Shown here: positions 1-64,000 of the stretch, one piece after another | Layout: the number at the start of each line of letters is the position of its first letter | How positions within the stretch are numbered: position 1 is the stretch's first letter | From: Streblomastix strix | Lineage: Eukaryota | Direction: 5' to 3' | Length of the DNA stretch: 64,000 nucleotides | NCBI GenBank assembly: GCA_008636045.1 | Contig: SNRW01000001.1 | Location: 1 to 64,000, forward strand | The notes under the pieces: generated by a model | Database searches by the model: none | What the model saw: only the letters and a program-made list of their open reading frames with translations | What the model was told of the DNA's origin: nothing | Position numbers and translations under genes: made by a program

Positions 1-3000
1 GTGAGTACAACAAAAATATTGTACTGTATATATTAGCATAAATAGCACCTTTAGCTTTCTTAGAATCAGCAAGTAGTTAATCTGTTGTTCCCATCTAAGC
101 CCAAATCTCTCTGCATGGATGAGGTAGCTTGAGTGGAACCATCTTTCTATCTGCAATAATTAAATTGCACAGCGCAGAAGATGCAGCTTCAGCAATGAGT
201 GGGTTTTCAAAGTGAATCAGATGCTATAACTCTTTAATAATCATAATCATCTAAACTGTATGTGTACTCTCTGCTTGTGCACCATCAGCTATTGCATCAA
301 GGCAGAATGCATATAGAGGAATAAAGTTGAATGATCTGACCGTATACATAACCTCCACCATATTCTTAAGCATATCTGTCTGCATCATGTCTTCTACAAT
401 CTCATCATTGTCTTATGTAATGCAAATAGTTACTGCACATATCCCATTGAGTATTGCATGTCCATAGTCATCTACTTTCTATGACATGAATTCTGTCCTT
501 AATATACTGAGCTCTTTAACCATTATTTTCAAAATCTCCTTTGCTGCTTCATGTCTGTTTTCTTTACTTTATGGATAATATCTTCTGTTTTCATAATTTG
601 ATATAATTTCTGCTAAATTTGTGGCTGTTTGTGTTCTGCACTGCAAAAGTTGTAAGAAAGTAGCGCTCAATGCATCTTCTATAGACCCTTTAACCAATCT
701 CTCTTTAATGACCTTCTCTGAAACAGCAGTCTTCACAATCCATTGAACTTCATATGCTCCTTCTTTTGCAAGAGTTATAAGTATTCTTTATAGTGGAGCT
801 ACATTCACATCCTTGTCTGTAAGTATTTATGTAGAAATTGTATTAGCAAAATTGTTCTGTAGAATTGCAAAGTGGTTCTATTTATTCTTTGAGAGTGATT
901 GAAGAGATTGTATTGCACTGTTCTTAATGCTTCTCTATGGATGTTGAAAAGCTTTCTACAATGCGCTAGCTGTTTCAAGTCTGTATTACTCTGGAAGTGG
1001 AGCAGCTTTGTATATCCATCCAACACAGCATGAAGATAAAGCTTGAACATTTACATTCCCTTCACACTGCACCCCATTTGTGAATATTGATTAAACAGAT
1101 CCGTTCTATTCCAGTTGCACACGAAGAGGATTTGAATCGTTCTCTGAAACGTTTTCAACTGATGCATTGATAACGTTTGCTATTGCTGTGATTGTTGATT
1201 CTCTCGCTCGTTTAGTTTGCCATGGTAGAATCTATGAGAGAACATTCACCACTTTGATCATAAGTGCCTTTGAGAATTCTTTCGCTGCAAGACATGATGT
1301 GATGATTCTGAGAGTCTCAGTAAATGTCTCAGTGACGCTTTGAGGGGGCAAACATCGAACAAACTCCTGAAGATCATCAACAAACTTTGTCTTTCTTACT
1401 TCCTTTGGGGAAATCTTACCAGCTTCAATCTCCTTCACAACAATATTGCATATCTCTTCAACTGATTCTAATTACTCAAGTGGTGCCCAGTTGTCAATTG
1501 AAGATGAATCAAGACTTTTTTATCTCAATGTTCCTGATCCTTTTGCTTATTAAACTTTCCTTCTTCTCTCATCCTCTCTCTATTTTGCATATTCAACTTA
1601 CTTCTTTTGCTCTTTTAATACAATTGTCAGTTTCTCAATCTCTTCTTTTATTTATTCTTCATCTTCCTTACCCAAAGTTGCTTCTTCTATTTTCTTCTTC
1701 AGTGAATCAATTTTTCCAATCGCTTTTTTGTCCTTAACAAGATCAAGGATTGTTGCTGCTATAGCTTGTGTACCAATCTTCGCATTCTTATATGATGGAA
1801 GAGACAACTGATACAATTTATCTCTTGGTAACTGAGTTTTCAACTCTTGAATTCTATTCGTACCAGCTTTCAAAATAAGAATGGAGATTAACTAAAGTGA
1901 TCGGTATAAAATCTCAGAATCATCTGTATCAATAAGCGCTTGAACGATATTTGCAATTCCTGCTTAGAATATTGGCTCGATATTGTCTTATGATTGTGCA
2001 AGTGAAGACAGTGAACTAATTGCATTTTCATCTAGGATCTTGGCTTAAATAATAAGTTTATTAAGTACATTAGAACATATATTATCTGGAAGAGTTTCAG
2101 CCTAAAATATCCAACCAATAATTATAGATAATAAAGGAGATATTTAATTATTTTCCTTATCTTTCAATGAAATTATATTTTATGTCAAAATATTTATTAC
2201 ATCCTTTGATATCAATTCTTATTTGAATGGATATGGATCTGAAATAGAAGGAATAATATTAAGATCGTTTGAGGAGTGAGGTGTAGTTAGTCCGATCTTA
2301 ATTAGAAGCTGCAGACATTGTGAGGCAACAAGTGCAATTCTGCTGTCAAAATGTCCTGTGAGATTAGCAAGACCTTCTGGAAGATGCGTATCGAATAGGC
2401 TTACTTTCTATTGAGATGGAAATTTGGCATCTTCTTCAATAAAATGAAGGATCTTTTCAATTACATTCAGATGAATTGTGGTGATTTGATGGTGTGGGAG
2501 ATTATGTGTTATTAATGTAGTAAATTCTTCAAAGAAACTGATTTACTTTTCGTCTTCACTATAACCTGCCAATGATTTAAAAGCACCAAGTATGGCTTTG
2601 TCTTCCCAAACATCAATCAGTTTTGATGTTATAATTGAGAGTCCTCCAATTGTTATTTGCATATCAGATGGTGGAGATTGTGCTTTCAAATTTGCTTATT
2701 CTAAATTATCATAAGAATTGCTATTTGCTGAATTTTATTTAATACTTTAAAGATAATCATTCTATATACGGAATATTCTTGCCATATCATAAAAGATTCC
2801 TACCTGAATTTGAAGGCAAACATCTTCCTTTGCGATGAAACCAATTCCTTCTGCAATGTTTTTCAAATATGTGGACTTTGTTGTCAATGATAAGATATAG
2901 GCAATTAAATGAGCTCCACTTTTCAATGGAATCAAATCTCGAACAATAAGCTCATGGATTTTTGTTGATTTGACAAGATCTTGAATCAGAGTCTTTGTGG

Positions 3001-5673
3001 GTTGGGATCCTAATCTCGCAAGAAGAGCAAGAAGCTCTAGTGAATATGCACTTATTTCGCTGTCATCGCCACTCGATAGTGGAGTGAGAGTATATTTCAC
3101 AAAGTCTCCTGCAATGATTTCTGTGTGGTTTACTGTTATTAAATAAAAAAAATAGGAATAAATAAAGAAATATTAATTAAAATATATAAATATAATATAA
3201 TATAAGCAAACCATCACAAGAGGCAAGTGAGATAAGTGCAAGAAGTATGTTAATAATTTGATTGGAGTTGATTGTTGAACTTTTCAATAATTTTAATAGC
3301 CATTCTTTTAGTCTTTGTATTATACCTCCCTCACCTTTTAAATTTTAAGGTAATGGTTCTTTTTAGAATAAATGAGCAAGGATGAGTGAAGACCTTCTAT
3401 GTATATCTTCATTAACATTTCCTTTCAATCCAATTAATATGAGTGTATTTAATGAATATCCTCTTTCAAGATTTTATCTGAGCCAGGAACTCGTTTCGTA
3501 TCCATATGCAAGTGTGAATGATTTTGCAATGATGTACATACAATCCAAAGCTCTATCCTTGACATCTTTCTCTTAGCTATGCATTTATAAGGAAAATACA
3601 CGCATATATCTCTCTCCAAACTTCTTAATTGTGACATGACTTGGAAGAGATGAAAGGAGATCATAGAGAAGTTTTGACCAAGATATTTCAATAAGATCAA
3701 TTGGTATTTCCTCAAGAAGAGTAAGAATGTCTTTTGGAATATCAGATGATGCTATAATCTCCGCTGCATGTGACTAAAGCTCTGGTTTGTTATTCGGGAT
3801 TATCTGCTTAAGGATTTTTGATCCAAAAGTAAAGAGAAGAACTGCAACCTATACGGATCTCTCATCTTCTGTGGGTCTTTGAGATACTTCAAGTCCACTC
3901 TCCTATGATTGGAAAATAATTCTCTGAATGTTCTTATGGATTCCAAGCGAGATTTCATCAACAATTGTCTGTATTTCTCTTTTGAATATATTCACTCTCT
4001 CAGAAGTTATATTGAGGGGCTTATATTTGCTAAGAATTTAAATCATTTGAAGCTCCAGATTTTCAATCCTTTGCAAATCTGAAGATGAGTTACTATTAAA
4101 TGTAATGGGTTTTGTTATCTCCTTCAATGCAACTCCAAATTCAGCTGCTCCTCCACTGCTAGCCTATGAAATTTCAAACTCTGCACTCGCCAATTAAGAT
4201 AATAATGTAATCTGCCCTTCCTATCTAACAGGTTCTTCTCTAATTCTCTACTCCTAGAAGAATGGAGCAAAGAAAGATGATGATGAGGAAGAACGTGTTT
4301 CTGATTCCTATTCAATTGTTGTATATAACTTTCTGTCTGTGACGCTTGGTTTGAATGATGCAGATCTTCGAGTAGTCATTCCACGCAGTGACTCTCCAAG
4401 ATTCGTACGGTGTGATGTACGCTGTGAATAAATAGGACCTTCTAATGATGAATATCTTTATGTTTATATTGGCATTGTCAGAGAAAGAAGAGGAACATTG
4501 CTGTGAGTGGATATTTGTGCTATCGATTGTTATTACAATTAATTAATTCTTTCCTAAGCTTCTGGTTTCCGAAGGATATCCCGAGTTGTAAGTCTTTGAG
4601 ATGGGTTCTATATAAATTATTTATTACAATAAATATATAAATGTTTCATAGTTGAAATATTATTCATTCATACTTTTTCAAGCATGCCCAATATAAGTTA
4701 TTGCAACTCTGGAGATTACAACTTCTAAAATGGCTTTGGAAGTCTGCTCATGATATTCATTGTAAGATTAAGACTGGTCTTTCCACTGAAAGGCTGTTGC
4801 TGCTCAGCAAGTTCATAAAGCAATGAACCAAGTGCCCAAATATCTGATTGCTCAGTTGGCCTGCAAAAATAAGTCAAGGTTTAATAATTTTAATAAAAAT
4901 ATTTAAATTTGCACCTTTCTCCTTTAACTGATTCGGGACTTGGGCAAATTCTAAATAAAAAAATTCATTATCAACTTTTTAAATATGTCATATTTCAAAC
5001 TTTTACTTGACTGCATCTTTTGAATAATCTTTGTTTTGTAGAATTAATCTTTCAATCCAGAAATCGGCTAACAATAAATAAGAAAAAGGAATATTATGTA
5101 AAATAAAAGATTAGAAAGAATAAGTACCAAGTTTGACTGTTCCAGATTCAGTTAAAAATACATTAGAAAATTTCAGATTCTTATGAAATATCTTTTTAGA
5201 GTGCAAATAGTGCAGAGATAAAGCAATTCCTGTAGCTATATCCCAGAGTTACTATAAAAAAAGAAGTGAGAAAGTCTGCAAGTTGGTGATTACAATCATA
5301 CTTTTTCTGTTATTGGCTCGTTCTGTTCCTTCGACTACTGAAGTAGTCCTTCCAGACTTCCTCCGTCAATAAATTCAAAAATGATGTAAAATCGTCCGTC
5401 ACTTTCAAATGATCCAAGACAGCTAACAATTCGATCTTGTTTTAGTTTCTTACTAATAGATAATTCTTCTTTTGCAACACGGAGCTATTGATCGGTTGTG
5501 AAGCATAATTCTTTGATTGCAACCCTTTGACGATTGATTTTATCACGAGCTGAGTAAGTTCGTCCTAGTGCGCCGTTCCCAAGCAGCTATATATCATCAA
5601 CTATTGAATATTTTTTATATTTAAATAGACAATAAAAATGATGAGGCAAACATTCACTTATTAGACTTTACAT
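1..5673 (-). CDS. NEK-like protein (pseudo)kinase with long C-terminal ARM/HEAT-like helical region; spliced, 3' end runs off the window
   Basis: With TAR=Gln: ATG at 5673, GT-AG intron 5601-5651, then LLGNGALGRTY (Gly loop), VAIKE, IIFEFIDGGSL, YLHSKKIFHKNLKFSNVFL, VKLADFW, SPE, SDIWALGSLLYEL, NPSQRLT. The frame continues as an alpha-helical region to position 1 with a further intron near 3.14-3.21 kb. Confidence 0.85.
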
Positions 5674-6648
5674 AAACTTAATTTTTGTCAACTTCTCAAT
5701 CTGAAATAGAAAATGATAATAAATAAGTATTGTATATATTATTCATATTGAAAAAATCTAAAAAAAAATGTAGAAATTAATTCAATACTTGTAGAAAAAT
5801 GCTATTTTAATATATAATTTTTAATTTTTATTTTATTATGCTTTACTGAAGTTAAAAGGTATATAATGCATGCTATTATATTTATATTTATTTCATAATG
5901 AGAACAAAATTGTAAATAGTGAAATAATATACATTATTATAGATAAAAAAAGCGATTTAAGTAAATTTAAATACAAAAAAGGAAAGGACAATCTAAAGCT
6001 AATCATTCGGAAAGTATGATTGAAGTTTCATATATTAGAGTAATATTATATATGACTAAAGCGAAAATGTTTTGAACACGTATTAAACTGCCGTATTTGT
6101 GACTATGAAAATAGTCCATACGAAACCACTGAATAAGCACAAAATCGGAATGCAGGAGATAATTCATTTGAATTAATATATTAAGTTTAAAATGTGAATG
6201 CAGGATAAAGAGGAGAAAGACAATTAGGACATGGAGTTGATGCTTAATGATTATCTTGCACATGGTAATACTTTGGAAGATGGGAGTGACAATGCATACA
6301 GATATGCAGACAGAAACAGGATACATAAAGAGAAATAGACAATAGCAGATGGATATCAAAGAAGATATAAAGAATGATATTTATTTAAGATTGAATATTT
6401 TCAAAATTTTCTCATAAGGAATAATATAAAATAAAGTTATGTTGCTTATTTATTATTAAACAAAATTAATTTCATTTCATTTGACAAATTATATGACTAT
6501 TTAAATAAATTTTCAAAATGTAACTTCGAAATAATTTAGCTAATTCTTAATATTTTAATAGAATTAAATATATCAAAATATAAATACTGTTAATATGCAT
6601 AATTAATAACTTAAAAGCATTATAAAAATACAGATAATAGTGCAAATA

Positions 6649-9600
6649 TCATCTATGATTTTATGTCAATTTCAATTGAATTCGTTCAATCACATCATCA
6701 AATTATTACTTTTCTTGCATATTTGCATTGGGACCATTGAAAAATATATCTAAAGATTGTGGAACAACAAATTAAGACAAATTTGGATTTGTATTCAAGA
6801 TTAAATTTAAATCCATGACAGATTTTTCTTATTTATTCTTCTTGTTTGAAACCCTTTCTTTGTCTTTTCCACGCTGACTAATGTCCAATAAAAATATTCC
6901 AAGATCCAAATCCATTGAAGTGAAGTGTGGAGTAATCCATGTATTGAAGAAAATCAGAATATCATTTGCTGACTACTATTCTTAATTTTGTTTAACTTTT
7001 GTTACTAACTCGTGGAAAGCCAACAACTTACGAAATAGAGCAACATGAGCATTTAAGTGTAATCTCCTGGCTATTGCAGGGAAACCAAATGAATTCATCA
7101 AGTGCTCTTCGTCAGCAAAATGCGCAGCTGTGACAAGAATCAATCCATCAAATTACTCTAAAATTATTTTGTCAGCCTCTTCAACGCGCATCACAGGACC
7201 GGTTTCAATCCTCTTAACTTCATCCACAACATTCATCATTGTTTAAATCAGCATTTTGTGACCTTAATCCAATCGATGAGTTTCTGTTGTCATTTCTTCC
7301 TTCCATTCTATACGCTCAATCTGATTTATTTTGGCAAGAAGTTCCATTTAAGATGAAATTTTTGATATATTAACTAATATTTATGGAATTGGTGCAATCA
7401 GAGCAAATGAAATTATGATAAGGAGAATCATTGCTAACGCAAAAAGCCCTATCGTTAATTTGGTATATAAATTCCCATGTTCTTCTAATAGTTGAATAAA
7501 TATGAATGAAATATGTTCAATAGCTGCATGGATATCTGCAATAGATGTGTATATGATATTGAAATAATCAGGGTCAAATTCATAAACATTCCCAGGTTCA
7601 AAAGATTCAATTGCAATTCCAGTAGAAGCAATATATTCCGTTATTAGTTGTTAAAGTCCATTAAATGGTATTGGTATTAGGAAACCAATTCTATCAGGAA
7701 TATCACAAAGTTCTTGAAAATCATCATAAATATCAGGTGAGTATAGACATTCAGAATTAGCTATCATTATTTCATCAATCTTTGTATTCATTCCTTATAA
7801 TATTGGTAGATTAAATGAATCAACAAATGCATCTCCAGAAGGTTCAATTTCATTTATCCCTTCTCCATTAGTTCCATATTGTAACCGTCTTTCAATATTA
7901 ATTAATAAATTCATCAATTCGGTAATAACATTCTTCTAATATTCATAATTTATAATATATGATGTATTTTTAAATATAAACGAGTTATATTTATTTGAAG
8001 AGTAAATTGCACTTTCAGACAAAGCAGTATAATTCATTCCTTAAGCTACTAAGGTTACTATTTAAGATATTTGACTAATTACAATGTCACGATATGAATT
8101 AATAGTTGATTATGATGCTAAATTCTATAAATTTATCATTGATATGAATCCAATAACAAAATATGGTACTATACTTACTAAAACAAGCAAAGTTCCAATG
8201 ATAAGTCTGATGTTTATAGAATATGGTATTATATTTTTCCTCAATTTTTTCAATTTTTCCTCAGCTTCTTCTATTCTCCTTTATTGTTATGCTTACATCT
8301 CATCAGTTTCATCAGTTTAATTCTATGAATCATCTAAAGTTTTGTTTTTCATTACTGGCTTTTAACTATTTACAGAACTGTTATTTTAATTTTATGCACT
8401 TTGAATAGAATTAATTGTTAATTACATATCATCATTTTATATATTCTCTTGAATATTTTCTATATCATTTTGTTTAATATTATTAGTTTAATATTCATCT
8501 TCTTTTATTGAATATAGATTGCTTTAAGCAGATTCTTTTGTTGCCCGTGAAGATGTTCTACTTGGTATGTGTTCTGTATCAGATTAATTCAATGATGTTT
8601 TTATACTCTTAAATGATGAATTCAATGCTGCACTTGAAGATTTTGATTTTAATCTTTTTAGTTTTAATCCTGTTCGTTTCTTTGAACTTCCATTTTCTGT
8701 ATCCAATTATTCATAAGTACGTTGTGCATCTTTTTGAGTGATTTGACATAATAATTTTACAGCTTATGTTCTCTTTTTCAAAACAAAATACATTAAAGTC
8801 ATTACAGGAGCAATAAAGCCTATAATGAGCACTAAACTGGAAATTGAAAGACAAAACGCTTGCACTAATTATGACACTAAAGCAGTATGTACAACCTGTT
8901 CTCTTAATATACCTGTGAAATGCTTCATCTATATTTAAAAAAATATATTTAAGAATAAAATTAATGAAAAATGAAATAATTAAGTAAATATATAATAGTA
9001 ATAATAATTTAAACTTCTTCGTTGAGTATCGACGGAATCATAATAACCATCTCTGTATAAACTTACACAACTCGCAGCCATTCTGGAATATCTAAAGGTT
9101 CTTGAAATATACAAAATAATATCTCATTAGACACATCTTCAACCAGATTTACAAGTTGAACTGGTGTAACTTCAGAAGTGCGAATATCAGTTATATCACT
9201 ATCCGATGCAAGAAGAGGCTCAAGATACTAAACATTCCTTTCCCACCAGAATTACTGATTATACGTCTCATGAAGAATATCAATAAATCCAGTATTTACT
9301 TCATCGGCGAATGCTTTTTAATCTTCATATGATAAAAATAACTCATCAATGTAATCTTCCTCTAATATAGATTGACTAATCTTTTATTGAAATGTAGCCT
9401 ATTTGAGAATTATTATAAAATAAATGTAATTATAGATTTTAAAAGTTTTAAAAAATGCATACTATTAGAACAAAATCATAGATGTAAAAATCTAATTCAG
9501 TATTGAACCACATTGTAAAAGCTGTTACAGAAACTTAACTATTCACAAGTTAATTAGAAGATGAAAAACTTGTGAATATGAAAATAAAAGAAACTAAGAA

Positions 9601-12476
9601 GAGCAGTGCTACAATGACAATTGAAGAATAAAGAAGGAATGCAGAAAGTATTTATGCTTAATTTGTCTCATTTCCAACACTTTTCCTTACTCCTAATAAC
9701 CAATCCACACTCACTCCAATTTATAAAGTACTAATGTTTTATTATTCTGATTTCGAATTATCACTTGTGTCAAGTTAATTAATTTTCTTCTTCTTATCTT
9801 TTTATTTATCTCCTTTTCCTTATCCAACGGATGGATCTATCCAATCAGAATCTATTCCTTTATCAAAACTTTCGAATTAATCAGTGCCAATTTCATTATC
9901 ATTGTCAGCGTTATTATCTATTGAACCACCAATAGATAATTATTAATCCTATTCTTCTATTATATCTGCTTATTTCAACATTTCAATAGCTCCTTTACTG
10001 TTAAGATATACATCTCTTTCAAGTAATGCAAACTAGCGTAAAGCATTTGAATTCTTCGGATTCAGTCTTAAAATCTACAAATAAATTTCATAAGCTTATT
10101 ATCCTGCAATAATAGCTTTTGATGCATGAAACATCACACGTTCTACATCAATAGTTCTTCGAGCGAGTAATGCCCAAACTCTCAACATATTTCCCTTTCC
10201 AAGCTCATATTGTTCTTTTCCTTTATCCAATTGTTGTTTTTCTTCGTAAGACATCGACGACTATGCATCTTAATCATCTGTTTTTCCAGATCCTCCAGTT
10301 CCTTATTGAAGTCCTGCACTCTGTTAAAATTATTTAATGCAATAAAAGGCGATACTTCGATTAGTCCAAGAAGGATAACATTCTTTCATTTTCTGTAAAT
10401 GTGTAGCCATGCGCATTGGAAGCTACCGATAGTCCCTAAGAAATAATGCATAGTCTAAATGAGCTTCTGCTGATGCCTTGAATCGATTCTTCCTTATCAT
10501 TGTCAAAATTATATTTCCAACAAGTCGAAGTACTTCTTCGTTCCTTGCAAGATCATCCTCTTCCAAGAAACGAAGCGCTCGTTCAATATCTTCTACATAT
10601 TTCCATTGCTTAAAAAAATACTTCATAATTATAGGCCAACTTTCCAATATCAGAGGTGCATCTTTATATTATGCTAGTTCCATACTGCGAGATAGTGAAG
10701 GATTTCTCTCCGATGATGAAGATATAAATTTGGCTTTGTTTTATGGGTCTTCAATGTTATTCATTAGTTAAGTGAGATTATCAGAGTAAGTTTTGTCTCC
10801 AGGAAGAAGTGGTTGTATTTGGTTTGACTGATTTATCTCATTCTTCGTTTATAAATTTGGTACCATTTTTTTTGTGGTTTATATATTTTAATTTTGTTAT
10901 TGTTCTGCAATGTCTTGTTTTCTAGCAAGTCTAAATATCTTTTATTCTTTCCAATTTGGACCTGTTTTTACTATTATCCCAACAAGAACTTTTCTACTGA
11001 CATATTAAGTTTATTATATTTATTGTTTATTTTCTTTGTTTAAATAATCAATTTTAAAATTGTTATTTTAGTTCTCTAAATCTATCTATTTATTGTTCGT
11101 ATCATTATTTTCTTCAATTATAATTGATCTTTCTATTAAAGATTCTTCTCCACGACCTTGAAATATTTTTTTTCTTTGACCTTTCTAAATACTAAGAATA
11201 TTTGGAAAGGACTATTCCATTCCCTCCAGCAATGATTTAACTTATCTTTATTCATAAATTCCCTCAACCAGCCACATTTTCATGCATCTCCATTATGCTA
11301 CTTTCCACCCCATAATACTCATTCCTATTAATATGCATATAGACAATGTATAGAATAGAATACCTCCTAATACAGCTAATTTCCTCTTTCCAAGCTCTTC
11401 CAATCCAGATAGAAGTAATGAATCTATACCTCCTGATGCACCAACAAATAGACTACTGCATAATAAAGCATTCCCTTCCCATCGTCTACAAGGTAGTTTT
11501 AAAAAAACTAAGAATGCTAACAGAAGAAATATTATTGTATGAGCAGCTCCAACTAATATATCCCATTTCTACTCCAGAATTGAACAACATGAAGACCAAA
11601 ATCCCACAAAAACTAACAGCCATGCCTCGTACAATCCTTTTCTAACTACTAATAAGCTCTTATTCTTCATACTGGATTCAAAAACAAACATTTTTAAGAA
11701 GAATGTGACAATCAATGATAAGGCAGATATTATTGGTCCAATGATCTGAAGAATTAAAATTAATTTAGAATGACAGAATTGTACATTATAAGGAAGAGTA
11801 TCTTCATTCTTATAAAACAAGCATAATAAAGGTTTCATTGGAATTACACAAATGAGTGGTTGAAATATTGTTACATAAATCAGACTAACAATCAATGTTA
11901 AATTTCTCAAATCAACCTGGACTTTACCGAGTTACTTTTACAGCATATATACAGATAAACCAAGTATTAATGTTAAAATAATGAATAAGGCAAGTATTAT
12001 CAATAAAATTATGAGTGTTATCTATGATCGAATATAATTAGATGGGTCGATGTAAAGTCTGTAAATAAATATCATGAATATAGAAAGTAAATTAATGTAA
12101 AATATAATGAGATTAAACCCTAAATTGATAAGAATGCGATTAAACCCAAATGTGCTAATTCGAGAGCTCCTTAGAGGAAGCATAAACCATTGTAATGAGG
12201 TTAAAATCTGTAAAAATATAACGATTCCATTTGGAAGAGTTCCCGATTACTGTATAAATCCTTTTATATTAAATTAATTATGCAAAAAATGTTTTATACC
12301 CATTTAAAACCTTGCATAAATGTGAATAGTCTGTGAAGGAGGTAAATTAGTATGAAAAAGAAGAAAATGTCACACGTTTCTTCCAATTTGCTAAATTGTA
12401 CGTAGCTCATGGAATTCGACATTGTTGATATACGTGATCCCACGGACTTCTTTTCGTCACTATCAGCACCTAACAT
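6649..12476 (-). CDS. Multi-pass membrane protein (TmcB/TmcC-like, TPR region) with C-terminal hemerythrin domain
   Basis: N-terminal run of hydrophobic helices; TPR-like segments AHLDYALFLRDYR and ILRLNPKNSNALRQFALLE; further TM pairs; C-terminus has hemerythrin ligands LDQGH, HFADEE, HLNAH, WITPHFTSMD; TGA at 6649-6651. Several GT-AG introns; start codon approximate. Confidence 0.75.
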
Positions 12477-12727
12477 TTAGGCGAATTCTGCAAAATATGA
12501 AATTAAAATTAAAATATCAGAATAAAAAAACATGCGCTAAATTATTTATCAAAATTTGAAAAAAATAAGTCCTATAATATATGATAAAAATAGTATACAT
12601 GAGTTTTTGCTTAAAATAGCTCAATGAAAGAGCTGTTCAAATTTTTAGCTAAATTTAAATTTATTTACGGTGTACAAACGATTATCAGACTAAATAATTA
12701 TTATATTTTATTTAAAAATAGTGTTAT

Positions 12728-14255
12728 TCAACAAGTATTTATATCTGAAGCAGCAGTTCTTATATGCCTATCAATATGAAATTCTAGTGCTGATATAACA
12801 TCTTAATTACATCCGCTCTCCTCCATTTATTCAAATATTCTAGATCTTGTATCTGATTCATAGTTACAATATTACGATTATTCAAAAAGTGATAATTCTC
12901 GTGCAATACTTAGACAATTTCCACAAATCTCGAATTTATTACCTTGACTTTCTAATAAAATGTCATTCACAAAACTCAAAACACCAACTTCTAATAAAAT
13001 ATTAATTTAGTTGTTCAAATATGAACTGTGATTATTGGAGATATTTCCTAATCCTGAGCAGACTGATCGAATAATCCATGCAGCACTTTCAGTAAAAGAT
13101 TCCCATACAATATTCTCATAATCTAAAATAATCTATTATTCTTCAATTTTAAGATCTGTTGAATGGATGAAATATTAATCCAAGATATTATTTGGTTAAA
13201 ATAGTTTTAGAAGGAGTGATTAATTATTAAATACAGCAATCTTTCCTTCCTCAGATGAAAATACAAGCTGTTAAATGATTGTAGCACATGATATAATCAT
13301 CTTATATGAATGAATATCTTTTTAATTCTTCAAATGATCTAGTAATGAATTCAGCACTTTATCAATATTCCAAAAATAAATTAATTCTTTTCGTGCTTCT
13401 GGCTGCTCACACAATGATCTTAAAACAGTCAATGTAAAGATTTTATCCCCAATTAATAAGGTATGTTCTTGGTCAACTCTGCAAATTATTTCCCAAACAA
13501 AATAAAAAAAATGAATAATAAAATTAATAATTATAAAAATAATTCAATACATCAGTAAGGGGATAATATATTTTAGATATTATTCCGAGTTTATATTAGA
13601 GGCTTTAGTTGGATCATCTAACGTCAATTGAAGTAATTAAAGTCCATTATGAATATTTTCATTGTTTTACAATAGAATAGAGATTTAGTTTTAAAGATTA
13701 GTAAGTTCTTCATCTTCAAGTACTTCACCTCGTCCGATTAATAATGCGCATTTCTATAACATGAAATTTCATTCGCTTTATTCTAATTCTTTAAAAGCTA
13801 ATTAACATATTTTTTCTTTCACACCACTCTCAATAAGTGCATAAAGTATAACATTTCCTTCGCGTATACTCTTTTCTTTAGGAATTTATAGGGAGAGATA
13901 TTCAATAATATTCAGTGAAGTAACATCAGCCCCATCTCTTCGATCTTATATTATCTGTCCCAAAAATATGAAGAAGTAGATGTCCAAAATGACCAGTTGA
14001 ACAGAATCGATATCTTCACTTTTAATAAAAATAAATATCTCTTCTAATGAGGTTTTAATATTCGTGCTGGTCTGAGTCTTAAGCTCATTAATAATAACTT
14101 TCGTTAAAATAAATCAAAATTATCAATCTTAATAAGAAAATTAACAAACTGCGTATATGATCAAATTTAATTGTTTTCTTTGTTTAACAGAGCATCCTTA
14201 AAAAAAATGAAAGTTTCAATAAATATTCACTAATTTTATACATAAGTCTATTCAT
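12728..14255 (-). CDS. Hypothetical ARM/HEAT-like helical protein, spliced
   Basis: Open under TAR=Gln with AT-rich GT-AG introns (~13.49-13.55, ~14.1 and ~14.2 kb); ends IFEQMEESGCNQDVISALEFHIDRHIRTAASDINTC-TGA; Leu/Ile-rich helical repeats. Confidence 0.6.
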
Positions 14256-14928
14256 TTTTCGATATAGGAGTGTTTATATTTTATTTGATTGGTTTTATGT
14301 TGAAATAACAGTTAGTTCGAGTTATATAAACGTTTTTATATGAAAATATTTCTAATGCGATTAATACTTAGACAGCTGGTATAAAAGTAATTTTAGATGT
14401 TAATATTATGTAAAATATCATGCAAAAATAAATATAAGTATTAAAACAGAATTGAGAGGGATTGGTACAAGCATATATCGAAAAAAAATTATTTTGCAAA
14501 TTTCCAAGTCTATCAAAGCAATAAAATGACAGATACATGAATAAAATGGCAAATACATGAATAAATATATAAAATTTGTATTTTGATAATTCAAAAAATC
14601 TCACAAGTTTGTTATTGTGTATTTGAAATAAAATATTGATAACAGGCTAACATCGGTATTTAAGCAATTCATCAGCATTGATTCTACTATTTTGCTTTTG
14701 CTTATATTAGTTAATTTTAATAATATATATTAAACATTAATTGCAAATCCAATTGTGAGAAAATGAGTGTGCAAATAAAAACATTTGCAGAACTCGTATT
14801 GATTATTAATTCAATGCAAAACCAATCTAATTAAACATAAATATTTCCAGATTGAAAAATGAATATACGTATTAATTTTAATTAACAGAATATTTATTGG
14901 AATTTTCATTTTTATTAACAGATTATTG

Positions 14929-17806
14929 ATGGATTTTACTTGTCCACTATGCCACTTGAATTGCAATATTTCTTTCCGTTTCAAGGGTGGTACTGAATTT
15001 ATTACATGTCCAAAATGCAAACGCCCTGTATTTGCAGAGCTATTAACTCGTTCATCGGAATGCGCTCTTGAAACACTTACATTTGATGCCATCGAACTTG
15101 AAACACTTATACATGTTGGATCTTTGCCAGGTCGAGTATCTCATCATCTTCCTTCAATTTTCCCCTTTATTGAACTCGGATCTGTTGCCAGTACTGAGAT
15201 CATTCCATCTGTTTAAGTTCCATTTTATCAGTTTGCTTAATTATTTATTAATATGAAATAATTATTTTGTATTGTTGTTTAGAGTAATTCCTCCTGATCT
15301 ATATGACTTTACTAGATAATTGGAATAGTGTTTTTCAGATCTCTCAAATTCATATTTCATGTCTACACAAAATGATTATGCAAAATATTTATAGAAGAAT
15401 AAAGAGAATTAAAATTAATAGTAAAAGTCAATAAATGATAATTTTTCATCTCCAATTGACAATTCTTTATCAAATTTATGATCCAATGATATTATTTCTG
15501 ATTCTACATCAACAGCTGTTATTGATCATTCAAATATTTCGGATGATATACCATTTGATTATTCCACTGAAATGCTTGTTGCATTTTATGTTATAGATGA
15601 GATATGCTCTCGTGTTCCATTAGATAAGAAATTTATCCAGAAAACGATGGCACTTTTGGATCAAGTTTAAACAATTGAATCTGGTCTTGCGAAAGAAGCT
15701 TTGGAAACAAAAGAATTTCTTCAACAAACTGGAAGAATATCAACAAATAGTGTATAATTTTACCCTGAAATTTCGAGGTCTATTGAAGCAATGAATGTTG
15801 GAATATCTCCAGATTTTAATTAATAATAGAACATAAGTGGGTTTCCTGATGCTTAGAATGATACTTTTGATAATTAAAAATCTTCAAATAAAAAAACGTT
15901 TAATTAGAAAAAAAAGAAGAAAACCGGATCAAATAAAATGTTGAAAGACGAAGAAACTAAATAATTGGAAGTCAGAATATCAGCATAAAATGGGTTTCCT
16001 TATCGAAAGCTGTATCCTTATGGAAGTTTTTCTTCAAGTTACAATCTCATTAACAATTAATTTAGTAAAAGAAGCCCAGATTCTTTATAATCAATCACAC
16101 CACTAATAAGTACTTAACAATAAATATAAGTAGCTGGAATTACATCAGCTCCTTAAACGCCACAAAATAATACAAAATAGACTAATTATGCAATCAGTCC
16201 TGTATAAGATAACAATAATAATACAAAATAGACTTAAAATCCTTAATTATAAATTTAAGATTAATAAAATTCTTAGTCAGATTTAATCACCCCATTAATT
16301 CCTTCACCAACTTCAACATATATTTATTCTAATTCCCCATCTCCAGGAAGAATAAATAATTTATCAAATGTTATTCTTCAATAATCGTCATTTCACGTCA
16401 AATTATGTCCAGATGAATTTAATTCAAGATCATTATTCTCAATTAAAACTCCACCTCATTTGGCACCATTTCACTATTCTCATTCTCATAATAACACATC
16501 TAATATTAATGTTAATTCAATTCAAGTCAATTAATAAGAAATAAACGAGAAAGATAAAATAAATGATAAAATAATAGATGAAGATAAATTTAATTAGAAA
16601 ATATCTCCAGATGACGATATATTAAAAGTAGAAGAATCAATACATTTAAATCCAGATCCAATCAGATATTAATCTAAACCACCATCATTCATATTTAGCA
16701 AAGAACGCGCATTCCCTCCTGAAGTTGCAGCTGTTGGTTGTCTTCTTCTTATTCTTCGTGAAGAACCAATGCCCAAACCATTTAAATAAATTCTTGTTGC
16801 ATTAAAAGAATCTGGACTCGGAATTGTCATACCAACAGCAGCTGTAATTGCCGCTGAACACTACTTTGCTTCTTTCGTTAATGTTCGCACGTAAATATAA
16901 ACTTTTTATAAAGAATTGATTTTAGATTTTTCAAGAGCTTCTCGCTAACTTAAACTGAATGAAAGAGAAGCTGATGCATCTTGGATGGTTGCAATGGGAT
17001 ATTTAGCTGACAGAAATTTCAACAAACGTCAATTAGAATCAATTCTTGCTGGATCACTTCAACTTGGTACTTCATGGGCTGTTAAACGTTATGAATCACT
17101 AAAATATCTTTAAAAAGACCATTAAAAGCTTTTAAATAGTATAAAACAAGGTAAATGGATTCATGATGCATAAAAGTAGTCTTAATAATAATAATAATAA
17201 TAACCTATTACTAATTAAAATGAAAAATCTATACTCAAAGAAGCAATTGATAATTCTTCCTAATAAAGCAACAATAATAATTCAATATCTTTAGAATCAG
17301 CAATGAAAGTACTTGAAATAACTGGTTTTCCAGAGGAGTAAACAACGTCATGCTTCCCATTTAAAACTACAGTCCAACATACTAAATCTAAGGATACATT
17401 TTCTGACATTAGAGAAAACTTTTCTGAAAACAGTGGATTTCTTAGCACCTCAAAAATCAAAACTTTCAAACAGAAAGATATTGCAGATGCTGCTCGTACA
17501 AGTGAAGTAACGATGAGAAAGCTATTAGCAGCTACAGAAGGTGATAGAGATATAATTATGTTTGAGCTTGATGAGTGGTAAGAAGAAGAAGATTATTTTA
17601 TATCGAGGACTTATAGAGAATAGGAGATACAATTAGTAAGAGAGATACTTGCTTAGCATGAAAATGATTAGAATGATTCTGAAAATTAATTAAATGTAAA
17701 TGTTGAGAATGATTCAAATAAAGACCGTAGTGAGAAAGATTTTGAAGAAACTAAAAAAAAGTCACCAGAAAGACAAAGCGCAAAACGGAAGAAGAAGAAG
17801 AAATGA
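14929..17806 (+). CDS. Divergent TFIIB/BRF-family protein (Zn ribbon plus cyclin-fold repeats) with long Q/N/S-rich insertions
   Basis: N-terminal CPLC...CPKC; one intron ~15.22-15.28 kb; later EVAAVGCLLLILREEPMPKPFKQI, RQLESILAGSL and FKQKDIADAARTSEVTMRKLL (TFIIB C-terminal HTH-like motif); basic tail KRKKKKK-TGA. Confidence 0.6.
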
Positions 17807-18319
17807 TTTAATAATTTAAGGATTCCGGTTATATTAATATATTTTAACGATTAAAATATAAATATTTAATAATTATTTAATAAATTATTTTTGAATTTAA
17901 CACTAATAGCAATGGAAACATATCTAATTGCTTCAAGTTTTGATAAAGGGATTTATAATATTCCTAGTTTCGTACGATTCTTTTTGTAAAGTAAATGTAT
18001 TCACTAATTAAATGCCACCATCATTTCCTTTCATACTACTATTTGATAACGAAATTTACTTTTTTCATTTGCTTTATCAAATTTCCAAATTTTAAGCGAT
18101 ACAATCAATAAGCACATATAATTAATAGCTATTAATCATATACCAATCATTTTGCATAACTTTTTAAACATAATACTTCTATTCAAGTTGAGAACCATTA
18201 TTTTTCCGCTTGACATTTGCATTTCTCACGATAAATCATGCAGAGCCCATCCAAAGAGATTAATTTAATGATATATTATTATATTATTTTAGTTGTTGAA
18301 TAGAGTATTTTACTGAAGA

Positions 18320-20246
18320 ATGAGCACGGAAAAAGTAGATGAAAAGTAAGATGGAACTACAACAGAAAATGAGCTCCCATCATTTGAAAGCCTTAATATT
18401 CCTCCTCACATTGTTAGTGCCCTTTATGACATGAGATATGAGAATCCTTCTGAAATTTAGATAAAGGCACTCCCTAAGCTGATGGAAACTCCGTTTGATA
18501 TATATTATCACCCAAATATTATATTTTTTTTATTATAGACCAAGAAACTTTGTTGGATAAGCGCAAACTGGTTCAGGCAAAACGGCAACATTTTTGATTG
18601 CTGCTCTAAACTGTATTCAATAAGAACTCATGAAACCATAAGTCATTGTTGTTGCGCCTACCCGTGAATTAGTAACATAAATTACTGACGTTGCTGTCAA
18701 CCTTTCTAAATACATGAAGATTAAAGTTCGAAAACTTATATTACCACCTGATGACTTGGATGGTGTTCATTATCTTTTAATTCTAATTAAACATTATAAA
18801 TATATTATGCATTATAATATATTACAATTAATTCAGAAACCTACGATGACCATTTGATTGTTGGTCTACCAAATGTATTGAAATTATGTATTCAAAATGA
18901 TAATATCAACTTGCAAATGCTTAGAATGATTATACTTGATGAAGCAGATGAATTACTTGTGATAAGTAAGCCTTTATATTCCCATACAATCCCCTTTTTG
19001 AAGAAGATACCTAAGACTGCATAGCGAGTTCTATTTTCGGCGACAATAAGTACCATTAAGCCTGATACATTAAATTCCTATTTTCCAAATGCTGAGAAGG
19101 TATAAATGTATATTTTTGGTGTAAATTCACATATTTTTCATATTAAATATCTTGTAGGTTGAGCTCTCAGCAGATAAACTGTCTTTGGATGAAGTTGTTC
19201 AATTCTTTGTTCTATTAGCAACTGTGGATGAGAGAATGCAATTTTTGCGAGATCTTTACAATCAATTTGCAATAGGACAGCTAATTGTGTTTGTTTAGAC
19301 CACTGAGCGAGGGAATTAATTAGCCGATTTCCTAAGAGATGATAAACATCAGGTGTCTGTAGTTAGAGGTGGAGACATGACAGGCGCAGAGAGAGATACA
19401 GCTCTTGAATCATTCAGAAAGGGTGTCACTAGAGTTCTTGTCTCTACAAATGTGGTTGCTAGAGGGATTGATATATCACAAGTGAACATTGTAATCAACT
19501 TCGATGTTCCACGACAACCTGATCAGCTTCCAGATCATGATACATATCTGCATCGTATTGGTAGAGCTGGAAGATATGGACGTGTTGGAGTTGCATTGAC
19601 CTTTGTTGATGAGAATGAAACAGAACTAATTGAGTATTTCTCATGGTACTTCAAGAAGACTATATTCCCTCTTAACACATTTGATGAATTGAAGTAATGG
19701 TTACCTTCAATCGATGGGAAAGCACCAACAGATCCAACATAAGCATTACCAGTATCTGTACTACAAGCAGCAGCCGTTCTTAAAGCTCTTAAAGAACAAA
19801 AACTTGCCGCTTCAAAAGCAACAAATGATAAACTTCGTGCTGATGCTCCTTCATTTGTACCCACTAAATTCCAGAATATTTCTCCTTAACCTCAGAATGA
19901 GATCTTACCACAATCTTCCACATCACAACCTTATACTACATTCACTCCTCCTCCTCAAATAAATATTCCAAATATGCCTGATTTCTCATTAGAAGCAATT
20001 CAATCTATGCTTTAATAGCTTGGCCTTGACCCAAATATTCCTATGCAAGACAATGGATATTCTGAATATGGATAGAATAATCAAGTATCTTTAGAAGATT
20101 CAAACATTTTTGATTATGACGAATTTGTGGGAGAAGATGAGGATGATGATGATGACGAAGGGTATGAGGGAACTGGAACCGAACCAACTATGCGTGATCT
20201 CAACAAATTTCTCAGTCGACCTGAGTTCTAGAACTAGAAACAGTGA
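18320..20246 (+). CDS. DBP5: DEAD-box RNA helicase, Dbp5/DDX19 (mRNA export) subfamily
   Basis: Q-motif PSEIQIKALP, PRNFVGQAQTGSGKT, APTREL, ILDEAD, FSAT, VARGID, DHDTYLHRIGRAGRYGRVG; three GT-AG introns; TGA at 20244-20246. Confidence 0.85.
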
Positions 20247-20710
20247 TAAGGTTAATTACAGGGTTCAGTTTAATAAATTTTTCTTTGATTTTTATTTGGT
20301 ATTGATCAATTTTTTATCTTCGTAGCACATAATATGAATAATTCTAAAGAAAATTCAATTTATTAAATCATCCGTGGTTAAATAAGCGCGAAAAAAATAA
20401 TGCTCCAAATTTTCAATCATTTTCCTATTTAATAAATACGCCAATGAAAAAAACAACGTTTTAATATAATCACAGAACGATATTTACAATTATTTTTAAA
20501 CAGAAAATGTTCTAATACTAAAAGACATCGATTATTATTTTTTTAAACTTAAATTGCTTATAATTCGTTTCCTATAAAATATAACTTAATTTAATTATCC
20601 TAGAATCAAAAGTTTATATACAGTTAAATTGATATAACTATATTGATTAATATATCCATTTTTTTATTTAAATTCAGAATTGCCTTTGAAATTAATTCAA
20701 TAAATATTCA

Positions 20711-23105
20711 ATGGCACGCATAGAAATATTACGTCATGATACAATTTCGCATGGAGATGCCGTTGCAGCAGTAGAATTTGGCTTGAATTCTGATATTTAT
20801 ACATTCGGCGATGATCATGTGATAAATTAATTTGCTGCATAAGGCGATCTTCTTGGTCCGATTCGCCGTATCGACGACGCCTATGTGCTTGATTGTCATC
20901 GTGAGCCTAAAAAGTCCCATGCACATGTATCTGCAAAAACTTCAGCATCAGTAGATGATACACTTGCCCTTGCTTGTTCTGATGGTATACTTTAATAATT
21001 ATTTTTATGTTATTATTTTTATTGGTCATTTTACATAGGAACATTTCGATTTCTAACTCCAAAGAAGCTAATCCGTAAGGAGGCCCACGAAGGTGCTGTT
21101 CTCTGTGTGCGTTGGGCTTGGGATGGTTCTTAATTAGCAACTTCTGGAGAAGATGGTTATTTAAAGTTTGCTAAACAGATGATCACTAATATATATTTTT
21201 TTACTTTATATATTCTTTTAATAGAGTATGGAGTAAAACAGGTGAATCATCACAGTTAGCAAAGACAGAATAACCTATTTTCAGTGTAGCATGGGGTCCA
21301 ACAGATGATCAAATTGCTTATTGCACGTATGCTTTATTATATATGAATTTCCTAAATTTGTTATTTAATATCCATTTTTATATCACTCGCAAGTGCTAAT
21401 CGCATTGCAATCCGTGCACTTCACGTAGCACACAAGCAGCTTGTTTGGACTGCTCATGCACAGAATGGAGGAGTGATATTATCTTTGGATTGGTGTCCTG
21501 TTCACAACACAATTATTTCTGGTGGAGAAGACAGGACTTATAGATTATGGACTCCTGCAGGTTTAATTTTATTATTTATTGAATTTAAAATATTCAATTT
21601 TTATAAATAATATTTATTATTTATTATTTGTATATTTATATATGAATTATAAATATTTATTCTATTTACTATTTCAGGACGTTCTCTCTACACTTCAAGA
21701 TAATTCTAATATGCAATAACAGAGACAACTTGGTCTCCAAAAGGAGATGTATTTGCTGTGGGTATATTTTATTAAATTATGTTAATGAAGTTGTATTTAT
21801 TGCATATTTAAATATAATTTAGGATCACATAACTTAATAGTTTTATGCGATAGAAGTGGATGGGAAAAGCATCTTGTTCATGCAGATTCTGGTATGATTG
21901 AATACATATAGGGGAAAAAGAATATATTTAATTCGAATGTATTTGAAATCATTCAAATATTGTGTACATTTTGTAATTTTTATATAGGATCAATTCTTCG
22001 AATTAGATTTTCTCCAAATGGACTTCGATTAGCTGCTGCTGGATTTAAAGTTTAATATTTATAATAATTAATTTAGTGAAAAACAATTATTAAAGAACAG
22101 AAATATTTAATCTTTCCACGTGTTTATTTATTTTATCACAGGCAAGTGTAGTTGTTGCACAAATAGTTTCACGTCAAATAAAGTTTGCTATTATTAATTT
22201 TTATTTTTTATATTTATTTATTTATTAAACAAATCTCTCTTTTATAACATATATAGATGGAATAATTTCATAGCAACTGAAGATGGAATGGGAAAGATAA
22301 CCATACAGGACATAATGAATGATGTTTATAATATAATATATTAATTAATAATTTACATTTACTATTATACATGCATAATATTTATTTTATATATAGGCAA
22401 CTGATTTTGTTGATCTACGCCAGCACTAACGTGAACTCTCATCATAACAAGTGCCTTTACTTCAACATCTTGAAATGAATGAAAAGCATCTTGTGGCCAT
22501 AACACAAACATAAATTTCAACATTTGATATGCCTTACTTTAATTCTTCTCCTCCTCATGTCATACCAATTAATATATCTTAATATAATTCAAGTTCATCA
22601 TCATAATAATAATCTGGCACTTCTTCTTTCTCTTCATCTGCTCCTGTTGTATTGTGTATTTTGGCTGAAAAGCATTTCTTAGTTGTTGCTACTTCTGGTT
22701 TACTATCAATCATTTTGAAATTTTCATTTATATTATCTATTATATTATTTTTATTATTTAATTAAATAAGGTGCCAATGTTTCAGGACTTATTTTCTAAT
22801 ATGATGGCAAATCAATTTGTTCTGTTAATTTATCTGCCTATTTCTCAAATGTTAATGCAATATCTAAAAATGCAGTAGCTTTAAATAATTAATTTTTGGC
22901 TGTTGTTGAAGGAATTGAAGGAAGAGGTTCTAAATTAATAGAAATCGAGAAAATAATTTTGAACTATTTATATTTATTGATTATTTTTATTTTACTAATA
23001 GGTGTTCGTGTATTCTAAGTTTAGACTGGTCGTTAGTATGGAGAGCCTATCAAAGTGGAAGGAGGTATATTCATTATTATATAACTTCAAATATCTTCAT
23101 TATTT

Positions 23106-23140
<35 letters not shown>

Positions 23141-25289
23141 CAAATTAGGAATCTCAGAAATATCACTTTCATAAAATGGTCCTGAGTCACTTCTAGCAAT
23201 CGTTGATAAAACAAGAGCTTTAGAAGTCATTCACATCAGATAAAACGAAAGAGTTAATTTTGCATCAGTTGTTGACTCAGTGAAATGGCACGATAGCACT
23301 GATATGCTTGCTATTATCATGGAAGGTATTAGAATAAAGAATATGTGAATAAATTTAGAAAATTATAATGATTGATTTAAAAATGTTATTATTTATTTTT
23401 TTTATTATTATTATTAAAAATAATCTTAGGTGCTCTTTCAGTAATAATATATCCATTAGGTTTTTATAATAACTTTAGTCAAATTTGCATTTAATAGTTC
23501 AATCTCAATTTATTTTCGCTATTAATCATATTATTATTTTTTTAATAACACATTAATAGGTCCTTTCATTGACAAACAACCAGTTGACAAATTCAAAGTG
23601 ACATATGGAATTAATTTAACTCCTCTTCCACCTCCATCAATTAATACAGCTTTAGGAGATGTTAAAGGTTGATTTTGGTTGATATTTAAAGATAAGGGAA
23701 ATTATTGAATCAATCTTTTTATTTCTTATTTATTTTTACATGTATATTTAAGTTCCTTCAATTTCATCATCTTCATCTTCATCTTCTTCACCAGCTGGTC
23801 CTTCTTCATCTGCAATAGCCACAGGTGAGGGAGTGATTATTGAATCTTTCTTTGGTAGATAGGTTTATTATTAATAATAATAATAATAATATATTCTCAT
23901 ATTTCAATAATTTATTAAATTAATTTATTAATAAATATTTAAATAGGTTTGCTATAGACGTGCAGCTGATGGTGTTGCTAATTGGGTTGGAATCAGACCT
24001 TATGGATAATTATTAAATGAAATGGTATTTATTATGAATTAATACTCGTTATATTAAATTATTTTCTATCTTATTTATTGATAAAGGTGCGATTGAACAA
24101 ATGGGATGAAGCAAATCGGTATTTAATTATAAATCAATTTCAGATTTTTTAATAATTATATAAAATAATTTATTATATATAAATTGTTTATCACTGCTTT
24201 TATATCTTAGATTATGTCGCTATGTAGATGATAAAGCACTTTGGAGTTGTTTGGCTACAATGGCTGTAGAAGGCAAAGATCTAAATTCAGTAGAATAAGC
24301 ATATGCAGCACTAACTGATATGGATAAAGTGAGATTCTTTCTTCATGTTCAAGTATATATAATTTAATTTAAATGAAAGATTTTAATTTTATATTTATTA
24401 TTCCCTTTAAAAGAGCATTCCTTGGCCTGAAGCACGAAATGCAGAACTTGCTCTTTATAGGTATTCCATTATTTTACATGTATTATTCCATTCAATCATA
24501 TTTTATAGACATAAAGCTGATGAAGCCGAACGTATTCTTTTGACAGCTAATATGCGAAGACATGCTATAAAAATGAACGTGAGGTTGAATGATAATTGTT
24601 TATAATAAAAAATTTCACATCCCAATATATTTATTATTATTATTTGTTAATCTAGACTATTTCGATGGGAACATGCATTAGAAATTGCACTTAATAGCAC
24701 TCCTGGATCTCAAAAATCAAAGCAAAAGAAACAGAATGTAAGAAAACCAAAAGTCAAGAAAGAAGGAGATGAAGAAGATGATGATGAAGATAAGGAGGAT
24801 GAAGATGGAGATGGAGAAGTGGAAGGAGGAAATGATGGAGGACCTGGGTATGTTATTGTTTAGATCTAAATATATTAATATTCAACCAAAATTATTTTAA
24901 ATTTTCATCATAGTGTTGCATCTGGAGGAGTTAATCTTATTGAATATGCTGTTGGATTACGAAGACGTTTCTTAGAGATGAATAAAGTTTGCTATTTTTT
25001 AATGAGTATTTTTTTAATAATTTATTCATAAATTCTATTTTCTATAGGTTTAAGAATCAATTCCTGCATTTCAACGTTTTAAGGATCTTCCTGTCGATCT
25101 TTCTGAGATAAAGAGGAAATTAAAGGAAGAAAAAAAGAAAGAAACTGATGAATAATGTTTATTTTAATAGATTTTGCTTAGTATCCTCTATATTATTTAT
25201 TTATTTAATTTTCAGAAAAAGCTAAATAGGCTGCACGGAAGAAGAAAGTTGAAACAAAGGGTGGTGCAAAAACTGGAGGCGAAGATTGA
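20711..25289 (+). CDS. IFT80: Intraflagellar transport protein 80 (WD40 plus C-terminal helical domain), many short introns
   Basis: AHEGAVLCVRWAWDGSQLATSGEDG, ILSLDWCPVHNTIISGGED, LCDRSGW, and C-terminal RLCRYVDDKALWSCLATMAVEGKDLNSVEQAYAALTDMDKV, as in IFT80 orthologues; ends GGED-TGA. Confidence 0.9.
23110..23136. repeat. (TA)n microsatellite in an IFT80 intron
   Basis: About 13 TA units seen directly. Confidence 0.9.
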
Positions 25290-25488
25290 GCAAGTTTTAT
25301 TCTAATGCTCGTACCTATTGTTAAATATACAATTCAACATGCATGAACTTATTATTAATTTTATTTTATTGCAACAGGTAAAATTATAGATATTTAAATA
25401 TTCTTAACAAAATATAAATAAAGTGGCTAGTTACTGTGATATTGTACAACTGAAATGATAGTAATAAAACGATCCATCATTATTTTAT

Positions 25489-28400
25489 TCAATTATTATT
25501 ACTCAAAAATTCCTTCTGAAGTTTTGTAAGTGCTTTTGCCAATTTTCTATCCTTGTTTATGTAATGTTCTGAGAATAAACTTGCTATCACTTGCCTCAAT
25601 ACGACTCTGAGTACATCGAGGATAGTTTTACTCTCATTTTAAGCAGCTTTCTTGTCTCCAAATGGAATAAGCACCCAATTTTCTGCCTCTTTCATCTATT
25701 TTTCTATTTTATCCTACAAATATCTCAATCTATGATAAAGAATGGTATGCTCACGCTTGTGTTACAAAAATCCCATCTAGAATATAGACAGTTATATCAT
25801 CACGTGTTGGACTTCCTATGATGTAAATTTAGATTTAATTTTCTTTCCTTCATCTTTTGATTATGGAGACTAAGGCACATCTGTATTCCCACTGTTTTTC
25901 TTTTTTAAGCCCTTATTCTTCACAGGACGATATTTATTCAAAATATCGTTAATCATATTTTCAGATGAAATCTCTTCTTTGTTAAAACATTATTTAGCTC
26001 CAGAAACAAGAAGCTCTAACTCTTTTGTTATTGTTTTCATATTTTCCCCACGCTGAATGGACTCAAAAACACTTTAGGCTGTGTCCGCCAAATGCTATCT
26101 TCCTTCATCCAACCAATTTACTCCTGTTATCATAACATCTTGAAATTGTGCATTTGCTGATGTCCATATTGTTAAGTTGTTAAATACTTCTGTGCTCGTC
26201 TGCTTAGCAAAAGAAATTGGCAAAACTGCTTTAATTCCTCTACTATTTAATTCTAATTATCTCGTTTTTTCTTATTTTTTTTCAGCTTTCCTTTCATATT
26301 CTTATTCTTCCACTCTTCTTAATTATTCATCCTCTTGTTCATCACTTTACACTATAGACTCGTAGAGAAGATTTAGCTCAAGAGTCTAAACACTAATTCT
26401 TCTATATACTTTTAGATGAGCAATTGCACAGACAATGCATAAGATAACCTCGGCAAATAAAAATGAGAACGAGAGAATAAGAACAATATTTTATATATTT
26501 CTTATATTAGCATAGGCATCATTCATCAATTTGTATCCAAGAGCAAAACCTCCCACTGCTAAATCATAGTGGAGGACACTTTAGATAAATTTTTGCTCAG
26601 GTTATATATTAGAGTATTATCCTGTTGATGCTGGTGATGCGCTCTGTTTAAGCATTTATTACATAGCTCTTGTATCAAGATATAACTTAGAAAGAAGACG
26701 AATATTGTGAAGTAATCTTGATTCTATACCAGAAAACCCGAATAAAGATCCTTATTCTTTCCTGAACACTCGCTATGAAATTGGAAGGCTGCACATTTCA
26801 GTCATTTCTTATAACTCAAAATCAGAATTAATTCCACTAAGATCGTCTGCATTCCTTTTTTTCTATTTATTTTGTAATTTTGATGCACTTTATTAACTTT
26901 AAGTAAATTCTTATCCTAAGCAGTCCGTACGTTATAGTAAAGCATTGCTGAGCACCTTATGATTCATTCTTTTTGTCCCAATTCTATCAATGAATGAATC
27001 ATACGATAATTTAACTCTCTCTTTTTCATCAGTGATTTTATCATATTCATCTTCCTCTACTCCTTTAGAATCAAAATAACCTCTATTCCCAACAATACTC
27101 GCATATTAACCCAAACATCCCAACAGTTCCATCAATCTTGTACTGTTTGAAGACATATGATCGAGATTCTTGAAGCAAGTATTTGTACTCTAACTTATCT
27201 CCAAATTTTAAGGCGGCTCAATTTTCTTACTTGGTGCGATTAATCTGCCAGAAACAAACTTCACCATCATTAGGAGTGACTGATACATTCCAGACATTAA
27301 TATATTTGAATGGGTTTGTGTAAAACCAGGAGTTTAAACTAAAAACACAATTATCATAATTACGACCATCCCAACCATAATTATCAGATTAATAATAAGG
27401 ATTTCATATATAACATACTAAATTTACAATGGAATTGATTAATAAAGTTCTACTAGCCGAATAATATGAGAATCAAGTTACTGTTCCCATTGCGTATCAG
27501 AGTAACGCCTTTGTTCCACAGATGTTTTTTTCTATTTTGCCTTTTATTGTGAATTTTTAAGACGATTGGCATTTTTTCTTAATGATTTGAATAAAAGAGC
27601 GTTGCTGTCATCATTTTTCGAGTTATGAGTTTGATTGTTTTACTCTGATTATAATAAATAATTATCATTTGATCCAATATGACTAACATGTTTTCCATTT
27701 TATTCATATTAATTATCACCACTTGCACCAGCATGTAAAATAGGTTCATCAATTTAAATCTTATTTTATCCATTATAATTCCCAGTCACTTCTTCCCTTT
27801 CTTTTTCTCTCTCTTTTTCTTTAGCAGTTCCAAATCCTTTATAATCAACTTCCTCCCTCATTCTGTCATATTCTTCTTCTCTTTCTTATTCTCTTTCAAA
27901 TTCATCTGGTGCAACACCTAAATAAAAATAATATATAAATAAATTTATTTTATTATTAGTTTTATTATTCAAATTAATTATCAAACCAATGTTCATTATT
28001 GATATAATGCATTTGCGAAGTTCAGATCGTATGTCAGTGGAAGGTAACTCTGAAATTTGTTAAAATGCTTTAACCCTTTGTTTTGTTGTTGATTTTAAAA
28101 GGGTAGTCTCTGTAATTACAGCACCAACAGCAATAACTACAACTAAGAATGCCATCACTATTGGATATATATATTTAACTAATATACTCCAATATTCACA
28201 ATTTGCGTTAAGATCTACTAATGCACGTTTTGTTCCCTCAAACATTGGTTGAAGTGGATTGACAAGCAAAAATAAAAGAGCTTCATAAAAGGAAGAAGAA
28301 GAAAGTGGTGGCTCAACATTATGATGTGAAGAAGAATAATTCTGATTTTAATTATTATAAATAATATTTTCTTAATCTTATGTTCTATTTCTTATTTATT

Positions 28401-31236
28401 AGTTTTGATCACCACTATTCGTTTATTACTGAGATGATGATAATGGCCAAAGAGCTTTATTTGCATCAGCTTCTGCTGTGATAATCCGAACTTACTAAAC
28501 TAACGCAGTTTCCACACCCAACAAAGACATAATTCGAATCGTTCTTTCTCCAGCTTATTAATTAACTGTATTCCATTTAAGTATTGTTATGTCTATGTCC
28601 ATCCTCTCCCATGTTTCAGATAGTTTCCCACCTGTACTGTATATCCTTTCAGTTATCTTCTCTATTTAATCTGCTAACTGAGTCATAGAGTTGAGTATTG
28701 TTGGTACTGGTGTTAATGCGATGTTTATATCACCTTCATTAAATAGTATTGGATCCCAATTCTTCTCTTCATGTAAGAATAGATCTATACCTGTGCAGCT
28801 CAATCTACTAGTATAATATCCTAAGTTGCATAATGTATACAGCAATTCAAGAGAGTTATCATAGTATTTAAGTGATACATTTAAAGCAATTTCTCCAATT
28901 ATTATCATAAGTAAAAATACAACGAATTGTGTAATAAAACCTTAAACATGTCGAATGCCAGTTTGTGTACCAACAACTAAATTTGAGTTAGATATCATAG
29001 AAGCATTCTCAGAACCTTCTACATTATATTCATCAATATCGACCTAATCAAATTATTAACTTTATTTAAATAGAATAGATTTAGTTCTCATCTTATAATC
29101 TTTTTCTTTCTTTTTTAAAATATTACGTTTCTTCTTTTTTTTCAATATTTTTTATGTTTATTAAGAAGTACCTGATGCTGTTGAAATGGGACCCTAAATA
29201 TTAGATGAAGTTTATCCTTAAATATCCTAACTCCTGCTTGGTTGTATGGTGATAGTTTATTGAGAATTAGTATTATATTAAGTATCTGATATAACTTGTG
29301 TATGGGGCCTCGACATAGTTCGATCTCTCATATTAACTTCATCCTGTGAGTTTGAAGGCGAGATTGGATTTTAATTTTAAAATTCTTTTTCAATAGCAAC
29401 AGCACGTTCGAGCGCATAATGGGCTTCTCCTTCATCACGAAGAAGCTAACCTGTGAAAACTGAATAACTACGAAGCACAGTTGGATTGTTGATGCATGTT
29501 TCCAGAAGTTTAATATAAAGCTTCTATGTTTTGATTGTAAGCTCGGACATACTTTCAACATGTTTCTGCAGCTCCCATAGGTCGGGTTCTGGACGAAGAA
29601 GTCCTTCAAAGAACATTCGGAGATATCCTAATGCTTCTTCAACATAATCTTCTGCAACATCCAATTTCTTCTGCTCCAAAGCTGTGAGTGTTCTTCTTGC
29701 GAAACCAGAGCGCAATTAATTCTTATGATGGCGTGTTCTTTGTTAATCTAACATTTGAGATGCAAGGATTACCCTTAGAGCAAAAGGTGGTCTCTACATT
29801 CGGCATCGAATGATTTAGTCTGCTGCAAGTCTGGCTTATTTAGCTATTTGTTGAAGGAAGGTTGAATAGTGAAAAAGTAACTCTGAATTATCTTTGTTTA
29901 GCCGAAGTGCAGTGCTATAGCAGAATTAAGCATAAAGTACATAATATGCAGTTCGTAACTCTTTAACTTTAAGGAATCTTAAATGTCTCTCCACCATCCA
30001 AACCTTCTTAAAATCATCAACAGTGAGTACTTATGGAGCAACTTCAACTTCATCTCCAGTTTGCACTCCTGAATTGTATGCAAGTCCGAGAAGATTTTTT
30101 TCCTTATCAAGTAACCATCTTTTGTGGCCCAACCATTTGATTAGAATACCACAAATCACAGAGAAAACAATTCCTGAGAATAAACCAAATCCAAACATCA
30201 AATACATTGTAAGACTCACAGGCATTTATTCTGATCCCCCATCAGCTGTAGGTTTCTCTTAAGTTCCCTGAATTGCAGATGCAATCTCCATAAATAATCT
30301 GACGTTTCCATAAATACAGTATCGTGCAGACATTGCAACATTCCCTGAAGTGTTGTAGAATGGTTGGTAGTAAATGTAGATAATCACAAGCACAAGAGAA
30401 GTCCCAACACTCACGACTCCTCGCCAGAATTACCAATTTATAAGCATTCTCTGTCCGAAGACCATCCCAAACAAAAGAAATCGTTAAAATGCCTCAATTC
30501 CTCCAGAAGGAGATGAAAATAAACCTCCGTGTTTGTAATTATTACTGAACACACATAGACCAAACAATATTTGAATTATAAGGTATATAATGCATAGCAC
30601 AATGGCCAAAGATGCTCCTATTATCTGCAATGCACTGTTCTTAAAGCACTATGCAGTCCCACATCTTAATACAATCTATTTATCCGATAATGCATAGCAA
30701 TCAAAGGTTGATATAGCAATGTTCAGTGAGGCAATGTAAAGAAATGACTGAATTAAATCAAATATGATATGATTAACTGTTATTAGCTAATTGTGAGCTG
30801 ATATTATATTTTCGTGAAACACGCAAACAATCGCATGAATTCCAAAACTTATAAGAAAAAGTCCTAATAGTCCAAAAAGAACAAAAGATATATAATCACC
30901 AACTAAGAATCCCCAAGATGTTCCATCAATGTATCCTAAAGCTCGGAAAAATGAACTATCATATCGTGTTGATCCATTTATATTATATACTCCAAGCGAA
31001 ATAAGTTAAATAGTCTCAAGAAACCACAAAATCAGGCCTTTTTAATCCTTAGAATTCTTGCTCTATAAGAAAAAATATTAAATAATTAATTGTGATAATA
31101 AAACAATAAATACCTAATCATATAATGGTGAAAGTAACTTTGCAATAAATACATCAGGAGAACTCAAGCCTTTAGCACTCAATTCAACATCGTCCTCTTC
31201 AATATCCGAATTTGGGTCTTCTTTTACAACAGACAT
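25489..31236 (-). CDS. Second multi-pass TmcB/TmcC-like TPR membrane protein with degenerate C-terminal hemerythrin-like domain
   Basis: Same architecture as 6649-12476: TM bundle, LLFHYSTFLQQ and LLETCINNPTVLRSYSVF TPR-like segments, more TM pairs; C-terminal GVNWLDEGR, CFNKEE, HKREH, EHYINKD; ATG 31236, TGA 25489-25491. Confidence 0.7.
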
Positions 31237-31891
31237 TAAATTCTATGATAAATACTAAACAAATAAATTGAAAATCGTTAAAAATTATTATATATAATTA
31301 ATTATTAAAATATAATAATACATAAAAAGAAAAATCGTTGAAAATTGTTAATTTTAATGGTAAAAAATAGAAAATATAAAAAATAAATTTAACTTTTTAT
31401 TTCCAAGTAATAAAAAAAAATAAATAACAAAAATTAATTAAAATAAATAACAATATTAAAAATATTGCTGTTAAATGAATTTTGTTAATATAATTGAAAA
31501 GAAAAATGATCGAATATAATTTAAATTAATTCAGGGATTAATTTTATAAATTAATTTTCTAAATTATCATATATTACCAAATATTTCAAATTTACAAAGC
31601 AACGATTTAATTTAACAATTTCACCATTCGTCACCATACTGCCGAATATTTTTGATCAAAGGTCAATTATTTTGCACGCTATACATATATTCATGTTTTG
31701 TTGACCTCGCAGAGAATATTTATATTGTCCCAAAGAGAAATTTATGTGCGCTAAACCACAAATTTAGCTCCAAACAATATCCATCAACATTTGGCGCACA
31801 TTGTAATAATTTGAACAGAAATTACTTTTATATTTATTTATGTATATTCATCTCTATAATGGTTATATAATTCAGATCATTACTTTTCCAT

Positions 31892-34800
31892 ATGACGAGT
31901 TAACAACAGCCAAACATTAATTCCGTTGTTCGCCGTGCGTATAATGAGGTGTGCTTTGACAATAGTGTTATCTTAATTAATTTTCTATGTACTGATAGAA
32001 TATCATCCCGATAACGATCGAGAAGATTGCAGAGAAGAAAGATGCCGAAACCTTGGGGAACTTGCGAGTTTTGCTCTCTGAGTATTCAAAAGGCATATTC
32101 ACTCCTTATTTGATTATTGATTGTTTTTCTATCCTCTCCAGATGCCTAGAATGGACGAAAGATGGGCTAAAATAACCTTCCATTAATGATTACGAACCTT
32201 TTATCCCAAGAAAACAAATTGAGCATCAAAGAACAGCTTGAGTTTAATGCCATTTCTAACACACTGCTTTGTGGAATGGCATCATTGGAAGCCGCTGACA
32301 AACCTGATATGAGTGACATTTTCCTGCGTCTTCATATAAGCTCTCTGCTTGCTCTTATCCTTGCGCCTTCAGATTCCACATCAAAATCTGCAGGATAAGC
32401 TCTTTTTAATCTCATTTAAAACGATCGCAGCGCTAAGAATGTATTATTACGATAAACAGGGTTTGCAGAAATATCTGTACTTGAGCTGTAGAATGCACGA
32501 ACGTCTAAGGAGGCGAAAAAAGGGTTACTTGAAGTCACACGTATTGCAATCGAAATGTCTGATGATGTTACTTTCACTGCACAGGGTAATATCGACAAGC
32601 CTCCAACAACCGCAGATTGTTTGATACCGCTTCTGAATCTGGTATTTAGGAGTGCTGAGAAGGGAAACTACTTTGGTATTCCAGAAGTGACAGGAGCACT
32701 CATGGAACTTTGCAAGTAGAAAAACATCACACAAAAATCAGCACCTACATAAGCAGCAAACAAGGTAGCGAGTTCGTCTATTTATACTGCATCTGGAAAA
32801 GGTGATGGGAAAGCTGCTGCTGGTCCAACTATATACGCTCCATCTGCAGGATCCCGTGCAGCAAAATCTCAGGTTCCTTAATAAACTTCAGCTGACTAAC
32901 CTGAATCATAAGATTAAGAATAAAATGAAGTTAATTTGACACTTAGAAAAGGACATACAAGTGAAGCTGTAATGGCAATGAAAGCTCAGAAGTAAATAAA
33001 AGAAGCCAAATAAGCAGCTGTTACAGATGTTATGGTTGAATCATTGTAGGATGAAAGCAATATGATGAAACTTAGAGTTTAATTTGTAGAAGGTGAACTT
33101 AAGAAAAGAGAAGATGAAATAAGTGAATTGCGGAAACAGCAGGTTGTCATTGATGATAATATGCGAGCTGCTTATGCTGAACGAGATGAAAAAGAAAAGC
33201 GAATGAAGGGTGTCGATGATATAGCGAAAGAGAAAGATCGTATCATCCAAAGAAGAGAGAAGACTATTGAAGAAATGTAAAAGAATAAGAGAGTTTCTGA
33301 TACAGACATTGAAATATTAAATCAAAGACTTTAAAAACTTGGAGAGGAATCTCAAAAGATGAAAGATGATCTTGAAGCATAAATATTTGAAGTTAGGAGA
33401 GTTAAAGATGAACTTGAAGCAAAACAAGCTGAATTAAAGGAAGCAAACGATAAAGTTGCAATTTTAACTGAGATTCAGCGAAAATAATTGGATGATAACT
33501 TTGTGATGAAAAGACGTGTGGACGAAATGGAGGAAGATTTGAGTTGGGCGAAACTAAACCATTAAACCATGGAACAGAGAATGCATGCTTTGGAAGACAG
33601 AGTCAAAGCCAAAGATTAAAGAGCATATGCATTGAATACAGAAATCATGAATCAAGAGTAGAGATTGAGAGCCAAAGAAGATGAAATCGATAAACGTGAT
33701 GAAGCTGTTCGTATTGCAGAAGTAAAAGTTAGCTTCGTGTAGAAAGAGAAGGAAACAGTGATTGAAGAGAAAATAGCTCTTGAATAGCAAATCTCAGAAC
33801 TTGAAGAAGAAGTAAGAAAGAAAGAAGAAGAGAAAAGAGGAAGAGATAAAAGGATTTTAGAGATGGAAGATAAATTAAAAGAGAGTGAAAGAGTTGTTCT
33901 TGAAAAACAGAGACAAATTGATGAAAAAATGAGGGAAAAGAGAGATAAGGAAGAAGAAATTAATAGATTGAAAGATGGATTGCGAATTGGTGAAGAAGAG
34001 AACGAGGCTCGAATGAGGAAACTTTTGGAACGTGAAAAAGCAATTGAATAACTTGAAGATGAAGGCAAGAAGAAAAATGATGATGAACAAAAGCGTCTGG
34101 ACAGACTCTCGTTCTTGGAAGCTGAAATAAAACGGAAAAATGATGAAATTGAAGAAAGAAAAAGAAGAATGATCGATGTTGAAGCAAATGCAAGATTGAT
34201 GGATGAACAGAAAAAGGAGAAAGAGAAATAATATATGATCTTGCATGTGATGATGAATTCAAAAGATGCATAAATAAGCAAGATGACAAAGAAATAAGAA
34301 TAACTTGAAAAAGAAGTATTGCGTGCAGCAAAAGAACGTGATGGATTGAAAAAACAGATTGATGATATTAACAATGAGAAGAAAGCAAGAGAAGAAGAAA
34401 TAAAAGCACTAAATGAGAAAATAATTGAAAAAGACACTTAACTTGACTAGCTTGAAAAGAAGAAGAATGAAGCTTTGAAACAAAAAGATGATGAGATAAA
34501 GAAAATTGCAGCAAAATTATCACAATTGGAGGACGAAAAGAAGAGACGCGAAGAAGAAATTGTGCAATTGAAAAAGAAAGTCAATGATTTGGATGAAGAA
34601 ATCAGAAAGAATTAGAAAGACAAAAGAGATAATGAAAAAAAGATTAAAGAAGCATTAGATAAAATTGCAGCATTAGAAGCATTAATAAAGAAGAAAGATG
34701 AAGAATTGAAAGCTGCAGCCGAAAAAATCAAAGAAGGTGAAGATGAATTAATTAAAAAAGAAGAACAATTATTGGATTAAAAAAAGAAAATTTAAAAATC

Positions 34801-37251
34801 CGAGGAAGATATGATTGTTATGGCAAAAGATAAAAAAAGAAAAGAAGATAAATTGAAAGTTGTATCTTAAATGGTCAAATCAAAGAACAAAGAACTCGAA
34901 ATAATGAGTCCTGAGTATGAGCACATGAAAATTGAAGGATCTCACATTGTGCTTGCTGCTATCCTGAACTTGTATGAATATATATATTTTTCTTATAAAT
35001 TATTCAATTATCATTTTTATTTAAAATTTAATTATCTCTCTTTTCTTATTATGTCTTAGTGATCCTAATTAGCGCATATAAAGGAAATCATTGGATCTTC
35101 TTAAAACTAGGATTGAAGATGCGGATGTTCCAACAAAGATTCGAATTGGACATAGTGGAATCTTCCTTGATTTGAAGTAACTTTTGGATCAAGTGTGTAA
35201 TTATTATAAATTAAATCCGAATGTGATGAAAATAAAATGAAAATTTATATTAATTAATAAATGATAATAAATAATAAAGAATTTATATTCGTCTTTATTT
35301 TTATCTTTTTTATAAGGTTCGATTGAATGATATGGACTAATATCAACAACTTCTATCTCCAAAAGCAGACAAAGGAACTCCTGGGAAACTTGGAGCTTAA
35401 CCTAAAGGTTCCGTAACAGATAGAGGAACTGGAGATAATTCTAAAAAAGATTCTGAAGCTCGGCTGCCAAAGGAAGAAGAGATTATTGAAACTATTTGTA
35501 CAATTATTTACTATACGTTTGATGGAAACAAAGATGGAGCACAAGATGCATATGAATCAGAACTAGTATCTACACTACTTCCTTTCTACTCTCCACTATA
35601 CATAACATAATAACAAGTGATTTCTCTCAATGTGTAATCTTCTGCCATATAAGAAGCAAAGAAACAACAATAATCACAGAATCAAAGAGGACGTGTTTCT
35701 GGGTCAAATGTTGAAATTTAAATAGCTTAGCAAGGACTTAATTGCACAACTGGACTTGTTTCAGCTGAAAAATCTCTAAATTTGCTCTTTTCTCGTTTGT
35801 AGCGCATACACACAAGTTCTCTGTTCAAGATTATATTCCTTGGATCTCACGAAGAGCGAATGATGTTATTTGATCAAGGGATTATCTAGTTGCTAATGAC
35901 GTTACTTAAACATCCACAAAAACTAATCTCTTCTGACATCCTTGCCAGTTTGCACAACATGATAGTAGCTGAGCGTGAATAGGTTAAAGATGAAAAATAA
36001 AATGGACTCAGACCAAAAGGAGATGACGAAGATGGTATCTTAGATGAAGATGATATTTACAACGAAAAACAGCAATAAAAAGAAGATTAAGATGACTTTT
36101 TCACGACTCAAGTTGCAGGTCAAGATCAAATAAGGCATCCATTCAGACAGGTATCTTTGAATATTCAGACATATAATGAATTCAAATACTTTTTTTAATT
36201 TTTTCAAATTATATAGACAATAGAAGATTCTGGTGGAGTAAACATGCTAATGGATATATACAATGAAGGACTTTCACAACATTCATAGAACCTTGTTGCA
36301 ATCTGCATAAGTTTCTTGTACAGGAGTGAAGAACTTCCTTCAAAATATAGGTTATTTAATTTAATACAAATTATTATAATTTTAATATTAAGAAAAAGAA
36401 ATTTAGTTTAGTAAATCAAAAAAAAATTTTTTTTTAATTATTAATAATTTCGAAATCAAAATATTTATTTAGAGAGATATTCATGCATTTGAAGAGGCTC
36501 CTTGAAACAGCCGCTGGAAATTTACAAGCGAAAGGAACAAAAGCTGTAAAAAAATAACCTGCATAGAAACCAATTGTGAAACAATCACCAACCAAACTGC
36601 TGACAGTTTGCCAATTAATGATTTATGCGATTGTAGAAAGTTACATATAACTATATAAATACTTAAAATATTACTATGTATATTTTGAATATACCATTTT
36701 TTTCGTTTAGGATGGCGAAACAATTGTGGATGACAGTGATGATGATGATGAAGTGATTCACATGTAAGCGTTGATTGGACTTGGATATTTGGCTGCAAAC
36801 AGAAGTATTTTATTTCAATAAGAAAAACAATTCCCAGAAAAAGATTCAAATTTTATTTGCTTTATTTTTATTTAATCTTTGCTTTTTCTAGGCAATCACC
36901 GTGCCATCTTGACAAACAACTTCGTTGACATTATTTCCAAATTTATATTGTTTGCACTTTTTTATTTATTTTATTTTATTTTTTATTTATGTTCAAAATT
37001 CAGTGGAAATTCAGAGGAGGCTGTGAAAGGAGCAGCGTTGTATCTAGCATTCTAACTCGTATTGAATGGGGCGAGCGATACAAAGAACACAATGATTGAA
37101 ATTCTATAGATCGATAAAGTATTTATTTTAAATCAAAATTGATGTAATTTTTATTTTATTTTATTTTTAATAGATTCGCTAGTTACAAGGATATCCTAAC
37201 CCAGTTATATCTAAGAATGCTACCAATCTAGTTCAAGAGATGATTAGGTGA
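31892..37251 (+). CDS. Large coiled-coil protein with N- and C-terminal ARM-like helical regions, spliced
   Basis: Very long E/K/Q-rich heptad region at ~33.0-34.9 kb, open only under TAR=Gln; helical repeats at both ends; several introns; ends LVQEMIR-TGA. Confidence 0.75.
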
Positions 37252-37920
37252 ATATGAGTTTTTTAAAAAACTGTGATAAAGATGTTTTGTTAGAAATCAA
37301 ATAATTTAAACTAACATCCCACTAAAGAGTAGATATTTTATTTTATTTTTCCCTTTCTGAACTATTTAACAAATTGTCGTTTTTGACTATAAGAATTATT
37401 TCATATGTTGTCAGTGATATTTCTAGTAATTTTAAAAGAATTAATAAACTTCTTGAATAATATTTTTTCTTTAGATTCTCACTTAATAATATTATATTAA
37501 AAAATCCAAATAAAAAAAAAATTTTCCATTCTACTGAGAAAAGGAAATTATAAAATCTCTATGAAAAAACTAAGATTATAAAAGTATAAATATAAAATAA
37601 CTGTTAAACCAATAAAATATTTAATTTAATTCGTTGATCTTTCATTAACCTTTAATGATTCTTATAGAATTGGTTTAATTTCACGCCCTCGTGTGTATCT
37701 TATTCATTTTCTTTGTTGCAACTTCTATACCAGCTCTTCTTTATAAATAATTTCTTATGTCAATCTTTATCTTTTTATAATATGACTTAATGAAAGTTTT
37801 CACTCTTTAATCAATTTTTTTTACTCCTAATCTTAATTCTAAGTATTTGAGATATCTATTGAATCTTTCTCCATATCTCTTAGATATTGAGTATATGAGT
37901 ACCTATTATAATCGTGTATC

Positions 37921-38847
37921 TAAGAAATAGTTAAAAAATAAACAGATTTAATTGAGGCGGGAGTTTAAGGATTAAATTGAACCAATTATTTAAACAGTGA
38001 AATTAAACTAGTGGATGAATTAGTGATATATAAGGCAAATAGAGCGGCATATTTTATTAAAGATGGTCCATTTATCATATATAGCTTTGGAGCAAAATTA
38101 TCACAACTAATTCAAGTGAATTCAGAAACATAATAAACCGTATATAAATTATTCTCGACAACCAATAAAAAAGTACTACCGCCTAATACGAAATATATGC
38201 CTATTCATGTAGAATTGCAAGAGTTTTCCGCTATGTGTTTGTTCAATGATATTTATGATAAATCGTCAGCTGTTTAGGTAGCCGTTAGTGGATAATTAAA
38301 TACGTATGATTGCGAATTTCAGGGAACGTATATCCTTGATAACTATGCGAACAGCTCAAACCCCAATGAATCGGTATCAAATGAAGCAACTTATGATTCA
38401 GTCATCGACGACGTAATAATAGAACATGAAAATTAATTAGGCTAATCACTACAATCACAATGTACGATAACAAATGTATTCAATTAATTTATAATTAATG
38501 ATTTTTTCCCTTCTTCAGTATATAATACGTACTATATCGTTGATGATGGCTCTTGCAGAGTATGCGTATTCAATTTATATTTCGAATCAAAAGGTTTGCA
38601 AAGTAGAACTTAAGAAGTAGGTCTTATTCTTGATTCTGTAGTACCTGCTGATGGTAAAAGTTTGGGTTTTCCTGCAGCAATATATAGGACATAGGGCGGA
38701 AAATAGAATAAATTTTCTGTGAATTATTTTATTGTAAATGTTTAATTTAAAATGCTATTCTTTAAATTATCATAATCATAAAAGTCAATTCCATAAGATT
38801 CAGCTGATGTCTTCTAATATTACACTAGTGAAATGTATTATTTGTGA
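37921..38847 (+). pseudogene. Beta-rich putative fiber/spike protein, copy A
   Basis: About 290 open codons after an in-frame TGA at 37978; aromatic/beta-strand rich; C-terminus (..FKMLFFKL..DSADVFQYYTSEMYYL*) aligns with the ORF ending at 63826. Function is inferred from position and composition only. Confidence 0.45.
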
Positions 38848-38849
38848 AA

Positions 38850-39010
38850 AACATCAACAAAAAGCATTATTTTGGAACATGAAATTGACGTGGGTAGTGA
38901 ATAACTTTTGACTACACCAAGTGCATCGAGCGCATCGAGTCAGAAACTTTCATCGAAAACTGTGGCCAACTGGCCAACTGGCCAATAATTGAGAAAAATA
39001 ATTATAATTT
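38850..39010 (+). repeat. Left arm of imperfect inverted repeat (pairs with ~39860-40030)
   Basis: actacaccaagtgcatcgagcgcatcgagtcagaaactttcatcgaaaactg (38911-38962) is the near reverse complement of cagttcttgatgaaagtttttgactagatgcactcgatgcactcggtgcagt (39919-39970); weaker similarity extends on both sides. Confidence 0.85.
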
Positions 39011-39032
39011 CAAACGTGAATGCTTATATTTT

Positions 39033-39812
39033 TCATTGGTTCTATAATTATATTCTTCGACTCTGTATATCAATTGGTAATTTTTATCTTAAATATTATT
39101 CGTTTCTTAATATATCAAAATCTTATCTAAATTAACCATTTTTATCTGTACCATAACTATAATCAAGAAATGAACTAGCAACATCTAACCTTTTACCTAT
39201 TATTTAGCCGACAGGACCGAAAGCTGCAAGTATTGGTTTAGCAAATGGTTTTATTAACGATTTATAAACGTTATCATTAGCCCATTATAGACCTTTCCTT
39301 AATTTTTAAACAAATTACAGTCATTATCGGTTAATTCAAATATCGGTTAATTCACAGTAGATTTAATTCGCAGTATTTGAACTAAATGACTTATATTTTA
39401 AAAGTTTTTGCTTAAGTTTTATCACTTAATTCGCAGTAACAAAGTATGTAATTCACAGTAAATTTTAATCAAATCCTTATAAATTCTAATTAATTAAAAT
39501 TTAAAAAAAATTTATGATAAATTTACATACAAATTGCATAAATTGAATATTTTATTTCTTTCAATAAGACTAAAACCAATAAAAATATGTCAAAGAAATT
39601 CTAAAAATTTATTTTTTAAAAAAAAATTTAATTATTTTTATTTATATAATTATTTTATTATTGAATTTCTCTAATTTATATAAAAATTTTAGTAGTTTTA
39701 TGTATAAAATCAGCGAATTATCTATAATTCACAGTTCCATTTTTTGATAAATCGTTTTTTGAATTAACCGATAATGACTGTATTTGATTTTATTAAAGAT
39801 GCCAATCGCTAT
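39033..39812 (-). pseudogene. Small amphipathic Gly/Ala-rich virion protein (lytic-peptide-like), copy A, interrupted by a MITE
   Basis: Removing 39318-39780 plus one TA restores the frame: IAIGIFNKIKQFVQKLRKGLQWANDNVYKSLIKPFAKPILAAFGPVGQIIGKRLDVASSFLD...QFRQDF...YLRQKLPIDIQSRRIQL; aligns with 63464-63793; start codon is ATA. Confidence 0.75.
39318..39780. mobile_element. 463-bp non-autonomous MITE of the Tc1/mariner-pogo type
   Basis: Perfect 23-bp TIR CAGTCATTATCGGTTAATTCAAA; TA on both flanks (39316-17, 39781-82); repeated internal TAATTC(A/G)CAG motifs; excision restores the interrupted ORF. Confidence 0.92.
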
Positions 39813-39859
39813 AAGTTTATTAATAATAAAAATAAAATTTTATATGTATTATTTTAGAT

Positions 39860-40030
39860 TTGAATATATGATTTTATTTTTAATATTTCTCACTTCTGGC
39901 AGAATGACAGGCTGATAGCAGTTCTTGATGAAAGTTTTTGACTAGATGCACTCGATGCACTCGGTGCAGTAAATAGTCATCCATTAACGAAGCCATTTAT
40001 GCGTACCATTTTCAATAAATTTATTGATGT
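39860..40030 (-). repeat. Right arm of imperfect inverted repeat (pairs with ~38850-39010)
   Basis: See left arm; contains the 9-bp array gatgcactc-gatgcactc-ggtgcagt. Confidence 0.85.
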
Positions 40031-40138
40031 GTTATGACTCGGTGCTTCAGCCGCAGGCGGAGTCTTCGACATAATCAAAGTATTTATGTTTAATTAAGTA
40101 TTTAATTAATTATTTTGTTTATTAATTGAATGTAAAAG

Positions 40139-41840
40139 ATGAATAGATTCTTAATGAAAGCCACACATTTACAACAAGCGGGGACCATTGAAGAAACATT
40201 GTCAGATAATGCTATTGTTCTAATCACTAATGACGGAGAACATCATTATTCTATCAAAGAAATTAAACCAGTCCAGCGTTATTTGATAAGGAAATTATTA
40301 TAAGTTTATCAGACGCAGACCAAAATATCACATGGATATAAAATTTGTTCTTGTCGGTAGTGCTAACTGCTAATATCCAACTTGATGATAAATTTGATAA
40401 AATTGACGTATCATATAAAGACGGATTGGTTCTATTTGTAGGTTTCAAATCAAGTTCAAATCTTATTAGAGAATACACAATCTATCATAGAAGTAAAACC
40501 ATTGATGGAAGTCTATAGTATGACGCAACAACTGAATCATTCATTTATAACACTATCAAGCCAAAAAGTGAGAAAAATAATAGAAAACATATATATTTTT
40601 TGCATGAGAATAATCAATAATTTGATATTTCAGCGTGTGAAACATATATAAGTATGCGAAAAATTGGAGAGCTAACAGGAAATCAAACAGCGGTTCCACA
40701 TACAATTCCAATACGTTTCAAAGTCAATGTTCCACTTGATGACTTCTTGATATTCTCTACATTTACTGATTATCTTAATAGCGTATTTCGTTATTTAAAA
40801 ATAAAATTCAATATAAATCCTCATGCATTCGTTTTCAGTCAAATGTATTCAATTATTTCAATCGCTAAATATTATATTATGAATAATGATGAGTTATTGG
40901 ATAATAGTTAGTAGAAGTTAAAGGATATTGGTTTGATGTTCAGAAATTGGAGTCCGATATTCTAATTTACTAAATAATTTACGTAATTGGGATCCACTGC
41001 TGATTTAATAGCAGGACTACATACGGAACCACTAACTGAATCAGGATTGAAGAACTTAGTACGCGACGTAAGACCCGTTACTACGCACATAAAAAATTGT
41101 GTCATTATCAAGGTAACGGCTAATATGGCAAGTTATAAAGCTACTGATGCATGTCTCAATCGAGTCCGATAATTCTACAGTTAACGTCCATTTGTCGTAC
41201 CTGCGGAAAAAGTAGAAAATGGCCATCTCCAACATCTTCTACACTAACGGGAATACGAACATCTTAAAATATTCTTCTGTTTCATGTGACGGATTTCTGT
41301 CTTCTATTTCCATAGGATGTTAGAGCTACAACTTGCTTTGAAAATCCTTGCTATCAGAACATGTAAGTAACCACCTGTAGTAATAACTTTCCAGATATGC
41401 CTATGAATACTCTTGACCAATAATTCTTCTAATTACAAATAAAGGCGAGCAATTTAGACCTTTCAATCGAAGCCACTGAAGAATTTGAAGATGCTTTAAC
41501 TACGCCAAGAAATACAGCTACTCGAAGACTTAATCCTCATACTGAATTAATAAACTTTTTGATAACTCTTTAATATGAAAGAAACAGCAATGGAGCATTA
41601 ACTTTCGATGGACTAGACACTCAGAACTAAAACACATCTATCGATCTCAGAGGAGTACCAATATATCAAGGAGCAACAAATTCATACTACAATGTTGATA
41701 CCAGGGGAAAGAGACCATCATCTCCGATTTTATGAACAGTTCATGATACATTTTGGTTGTTTTCAATCTCTGCAGGTGAAAGCTGCATATATGATACTAA
41801 CCATTCATTTGATGAAATTATAAAACCGTTAAGTTCTTGA
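40139..41840 (+). pseudogene. Major capsid protein (putative double jelly-roll), copy A
   Basis: ~565 codons with frameshifts (~40.27 and ~41.22 kb) and an in-frame TGA near 41.73 kb; FVGFKSSSNLIREYTIYH, VPLDDFLIFSTF, LKIKFNINP, FPDMPMNT, LTFDGLDT; collinear with 61688-63410. Capsid assignment rests on size, beta-rich pattern, context and recalled resemblance to protist Maverick capsids. Confidence 0.7.
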
Positions 41841-41981
41841 AAAGTTAATTCATTTATTTTTATACATTTTTATTTTTTTAATATATACATAATAAACACC
41901 TAAACATTAATATTGTTAATTAAATCAGTCATTAGTTATACATATATATATAAATATTATTTTTTATTCATTTTATAATAA

Positions 41982-42377
41982 ATGGCTTCAAATATGACTT
42001 CAGTTTAAAATATAACGTTTTACATTTGAACATAAAATGACGGAGTTGTTATTGCTTAGAACGATTAGAATGGAGTTAGTTTTGCATTACTATACGCGTT
42101 TGTAAATTCAGATAATTAAAGAAAAATTGTATTCTGCTAATGCCATTGCTTAAACTAAGGCATTAGCGAGGACATTTCTGTTCATAGTTCAGTGGTTCAA
42201 GAAGAGTAGTATTTCGATAAGTTTGTTGGCTATTGTAATGAATAACGTGTTTATAAGCCATATTTCTAATACAACCACAACAGATATTTATACATATGGT
42301 TCCGTTAAAACTAAGAATTATTGGATATTAATTAATAATAATTAAAATTTGTTCTTGGTTTGAAGCTGGAATACTGA
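41982..42377 (+). pseudogene. Small minor capsid (penton-like) protein, copy A
   Basis: ~131 codons with one in-frame TGA (42027); FVNSDNQRKIVF, SVHSSVVQEEQYFDKFVGYCNE, IWFR, KFVLGLKLEY*; homologous to 61266-61658. Confidence 0.55.
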
Positions 42378-42668
42378 TAAAAATTATTTTTTTTAAGGGC
42401 TTAATTTAGTCCCATGATTGATACGAATATTTTTGTTCAAATCGTCAGGCCTCGCTACCTCCAAAAAAATGGATGTAGGTTATTACTAGTACATTTTTGT
42501 TTAAATAGGGGGTCAGCTCAATTTGAGCCAACTAAAATTAAGATAAAAATACTCGTGATTTTGAGTCGGCTTCCAAAAAAAAGGCGGACCAATTAATGCT
42601 CAAACAAATATTATTTCAAAATTAATCGTTTTAATTTATATAAATTCAACTTTTTATCAGTATATAAA

Positions 42669-43510
42669 ATAAAAGCAGAAATAGCAACAACATAATAAAT
42701 TACTTCAAACAATGAAACTTTCATTAGTGGTTCTTATCTAATGTTCGAAATAATAATTCGTAATAAGGATGGATATGTAAATTCTACAAAAGTAGTTTAA
42801 TAAATCAATGAAAAAGAGAATTTTAATAAGAAACTTAAAATATAATATGATAATCAATGTGTAAAGAGCATAAAGAGTTTTAATGAATTAATGTGCATGC
42901 TAGAAAACCAGCCAGCCCATTCTTGAGAATCAATTAGTTAATAAATATTTAAATAATGTTAGAGGAACATATATTTATAAAGATTTAATAAACATAATAT
43001 GTATGAAAACATCAATAAAATCTTTATATCTTACCAATTAGATAATCAATGTATATAATTCGAATTCTAAGCTCAAGAAGATTAGACATCCATGGCTTAT
43101 TTTACAGAAGAAAACGTTTAATTAGTTATAGAAGAATTAAAAGTAGTAATAAATTAAAAAGATAATGATTTAAAACAATTGAAACCAAGAGCTGTTCAAT
43201 AAGCCAAAGAAACTGCATATGTTCTAGCCGTTTAACATATAGAGGTCGATGATTAAAATAATATAATATTAAAAGTTCGAATAAGTGATATGAAATGGAT
43301 TTGCCGTAAATTGATGCAAGATTTAAAAGATGCATTGTCGTACTATGATTAAGAATATATTGCATTGACCAAAAATGAAGCTATCAAAAAAATATTTAAA
43401 TAAAAATATGGAAAGAATTTAATTTAAAGGAATCATATATATATTCAATGAAGATTTAACAGATTATGTCATAAATAAAATTTAAGAATATATAAATACA
43501 TAATTTGTAC
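42669..43510 (+). pseudogene. KilA-N domain protein, copy A
   Basis: IIIRNKDGYVNSTKVV and VRGTYIYKDLINII (KilA-N signature segments); disrupted downstream; homologous to 60300-61191. Confidence 0.75.
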
Positions 43511-43553
43511 TAAAATTATGAACAATAATTTAATTTATTTTTGCTGAAATTAA

Positions 43554-43910
43554 ATGGAAAGAATATTATTTGACAAAAAAAATCAATATATTTTCATCGA
43601 AATTATAAATAGAAACGGATGAATAAGAAGAAATACCTCTCGAGGAGGGGTCCAAGGATCGACTAACGGAGCCAAATATTTTGAGACCTTAAATGATTTC
43701 AAATAATTTATTTCCTAAAATTAATAATAATTATTTAAACTAACAACGTAAAAATTAAATAAATTATATAATTTAGAAGGCTATAAACTATCAAAAATAG
43801 AAGGTCAAATATGCATAAGAACTTGTGCTAAATACTAATTAAGTAAGATTGAGTATAAATTAGACTAGTTTTTGGATGTTCTGAGTCATTTAGTCGATGT
43901 GCTGAAATGA
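43554..43910 (+). pseudogene. Small conserved viral hypothetical protein (ORF-X), copy A
   Basis: MERILFD...KLNKLYNLEGYKLSKIEGQICIR aligns with MYRVLFD...RLNKLYKVEGYIFTRQNEQIALK at 59871-60275. Confidence 0.55.
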
Positions 43911-43914
43911 ATGA

Positions 43915-44990
43915 CTTTTTTCGATGCTTTCATATATAGTATCTTTCTCTGTTTCCCTTTTGCTTTCTTTATCATGAACGCTGTGTTATATACTTTAATC
44001 TATTCTTTTCAAATTGATATCTCAAAATTCTCCATCAATTCCTCTTCTAATATTATCTAATATTCCTTCGCTTCATCTTCTGTACCTGTGAATATCGTTA
44101 TCTTAGTTGTTGGTCTAATCTGCTGATGTTTTATTAATTTTTCAGTTAGAGGAGGAATCCATATTTGACAAAATCTTTCATTTTAATTATTTTCCATTGT
44201 CATGAACACCAAGCTGCTTGAACCCCATTCTTGTTTGGTGTTTATTCATTACCATTGTCGGTTTCACCATTCTCAAGATATCCTCCCTATATTCTTTCTT
44301 CCTGCTCTTTATAACAAGTCCAACTGTTCCTGCTAATCTGTCTCTGAGTCAATCACTATTACAATCTGATAATTGGGTGCGTGTATCGGTTTTTTGTTTG
44401 TTTGATTTTGAATTGATCTTGTTGCCTTTTAGGAGTTTGGGGGACATATCTTCAGTAACTGGGGCTACATCTGCCTTTTTTCTCCGATTCTACTGAGGTG
44501 TGAAGTGGTTAAGAGTGTCGGAGTTGGCTCTAGCTTCGGGACTCCCTAAGGACTTATTGGGTACGGACTTTAGTTAATCTGTTTTGCTTCTAGTATCATG
44601 GTCATTGGTTGGTTGCATCCTTTGTTTGGGTACTACAACTTTCCCTTTAACTTAACCTAATTCTGAAGGTGTGGTGATTAGAGAAGGTTGGCCTTTGGGT
44701 TGTGAAGTGTTTGGATTTCTTAATTCTTATTTGGAATGAGTTGTATGAGATAATCCTATTTCTCCTGTATTATTATTTACACTATCTTGTTGATGTTGGA
44801 TTTCGTTGTTGGATCATTATTTGTTTTTGTTTCTTTCAATTTATGTATCATTTACTTGCTAGTTATTTTTTAAATCTCTAGTGCTATTGATTAATTGGTG
44901 GTTTAAGTTTCCATTTTCGTTTGTTGCTGCCTGTAACTGAGTCCGGCAACCGTTTTCTACAAGTTCATCAGTGGTGAGAGAAAAAGAAGC
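43915..44990 (-). mobile_element. Truncated, degenerate DIRS-like/Ty3-related retrotransposon fragment (low-complexity upstream region plus start of reverse transcriptase)
   Basis: WKIIKMKDFVKYGFLLQ, then FTGTEDEAKEYQIILEEELMENFEISI*KEQIKVYNTAFMIKKAKGKQRKILYMKASKK, which matches the RT N-terminal pattern (..F.IKK..GKWR.ILD...LN). It breaks off before the catalytic motifs; GC content is higher than the flanks. Confidence 0.65.
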
Positions 44991-45000
44991 CGGCCCTTAC

Positions 45001-45833
45001 ATGACAAATGCATCTCAGTTATTCGGTCCTGAAAACCATATGGTATTAATATCGATATGAGTAGTAAATGAAAAAGGATGATGCCCTCACATTGATAAAC
45101 GCAGTGATTTGCCCACATCAGAAATACCCAGTGATATTACGAATTGCTGACATATGAAAAACGAATAGATTATCCAGAACCGAAAATCGAGGAATAAATT
45201 TGATGTTAATAAAGAAATACGGATAAAATAATAAACAATAACATTTATGAATATCATTAGTAATGAAAAATAATTGATATGATTTATGATATACATTTAC
45301 GATAAAAAATAATTGATATGTTTTATGATATGCGTTAATAAAAATTAATAATTGATTTGATTTCCGAACCTCACAAACGAATAGGATTTAAGCAATATTT
45401 CGGGCACCATCCTTTTTCATTAACTACTTATAGCCCAAATCAATGATTTGACCGATGCGTACTAACTTATATTGATTATTTGACTATGTTCGATTAAGTT
45501 TTCATTGATGAAATTGGGATAATGGTACCGAGTAACTGGTCGACGGATGAAATACATTATTTGATGAAATTGATGGTGATGAACAGTTTCAGAATTGATT
45601 AAAATGGTTGTTTTTGGAATGTACGAGTAGGATATGACCTTAGGATAGCCTGTGAGAGTTATATGAAAAATTAGGTTTTTAATCAGAATTTTGACCTATT
45701 ATAAATTTATTTTACTATTATTAAATAGACTGAAAAATCATGGAAAAATTTAAGTTTTTTGAATGACCTGAGAATCAATGTAATAGTTAATGTTGATACG
45801 CTGATCACAAATATAATGTTTAAAATGAGTTGA
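45001..45833 (+). pseudogene. Degenerate hypothetical ORF containing a ~39-bp tandem duplication
   Basis: Coding-like frame with several TGA stops and a frameshift; duplicated aaaaataattgatatg.tttatgatat at ~45266-45345. Confidence 0.3.
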
Positions 45834-45999
45834 TGGACTATTGATTCGGTCCAATTAAGCGGAACAATGAAAAAGATTAATGGAGTGGCTAAATGATATG
45901 AAATGTCCGTGCAAATAAAGTATTGCAGCCCAAATGAATGATGGGACAAAATGATCTGTCCTCATTAGTATGTGCATGCTAGCGGAGTGGGCAAATTGA

Positions 46000-46350
46000 A
46001 TAATTATCCATGTGGGACAGTTTTGGGATGGGACAAATCCGTGGACTCCTGTGAAAAAATGCTGCCATAATGCCATTCATGCCATAAATTTGAATCATGG
46101 ATAAATAATGTGAATTGACCATGTCAGCTTCGCTGGCTTTTGCAAAAGCAAAGTGCACCGAGTCAACCGAGTGCACCGAATCATAAGTTGACAGGTTGGA
46201 TTCCCGCCATATATTAGACATAATGCCATAAATTTGAATCATGAAGGAATGATATGAATTGTCCGTGTGTCCTGAGTGTCCTGAATGTCCTGAGTGTCCT
46301 GAGTCACAAGCTGAACAGCTCGGATTCCCGCCATTAACCATAATGTCATT
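46000..46350 (+). repeat. Three tandem diverged copies of a bipartite repeat (9-bp array plus GCCAT triplet) upstream of the primase-helicase gene
   Basis: gtgcaccga-gtcaaccga-gtgcaccga (46152) and gtgtcctga x4 (46267), each followed by ggattcccgccat..cataatg(c/t)cat; tgccataaatttgaatcatg occurs at ~46080 and ~46224. Confidence 0.85.
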
Positions 46351-46405
46351 AATTAAATAAAAATTATTTTTCTTAAACTATTTGAACTTTTTATCCATAA
46401 GCAAA

Positions 46406-49146
46406 ATGACATCAGAAGAATCCACAAGCGTCGAAACAATCTCAAATCAATCCATAAACGTTAAACATATTACATTAGAGAAACGTTCAAAAAGATAATA
46501 TAATCGTAAATCGAAAACGGATAATAAAGCTAAAGAATTAATGGACAAATTACTAGAGGAATAAGAATTAGTGAGAATCAAACGTGAATGAGATGAATTT
46601 GATGCGTAAAAGAAAGAGGTTGAAGAATAATAATCTACGAGACATTTAATTGAAGACATTGATCAGAAATAGCAAAAGGAATAGTAAAAATAAGAATAAT
46701 AGATAGAAATGGATTAGCTTTTAAAAAACCTCATACCAATTGCCGCATAAATGAAGGAAGAAACAGTTAGTAAAACTATCATGGAACGAGTTAAGAATGC
46801 AATGATTAACACAGTAAATTATACTAAAATAGGTTAAAAAGAAGGTGAGAAAAAATAAGTAACAGGTAAGTTAATTGATTTAACTCTAGTTGAAGATGGT
46901 GATTTATGCGTGATTGATTTCGATATTAATAAGAAACTATCAATTGAAGAAACTGATAAAATAAGATAAAACATAATAGATAATATGCTTCCTGCTAATG
47001 TAAGTCTTGTTAAGACTGCACATGGAGGATTGCATGCTTATTGTAATAGAGATGGACACACCTTACCTTCGAATAGATGTATGAAATGTATTGTATTAGA
47101 TAATATTGAGATTGATATATTTGGATAGATGTTTAAGTATAAGGAACATGGCAGAATGGAATAAAAGGAACTTGTATAGAATCGAGTAGTTGGTCCAAAC
47201 TCATCATTCCAAGAAACAAAAAATAATAAAAGAGAGACACTTAAATATGAAGCTATTAATGATTGGGCTAATATGACACATTTAGCGAGTCTGAAAGAGA
47301 TCTTAGATAGCTGGAATGTCGATATTGAAATACCGTTCAAAGAATACATAGAAAAGGTAAACATGAGAGAATTTGGTTGGCAAATCACAGAAAAAGGAAC
47401 TATTGATAAGATGAATGATGAAATTGCATAAGCATGTGTTAATGGATTGAGGAATCTTGAAATGCATAACTATCCTTAACCAATCAATATGGAAGTATCA
47501 ATATTAAGTGTATTTTCAGGAATTTATGGAATCACTAATGAGAAGATTAGAGCTGAAGGAATGAAAAATATACGATAATTCATTAAGCTAACTCCAAACG
47601 CTGAAAAGAACTATGGTGAAGCATCATTTAGTGGAGAACGTAAGCCGAATCCATGGATTCTTACAAAAATCCTAAGACACCATAATAAAGATTACTACGA
47701 ATAGACAATTAAGCCACTATTGAAACAGAATTATGAAGTGAAAAAATAATAGAAAATATCAGATACAGTGTAATAAATTGAGAAGCATGAAATTGACTTG
47801 AAAGATCAATTCACATTAATAGATGTATCTAGCAAAGCATTAAATGGAAAATATGAAAATAAATTAGAGTTAGTTGCATAAGATTTATTGAGAATAATTA
47901 AAGTTATTCCTTGCTAAAATGGATGGTGCTTTATCATTAAAGAATACGATTGTATCGCTGGAAAAAATACTATAAAATATAAATCTAAGACAGCATTATA
48001 TGATTAGTTACGTTCAATCAGATTTTGGTAAGATGGAAAGAAGCATATCACTGCAATCGATGCACTAGAATAATATCATTCATTATTTGAGAAGATTGGT
48101 ATGAAATTCACTAGTAACAATGAAAGTATATTCAGTGTATTCTAAGGATTCAAATATATGCAATTAGATGAAGTGAATTAGATAAAAATAAATCAATTCC
48201 TAGGATTAGTGAAAGATACAATCTCAGCAAATGATGAACGAGTTTATGAATACATATTAAATTGGTTTGCATTCATTGTATTGAATGTTGGAAAGAAAAC
48301 TGAAACAGCTATTATACTTCAAGGATTATAAGGAATAGGTAAGATGTATTCACTAATGTCTTATGCGAATTACTTGCAGGTTATTCTTCAAAGAATATCA
48401 CAGATATAGATGATTTTGTAGGTAAATTCAATATAGCTATCGAGAATAAGATTTTGACAATTGCGAATGAAATGAAGAATTTTGGAGAATCGAGAATGTC
48501 AAACATGGACGCATTGAAATCAATAATTACTGAAAGTTCCTTTGAAATTAATGAGATGTATGTTTCTAAGCATGAAGTTGAGAATGTAGTGAATATAATG
48601 ATTGTTACAAATAATATCTATCCATTAAAGATTGAAAATAGTGATAGACGCTATGTTGTATGCAAATGTCATCCAGTTCATCGTGGAGATTTGAAGTATT
48701 TCACTAACTTGTGCAATAGCTTCGATGATGATTTTTACAATAATTTATTCACATTCTTTATGACTAGAGATATTTCATAATTTAATCCAAGAAACATTCC
48801 AATGATATAAGCTAAGAAAGATATAATAAAAGCATCAATCTCACCAGTAGACGATGTAATAATTAATTATTTTAAATCATTTAGAGATGGAATTACATGC
48901 AATATTGTTGAAGGATGGAAATCATAAGAAATGAAATTAAAGTATTATTAATTTGCGATCAAAAATATATGTGAAAGAGTTAGAAAAACAAGTGGCTGAG
49001 AACGTAAATGGATGTATTAATTGAAAGAAGAAATGATATCAATCAATGAAAGTATGCTAGATGAAGAAACTGATGAGATTGACTCCGTGCTAATGCAACA
49101 AGAGAAAGAATAAGAGATATAGAATGATGGTAATGAATAGATATGA
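46406..49146 (+). pseudogene. Primase-polymerase (AEP/Prim-Pol) fused to D5-like SF3 helicase
   Basis: LCVIDFDINKK (DxD), VKTAHGGLHAYC, Walker A IILQGLQGIGK (frameshift just after, ~48343), LTIANEMKN, IVTNNIYPLKIENSDRRY; premature TGAs at 46589 and ~48998. Confidence 0.88.
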
Positions 49147-49189
49147 AATTATTTTTGCTTGGAATCGTGGAGAATTAATGTGAATGAAC

Positions 49190-49345
49190 TAGTGTCCTGA
49201 GTCGAAGAATTACTATGATTATTGTGTTCTAGAATCATGGGGAATTGATTCAAAATAAAATAGTGTCCTGAGTGACCTGAGTGTCCTGAGTCCGAACTCG
49301 CCATCTTTTTTTCCTGCCATATCAGACATAATGCCATATTGTTCA
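49190..49345 (+). repeat. Left arm of second inverted repeat (pairs with ~49925-50075); also a direct-orientation relative of the 46.2-46.35 kb unit
   Basis: attgtgttctagaatcatggggaattgattcaaaataaaatagtgtcctgagtgacctgagt is the near reverse complement of actcaggacactcaggacactagtctattttgaatcaattctccatgattctagaacacaat. Confidence 0.9.
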
Positions 49346-49438
49346 TTTCGAATCATAATTTGAAGGGCTAGTGAACGTAAATAAATAGGGTGCTGCCATA
49401 ATGGCATTTGCTCAGATTGCTCAAAAAATAATTAAAAG

Positions 49439-49735
49439 TCATTTCAGATAAAACTTATAATGATTGAATTTATTAAGTCTTGTTTCAGTATTCTATATCT
49501 TAGTTAGTCCTTCGAATATGAGTTCATCATATGTAATTAGGAGATATCCATTTATGTCTAATGTTAATAATTTATTTATCAGTTAATCCTTCTCGAAACT
49601 TCTTCTCATTTCTCTCAATGAATTTATCTAAAATTATCTAGCATATTCATTGTAATTATTTTTATCATCGTAATCGAATGGATTATTGTATCTAGATGTA
49701 ATTTTGAATTTATGAGGATCATTAGTCTTTGCCAT
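49439..49735 (-). CDS. Small hypothetical protein (98 aa) between inverted repeats
   Basis: Uninterrupted ATG..TGA frame under TAR=Gln (MAKTNDPHKFKITSRYNNPFDY...HYKFYLK), preceded by a T-rich upstream motif. Confidence 0.55.
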
Positions 49736-49924
49736 TTGTTTTGGAATAAAAAATATAATATGATGAATTAAAATGAGTTAAATGAAAGTTCTGGATAAAT
49801 TGATTGAAATAAACTAGTGTCCTAAGTCGAGGCTTTTGAAATTGGATATGGCGCTATAATAATATATTGCAATTGTATCAAGCTAGTGATGTGGAATATT
49901 AATATCAAATGTCCAAATCAGAAA

Positions 49925-50075
49925 TCTAATGGCAGAATGGTAGATATGGCAGGTATTTAGGCATGAACTTTGTAACTCAGGACACTCAGGACACTAGTCT
50001 ATTTTGAATCAATTCTCCATGATTCTAGAACACAATTTTATCTGACATAATTTGACTCAGTACACTCAGTACACT
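49925..50075 (-). repeat. Right arm of second inverted repeat
   Basis: ctcaggaca x2 and ctcagtaca x2 arrays; atggcag..atggtag..atggcagg is the reverse complement of the GCCAT triplet. Confidence 0.9.
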
Positions 50076-50237
50076 CTGATAAATAACACCATTTGCACAC
50101 ATCATCTCATTAATCATACCATTAACGCACATCATTAGCACAAAAATAAATCCGACCGACGGACCGACCAACTATTATTTTTGTCAATTTTATGGTTTCT
50201 ATCCTGCACACTTGCATACTTGAACAAATCACTTCAT

Positions 50238-50678
50238 TCATCCACATCGTTAACCCACACCATTAGCGCAAAAAATAAATCGTATTTATTAATTATATTG
50301 ATCAATTATATCGCTAATTTAAAGTAAATCCTGTACGTTAGTTATGATAGTTTTCTAAAGATGTCGAATCAAAAAGAGTTATAAATCGTTGGCAGATGCT
50401 CGAAATTCCTATCGCTGAATTCTATATTTCTATTATACACGGGATCGTTACTCTGCGGCAATGCGTTCGGCTTCTTCTTGTGAGCTATGTTTTTTAGGTC
50501 TACCTCTTTATTCTATTTTCTCCTCGTTTAATTATGTCTATTGAATAGGATTTAGTGCTTGATCAATTAAAGGAGCATGAAGGACTTCATCAATTGGACT
50601 GGATTATGCTTCAACTAATTATGGAACTGATTTCTTCGATTGTTTTTTACGGATTTGTTTTGTTTCACTTGCTTGCAT
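50238..50678 (-). CDS. Small AT-hook DNA-binding protein
   Basis: MQASETKQIRKKQ...QRGRPKKHSSQEEAERIAAEQR; the RGRP AT-hook is in frame. 3' end uncertain. Confidence 0.55.
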
Positions 50679-50697
50679 TTCATTTTAAGAAAAATTC

Positions 50698-52029
50698 TCA
50701 ATTTCTTATATTAAATTAACTTTTATAATTTGCTGGTAACGAATTGATATCATCACTAATGAATTTACAGTAATATAATGGTAACTCAATAACATTAATT
50801 TTATCATATGAATTCAATAGTTTACACTCAACATTACCGTTCTTATAAGTAATGAATGTAGCCAATTCATTGAATTAACGTCTTTATTTCTAAAATATTA
50901 TAGGTAATCTGGAGAAATCAGCGTGGATCATTAATATATTTCCACTTTTGAAATTTAATAAATTCTCCTGTTATTGTTTTTGCATCACCTATTCCAATTA
51001 TGCTTATTTTTATCGTATGAATTTATCTTCTAATTTTCTATTATACTACACTTATTTTGGAGTAAATCTGTTCATAAATGCAAGATGTGGTGTTTTATTG
51101 TAAATCTCTACCATTTATTACATCTAACTTGGTGTTGCAAATCTTATTAAATCTTATCCAAACCCATTTCTAATTGTACGAATGACGCTATCATCTACTC
51201 TATTATGCTATGTGAACGGTGAACCTGTAAAATATAGTGAAATCTTATTATCTTCACAAAATTATCTAATTATATTAGCTGTAAATCCAGTTTCACTATC
51301 ACCTCTAAAATTGTTAACATATACTTAATTAATGAGCTTCTTTAATGCTGCTAAAATATACGTAGCATTCTTCTCATCTATAATTAATGGAATCACAATT
51401 AAATATTTTGTATTAATGTTGATCGCAAATAAATAATGCTATCTCCTTCGAGTAACTGGATTGACACCAAATACTAGATCAATCTCCCAAGATCCTAGTT
51501 TTGGAGAAAAATATGGGCGTTAGAGTTTGTTTAAAGGCTTTGCTTTAATGTCTTTGATTTATGTTTATTATATTATCTTCACTTTATTAATTTTTTCATA
51601 TTATTTGATCTTAGATTTGAAAGGAAATAATGAAAGAGGGTTTTGAGGCTATTTGATTCACTAGATTTATTCAGTAACATATGATCTATTAGAGTCTTAG
51701 CTTCTGATAGATCTAGCTCTTCTTAATGGAGCATTATACTTTTATGCTTCTGTTTAATATATTTCGAACCAATCAAGTAGAGTCTTTCCACCAATCTGTA
51801 TTTCATCTGCATGATTAATTAAAACAATTTGTTCTTCCTTACTTGGTGTGATTCGCATATTTGATATAAACTGGTCAAATTTCATTATTCCATTATTTGT
51901 ATTCGCTAATCGTGTGAGTTACTGTTCCATATTATGTGCTTCATATTCTATTTATTCATCTATTTATGCAAATCTTGCCAACAATAATTAGTAAATTTAA
52001 TCTTAATTAGCTTATAGATCTCTGTTCAT
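50698..52029 (-). pseudogene. Retroviral-type (rve/c-integrase) integrase
   Basis: GSWEIDLVF, YLFAININTKYL, FRGDSETGF, HNRVDDSVIRTIRN, YNKTPH; 444 codons with one in-frame TGA at 51658-51660. Confidence 0.88.
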
Positions 52030-52055
52030 TTCATATTCAAAAATAATCATAGACT

Positions 52056-52199
52056 TCAGTGGCAGATCTTACTCTCACAAGCATATTTGATAGCGGCTTT
52101 CCAAATAGTCTTAAAGATAGTGTGCCAATCAATATGTAGCTATTCAAGCGCATCAATGGCTATAGCTATCTTTGCGGATAATGGTTCAAAGATAGGCAT
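52056..52199 (-). CDS. Small hypothetical protein (47 aa)
   Basis: ATG..TGA frame MPIFEPLSAKIAIAIDALEQLHIDWHTIFKTIWKAAIKYACESKICH, preceded by the TTTATTTTTG motif. Confidence 0.4.
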
Positions 52200-52227
52200 T
52201 TTGATTAGAGCAAAAATAAATCAAACT

Positions 52228-52563
52228 ATCATCAATCTTCTCGACAATCTCTTCTAAGTTTTCCATGTAATTATTTCGTGCATCACTATAGTCTTCTAAT
52301 ACATTATGTAATCTATTCTATTATGTATTTTTAACATTTAGATCAATTATCTCTTTCTACAATTTTTATTTTAATAATCCTTGCATTGATGATTCACGTT
52401 ATTTATTAATTTTTGCATCTATTTTTTATTCGCATCTGTCCATACTATCAAGTACCCTTTATAAATCCATCGATAATTTTTATAAAGCTCTTATTTGTTT
52501 CATTTATAATATATATTATTTTAGTGTATTAATTACTTCGTCTTACTATTCTTATTTACTCAT
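52228..52563 (-). pseudogene. Degenerate small helical ORF
   Basis: ATG at 52563 after a TTATTTTT motif; Q/E/K-rich frame with an internal TGA. Confidence 0.3.
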
Positions 52564-52587
52564 TTCGATAATGTAAAAATAATATAA

Positions 52588-53172
52588 TCAAGAGTCAATA
52601 TCGAATAATTTTTTGAACTTATTTAGACAAACTTTTACCAATTTATTTTCTGTATCCATCATATAAACAAACAATGATCCACTTGATTTCATTTTATTGA
52701 CATGTAATTATCTATATGATCTTCCAGTAAAATAATAGAATTCATCAATTTCCTGATCATAGTAATAGAACTCGAAGTGATGTTTTCCGTATTCGTTTAC
52801 AACTATTGCTTGATCCGATAATGAATCTACATAAGTGTATGCTATATTATGATGTGATGTTTTATTTTTCAAATTATCACTTCTAGTTATCCGTCTTAAG
52901 TTAGAAATATGGTAATCTGATCTATTACGATTTACATGATCAACCTCGTTTAGATTATCAGGGTTTGGAATAAAATTTTATGCAACAAGTCTACGTTACT
53001 GATGAATTTTTCCGTTAAGATAAATTACATAATATCCATTAGCTTAATATTGTTCTTTAATTTCTTTGTTATCAATTCGTCGAATCTGATATGGATAAGT
53101 ATCATTGATTTCAAACTCATTATCTGCAAATAACGGAACGAATTAACCTACTTCATTTGCTTCTGTTGTCAT
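52588..53172 (-). CDS. HNH homing endonuclease (NUMOD4/HNH_3, I-HmuI-like)
   Basis: RLVAQNFIPNPDNLNEVDHVNRNRSDYHISNLRRITRSDN; open frame of 194 aa under TAR=Gln. Confidence 0.85.
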
Positions 53173-53211
53173 TTTGTATAGAATAAAAAAATAAATAAGT
53201 TTGTAAATAAA

Positions 53212-56200
53212 TCATTTAATAAAAAATCTATCAGCTTTAATTCCATATATGAACGGCAAGCATGATTGTTTATGTAATACTATCATTTTCGTCATCGACC
53301 CAGTTATTGCATTTCTACTCATCTGAAGTCGCGACATAATGCCATTCCTCTATGCTAGTGTTGTGTTTACCGCAGTTGTTACTGTTCCATTATTAATGCA
53401 ATCCACAAACTTTTGTTCATTAATCTATGGGTTTTGATTCAAAATAATACCCTTCAAAACTATCTCATTATTAATAATATAATTTTTAGGTGATAGAGCT
53501 ATATAATTCAATCCATATTTTTCGATTCCTATATTTAATATCTATTTTTATCCGTTATCAGTATACACACAATCCTTATAAGTGTCAAAGAACCCCTAGT
53601 CCTTGATGACTTCTTCAAATAGTTGATCTGGACCTCTATTTTGATTGCCACTAATTGCACATGTCAAACTATCTGTATTATATTAAACGAAGTGCATCCT
53701 ACTCATGTCGTACGCTTTATACATAAAATTATATATGAAATTAACGTAGCAAAATTTTGCAGAATCAAGTACGAAGTAAGCAACTTATAAACATGTATTG
53801 CAACGACAGTTTTTCCTATCCACTTATACAGCGTATAGATCTTCATTTAATTCGGTCGAATGAATGAATCCACCCAACATATGTTATATGAATGTTTTAT
53901 TTGCAGAGAGTAATCTTGTATTAGAATACTTTTCACTATTCAACGCATCGCCTCCAAATGCTGAATTTAATATCAACTTACAGAATTATCTTAGTCCTTC
54001 ATTTTTAGCATCTTTCGCTTACTATCGAAGATTCATAAATTACTTTACAAATAAATTGAAATTAGTGTGTTTCATAAATGTTGTAACACTAACTATATCA
54101 TCTATTATGAAATGACATGTATCCATTAGTATCCATAAATAATAATTGTTGAATGACATTACTTCATTATTTGTATCTACTAAATTTGTTAATTTTCGTT
54201 CTGTTTTAACATGCGGAAGTTAGTGATCGACTAGATGATTATATATAAAACTCTCCAATTGTCTCTTTATTAGTTGTGATTTCAATATTTCTTAGAATTG
54301 GACCCCAATTAATCACTACATTAATATATCTTTCATCAGTGTGACCTCTAACTTCAGCAACAAATAATAACATTTTATCGACTACTAATGGATCATTAGA
54401 GAACCTACTAGTGTCATATATTAGTGTTTTACATCGATTTTGATCAGTAATCTTTTCAATAAGTTATGCAGGCATATATATTATATGATTTGTGTATGGA
54501 TTTAAGGCATTCGGTTCACTGCTCATAACACTAGGATATTAGCTATGAAAATCTAACTAAACTACATGAGTCATCACATTATCTGAATATATTGAATACA
54601 TACATTTATTTTTTTAATCAAATTCGAAATGATTAATTCTAGGTTCTCCTGCAATATTATATCTATGCATCACATTTGATATACCTCCAGTGATTCCTTT
54701 ACGCAATAATTGATATCCTTCATCACTCGTTAATGTCATGGGTAATTATTTAAATAACGCATATTTCTTTAACTATACCATTTGTTTCATCTAGTTTTCA
54801 TCACGAATAGCTTTACATACATTGCAGTACAAACAGCATGGAAGTACGTTATCTTTTGAGTGTCCTTTACTATTATCTATTCTATCTAATGTGGGCCTAT
54901 TTTTCCATGTGAATCGTGCATCAAATATGTGGCATCGTTAATTCTTGAATATTTCTTTAAAATAATCATAATCATCAATTGTTACATTATTGCTTGAATT
55001 TCTATTCATTTTATTATCTTATTCAATATAGCTTTCCACTTTTGCTCTCCAATAATTCTATGTGATATCGATCAATTTGTCAGTTGATTCATAATTGTAA
55101 TTACCTTTTATATCAAAATCACTATAACATATAGCATATTTGATCGCATTAGCGCATTGTGACATAGATATATTAGGTAGCATATCAACCTTGTATTTGA
55201 ACATTAACTCAATCAAGTAATCTATAGGTTCAATAAGAACTCTAGTATCTAATATATTGTAGTGCTTCAAGTAATCCCATCATGTTTTGTGCTTTGCTGC
55301 TTCGACTAGGTACTCTTTGTACTTTACTTCATTAAGTTTCTTATTTCGTAATTTATTATCAAATGTTTCGATCGGAAATGGTTCAATTTTATTCAGTTCA
55401 TTCATGTAATTATTAGTGTTTATGAATTCATGAGGAAATCTACCATTTTTATAAGTCCCATTTCCAAAATCTCTTACAGCATCCTTTAATTTATTTTACA
55501 TAGAATAGATCTTAAAATCAACGAATCTCAAATGAATGCTTGAAGACTAATGCTTCACAATTATCTATTTTGCGATTGTGCTTGATCCCAAATACTTAGA
55601 GATAGGCCAATTCTTTGATTTCAAATTCTTAAACAACACTGACGCATCAAATTTTGCTTAATTGAACCCAATTACAGGTAATTCAAAATATTATGGGATT
55701 GTTTCATCTATATATTTATTATCTTTCTTAACTTATTTCGCTTCTTCAAATAGCTATTCTAACCACTTATCTAAGAAATCATCTGTTCGAATATCGTAAT
55801 AAAATGAATGGATATCGCTAGCAAATTTGACAGTTGAATCAATAGCGTATGGAATTAGAATTGCAGTAACTTATGAACTATCACCGAATTTTTCATTAAC
55901 TTTATTTTCTAATGTTTCAATATCATATGTTATGTAATATCTTGTAGGCTTGAAAAAATGAGTTAGATTGTTCGCTAATAGATACTTATAAGTCTTGTTA
56001 GATAAAATATGAGGAACAAACGGTTTTGCAAACTTCTCTAAGATGACTTTCTTAACTATTTTTCCATCATTCTTTTGACATTTTTTCATATGATTTCTCA
56101 TCTGTACTTATAGATTTTTATCATTTATTCTGAATGCTTACCTATGGCATATATTACAGTAACGAAATCCAGTTAATGCTTCTACATCAGATATATACAT

Positions 56201-57715
56201 AATGTGAGCATTAATTCCATCATTAATGAATAAGATATTGAAGTGCTTATCCAAATCATTAGCAGTATAATTTTATGTTAATTCATAATGTTGTGGATTG
56301 TCTTCAAACGTATGCATGTGCACGTTAACCTGTTCTTTTTTAATGAAGTTATCAATATCTCCTACGAAATCGAATCCTTAATAATTATCTTGAAACCCCA
56401 CTCCATTTACTCTTGAAAATATACGCTTAGCTTCTGCGATTCTAGAACAATCCATCCAACGTTTATCCTTTGAATTAGGCATTGTGATGAATGAATACGC
56501 TGTCCAGAAACATAGATTCACCTTATAATCTACATAATAAATCTCTTTTCGTTTAATATGCTACTTTAATGATGGAATAGCCGCACCTGCTAATGGATAT
56601 CGAAAAATAAAGAGCATTATTTAGAATATTGATACTATTTTTTCATGAGTATCTGTGTTAGTTCTCTCTTACATGGTTCCTATAACTGTTCGAAGATACT
56701 ACTTGTACATATTAATGTTATCTCTAGATCGTATTTCTAATGGAGCTCTTCTTTCTGAACTTGCATCTACTAGAAATATATATTTGTATTTAATTGTTTA
56801 ATCTTCATTATTACCATTAACACTTTCAATTAACACACCAAAATCAACAGCTAGTTTAAACACATTACCTTTTTCTTTATCATATACGGAGTCCAAGTAT
56901 TTATCTAAATCGGCTAATGAAGCAATATTACTATAGTATTATTTTGTTGGTTTGATTTAATTAGTTGATGATAAATTATACGATTTGTATGAAAGAGTGC
57001 CTGTTTCTTTATTGTATCGATTTAATGCAATATTCTTAATCCTACTGAATTTCGCTTCATTCTATATGTCACATAGCATAATCACATCATTATCCGTATT
57101 TAGATGATGATACACATATTATTCATGAGTTCTAATGTAATCGCTAATTTCTTATTAGTCTGTTTCGAATAGTATATCGATGTTCATATCCTCCACATTA
57201 TGAAATTCATCTAACAATGATGCTTATCTTGCTTATCTATCTTCATCTTATTTTCTCCTACGTTCTTCTATCTTTTATGCTCTTAATTAATGCTGCTATT
57301 ATTTATATCGTTCTAGATCGAAAATATCATCTTCATCTAATTGTTCTGGATCGAACTCTTCTCGTAATTCTTTTATGTCTAATTCACGTTATTTTTATAA
57401 TTATTCTTATTCCTTTTATATCTATTCTTCTCGTATTAACCGTTATTATTCCCGTTAATTGAACCATTTTCGAACACGATTTTATATAACAGTTGCTGCT
57501 TTGGATTGTTCCATATATATATTACGTGAAACTACTGCATTGATCGCTTATTCCACAGCATTAACGTTATTACGTTAACCATAGAATCCGATCTTTGTCA
57601 GTATAGAACTTAGCGCTGATCTCTTCATATTATTACTCGCATTTATGTCTGTATTTGGATCGTATAATTAGAGTAATCGATTAACGTCTGCAATTGATAT
57701 CTTTATTCAAGTCAT
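53212..57715 (-). pseudogene. Protein-primed family B DNA polymerase (~1500 aa) with long N-terminal extension
   Basis: Exo I YITYDIET, Exo II VIGFNQAKFD, KNGRFPHEF, YLKHYNILDT; LRKGITGG; motif A SLDFHSQYPSVM; motif B KLILNSAFG; motif C QYNTDS; ALSPKNY, LKG. TGA at codon 3 and a +1 frameshift near 54245. Confidence 0.92.
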
Positions 57716-57744
57716 TTCGTTGATTCAAAAATAAATTGTCATAT

Positions 57745-58663
57745 GATTGATTATTTTCAATCCTATTACATCGCTCCTTATCTTCTTCCAGCTTCATTTA
57801 TGGCTGCAGGTGCAACTTAATTATATATACGATCAATTTCGGTTGCAAATGCTTCTTCATCAGTGTTAGTTTATGTAAAATATGCCTATGCAATTTATTT
57901 CTTAAATGCAATTGCACCTTATTTTATATATCATTATTTTCCCAATTTTATTGTGGATCAATTATCTATAAGATTTCTCTTACAACTTCTCTCCATGTAG
58001 CTTATGCAGCAGTAACATACTAGCCTCCCCCCCATTTTTCTATTTCATTTGTTTTTCTAAATTCTTAAGCAATTGTAGGAATGTAAGTAGCCAAGAAATG
58101 ATTTCTTGGAACTAATTATTAGAATTATTTCATTTTATAAGAGCCATTTTTATGTTATGCTCCAACTGGAACTTCCTTACCTTACATAAAATTGAAGAAT
58201 TTATTATTGTTACGTTATCTTTTGGTACACCAGCTATATATTATTCTCGATATTTATCATATTTACTTTCATCTTTTGGAATGTATCCTCCGATTGAATA
58301 TAACTTTCCTTTATTGGTATGAACAGTTGCGAATTCAGGTAATGGACCTTATCCATCTGGATCAACCATCCGCATAGTATATCCTTGCATGCCTTTTTTA
58401 CCAGAAATATATGCTTCACCTGAAGGAATAGTTCTCAATTCTTAATTATATTTCATATCTTTATGCAGGTTTTGTTTATTATTTAGTATACCAATTAATG
58501 CTTATAGTTATTTTGCATTTATTCCTGTTGTATGTTTAATACGACTTTCAGCAAGCTTCTATTTTCTAACATTTTTCTTGTTTAGTTATTCTTCGGATAA
58601 TGGAGTTTATTTTTTCAGCAAATATTACGCGAATCTTGAAAGTTACGGTTATGCTTCAGCCAT
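57745..58663 (-). pseudogene. Hypothetical viral protein (~300 aa), frameshifted
   Basis: MAEAQPQLSRFAQYLLKK...MVDPDGQGPLPEFATVHTNKGKLYSIGGYIPK; coding-like sequence continues in shifted frames. Confidence 0.4.
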
Positions 58664-58669
58664 GTTTTG

Positions 58670-59045
58670 GTTTTGAGTAAAAGTTGGTTATCGTATTTAT
58701 TCTATTGCATATTCTCTTTATTAATCTATTGGTTACTCTTGTGGTTACTTTTATATGTTCCTAAACTGATTATTCAATTATTGATCTAATAGTTTATGGC
58801 GCTTCCGCTATAGTTCTTTATTCAATTTAATCAGCTAAATTCCAATATTTTTCTTAAATTCATCGAAATGCTTATGCTGTTTCGTTCAATATAGTTAATT
58901 ATTCTTATTATCTTTAACGACCTTTATGTTTATGCTAATTGTATATTTGTTCTTCTGCATTACGTAATTCATTAAAGAATTCATCATTATCGCTTGCAAT
59001 TTACCGAATATCTCTAATTTCATTGTTTAACTCTTCTGCACTCAC
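58670..59045 (-). pseudogene. Degenerate small coiled-coil ORF
   Basis: SAEELNNEIRDIRQIASDNDEFFNELRNAEEQIY... with an in-frame TGA and no ATG start. Confidence 0.3.
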
Positions 59046-59096
59046 TTGTTAATAACAAAACGTTCATAAGTGATTGAAATAATTAATAATAACCAA

Positions 59097-59870
59097 ATGT
59101 CTTTAACTAGTTACGTGAATCAATTACTTAGTAAACAGAAAACTAATAAACATGAAGTATAATCTATGATTCATAAAGAGCTCAATTTCTCATATAATTC
59201 TATCAATCTTCTTATAGGATAGCGAGGAAACGGTAGTTCATATAACATATTCAAAGAGCTAATCAAATTGAGTTGGTTACCTAATTAGTGTTACACGTTA
59301 TTCATATATGTTATTGATAGCAATAATGATATCACATATATGATGATGAAAGATTTAATAACTATTTCAACAAAAATAGTACCATATTCAGAAGTGAATG
59401 AAACATTAGATGAACTGATTGAATGTAAGAAAGCGTATGATGAACTAAATGAATATAAGTTAGAGAAATAAATGAAAGAAGAATCTAAAATAGCTATATT
59501 ATCTCACATTGGAGCAAAGGATTTTTCTATCAAATTTCCACATACAATAGTGTTGTTCGATGATGCAATGAGTATATTCAAAAATAAGAACAATCCACTA
59601 TACAAGAAGTTATTCAAAAATAGATAGCCAAGAATTACTTATTTCCTATGTTTGCAAGATATTATTGGGTTAGATGCTAGCATTAAATCAAACGTTGATA
59701 CTGTATATTTTTTTGGCGGATTCAATAGATAAAAATTCAATTTATTCTTCTATCAATCATCGCTACTGTTGGATAAAGAAACATTATGGAATGAATATGT
59801 GTAATTAGGTAAATGAGAAGCATTATTGGTATAATATAGTAATGATATAATTATTGTACGAGTTATTTGA
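59097..59870 (+). pseudogene. A32/FtsK-like genome-packaging ATPase
   Basis: Walker A-like LLIGQRGNGSS (Lys lost), Walker B IVLFDDA, KNRQPRITYFLCLQ and IKSNVD motifs typical of A32 ATPases; 258 codons with an in-frame TGA at 59814. Confidence 0.85.
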
Positions 59871-60275
59871 TCAATGAACGTATTCATCATTTTAGTAGGA
59901 AATTGATTGTTATTTTTATTCAAAGAAGCTTAGTAAAAACATTAATTTACCATTGATTTCTTTGATCGATTCTTATATGTTAGTTAATTCATTTTATTCC
60001 GATTATTTATGTTTGGATTATTTTAATGCTATTTATTCATTCTAACGTGTGAAGATATATCCTTCAACTTTATATAATTTATTTAATCTAATAGATGGCA
60101 TCTTATCTATTGTTTCTTTGTTAGCTGCGTAATATTAATGGAATTCGTCAGTCGAATCAAACGTTAATGGTTATGCATCAGTTTTATTGATAATTTTTAG
60201 TTCAGATAATGCTTAGATTTTATCCTTAGATTTATTGTTCTTAATTAGCTTACTATCAAACAACACACGATACAT
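59871..60275 (-). CDS. Small conserved viral hypothetical protein (ORF-X), copy B
   Basis: Open 134-aa frame; its stop abuts the ATPase stop (TGATCA); homologous to 43554-43910. Confidence 0.6.
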
Positions 60276-60299
60276 TTCAATTTAACAAAAATAAATTAG

Positions 60300-61191
60300 C
60301 CGAGCTATCAATGTGCTCTCGATGAATTAATAATAGCTTATTTTGATCAATAATTTAATCTAATTAGTTTTCTTAGAATGTGTAATGAGTCAACCATATT
60401 TTCACGTCTTATCTTTATTATAAAACTTCTTTAATCTTTTCATTAATTGTCATAGCAATTGGTAAGTTATCAATAAATAATAATGATTCACGAAGATATC
60501 GTTCTTTTTTTGCGGGACATAGATTTTTTCTATTAATTCTTCTAACTCGTATTGTTATTTGATCTTCATGTTAGTCTTCATGTTATTAATCTTCACTAAC
60601 CTCTTCAACTATCAAGATATATATTTTTTCTTTACCATTTGGAACAGCTCTTGGAGCTAATTATCGAACTTATTAATTCAAATCAGTTATTCTATCCGAT
60701 AATGTATCAGTAACTTCATTAATAACGTTATGGAATTGATCTGCGATTGCCTATGTTTTATCAGCATCATGTTCTGCAATAGTTGTTTCGTTAATTTTGT
60801 CCATAATATCAGTTACAATATCAAGATATTTGATAGATGTCTTCATTCAAATTATGCTAATTAATTTTTTATATATATATGTTCCTCTGACTTCTTTAAT
60901 ATATTCATTAATCAACTAATATTCAAGTTAGGGGGGCTGGTCCTTTTTGGACGCAGCCGATTTGTCTTGGATAAATTTCTTATATTCCCTATACATCTAA
61001 GTTACCATTATTTTCTTCAATTATTTGTTAGTATTCTCTTACTCATTAATCAATTGAACTAGTTTGGTAGCGTTAACATAACCATCAATATCTCTTATCA
61101 ATATTTCGAAACCATTATAAGATCCAATTGTAAAGCTCTCGTTGTTCGAAGTTATTTTGCACAATTCGGGTGTTGCTGTTTCTGTAGTCAT
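60300..61191 (-). pseudogene. KilA-N domain protein, copy B
   Basis: ILIRDIDGYVNATKLV, VRGTYIYKKLI; one TGA where copy A has Cys; C-terminal LAPRAVPNGKE. 3' end approximate. Confidence 0.8.
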
Positions 61192-61265
61192 TTCTGATTA
61201 GTAAAAGAGTTTGGTTAGTAAATTGAAACTAATGATTATTAGTTAATATACAAAAATAATCTCAA

Positions 61266-61658
61266 TCAATATACAAGCATTAAATCAAGTACGAATTTTA
61301 TATCTGTTTATTTTACATTCTAATTCATATTATTCTTGAACCAAATCAACATACTTCGTTAATGATTCATTTATTAAAATTCATTAATTGTTCTAATTTC
61401 ATTACAAAAACCTACAAAACTATCGTAATATTATTCTTATTATACTAACGATGAGTGAATGGATACAATATCTGGAGTATTAAGTATCTTGTATTACAAG
61501 AATATTATTTTTCGCTCATTGTTTGAATTAACAAAATCAAAGGGTAGCTGAACTCGATATTTCCCTTCATCATATATGCAATCATCCTACATTATCATAA
61601 AGTGTTTTACATTCTGAGCTGAAGTCCTATCATTAATTATCGCACGATTATAAGCCAT
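61266..61658 (-). CDS. Small minor capsid (penton-like) protein, copy B
   Basis: Open 130-aa beta-rich frame: LPFDFVNSNNERKIIF, SIHSSLVQQEQYYDSFVGFCNE, IWFKN, KFVLDLMLVY*; directly downstream of the MCP gene. Confidence 0.6.
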
Positions 61659-61687
61659 TTTATTACAGAAATAATATTCCATCAGTA

Positions 61688-63410
61688 TCAAGCAGTTACT
61701 AATCCAATAACCTAATTAAATGAATGAGTTGTATCATATATGCAAGATCTTCCATCTCTAGGACTGAATAGCCAGAAATTATCGTGAACTGTGCACAAAA
61801 TTGGAGGAGGTGGATGTTTTCCATTAGTATCAACATTATAGTAGGTATCAATTGCACCTTAGTATAGTGGTTATCCTCTTAGTTCAATTGAAGCATTTTA
61901 GTTCTGGGTGTCTAATCCATCAAATGTTAATGCATTATTGCTATTACGTTCACATTAAAGAATGATGAAAAATGATGTATAATCAGTTACAGAATTATAT
62001 TTTCTAGTTGAATTTCCTGTTGGAGTTGTTAATGAATCTTCATATTCATCTGTAGCTTCGAATATATTATCGAGATTATTTGCAGTTATCTATATTGTGA
62101 AGAATTATTCATTAAGTGTATTCATGGGAAAATCTGGGAAATTTCTACTTAAAGTAGACAATTACATATTTTAATAACATGAATTTTCGAAGCAAGTAGT
62201 TTGTCTAGCGTCCTTAGGAAATAGTAAGCACATATCAGTAACGTGAGATAGCGGTATATTTTATAAAGCACATAATCCAGTAAGAGTAGCACCACTTGGA
62301 AATGCCCATGTTTCAATACATTATGCAGGTACGATAAATGGACACGATGAATAAAATTATCGTACACGATTAAGACATTCTTGTGAAGCTTTATATACAC
62401 ACATATTTGCAACAGCTGCAGTAATGATATAGTTTCTTAAAGAAATTGTTACTGGTTTGATATCATATACAAGATTCTTCAACCCTGATGGAGTTAGTTC
62501 TTCAGCACGTACTCCAGTAATCAAATCAGCAGTGCATCCAATTTATGTGAACATATTTGTGTATTAGAATGTGAGAGACCAATTACGGAAAAATAGATCA
62601 ATATCCCTAAGCTTATCTTGACCTGAGCTCAATAATTCATCTTTATTAATTGTATAATATCTAGTCATCGAAACTACTGGATCAATTTGGTAGAATATGA
62701 ATGCGTTTGGATTAATTTTGAATTTAATTTTAATATCACCAAACAGACTATTAGGATATTCAGAGAATGCTGAGAAAATGAGTAAATCATCAAGAGGAAT
62801 TGAAACAGAGAAATTAACTGGCATAACATATGGTGCAGCAGTTTGTGGAGCAAGTGCATCTGAAATATCCTTGATTCTAAGATATTTTCCACAATGTGAT
62901 ACATCATCTTTACGTACATTTTCATAGAGTAAATGAACTATTCTATTATTATTTTTCTCTGATTTGGGTTTAATAGTATTATAGATAAATTATTCGGTGG
63001 TAGAATCATTCTGAAGAGATCCATCGATTGTCTTTCCTCGATGATATAGAGTATATTCGCGAATTAGTTATGCAGATGATTTTAGTCCAACAAATATAAA
63101 TGTTCCAGCTCTATAAGATTCGCTAAATTAATCAAATTTATTATCGAACAATAGATTCATTGTAAAATCAAGAGTAATGAATGAATTTTATATCTATGTT
63201 ACGTCATGATCTGGATCGGTCAAACTGATAATAACTTCCTTGTCAAATAATGATGGCATTTATGATTCTGGCCTGATCTCTTTGATTGAAAAATGGTGTT
63301 GTCTATCATTCTAAAATGGTAGAATTGCGAAGGTCTTTAACAAATTCTCGATTGTTTCCAGATTTTGTTGTGTTGTTAGGCACACGTGTCTTCATAAGTT
63401 GGCGATTCAT
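61688..63410 (-). pseudogene. Major capsid protein (putative double jelly-roll), copy B
   Basis: ~573 codons, open apart from a 1-nt frameshift near 63380; FVGLKSSAQLIREYTLYHRG, IPLDDLLIFSAFSEYPNSLFGDIKIKFKINP, FPDFPMNT, LTFDGLDT, PPPILCTVHD. Confidence 0.75.
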
Positions 63411-63463
63411 GTTTAATTCTGTAAAATAAATCTGATTATATAATAGTTAATACGAATAGTGAT

Positions 63464-63793
63464 TCACTGAAATTCATTTCCAAGTAGTTATATCCGTTTA
63501 CTAATTACATCAATTGGAACATTTTTCCTTAAGTAATTGTCTTATTGGAATGTCTTAAAATCCTATCTGAATTGTTATTTTGATTATTATTTATTAGGTC
63601 CAAATAAAGCATCTACGGCTGATGATCCTACACTAATTCCTTTCGCTACCATACTTCCTGCTGGTCCCAAAGATGATAGAAGTGCATTAATTATGGGCAT
63701 TATTGGCTTGACTATTTTATCATTCATCCAATAGACTCCTTTACCAACAACTGAGATTAATTTTTTAAGCTTGCTGAGTATTCCCGGCGCCAT
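63464..63793 (-). CDS. Small amphipathic Gly/Ala-rich virion protein (lytic-peptide-like), copy B
   Basis: Intact 109 aa: MAPGILSKLKKLISVVGKGVYWMNDKIVKPIMPIINALLSSLGPAGSMVAKGISVGSSAVDALFG...QFRQDF...YLRKNVPIDVISKRIQL. Confidence 0.7.
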
Positions 63794-63825
63794 GATTTTA
63801 AACCGCAAAAATAAACGTAATCGCA

Positions 63826-64000
63826 TCAAATTATCAAATCATTGTCTAATAAGTGGTACATTCCACTAGCGCAATATTTATAAATATCAGTTGATGATTC
63901 AAGAATAACTTCTTGAACATTTTGCAAAAAGCAATATAACATTTTATAATATTAATTGAATCCGAAATAACACATATCTAACCAATTTATATATCCACCA
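63826..64000 (-). CDS. 3' end of putative fiber/spike gene, copy B (begins beyond the window)
   Basis: GGYINWLDMCYFGFNQYYKMLYCFLQNVQEVILESSTDIYKYCASGMYHL aligns with the C-terminus of 37921-38847. Confidence 0.5.

Follow-up and report, generated by a model that had tools for sequence, protein, structure and literature searches.

The window, a 64,000-nucleotide stretch of DNA from the termite-gut oxymonad Streblomastix strix, holds virus-type genes in its right-hand part (37.9–64 kb), beside host genes. Translated with table 6, they very probably represent two broken, oppositely oriented copies of a Maverick/Polinton-like virus together with a helicase block, belonging to a high-copy family in which TAA and TAG (TAR) encode glutamine. 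An earlier note on this DNA had described one virus cluster; what is present instead is two inverted partial copies, A and B, from two subfamilies, whose capsid genes (MCP-A and MCP-B) share 56–65% amino acid and 68% nucleotide identity, plus the helicase block. The features are as follows.

37909..38847, plus strand: copy A gene one upstream of the capsid gene, recognised by homologue matches; 3′ part, 5′-truncated at the left border with host DNA
38883..39998, no strand: inverted repeat pair (38883-38962 / 39919-39998) that carries AGTG-type 9-mers and encloses a small gene in inverted orientation
39036..39320, minus strand: copy A small QFRQDF protein, without a start codon in frame and inverted relative to its neighbours; 37–38% identity to 63467-63826
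40130..41837, plus strand: MCP-A, copy A major capsid gene, in three frames; two small deletions relative to the open frame of metagenome locus L001 (85% nucleotide identity)
41976..43820, plus strand: copy A 133-codon gene, KilA-N gene, coiled-coil gene and small gene, each a broken paralogue of a gene in copy B
43850..45250, minus strand: non-viral, more G+C-rich insert without a Pfam hit
46343..49100, plus strand: Prim-Pol-like N-terminus and SF3 (D5-like) helicase (DUF5906, E 3e-15; primase PHROGs, E 5e-12)
49174..50084, no strand: inverted repeat pair (49174-49282 / 49975-50084, 80%) carrying AGTG 9-mers, around a 98-codon frame
50698..51800, minus strand: copy B rve-like (retroviral-type) integrase with a break close to the 5′ end (Pfam rve, below cut-off; D-D-D)
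52588..53172, minus strand: HNH endonuclease of copy B, stand-alone and with an open frame (HNH_3, E 3e-6; phrog_59, E 2e-15)
53212..57628, minus strand: copy B protein-primed family B polymerase (pPolB), in three pieces (DNA_pol_B_2)
57650..58885, minus strand: copy B gene or genes in several frames, no informative match
59097..59816, plus strand: copy B A32/B204-type genome-packaging ATPase, 41 homologues
59871..61682, minus strand: copy B 134-aa gene, 189-aa coiled-coil gene, KilA-N gene and 138-aa gene, with paralogues in copy A
61688..63410, minus strand: MCP-B, copy B major capsid gene, 567 open codons, 21 of them TAR
63464..63826, minus strand: copy B small QFRQDF protein, paralogue in copy A
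63826..64000, minus strand: 3′ end of the gene for the penton candidate in copy B; P0162 matches 63829-63999 at 100%

The frames are colinear with their homologues. Directly repeated AGTG 9-mer arrays (46266-46305 and 49262-49292) flank the helicase block, and the inverted pair at 49174..50084 is possibly the end of copy B. The last 50 codons of the insert at 43850..45250 resemble, in their motif, what we take to be the start of a retrotransposon reverse transcriptase. The left border is a truncated gene rather than a terminal repeat, and the right end lies beyond the window: P0162, encoded on a contig of 74,190 bases, is the protein of the window itself, so that the element continues past the window end. 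Neither terminal repeat nor target duplication was found between 37.9 and 64 kb, where no true element end lies. One 846-nt unitig, identical over 37177-38022 and at a depth of 29, spans the host-element border in a run that is possibly the window's own source sample, which speaks for a genuine join at the point where the earlier note had allowed for a chimera. Over 30001-39500, summed depth, which is not copy number, was 21–46 in 22 of the 25 host bins vs 39,000–162,000 in five element bins; run X1 contributes 2,029 contig records to this stretch, with depth nearly all on the element part. A crude count of intron motifs did not separate host from element.

Profiles from Pfam, PHROG and PDB bear out the motifs that had been read by eye for pPolB, ATPase, primase/SF3 helicase, KilA-N and HNH, the integrase being the one that stays below its cut-off (Pfam rve, E 7e-4, 20.2 bits, cut-off 32.6). 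The polymerase matches DNA_pol_B_2 (PF03175) at E 2e-6 (27.4 bits vs a cut-off of 25.8) and runs from a long N-terminus with a Cys...His pair through a zinc finger, exonuclease motifs and an endonuclease VII/HNH insert (phrog_1035, E 3e-11) to the palm motifs; it is interrupted by a TGA in frame (about 55280) and by a frameshift around 54.2–54.3 kb. At aa 397 (Cys) and aa 500 (His), its N-terminal piece has motifs that look vOTU-like by eye, without a Pfam hit, and may mark a putative vOTU protease. The integrase shows D-D-D spacing by eye (51486, 51306 and 51201), its frame begins on a TGA without a start codon, and phmmer matched no integrase in the PDB. The helicase is frameshifted at its Walker A motif near 48.3 kb, and its Prim-Pol assignment comes from motifs judged by eye. 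No adenain-type protease was seen among the frames scanned by Pfam/PHROG in these two partial copies, as the earlier note had also found; an adenain/Ulp1-type protease gene occurs in only 74% of Polintons. The ATPase family profile matches only STIV-type B204 packaging ATPases in the PDB (4kfr, E 0.001; 4r2h, E 0.0022), and the Walker A GKT is present in all 24 relatives that cover the motif, the window ATPase being without the lysine. With pPolB, helicase, integrase and both capsid genes broken and the ATPase so altered, the genes are not an intact virus set, and the copies at 37.9–64 kb are probably dead relics left by truncation, inversion and a further insertion.

Among the smaller genes, KilA-N of copy B lies at 60847-61191 (Pfam, E 7e-10). 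The gene at 37909..38847 and 63826..64000 is, by position only, a minor-capsid or penton candidate: it has 102 homologues, the named ones all from S. strix, the longest about 500 aa and matched by the window from residue ~215 only, and at least 15 of them carry, by eye, a locus tag one or two away from that of a capsid homologue. Its AlphaFold2 model (31 sequences) was unusable at pLDDT 33, and searches of PDB, Pfam and PHROG gave no match. We make no claim of a membrane-lytic role for the QFRQDF protein, whose amphipathicity was not above that of shuffles (129 and 96 of 500).

The family is large. Of 176 capsid homologues, the best 120 all carry the name Streblomastix strix (47–92% identity), P0017 being 62% identical to MCP-B over 559 aa. 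In a midpoint-rooted FastTree capsid tree, built without an outgroup and with 30 of the 66 environmental rows, 14 S. strix rows group with the window in a single clade (support 1.0), set among the 30 environmental relatives, and the window's terminal branch measures 0.155 vs 0.03–0.07 for its four closest relatives. Between the subfamilies dN/dS is 0.14–0.25 at dS 1.3–1.9; because purifying selection persists at near-saturated dS, long residence is supported. Elsewhere, the only strong match among sequencing runs is a termite gut metagenome, no RNA dataset is among the runs listed as carrying the sequence, the metagenome scan yielded one locus (L001), and a weak search of IMG/VR viral contigs, with exact or Gln-containing patterns, found no relative.

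As for the genetic code, the standard table leaves the region from 37.9 to 64 kb only five frames of at least 100 aa, the longest 145 aa, whereas table 6 frames reach 808 aa, and against 66 distant capsid relatives the decoding of TAR as Gln has log-odds of +26.7, the runner-up −5.8. The genes are thus readable only with TAR=Gln, as the earlier note had it, and TAR makes up 72% of their Gln codons (233/323, 14 frames). Its further point, that TAA and TAG occupy Gln positions common to paralogues such as QFRQDF, also stands: this motif is present in both copies, with TAR in 3 of its 4 Gln codons, and in six paralogue pairs aligned with TAR masked (786 aligned codon pairs) TAR lies opposite TAR 16 times (2.0 expected) and opposite CAR nine times (1.2 expected). 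Such shared codons show Gln, not age, because at 72% TAR roughly half of all conserved Gln pairs should be TAR-TAR in any case (16 of 28 are). Host frames are likewise open in table 6 only, e.g., helicase C (E 1e-26) and TmcB TPR (E 2e-10). Code, clade and purifying selection together support an endogenous Maverick/Polinton-like virus long associated with a TAR=Gln host; this reading is not new.

In MCP-B a frameshift lies no more than about 12 codons from the start, and the window departs at 4 of the 34 family-conserved capsid columns. The capsid fold is taken from the literature: P0017 is near-identical, by eye, to S. strix EZS28_010462, for which Table S3 of Bellas et al. (2023; PMC10120064), where it is confirmed as a virophage-like major capsid, gives a Foldseek match to the Sputnik capsid 3j26 (residues 28–557, E 2.6e-12). 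Our AlphaFold2 model of MCP-B (46 close sequences, mean pLDDT 39, best Z 3.1) was too poor to test the fold, Foldseek with this model (VIA wide, BFVD) returned nothing under E 0.001, the capsid profiles matched no PDB chain, and PDB sequence searches with alignments A1, A2, A4 and the integrase were uninformative; an A2–A4 profile match was dropped as an artefact of fused annotations in A2. That our own searches gave no jelly roll, and that metamonad capsids are, per a 2026 preprint, confirmed by structural modelling only, would suit a capsid-less self-synthesising transposon whose "capsid" gene is something else. Against this very improbable reading stand the Sputnik match in that table, the packaging-type ATPase that accompanies the capsid gene, and the beta-strands that make up the confident parts of the model.

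The decay of the copies bears on two further readings. A standard-code virus might have died after insertion and gained TAA and TAG by neutral C-to-T decay, for CAA to TAA needs one transition, and metagenome collections, usually built with standard-code gene calling, hold full-length relatives; the code would then be uninformative on adaptation. We consider this scarcely credible, since the codon counts already refute it: TAR reaches 72% in proteins still 76–92% identical to their nearest homologues, 23 TGG and 28 CGA codons are retained among 3,578, and the open capsid frame of L001 carries 15 TAR in 390 codons. The low dN/dS (0.14–0.26) speaks against it as well. Less far-fetched, though still improbable, is that one intact, active provirus underlies the locus and that its breaks and two-copy mosaic are short-read assembly artefacts of a collapsed repeat family. 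Bellas et al. (2023) warn that a stop or frameshift in a high-copy insertion may come from assembly, and report that many of the stops there were artefactual; the piling up of run X1 records on the element also fits. However, a false consensus would be expected to follow the most frequent letters, so the private changes at conserved sites (the Walker A lysine and the four capsid columns) argue otherwise, as does the long terminal branch; the left truncation is spanned by the identical unitig at single-copy depth, and the two capsid genes, only 68% alike, are too divergent to have collapsed.

Under the preferred reading of decayed copies, an intact member of the family would replicate linear DNA via its protein-primed polymerase and integrate by means of the rve integrase, while the A32-type ATPase would package DNA into a double jelly-roll capsid, forming virions. 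Since viral genes would be translated by host ribosomes, we propose that CAR-to-TAR synonymous drift under A+T pressure would bring viral Gln codons to the host balance, with the proteins kept by selection. It is possible, if rather doubtful, that S. strix harbours a still-active lineage whose code switch took place on the stem that separates it from gut relatives with the standard code, and which is now locked to TAR=Gln hosts, with an endonuclease-bearing pPolB, a separate Prim-Pol/SF3 helicase and no adenain protease. If so, hundreds of environmental capsid relatives could place the Metamonada group and map the code switch on the tree. Whether host range depends on the code could be tested in a DNA virus clade of which some branches are recoded and others apparently keep the standard code.

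Mavericks of Trichomonas vaginalis (Polinton-1_TV) also inhabit a metamonad, have expanded massively, encode pPolB and ATPase as well as an rve integrase, for which the window has a candidate, and show a KilA-N association, but T. vaginalis is a standard-code host, unlike S. strix. Their capsid family also differs: DUF4106 was matched by 0/46 and 0/70 members of the window's family, and the link to T. vaginalis capsids is therefore distant. S. strix capsids were nonetheless found by PSI-BLAST from T. vaginalis capsids (Bellas et al., 2023). In oomycetes and terrestrial nematodes, pPolB2 Polintons (bioRxiv 10.1101/2023.08.22.554363) likewise carry an HNH-type nuclease inside pPolB, the sameness of the inserts being putative; that preprint calls the insert unique to oomycete and nematode pPolB2, with Streblomastix unmentioned, and reports pPolB2 as most abundant in Metamonada. 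With canonical Polintons/Mavericks (Krupovic, 2014, PMC4028283; Krupovic, 2024, PMC11161782) the window shares pPolB, a packaging ATPase, a putative rve integrase, a capsid gene whose fold is known from the literature on its family, a candidate penton one gene from the capsid, and a Cys/His pair where a vOTU is expected; it differs in being recoded and in its extra Prim-Pol/SF3 helicase block, and neither an adenain protease nor terminal repeats nor a target duplication was found in it.

The closest known system is that of the S. strix viral insertions themselves, which Bellas et al. (2023) place in their "Metamonada group". Capsid family, table-6 code (used there for gene prediction), high copy number and the inference of long association are all shared with the window, which differs in nothing of kind; our headline is already known, that paper having said it about S. 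strix almost word for word. The S. strix row of Table S1 reads 820, which we take as capsid hits. This paper was the only one found to link Streblomastix with Polintons, in literature outside subscription journals. The window is thus one further, decayed locus of a published kind of element. What it adds is a gene order for S. strix elements, no gene map appearing in that paper's text or supplement text (figures aside), together with two subfamilies at near-saturated synonymous divergence within one host lineage, codon-level proof of code adoption rather than decay, and 537 capsid-family representatives for the Metamonada group, still unplaced in the 2026 preprint. GenBank entries for the region's proteins exist already, under the name "hypothetical".

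The viral reading of this region is very probably sound and its main point is already published by Bellas et al. 2023 (PMC10120064); of continuing value are the map of the genes, the evidence at codon level and the environmental relatives of a group so far unplaced. The earlier note was largely right about viral genes in which TAA/TAG (TAR) is read as Gln; the copies in the window are broken. The compact cluster it described resolves, on self-comparison of the window, into two copies in opposite orientation, with the following features.

37.9-43.8 kb, forward strand: copy A (self-comparison)
43.85-45.25 kb, reverse strand: non-viral, G+C-richer insert between copies A and B
46.3-49.1 kb: primase/helicase block between copies A and B
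From beyond 64 kb down to about 50 kb, mostly reverse strand: copy B (self-comparison)
38920-38940, 39952-39970, 46152-46181, 46266-46305, 49191-49292, 49816 and 49986-50075: AGTG-type 9-mer tandem repeats

Copy A comprises, in order, a truncated penton candidate (named by its position near the capsid), an inverted QFRQDF gene (small, named for its motif) between inverted repeats, the capsid gene MCP-A, a 133-codon gene, KilA-N, a coiled coil and a small gene. In copy B, the penton candidate, QFRQDF gene, capsid gene (MCP-B), a 138-aa gene, KilA-N, coiled coil and small gene are followed by the ATPase (forward strand), an unknown gene, pPolB, HNH, two small genes and the integrase; this copy continues past the window, its penton-candidate protein (P0162) lying on a contig of 74,190 bases. 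The left border, at about 37.9 kb, falls inside a gene with homologues of up to about 500 aa, and is therefore a truncation, not a terminal repeat. The insert at 43850-45250 (reverse strand) had no Pfam match; its last codons resemble the opening of reverse transcriptases of the DIRS/Ngaro type. Save for one loose match at 9229 in the host DNA (37 kb) and another within the helicase gene, the AGTG-type 9-mers are confined to element spacers. Two pairs of their arrays are inverted, with about 0.7-1 kb between partners, and a third, direct pair flanks the helicase; the arrays could be termini, origins or promoters.

Under the standard code, 37.9-64 kb holds five frames of at least 100 aa, the longest 145 aa, whereas frames in table 6 (TAR as Gln) reach 808 aa, in agreement with the claim that the cluster is readable in this code; called frames cover 79% of the element region. 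The proposed gene content held for pPolB (PF03175, above cut-off), KilA-N, HNH, the SF3-type helicase (DUF5906, E 3e-15; primase PHROGs, E 5e-12) and the packaging ATPase, whose family profile matched only B204 genome-packaging ATPases in the PDB at E<=0.0022; the integrase match (rve, E 7e-4) was weak and below cut-off. Within pPolB lies an endonuclease VII/HNH insert (54700-55050, reverse strand, E 3e-11), a feature that a preprint (bioRxiv 10.1101/2023.08.22.554363) describes as unique to the pPolB2 of oomycetes and nematodes. A Cys/His pair was seen by eye at the pPolB position where Krupovic et al. 2024 (PMC11161782) locate a vOTU protease; as the target proposed there is the terminal protein, the putative vOTU would not replace a capsid maturation protease.

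By three tests, TAR codes for Gln. When window paralogues were aligned with TAR masked (786 codon pairs), TAR met TAR 16 times (expected 2.0) and CAA/CAG (CAR) 9 times (expected 1.2), upholding the claim that TAA/TAG occupy Gln positions common to paralogues. Against 66 distant capsid relatives sharing 20-40% identity (of 20 proteins whose records were checked, 17 were capsids and none carried the name S. strix), Gln made up 28.9% of residues at 21 TAR sites and 24.5% at 10 CAR sites; log-odds at TAR sites were +26.7 for Gln and -5.8 for the next residue, and two near-invariant Gln (64/66 and 59/66 relatives) are TAA in the window. Across 14 element frames TAR has a 0.72 share of the Gln codons (233 of 323), against 0.50-0.70 in three host frames, some intron read-through included. 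Neutral decay cannot yield this pattern: dN/dS ranges from 0.14 to 0.26 across four capsid comparisons, and subfamilies are separated by a dS of 1.3-1.9.

MCP-B is assigned as a putative capsid through Table S3 of Bellas et al. (PMC10120064), which lists a match of the 562-aa S. strix protein EZS28_010462 to the Sputnik capsid 3j26 over residues 28-557 (E 2.6e-12); the first 400 residues of that protein, as given there, are near-identical by eye to the homologue P0017, which shares 62% identity with MCP-B over 559 aa. Capsid profile searches of the PDB gave no match, and structure searches with the low-pLDDT models (MCP-B 39, penton candidate 33) no meaningful one.

Several element genes are broken. 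MCP-A has two small deletions relative to the open frame of the metagenome locus L001; MCP-B has a frame shift near its start; of the 240 columns that S. strix copies conserve, it differs at 17 (median 6.1%, range 0-20%), and of the 34 conserved across the whole family, at 4. pPolB is interrupted by a TGA and by a frameshift, the helicase by one frameshift and the integrase by a 5' break; Walker A GKT, present in 24/24 ATPase relatives covering the motif, is absent from the window ATPase. Against the reading of these genes as decayed, Bellas et al. (PMC10120064) show that such breaks in high-copy insertions are often assembly artefacts; the comparison with reads covered the part left of 39.5 kb.

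The best 120 of 176 capsid homologues are all named S. strix, as are 101 of 102 penton-candidate homologues (the other being the window's own) and 15 of 41 ATPase homologues (26 others). A FastTree of 45 capsid rows (14 S. strix, the window and 30 environmental relatives) placed the S. strix capsids and the window in a single clade (support 1.0) made up of distinct subfamilies; the wide search recovered 537 representatives (E<=0.001). Metagenome collections contain many ATPase and capsid relatives of full length (P0242, P0249-P0273, P0278-P0418). The ATPase P0259, filed under 'Alphaproteobacteria bacterium', is likely a misassigned viral contig. Among rows P0233-P0248 of the ATPase alignment A3, six S. 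strix annotations start after Walker A and several carry a TraD/TraG-like label. Gene callers have also merged the genes for the capsid, the QFRQDF protein and the penton candidate (P0004, P0137, P0145).

The host side (1-37.8 kb) is likewise readable under table 6, where it encodes a DEAD-box-type helicase C domain (E 1e-26) and a large TmcB-like membrane protein (25489-31323, reverse strand; TmcB TPR domain, E 2e-10), and G+C does not change across the border of element and host. In one run, a termite gut metagenome that may be the source sample, 75% of sampled words were found, and an 846-nt unitig from it (depth 29), identical over 37177-38022, spans this border. Summed depth in that run was 21-46 in 22 of the 25 host bins, the other three reaching 75, 141 and 166, and 39,000-162,000 in the five element bins, depth not being equal to copy number. 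Read depth was highest in the bin with the first AGTG array.

In L001 (1-1230, reverse strand), the MCP-A-type capsid frame is open over 390 codons, and a table-6 frame resembling, by eye, a glycoside hydrolase lies about 0.3 kb away; similarity to the window stops 57 bases upstream of the capsid start codon. Large host membrane-protein frames at 6652-12369 (reverse strand) are similar by eye to the TmcB gene at 25.5-31.3 kb.

What the first reader, a model, noticed from the sequence alone, without database searches (positions are those of the whole stretch)
38850..40030. One virion gene is flipped between inverted repeats in copy A but not in copy B: candidate invertible cassette
Seen: in module B the fiber, lytic-like and MCP genes are on one strand with 32- and 53-bp gaps. 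In module A the homologous lytic-like gene sits in the same slot on the opposite strand, bracketed by ~160-bp imperfect inverted repeats that B lacks. Inference: the repeats mediated an inversion, either as a programmed switch for an entry protein or as a repeat-bounded cassette; they could instead be convergent promoters. I know of no described invertible cassette in Polinton-like viruses.
Basis: partly seen in the sequence, partly recalled or inferred. Interest (0 to 1): 0.78.

Follow-up and report, generated by a model that had tools for sequence, protein, structure and literature searches.

The report
Invertible gene in a protist Polinton
In one family of virus-like elements in the genome of a likely termite-gut protist, a small predicted virion gene sits between two mirror-image repeats and appears to lie either way round in different copies, likely flipped by recombination between the repeats rather than by a dedicated switch enzyme; the copy in this window is a broken relic.

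Summary
A and B are two subfamilies (the small gene is 38% identical between them) of a code-6, Streblomastix-like Polinton family. Of 59 A-type records, 22 gene models place the gene on the fiber/MCP strand. Four models, the window and 5 contig joints place it opposite; 32 are uninformative and 1 fold-back was dropped. Five co-oriented models read arm pieces in exchanged order, which puts the breakpoint in or near a 50-bp core (43/50 identical, as expected for a core that was once perfect). No fixed protein difference separates the orientations. No recombinase was found in 41 frames, and the gene keeps its own upstream piece either way, so a programmed switch is not supported; homology-driven flipping is likelier. 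Caveats: the co-oriented state rests on gene models from an assembly that contains fold-back chimeras, and no strand-changing joint was among 15 of 20 shown. Five paper searches found no invertible Polinton segment. The scan noted a similar repeat pair on other DNA (e1-7200742).

The parts
37897..38847 (+). 3' part of the fiber-like gene of copy A; the copy is truncated on the left
   Evidence: tblastn of related models starts at 37897; depth of related contigs rises from about 37957; stop at 38845-38847. The 'fiber' label is an inference from repeats in long relatives (PHROG 5004, unknown function)
38848..38912 (+). Left arm, outer part (left-specific; stays with the fiber gene)
   Evidence: 20/30 identical to the right outer part; tails of P0046, P0049 and P0085 match it and not the right outer part, 0/1000 shuffles each
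38913..38962 (+). Left arm core: 9-bp GAGTG-type repeats plus an A-rich stretch; likely crossover region
   Evidence: 43/50 identical to the right core, as expected for a once-perfect core at this copy's decay
38963..39030 (+). Left arm, inner part (8-bp repeats); travels with the 3' end of the small gene
   Evidence: read downstream of the gene in co-oriented models P0057, P0059, P0061, P0063
39033..39317 (-). Small amphipathic (lytic-like) gene of subfamily A, 3' part, 94 codons
   Evidence: 78-84% identical to full-length 104-aa relatives; 38% to the B gene; N-terminal hydrophobic moment 0.52-0.60 in P0036
39318..39780 (.). MITE, 463 bp, 23-bp perfect TIR, TA on both sides (Tc1/mariner-like; class recalled), inserted in the small gene
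   Evidence: 3 contigs of run X1 run on from 39316 into an uninterrupted gene start (table 7)
39783..39812 (-). First ten codons of the small gene; no ATG at the family's start position
   Evidence: compared with P0036-P0041
39813..39918 (-). Right arm, inner part and AT-rich leader; travels with the 5' end of the small gene
   Evidence: read between fiber and gene in co-oriented model P0054, 0/1000 shuffles
39919..39968 (-). Right arm core
39969..40033 (-). Right arm, outer part (stays with MCP)
   Evidence: weak match in P0059 just before MCP, 38/1000 shuffles
40139..41845 (+). Putative major capsid protein gene of copy A, frameshifted
   Evidence: 43-65% identical to the B gene in three frame pieces; fold not confirmed
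46079..46330 (+). Element B: tandem arm-like units (same 9-bp motif) ahead of the primase-helicase block
   Evidence: (D2, D18)
49174..50084 (.). Element B: second inverted arm pair (60/70 identical) bracketing a 98-codon gene at 49439-49735 (-)
   Evidence: stand-alone homologs P0073 and P0097; orientation in other copies not tested
50698..51657 (-). Element B: rve-type integrase
   Evidence: PF00665 E 7e-4, below the curated cut-off
53212..57628 (-). [quoted passage not shown]
   Evidence: PF03175 E 2e-6
61688..64000 (-). Element B: MCP, small gene (63464-63793) and fiber end, co-oriented, no arms

Best explanation
In subfamily A of this Polinton-like family the small predicted virion gene lies between two inverted copies of a repeated non-coding unit and appears in both orientations among genomic copies, likely because recombination or template switching between the two 50-bp cores flips it repeatedly, probably without a dedicated invertase. 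Shown directly: the arms, the window's orientation, and the MITE break. Inferred from gene models: the co-oriented state, and a breakpoint between the outer and inner arm parts. Inferred only: the unit is a duplicated promoter/origin element (it recurs in B around the primase-helicase block); the cores were identical in the active element; and they pair on displaced single strands during strand-displacement replication, or recombine in integrated copies. The gene carries its own inner leader and meets a core upstream in either state, so the flip would be close to neutral, changing at most read-through from the fiber gene and antisense or divergent transcription next to MCP.
For: Co-oriented: 22 of 59 A-type records (classified). 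Six hold fiber, gene and MCP in order in one model by alignment (P0060, 65, 66, 67, 69, 70), and P0072 does by inspection. Opposite: the window; P0047 (reverse-strand fiber tail, 80% over 49 aa, E 3e-21); P0046, P0049, P0085 (left outer arm); and 5 contig joints of run X1 from the fiber end or outer arm into the gene. Exchanged arm order in P0054, 57, 59, 61, 63. No fixed residue separates the orientations, and both span young to old copies: 0-24.5% from P0092 for 22 co-oriented rows, 0-16% for 5 opposite. Gene and MCP divergence correlate within co-oriented models (rho 0.73, p 0.005, n 13), so they look like single loci. A core of 43/50 fits a once-perfect repeat (P 0.5-0.65), whereas the outer 20/30 does not (P 0.004-0.01). 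The arms pair in the predicted single-strand fold (no shuffle control at that length).
Against: No DNA of a co-oriented copy was seen. In run X1 no strand-changing joint was among the 15 of 20 joints shown, and only the left half of the cassette was laid. The assembly behind the gene models contains fold-backs (P0084 reads MCP in both directions; identical models twice on one contig for P0083 and P0092), and one template switch in a core would create one exchanged junction. None of the 7 three-gene models shows arm sequence. The star-like protein set cannot count inversion events, and my attempt to find sub-lineages holding both orientations failed. The V/I lineage marker gives 4 co-oriented and 0 opposite for I, too few to judge. 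A 50-bp core is short for efficient homologous recombination (established knowledge). The full gene content of A elements is unknown, so an invertase is not excluded.
Confidence: 0.5

Rival explanations
1. One or two old inversions in the master lineage; both arrangements were then amplified as fixed sub-lineages and no longer flip.
For: The outer and inner arm parts are fixed left- and right-specific types across copies. Among copies with the I variant only co-oriented ones were classified (4 of 4). Protein conservation can hide lineage splits.
Against: Copies identical to P0092 over the aligned part occur in both states (P0049 and P0085 opposite, P0074 co-oriented), and no residue is fixed between the states. 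The core looks homogenised while the outer part is not.
Confidence: 0.2
2. A programmed, recombinase-driven switch that tunes the amount of a membrane-penetration protein in virions.
For: A single virion-module gene between short inverted sites, with breakpoints confined to the arms. Tyrosine recombinases are common in Polinton-like viruses (PMC10120064, passage). B has a second one-gene cassette of like build.
Against: No recombinase domain in 41 window frames; B uses an rve integrase. No alternative allele or promoter-less state is evident. The lytic function itself is untested (no Pfam hit for the B protein; only a weak PHROG tape-measure hit for the A protein).
Confidence: 0.13
3. One orientation, most likely the co-oriented one with arms, is an amplification or short-read assembly artefact.
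For: Fold-back contigs exist in that assembly. Most amplification chimeras are inversions primed at short complementary sites (PMC1855051, abstract). Short-read assemblies of such elements give false consensus contigs (PMC10120064, section 7). X1 showed only window-type joints.
Against: Three-gene co-oriented models need two switches at one locus, there are 6-7 of them, and most are diverged copies whose cores should no longer match. Divergence is coherent within loci. The window holds both opposite-type junctions, and B and its relatives show that co-orientation is a real state for this module (6 of 33 B-type models informative, all co-oriented).
Confidence: 0.1
4. The arms are ends of an unrelated transposon or mini-element that captured or re-inserted the gene.
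For: Internal repeats bracket apparently mobile modules in other Polinton-like genomes (bioRxiv 10.64898/2026.10.13.758929, section 13).
Against: The gene keeps the same slot as in arm-less B. The arm motif occurs in the window only inside the two viral elements (10 matches against 0.17 expected). The left arm starts directly at the fiber stop.
Confidence: 0.05

Closest known systems
Metamonada-group endogenous Polinton-like viruses (Bellas et al. 2023, PMC10120064; passages and section 7 read)
   Same: The paper reports MCPs from Streblomastix strix elements that use the host's TAA/TAG=Gln code; all named relatives found here carry that species label; B has pPolB, rve integrase and a primase-helicase.
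   Different: The passages read mention no internal repeats or invertible gene. Supplements were not read and may show these elements.
Repeat-bracketed replicase modules in Polisuviricotina (bioRxiv 10.64898/2026.10.13.758929; passages and section 13 read)
   Same: Internal repeats separate from the TIRs bracket a module, as B's arm-like units do around the primase-helicase block.
   Different: There the cargo is a replicase and the reading is mobility; 'inversion' occurs 0 times in that text. Here the cargo is one capsid-module gene found in both orientations.
Inverted-repeat isomerisation: herpesvirus segment inversion, plastid single-copy flip-flop (recalled, no call)
   Same: A unique segment between inverted repeats exists in two orientations without a dedicated invertase.
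   Different: Those repeats are hundreds of bases to kilobases long and near perfect; here the core is about 50 bp and the segment about 0.5 kb without the MITE.
Phage Mu G / P1 C invertible tail-fiber segments, Hin and Fim switches (recalled, no call)
   Same: Short inverted sites around or next to virion attachment genes.
   Different: They have a dedicated invertase and switch between alleles or promoter states; neither was found here.
Polinton-TIR-mediated inversion at C. elegans eri-6/7 (bioRxiv 10.1101/2024.01.15.575659; abstract and outline only)
   Same: Polinton-derived repeats are tied to inversion of a gene.
   Different: That is a host gene rearranged by insertions, not an internal virion-module gene of the element.

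Membership tests
Polinton/Maverick-like element | Protein-primed family B polymerase | tested here: met
   PF03175 E 2e-6, above the cut-off, in element B; copy A is a fragment without it
Polinton/Maverick-like element | rve integrase or tyrosine recombinase | tested here: met
   PF00665 E 7e-4 (below the curated cut-off) at 50698-51657 in B
Polinton/Maverick-like element | Double jelly-roll major capsid protein | tested here: inconclusive
   AlphaFold2 mean pLDDT 32.8; 0 PDB sequence matches; no Pfam or PHROG hit
Polinton/Maverick-like element | Packaging ATPase | tested here: inconclusive
   Candidate frame 58785-59813 has no ATPase family hit
Polinton/Maverick-like element | Terminal inverted repeats and target duplication | not testable with these tools
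   B runs off the window, A is truncated, and no genome is held
Programmed site-specific inversion system (Gin/Cin/Hin/Fim type) | Dedicated serine or tyrosine invertase nearby | tested here: not met
   None in 41 of the 128 long frames from 37000 onward that were scanned; the rest of element A is not available
Programmed site-specific inversion system (Gin/Cin/Hin/Fim type) | Identical short crossover sites in inverted orientation | tested here: inconclusive
   Core 43/50, longest exact run 11 bp; compatible with a perfect core at insertion
Programmed site-specific inversion system (Gin/Cin/Hin/Fim type) | Inversion switches an allele or a promoter state | tested here: inconclusive
   By anatomy the gene is unchanged and keeps a core upstream in both states; no expression data
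Inverted-repeat isomerisation (flip-flop) | Both orientations exist with the exchange inside the repeats | tested here: met
   22 co-oriented models against 4 opposite models, the window and 5 contig joints; 5 models with exchanged arm parts. The co-oriented state rests on gene models only
Inverted-repeat isomerisation (flip-flop) | Both isomers arise from one clonal molecule | not testable with these tools
   Only contigs of older runs were available
Inverted-repeat isomerisation (flip-flop) | Long near-perfect repeats | tested here: not met
   Shared core about 50 bp
Tc1/mariner-like MITE (39318-39780) | TIR with TA target duplication and an empty site in relatives | tested here: met
   23-bp perfect TIR and TA on both sides; empty site in 3 X1 contigs
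Tc1/mariner-like MITE (39318-39780) | Autonomous partner with a DD34D/E transposase | not tested
   No search was made
Membrane-lytic entry protein (adenovirus protein VI-like) | N-terminal amphipathic helix in a small capsid-module protein | tested here: inconclusive
   Hydrophobic moment 0.5-0.6 over the first 30 residues (no null computed); no homology to a characterised lytic protein found

The most novel reading that the evidence does not exclude
These metamonad Polinton-like viruses use a family of iterated-repeat sites as recombination targets and actively invert single-gene cassettes (the entry-protein gene in subfamily A, a different small gene in subfamily B), giving a eukaryotic DNA virus a phage-style switch over virion composition or gene expression.
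Probability: 0.13. Interest if true: 0.9.

Novelty: new variant of a known kind. Interest (0 to 1): 0.62.

Why it matters
No invertible internal segment in a Polinton-like virus turned up in five full-text searches. A one-gene cassette found in both orientations across dozens of endogenous copies gives a natural record of recombination at a defined 50-bp site. It also points to the cis-elements (probable promoter or origin units) of a virus group with almost no experimental handle, and it offers a route by which gene order and strand get reshuffled in these mosaic genomes. If a recombinase or an expression difference were found, it would be a phase-variation-like system in a eukaryotic virus.

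Tried and rejected
No whole genome is held for the window. DNA context for relatives was not found: viral contigs with MCP B, the arm motif, A2 and A3 gave 0 loci; genome contigs gave 0; the metagenome scan gave one locus, L001, an unrelated bacterial region. No RNA holder was listed. Reads could be laid only on 37000-39590, so the right arm and right junction were not examined in runs. Summed contig depth over the left core is about twice that over the gene (289,771 against 119,681-160,031), but the tool says depth is no copy number, so I did not count it. I first read P0043 as a hybrid arm; the targeted test matched its outer part to the left arm (0/1000 against 303/1000), so it is more likely a fold-back. 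A sub-lineage shared by the window and P0070 was rejected (1 of 26 MCP sites). Variation in the 9-bp unit as a lineage marker was rejected as weak, because B holds three variants in one element. Rows left unclassified or dropped: P0071 (a third subfamily, outside the 59), P0084 (fold-back), and P0043, P0045, P0050, P0064, P0088 (ambiguous, among the 32). The search with B's bracketed gene returned one stand-alone representative, so its orientation is untested. The MCP fold failed, so no fold search was run; the PDB sequence search gave 0; Rfam gave 0. The protein atlas did not answer. The paper on the S. strix assembly was not held, so its use of whole-genome amplification is inferred from its title in a reference list and from the fold-backs seen. 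My starting reading, a fixed subfamily trait (70%), was overturned.

Full report
Setting. The window reads in NCBI code 6. All named relatives of its viral genes are labelled Streblomastix strix, and the one run that holds the stretch is a termite gut metagenome, so the host is likely an oxymonad. It carries two related elements. B (about 45900 to beyond 64000) has a primase-helicase (PF19263), an rve integrase (PF00665, weak), an HNH nuclease, pPolB (PF03175), KilA-N and the capsid module. A is a truncated capsid-module fragment (about 37900-43450). Bellas et al. (PMC10120064; passages) place S. strix MCPs in a Metamonada group that uses the host code. I could not confirm the MCP fold myself.

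The observation. In B the fiber end, the 109-codon gene and MCP are on one strand with 32- and 53-bp gaps. In A the homologous gene is opposite to fiber and MCP (38% identity over 94 aa, E 6e-20). The arms align far above chance (126 against 33+-5, max 56 of 300 shuffles). Each has an outer part (20/30 identical), a 50-bp core of 9-bp repeats plus an A-rich stretch (43/50), and a side-specific inner part. Three contigs of X1 show the empty site. Without the MITE the cores are about 490 bp apart. Copy A is a relic.

A and B are subfamilies. The B gene found 33 relatives and the A gene a separate set of 104-aa proteins, 78-84% identical to it at full length. So the A-B contrast shows only that an inversion happened at some time. 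The test has to be made among A-type copies.

Both orientations among A-type copies. No DNA context could be fetched. I therefore used mis-spliced gene models, whose exons must lie in order on one strand and so report the flanks. There were 59 A-type records: 15, 21 (P0071 excluded as a third type) and 23. Twenty-three join the gene in sense to fiber, MCP or both; I dropped P0084 as a fold-back, leaving 22. Their MCP parts are mostly closer to A than to B (12 of 14 scored). Six hold fiber, gene and MCP in order by alignment, and a seventh by inspection. Four show the window's orientation: P0047 runs into the reverse strand of fiber (E 3e-21), and P0046, P0049 and P0085 into the left outer arm (0/1000 shuffles each). 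Thirty-two are uninformative or ambiguous. Gene finders favour same-strand fusions, so 22:4 is not a ratio. In run X1, five contig joints bridge from the fiber end or outer arm into the gene in the window's orientation, and none of the 15 joints shown (of 20) changes strand. X1 matches the window exactly over 846 bases at the left junction, so it may not be independent. Among B-type models, 6 of 33 were informative and all were co-oriented (only proteins up to 191 aa were searched).

Breakpoint. P0054 reads fiber end, core, right inner part, gene. P0057, P0059 and P0063 read gene, left inner part, then MCP (P0057 and P0063 with core, P0059 with a weak right-outer match). P0061 has fiber upstream and the left inner part downstream. 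So the inner parts travel with the gene and the outer parts stay with the flanks, which puts the exchange in or near the core. The window's gene is 16% diverged from an intact relative, which corresponds to about 7-8% per base under neutral decay. At that level a once-perfect core would now be 85-87% identical (observed 86%), while the outer part is too different to have been perfect (P 0.004-0.01).

One event or many. No residue is fixed between orientations. Both include copies identical to P0092 over the aligned part, as well as old copies. This fits a master that yielded both isomers throughout its amplification, but a star-like protein set cannot count events, and my lineage markers failed. 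This is the main open point.

Artefact check. The assembly behind the models has fold-backs. Amplification chimeras are mostly inversions (PMC1855051, abstract), and short-read assemblies of such elements can be false (PMC10120064, section 7). A single template switch in a core would give one exchanged junction and could explain each of the five arm-reading models. It does not explain the 6-7 three-gene models, most of them diverged copies, and gene and MCP divergence are coherent within loci (rho 0.73, p 0.005, n 13). However, none of those three-gene models shows arm sequence. I leave 10% for this rival.

What the arms are. The 9-bp motif occurs 10 times in the window against 0.17 expected, all within A and B. 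In B, units of the same build stand ahead of the primase-helicase block and as a second inverted pair (60/70 identical) around a 98-codon gene. In 3 of 5 sites the unit points at a nearby start position, which suggests a promoter or origin (inference). Internal repeats around replicase modules are described in bioRxiv 10.64898/2026.10.13.758929 (section 13), without inversion. An earlier unchecked note of this scan reached a similar reading on other DNA (e1-7200742).

Mechanism. No recombinase domain was found in 41 of the 128 long frames scanned, though most of element A is missing. The gene is unchanged by the flip and keeps a core upstream, so a switch has little to act on. I favour recombination or template switching between identical cores, during strand-displacement replication or in integrated copies (0.5), over a single old inversion (0.2), a programmed invertase (0.13), artefact (0.1) and transposon ends (0.05). 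The comparisons with Mu/P1 and with herpesvirus or plastid isomers are recalled, not tested.

Novelty. Searches for invertible or isomeric segments in Polintons or virophages returned 0 papers. One search listed 15 of 192 hits; two mention Polintons, one on a host gene inverted by Polinton insertions (abstract) and one seen only as a listing. PMC12220804 has no occurrence of 'inversion' or 'orientation'. Supplements were not read. Verdict: a real feature and a new variant of a known kind, interest 0.62.

Noticed in passing
window 49174-50084: A second one-gene cassette between inverted arms of the same build in element B (60/70 identical, 98-codon gene of unknown function); a candidate second invertible segment.
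   Followed up: partly
window 46079-46330: Tandem 144-bp units with the 9-bp motif at the left edge of element B; may be part of a terminal repeat or an origin/promoter of the primase-helicase block.
   Followed up: partly
window 14198-14918: A 720-bp AT-rich element with about 145-bp imperfect inverted ends (75%) and TTAA at both outer edges; probably another MITE, unrelated to the arms.
   Followed up: no
window 39318-39780: MITE with internal repeats of an 11-bp motif (5 copies); contig depth suggests further copies in the genome.
   Followed up: partly
window 44276-45253: Low-complexity, strand-skewed stretch between elements A and B with long frames and no Pfam hit; possibly a fragment of another mobile element.
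   Followed up: no
P0071: A third subfamily of the small gene, co-oriented with its MCP; arm status unknown.
   Followed up: no
P0064: A model in which the small gene lies upstream of the fiber gene on the same strand; a tandem element, a rearrangement or a chimera.
   Followed up: no
P0075: A 42-aa A-type fragment from a JGI/IMG record, suggesting the subfamily occurs in another data set.
   Followed up: no
Many public 'hypothetical proteins' of S. strix are mis-spliced models of these viral elements; they read non-coding arms as exons.
   Followed up: yes

Follow-up and report, generated by a model that had tools for sequence, protein, structure and literature searches.

Among the replication systems described so far, the Rep proteins of the SaPIs have the domain layout of the enzyme considered here, and they bind 6-12 iterons that follow their gene closely and face opposite ways about an AT-rich centre (PMC9371898, in the accessible sections). 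For the Polisuviricotina, AEP-SF3 modules that are bracketed by repeats and are possibly mobile have been proposed, and the available portions of these papers on repeat-bracketed mobile replicases name no cis-acting site (bioRxiv 10.64898/2026.10.13.758929; PMC11296320); the word "metamonad" is absent from the main text of the preprint. Endogenous viruses that use a code in which TAA and TAG stand for glutamine are described for Streblomastix strix in the accessible part of PMC10120064. Our literature search, made mostly outside subscription papers and supplements, found no description of the repeats reported below, and the datasets of PMC10120064 and the figures of the preprint may show S. 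strix elements. Here, we analysed a window of 64,000 nucleotides of this organism (contig SNRW01000001.1, positions 1 to 64,000), following up a sequence-only reading that had described a dispersed family of bipartite repeats around a primase-helicase gene.

Results

Streblomastix strix is an oxymonad, a protist of the termite gut, and the window reads with TAA and TAG as glutamine, table 6 giving long open reading frames and table 11 giving 13 short ones. Host-type genes occupy it up to about 37-38 kb. Element A (38.2-43.8 kb) is a decayed, inverted paralogue of the right part of element B (68% over 1.6 kb). Element B, from 50.2 kb on, encodes polymerase B, HNH, KilA-N and a weak rve integrase match (E 6e-4, under the Pfam cut-off), and is a neighbouring, protein-primed polymerase-B/integrase Maverick, the integrase call being based on that weak match. 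From its context and its 273 relatives we infer that the 523-aa protein of element B, unnamed by Pfam, is capsid-like. The labels DIRS-like fragment, AT-hook and ATPase for other features of the window are our assumptions.

All eight repeat positions given by the sequence-only reading are present, six as full units and two (46064-46087 and 49817) as partial ones. A full unit consists of two to four copies of a 9-bp repeat, a spacer of 23-24 nt and then three GCCA-type boxes. U1 (38912..38984, +) has two 9-mers (38921 and 38930) and a degenerate one, a 23-nt spacer and three GCCA boxes with an 8-bp period, and U2 (39897..39969, at 39960 on the - strand) is its inverted partner. Upstream of the primase-helicase gene stand U4 (46153..46228, +), with three 9-mers, and U5 (46267..46348, +), with four, the latter ending 57 nt before the start of the gene. 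Downstream of it, U6 (49232..49336, +, at 49263) has a GAATCATG box and three 9-mers, and U8 (49930..50032, -, at 49994) has a GAATCATG box (50025) and two 9-mers and points to the start of a small gene. The GCCA triad at 46064-46087 stands without 9-mers in the partial unit U3 (45942..46100, +), together with a GAATCATG box at 46092 and three TGGGACA copies (45942-46035) that the first list did not include, and 49817 is a lone 9-mer without boxes (49817..49828, +). Also new are a single 9-mer at 49192 (+), which forms with a GAATCGTG box the feature 49162..49203 past the helicase stop, a doublet at 50074 (-) without boxes (U9, 50054..50074), a weak single 9-mer outward of U2 (~40045, -), and a third motif, GAATCRTG, all five matches of which in the window (5/5) lie inside units.

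If box starts are numbered from where the 9-mer array ends, 5/6 units have their first box at position 24-25 and five of the six have their last one at 40-41, the full sets being 24/35/43 in U4, 25/32/40 in U5 and 24/33/41 in both U6 and U8. The spacer claimed at ~20 nt therefore exists but measures 23-24 nt, and the claim of three GCCA boxes stands as a triad plan, with three perfect boxes only in U1 and at 46064; the units other than U1 carry one degenerate box (GACA, ACCA or GTCA). That spacing is conserved on alignment while spacer sequences diverge was borne out, mean ungapped identity being 0.68 in the 9-mer arrays vs 0.43 in the spacer. The composite pattern has three matches in the window vs none in 100 shuffles, and a profile of the other five units recovers each omitted unit with E 1e-6 to 1e-10, whereas the best match of the unit profile in host DNA and element B has E>=2.5, and in the reversed window E>=3.7. 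A loose 9-mer pattern matches 15 times in 38-50.3 kb, five times in isolation in the first 38 kb and never in element B (shuffled mean for the window, 5.9 matches). Confinement to viral elements, which had been proposed as a check, holds within the 64-kb window, where no unit lies in 38 kb of host genes, with the qualification that element B is free of units as well. The 9-mers are direct and non-palindromic and their clusters dispersed; none of 10 segments folded as RNA or hairpin better than shuffles (z -1.0 to +1.9), and no common peptide was kept across the units. Viral, metagenome and prokaryote collections yielded no DNA of close relatives. The 57 loci returned by pattern scans were taken to be chance matches: none encodes a relative, and the single tandem array among them is a coding repeat.

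The gene framed by U5 and U6 as direct repeats, an arrangement that was found as described before, as were the inverted pairs U1/U2 and U6/U8, encodes a primase-polymerase, an SF3 helicase (DUF5906, NrS-1-like) and a predicted winged helix (46406..49146, +). The product of this gene (46.4-49.1 kb) is identical to an NCBI protein of S. strix, and the gene is broken here by in-frame TGA codons and one frameshift. Its relatives fall into 132 gene clusters, and all of the best 120 of the 132 are named Streblomastix strix (36-100% identity). With a profile built from 23 copies, the NrS-1 helicase is found at E 5e-27, and the primase-helicases of Bodo saltans virus are the top matches in the viral library. 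A structure model of an intact relative, P0003 (mean pLDDT 57, tail ~81-88), matches the pRN1 prim-pol over residues 23-209 (Z 8.9, rmsd 3.6, 146 aligned) and many winged helices over residues 700-794, at Z 6-7, values that by themselves may reflect no more than a widespread arrangement; its helicase tier has a pLDDT <50, too low to rely on, and sequence served for its assignment instead. Foldseek of the full model against the PDB gave no match at E<=0.001, with pRN1 and NrS-1 top-ranked. One gene model among the 120, P0035, fuses the primase-helicase with a DDE domain.

Helicase and capsid-like gene models co-occur on 2/32 contigs of at least 10 kb, against 1.2-2.1 under a rough null, with 120 of the 273 capsid-like matches used. 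Cluster members add a third such contig; the locus tags of the two genes are 5 apart in 3/3, and one of the shared contigs has the helicase flanked by two capsid-like genes, like this window. The helicase module looks partly independent and partly settled at a regular position.

Between U6 and U8 lies the small gene (49439..49735, -), which encodes 98 aa in intact copies and is frameshifted here. Its protein shows a weak likeness to the C-terminal domain of the helicase, to which it is probably homologous, and is possibly a free copy of it: against the helicase tail it scored 13 bits with one profile (at most 10.1 in 1000 shuffles) and within decoys with a second, hhalign gave a probability of 23%, and the best phmmer match in the tail region had an E of 2e-4 among 490 stored proteins. 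The small proteins of the relatives L071-L073 had no match to the tail profile, and the structure model of the small protein (pLDDT 55.5) was too poor for use. Two other gene models of the small gene exist, both with tags adjoining helicase tags, on contigs of equal size.

Nine 9-mers, five forward and four reverse, thus in opposing orientations, begin 45 nt past the helicase stop, and of 63 tiles scored for repeats across the window this array ranks first. U9 is the outer end of an inverted repeat (49174-49282 / 50084-49975) that is 80% identical over 110 nt. Interiors between opposing arrays measure 0.6-0.9 kb; the one between U6 and U8, of 590 nt, has 27% GC, about the window average, and contains a gene, and that between U1 and U2 has 20% GC. 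Distant relatives of the helicase (22-35% identity) were found on 12 distinct contigs, and nine of these were scored, L059, L072 and L073 being left out for having <200 nt past the stop or a cut gene. Under a strict rule (a GC-rich word at least four times, in both orientations, <=500 nt from the helicase stop), arrays were found in 4/9 loci (L058, L060, L061 and L070), and L066 passed a shuffle test (0 of 200) but failed the strict rule, while the remaining four (L062, L063, L071 and L074) had no array after the stop. As a control, 46 further genes from six of the loci were scored, and the strict rule gave 0/46 and a loose rule 2/46. The repeat words differ between the relatives' lineages, each having its own, and L070 has two alternating motifs, like this locus; the array-positive relatives represent three lineages, not five (pairs 74% and 59% identical). 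L072, the closest full-length relative, is cut before the stop and has 9-bp repeats inside an upstream reading frame. At L071 and L073, a small gene lies between inverted repeats adjoining the helicase.

Some 7 kb away, U1 and U2 are the left and right arms of an inverted repeat around a remnant of gene Y (39033..39812, -), a homologue of the gene at 63793-63464 of element B (local score 178 vs <=53 in 300 shuffles), and U2 points into the start of gene Y. In element B, gene X, gene Y and the capsid-like gene stand on one strand, without units; in element A, gene Y lies on the strand opposite to its neighbours, at its native position, with gene X on one side and the capsid-like gene on the other. 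The homology of U1 (~38848-39012) begins immediately 3' of the upstream viral gene's stop codon, at the point where gene X is shorter by 7 codons than in element B. Because gene Y is flipped between U1 and U2, and because the U1 homology starts at the end of gene X, the two units appear to mark the breakpoints of an inversion, and gene Y reads as a virus gene inverted relative to its paralogue in element B, with that one paralogue as the reference. A TA-flanked inverted-repeat element of 467 bp (39316..39782, without strand), unrelated to the units, is inserted in gene Y, and we take it to be a Tc1/pogo-type MITE.

Contigs of four sequence runs from three studies were compared with 45.9-50.3 kb at 85% likeness. 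Since 30/30 bins are covered in all four runs, the units, the helicase and the small gene recur together in sequence space, although the depth gives no copy number. Contigs of 4/4 runs have a 2-nt deletion in U4 that brings its spacing to 41, as in U6 and U8, and nine contigs of run X3 have GCCA where U5 has GTCA. Among the joints listed, those of run X1 lead from U4 to U6 with the helicase left out (summed depth 583), from U6 to U5 (488), from the U6 flank to the helicase start (44) and from U5 to the opposite strand of the U8 flank (47; a joint shared with X4, from the same sample), besides tandem steps inside U3-U5. The sides of these joints are only 20-54 nt long, almost all of the joints listed come from X1, which may be the source data, and none was found in the two other studies. 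They fit an exchange between units, yet paralogous copies at 85% or amplification chimeras would give identical joints. None of the contigs reaches across the whole module, and circles that join 46.3 and 49.3 kb stay hypothetical.

Discussion

The reading that we favour, at a probability of about 55%, is that the units are candidate iteron-type binding or origin sites of a semi-independent replicase module and, secondarily, points of rearrangement. Protein binding, as the sequence-only reading had proposed, stays putative for them and draws support from the fixed spacing, the confinement within the window, the domain layout of the enzyme and the layout at distant relatives. Among the three functions that had been suggested for them, an origin fits best, recombination gains from the flipped gene Y and from the ambiguous joints, and a promoter is the weakest; KilA-N or the AT-hook-like protein is unlikely to be the binder, since both are encoded in element B, which is free of units. 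New relative to that reading are the flipping of gene Y with respect to its paralogue and the presence of the small gene beside the helicase at both other known loci.

As iterons, the 9-mers would bind the predicted winged-helix tail of the helicase, as in SaPI, and the primase-helicase would load at the units through this tail and then start DNA synthesis, the opposing arrays loading two hexamers that would face the AT-rich interior (20-27% GC). At its fixed distance, the GCCA triad would bind a second protein or position priming, and the small gene framed by U6 and U8 would supply a spare tail domain as a competitor for binding. If units engaged in strand exchange or template switching, the enclosed genes would be flipped, deleted or tandemly repeated, and such rearrangement could, we propose, carry the replicase module between virus copies. 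Against a single origin it counts that units also stand upstream in tandem and 7 kb off, around gene Y. The gene-bearing interior of 0.6-0.9 kb also sets the locus apart from the SaPI origin, which is compact. More speculative, and in our view rather doubtful, is a capsid-less and integrase-less eukaryotic "replicase transposon", in which the primase-helicase and a small competitor gene would copy themselves from bipartite iteron units at >100 nuclear places, with spare units reshuffling the genes of endogenous viruses.

An ordinary transposon is an unlikely but more substantial rival than the others: the units would be the ends (subterminal transposase sites) of a cut-and-paste or composite element occupying 45.9-50.1 kb, and both inverted pairs would be its non-autonomous derivatives with passenger genes. 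The two inverted pairs are 69-82% identical, and partners are more alike (U1/U2 0.69; the U6 and U8 sides 80% over the 110 nt) than U1 or U2 is to the other units (0.48-0.53), as such derivatives would be; the start of the U1 homology exactly at the 7-codon shortfall of gene X, the chance-level linkage of helicase and capsid-like genes, and the presence at L071 and L073 of a small gene that adjoins the helicase and has inverted repeats on both sides likewise agree with it. However, the module has no transposase or recombinase, the weak rve match belonging to element B, and no sharp common terminus or target duplication is recognisable at the four outer ends, among copies that are old and from this locus only. 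Gene Y, moreover, sits in its native place, and the constant distance of 5 tags between helicase and capsid-like genes suggests a fixed place in some viruses.

Still less probable is a role of the units as promoters or enhancers for this lineage of viruses, comparable to the baculovirus homologous regions. A bipartite structure with fixed spacing would suit a promoter, and gene Y, the helicase and the small gene each have a unit (U2, U5 and U8, respectively) directed into their start from 57-195 nt off, but U1 and U6 point into gene ends, the homologues in element B and the capsid-like gene of element A have no unit, and the arrays of the relatives follow the stop codon. That the units have no function, being what is left of a minisatellite or of a repeat-rich reading frame (for ECP/SGH/PSAS-type peptides) that duplication has spread, is improbable: U3-U5 do recur in tandem at 115-144 bp, and contigs show length variants of this series, the period of 9 is divisible by 3 with one frame open in most units, and the only viral match of a 21-nt word is a coding ECP repeat, but the distances hold while spacer letters diverge, and the frames are broken by the 8-bp box periods and by 1-2-nt indels, with peptides not conserved between units.

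The candidate iteron sites bear on the start of replication in polinton-like viruses that lack polymerase B, and on the swapping of replicase modules among them. For these questions the locus offers a candidate site (9-mer array, fixed spacer and triad), a candidate reader domain and a candidate regulator, as well as one rearrangement bounded by units and copies enough for computational tests of co-evolution and mobility. If the units are indeed landing sites of the enzyme, they would help explain how replication modules move between integrated viruses.

Comparison with known systems

One close likeness is to the SaPI Rep and PriRep5 enzymes, which combine a primase, an SF3 helicase closest to NrS-1 and a C-terminal winged helix, and whose gene is followed at once by two sets of repeats that oppose each other; the SaPI iterons differ in being of 5-6 nt, around a short AT-rich centre and at one locus, and the available sections of that description hold no counterpart of the GCCA triad (PMC9371898). 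The units here, in contrast, join a phased GCCA triad to their 9-mers, surround a gene, have copies upstream and 7 kb away, and belong to a eukaryotic host. With the Polisuviricotina the locus shares an AEP-SF3 gene bracketed by repeats and apart from the capsid module, a second replicase type adjacent to it, tandem virus insertions and the lack of an integrase of its own, whereas repeat anatomy, an iteron model or an inversion is not given in the accessible parts of those reports (bioRxiv 10.64898/2026.10.13.758929; PMC11296320). The three-domain enzymes of pRN1 (ORF904) and phage BIP-1 are alike and have their origin just downstream of the gene, but, in the sections available, that origin is a 100-nt stem-loop without iterons (PMC4234260), unlike the units here, which do not fold beyond shuffles. 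Baculovirus homologous regions are also dispersed repeat clusters, regarded as origins and enhancers and flanked by inversions and deletions; as described in the accessible text, they consist of 30-bp imperfect palindromes in a large circular genome (PMC4599791), whereas the units here are directional and non-palindromic. Beyond these systems, the locus has a bipartite unit that occurs dispersed, a flipped gene and a high copy number in the nucleus.

Boundaries and insertions in the window

The region at 50090-50330, which contains CCATTA-type repeats and a 60-bp duplication, is a candidate for the left end of element B, the polymerase-B/integrase Maverick, and sequence depth jumps within it, at 50192, in all four runs. 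The rve-type integrase frame of the same element lies at 50701-51570 on the reverse strand and is apparently intact. Element A, the decayed inverted paralogue of the right part of element B, is cut off by a decayed reverse-strand fragment (43880-44960) that resembles the beginning of a DIRS-type reverse transcriptase. Within element A, the viral remnant gene Y (39033-39812, reverse strand) contains a TA-flanked element of 467 bp (39316-39782), with terminal inverted repeats of about 20 bp and internal TAATTCRCAGTA repeats. A second short element, at 45056-45432, is bounded by 31-bp inverted repeats of 90% identity and includes a 39-bp tandem. The host region probably holds another non-autonomous element at 14198-14918, where two inverted repeats of 147 bp match at 75%.

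Relatives of the primase-helicase

Full-length relatives of the window's primase-helicase, in the standard code, were found on short metagenome contigs (proteins P0242-P0264), and the enzyme family reaches beyond Streblomastix strix. A second, divergent helicase model (P0116) lies outside the window, on a contig equal in length to the one from which the window comes. Among the contigs with distant relatives, L070 has been assigned to a bacterial MAG, yet it carries virus-like genes. On L071, an integrase-like gene lies downstream and a 17-bp tandem includes TTGGCAT. In L070, the motifs ATGGAGGT and GAGGAAC alternate in mirror arrangement 3' of the helicase stop (4320-4720), and in two gut-MAG contigs (L071, 1-702; L073, 1-1580) a small reverse-strand gene flanked by inverted repeats adjoins the DUF5906-type helicase.
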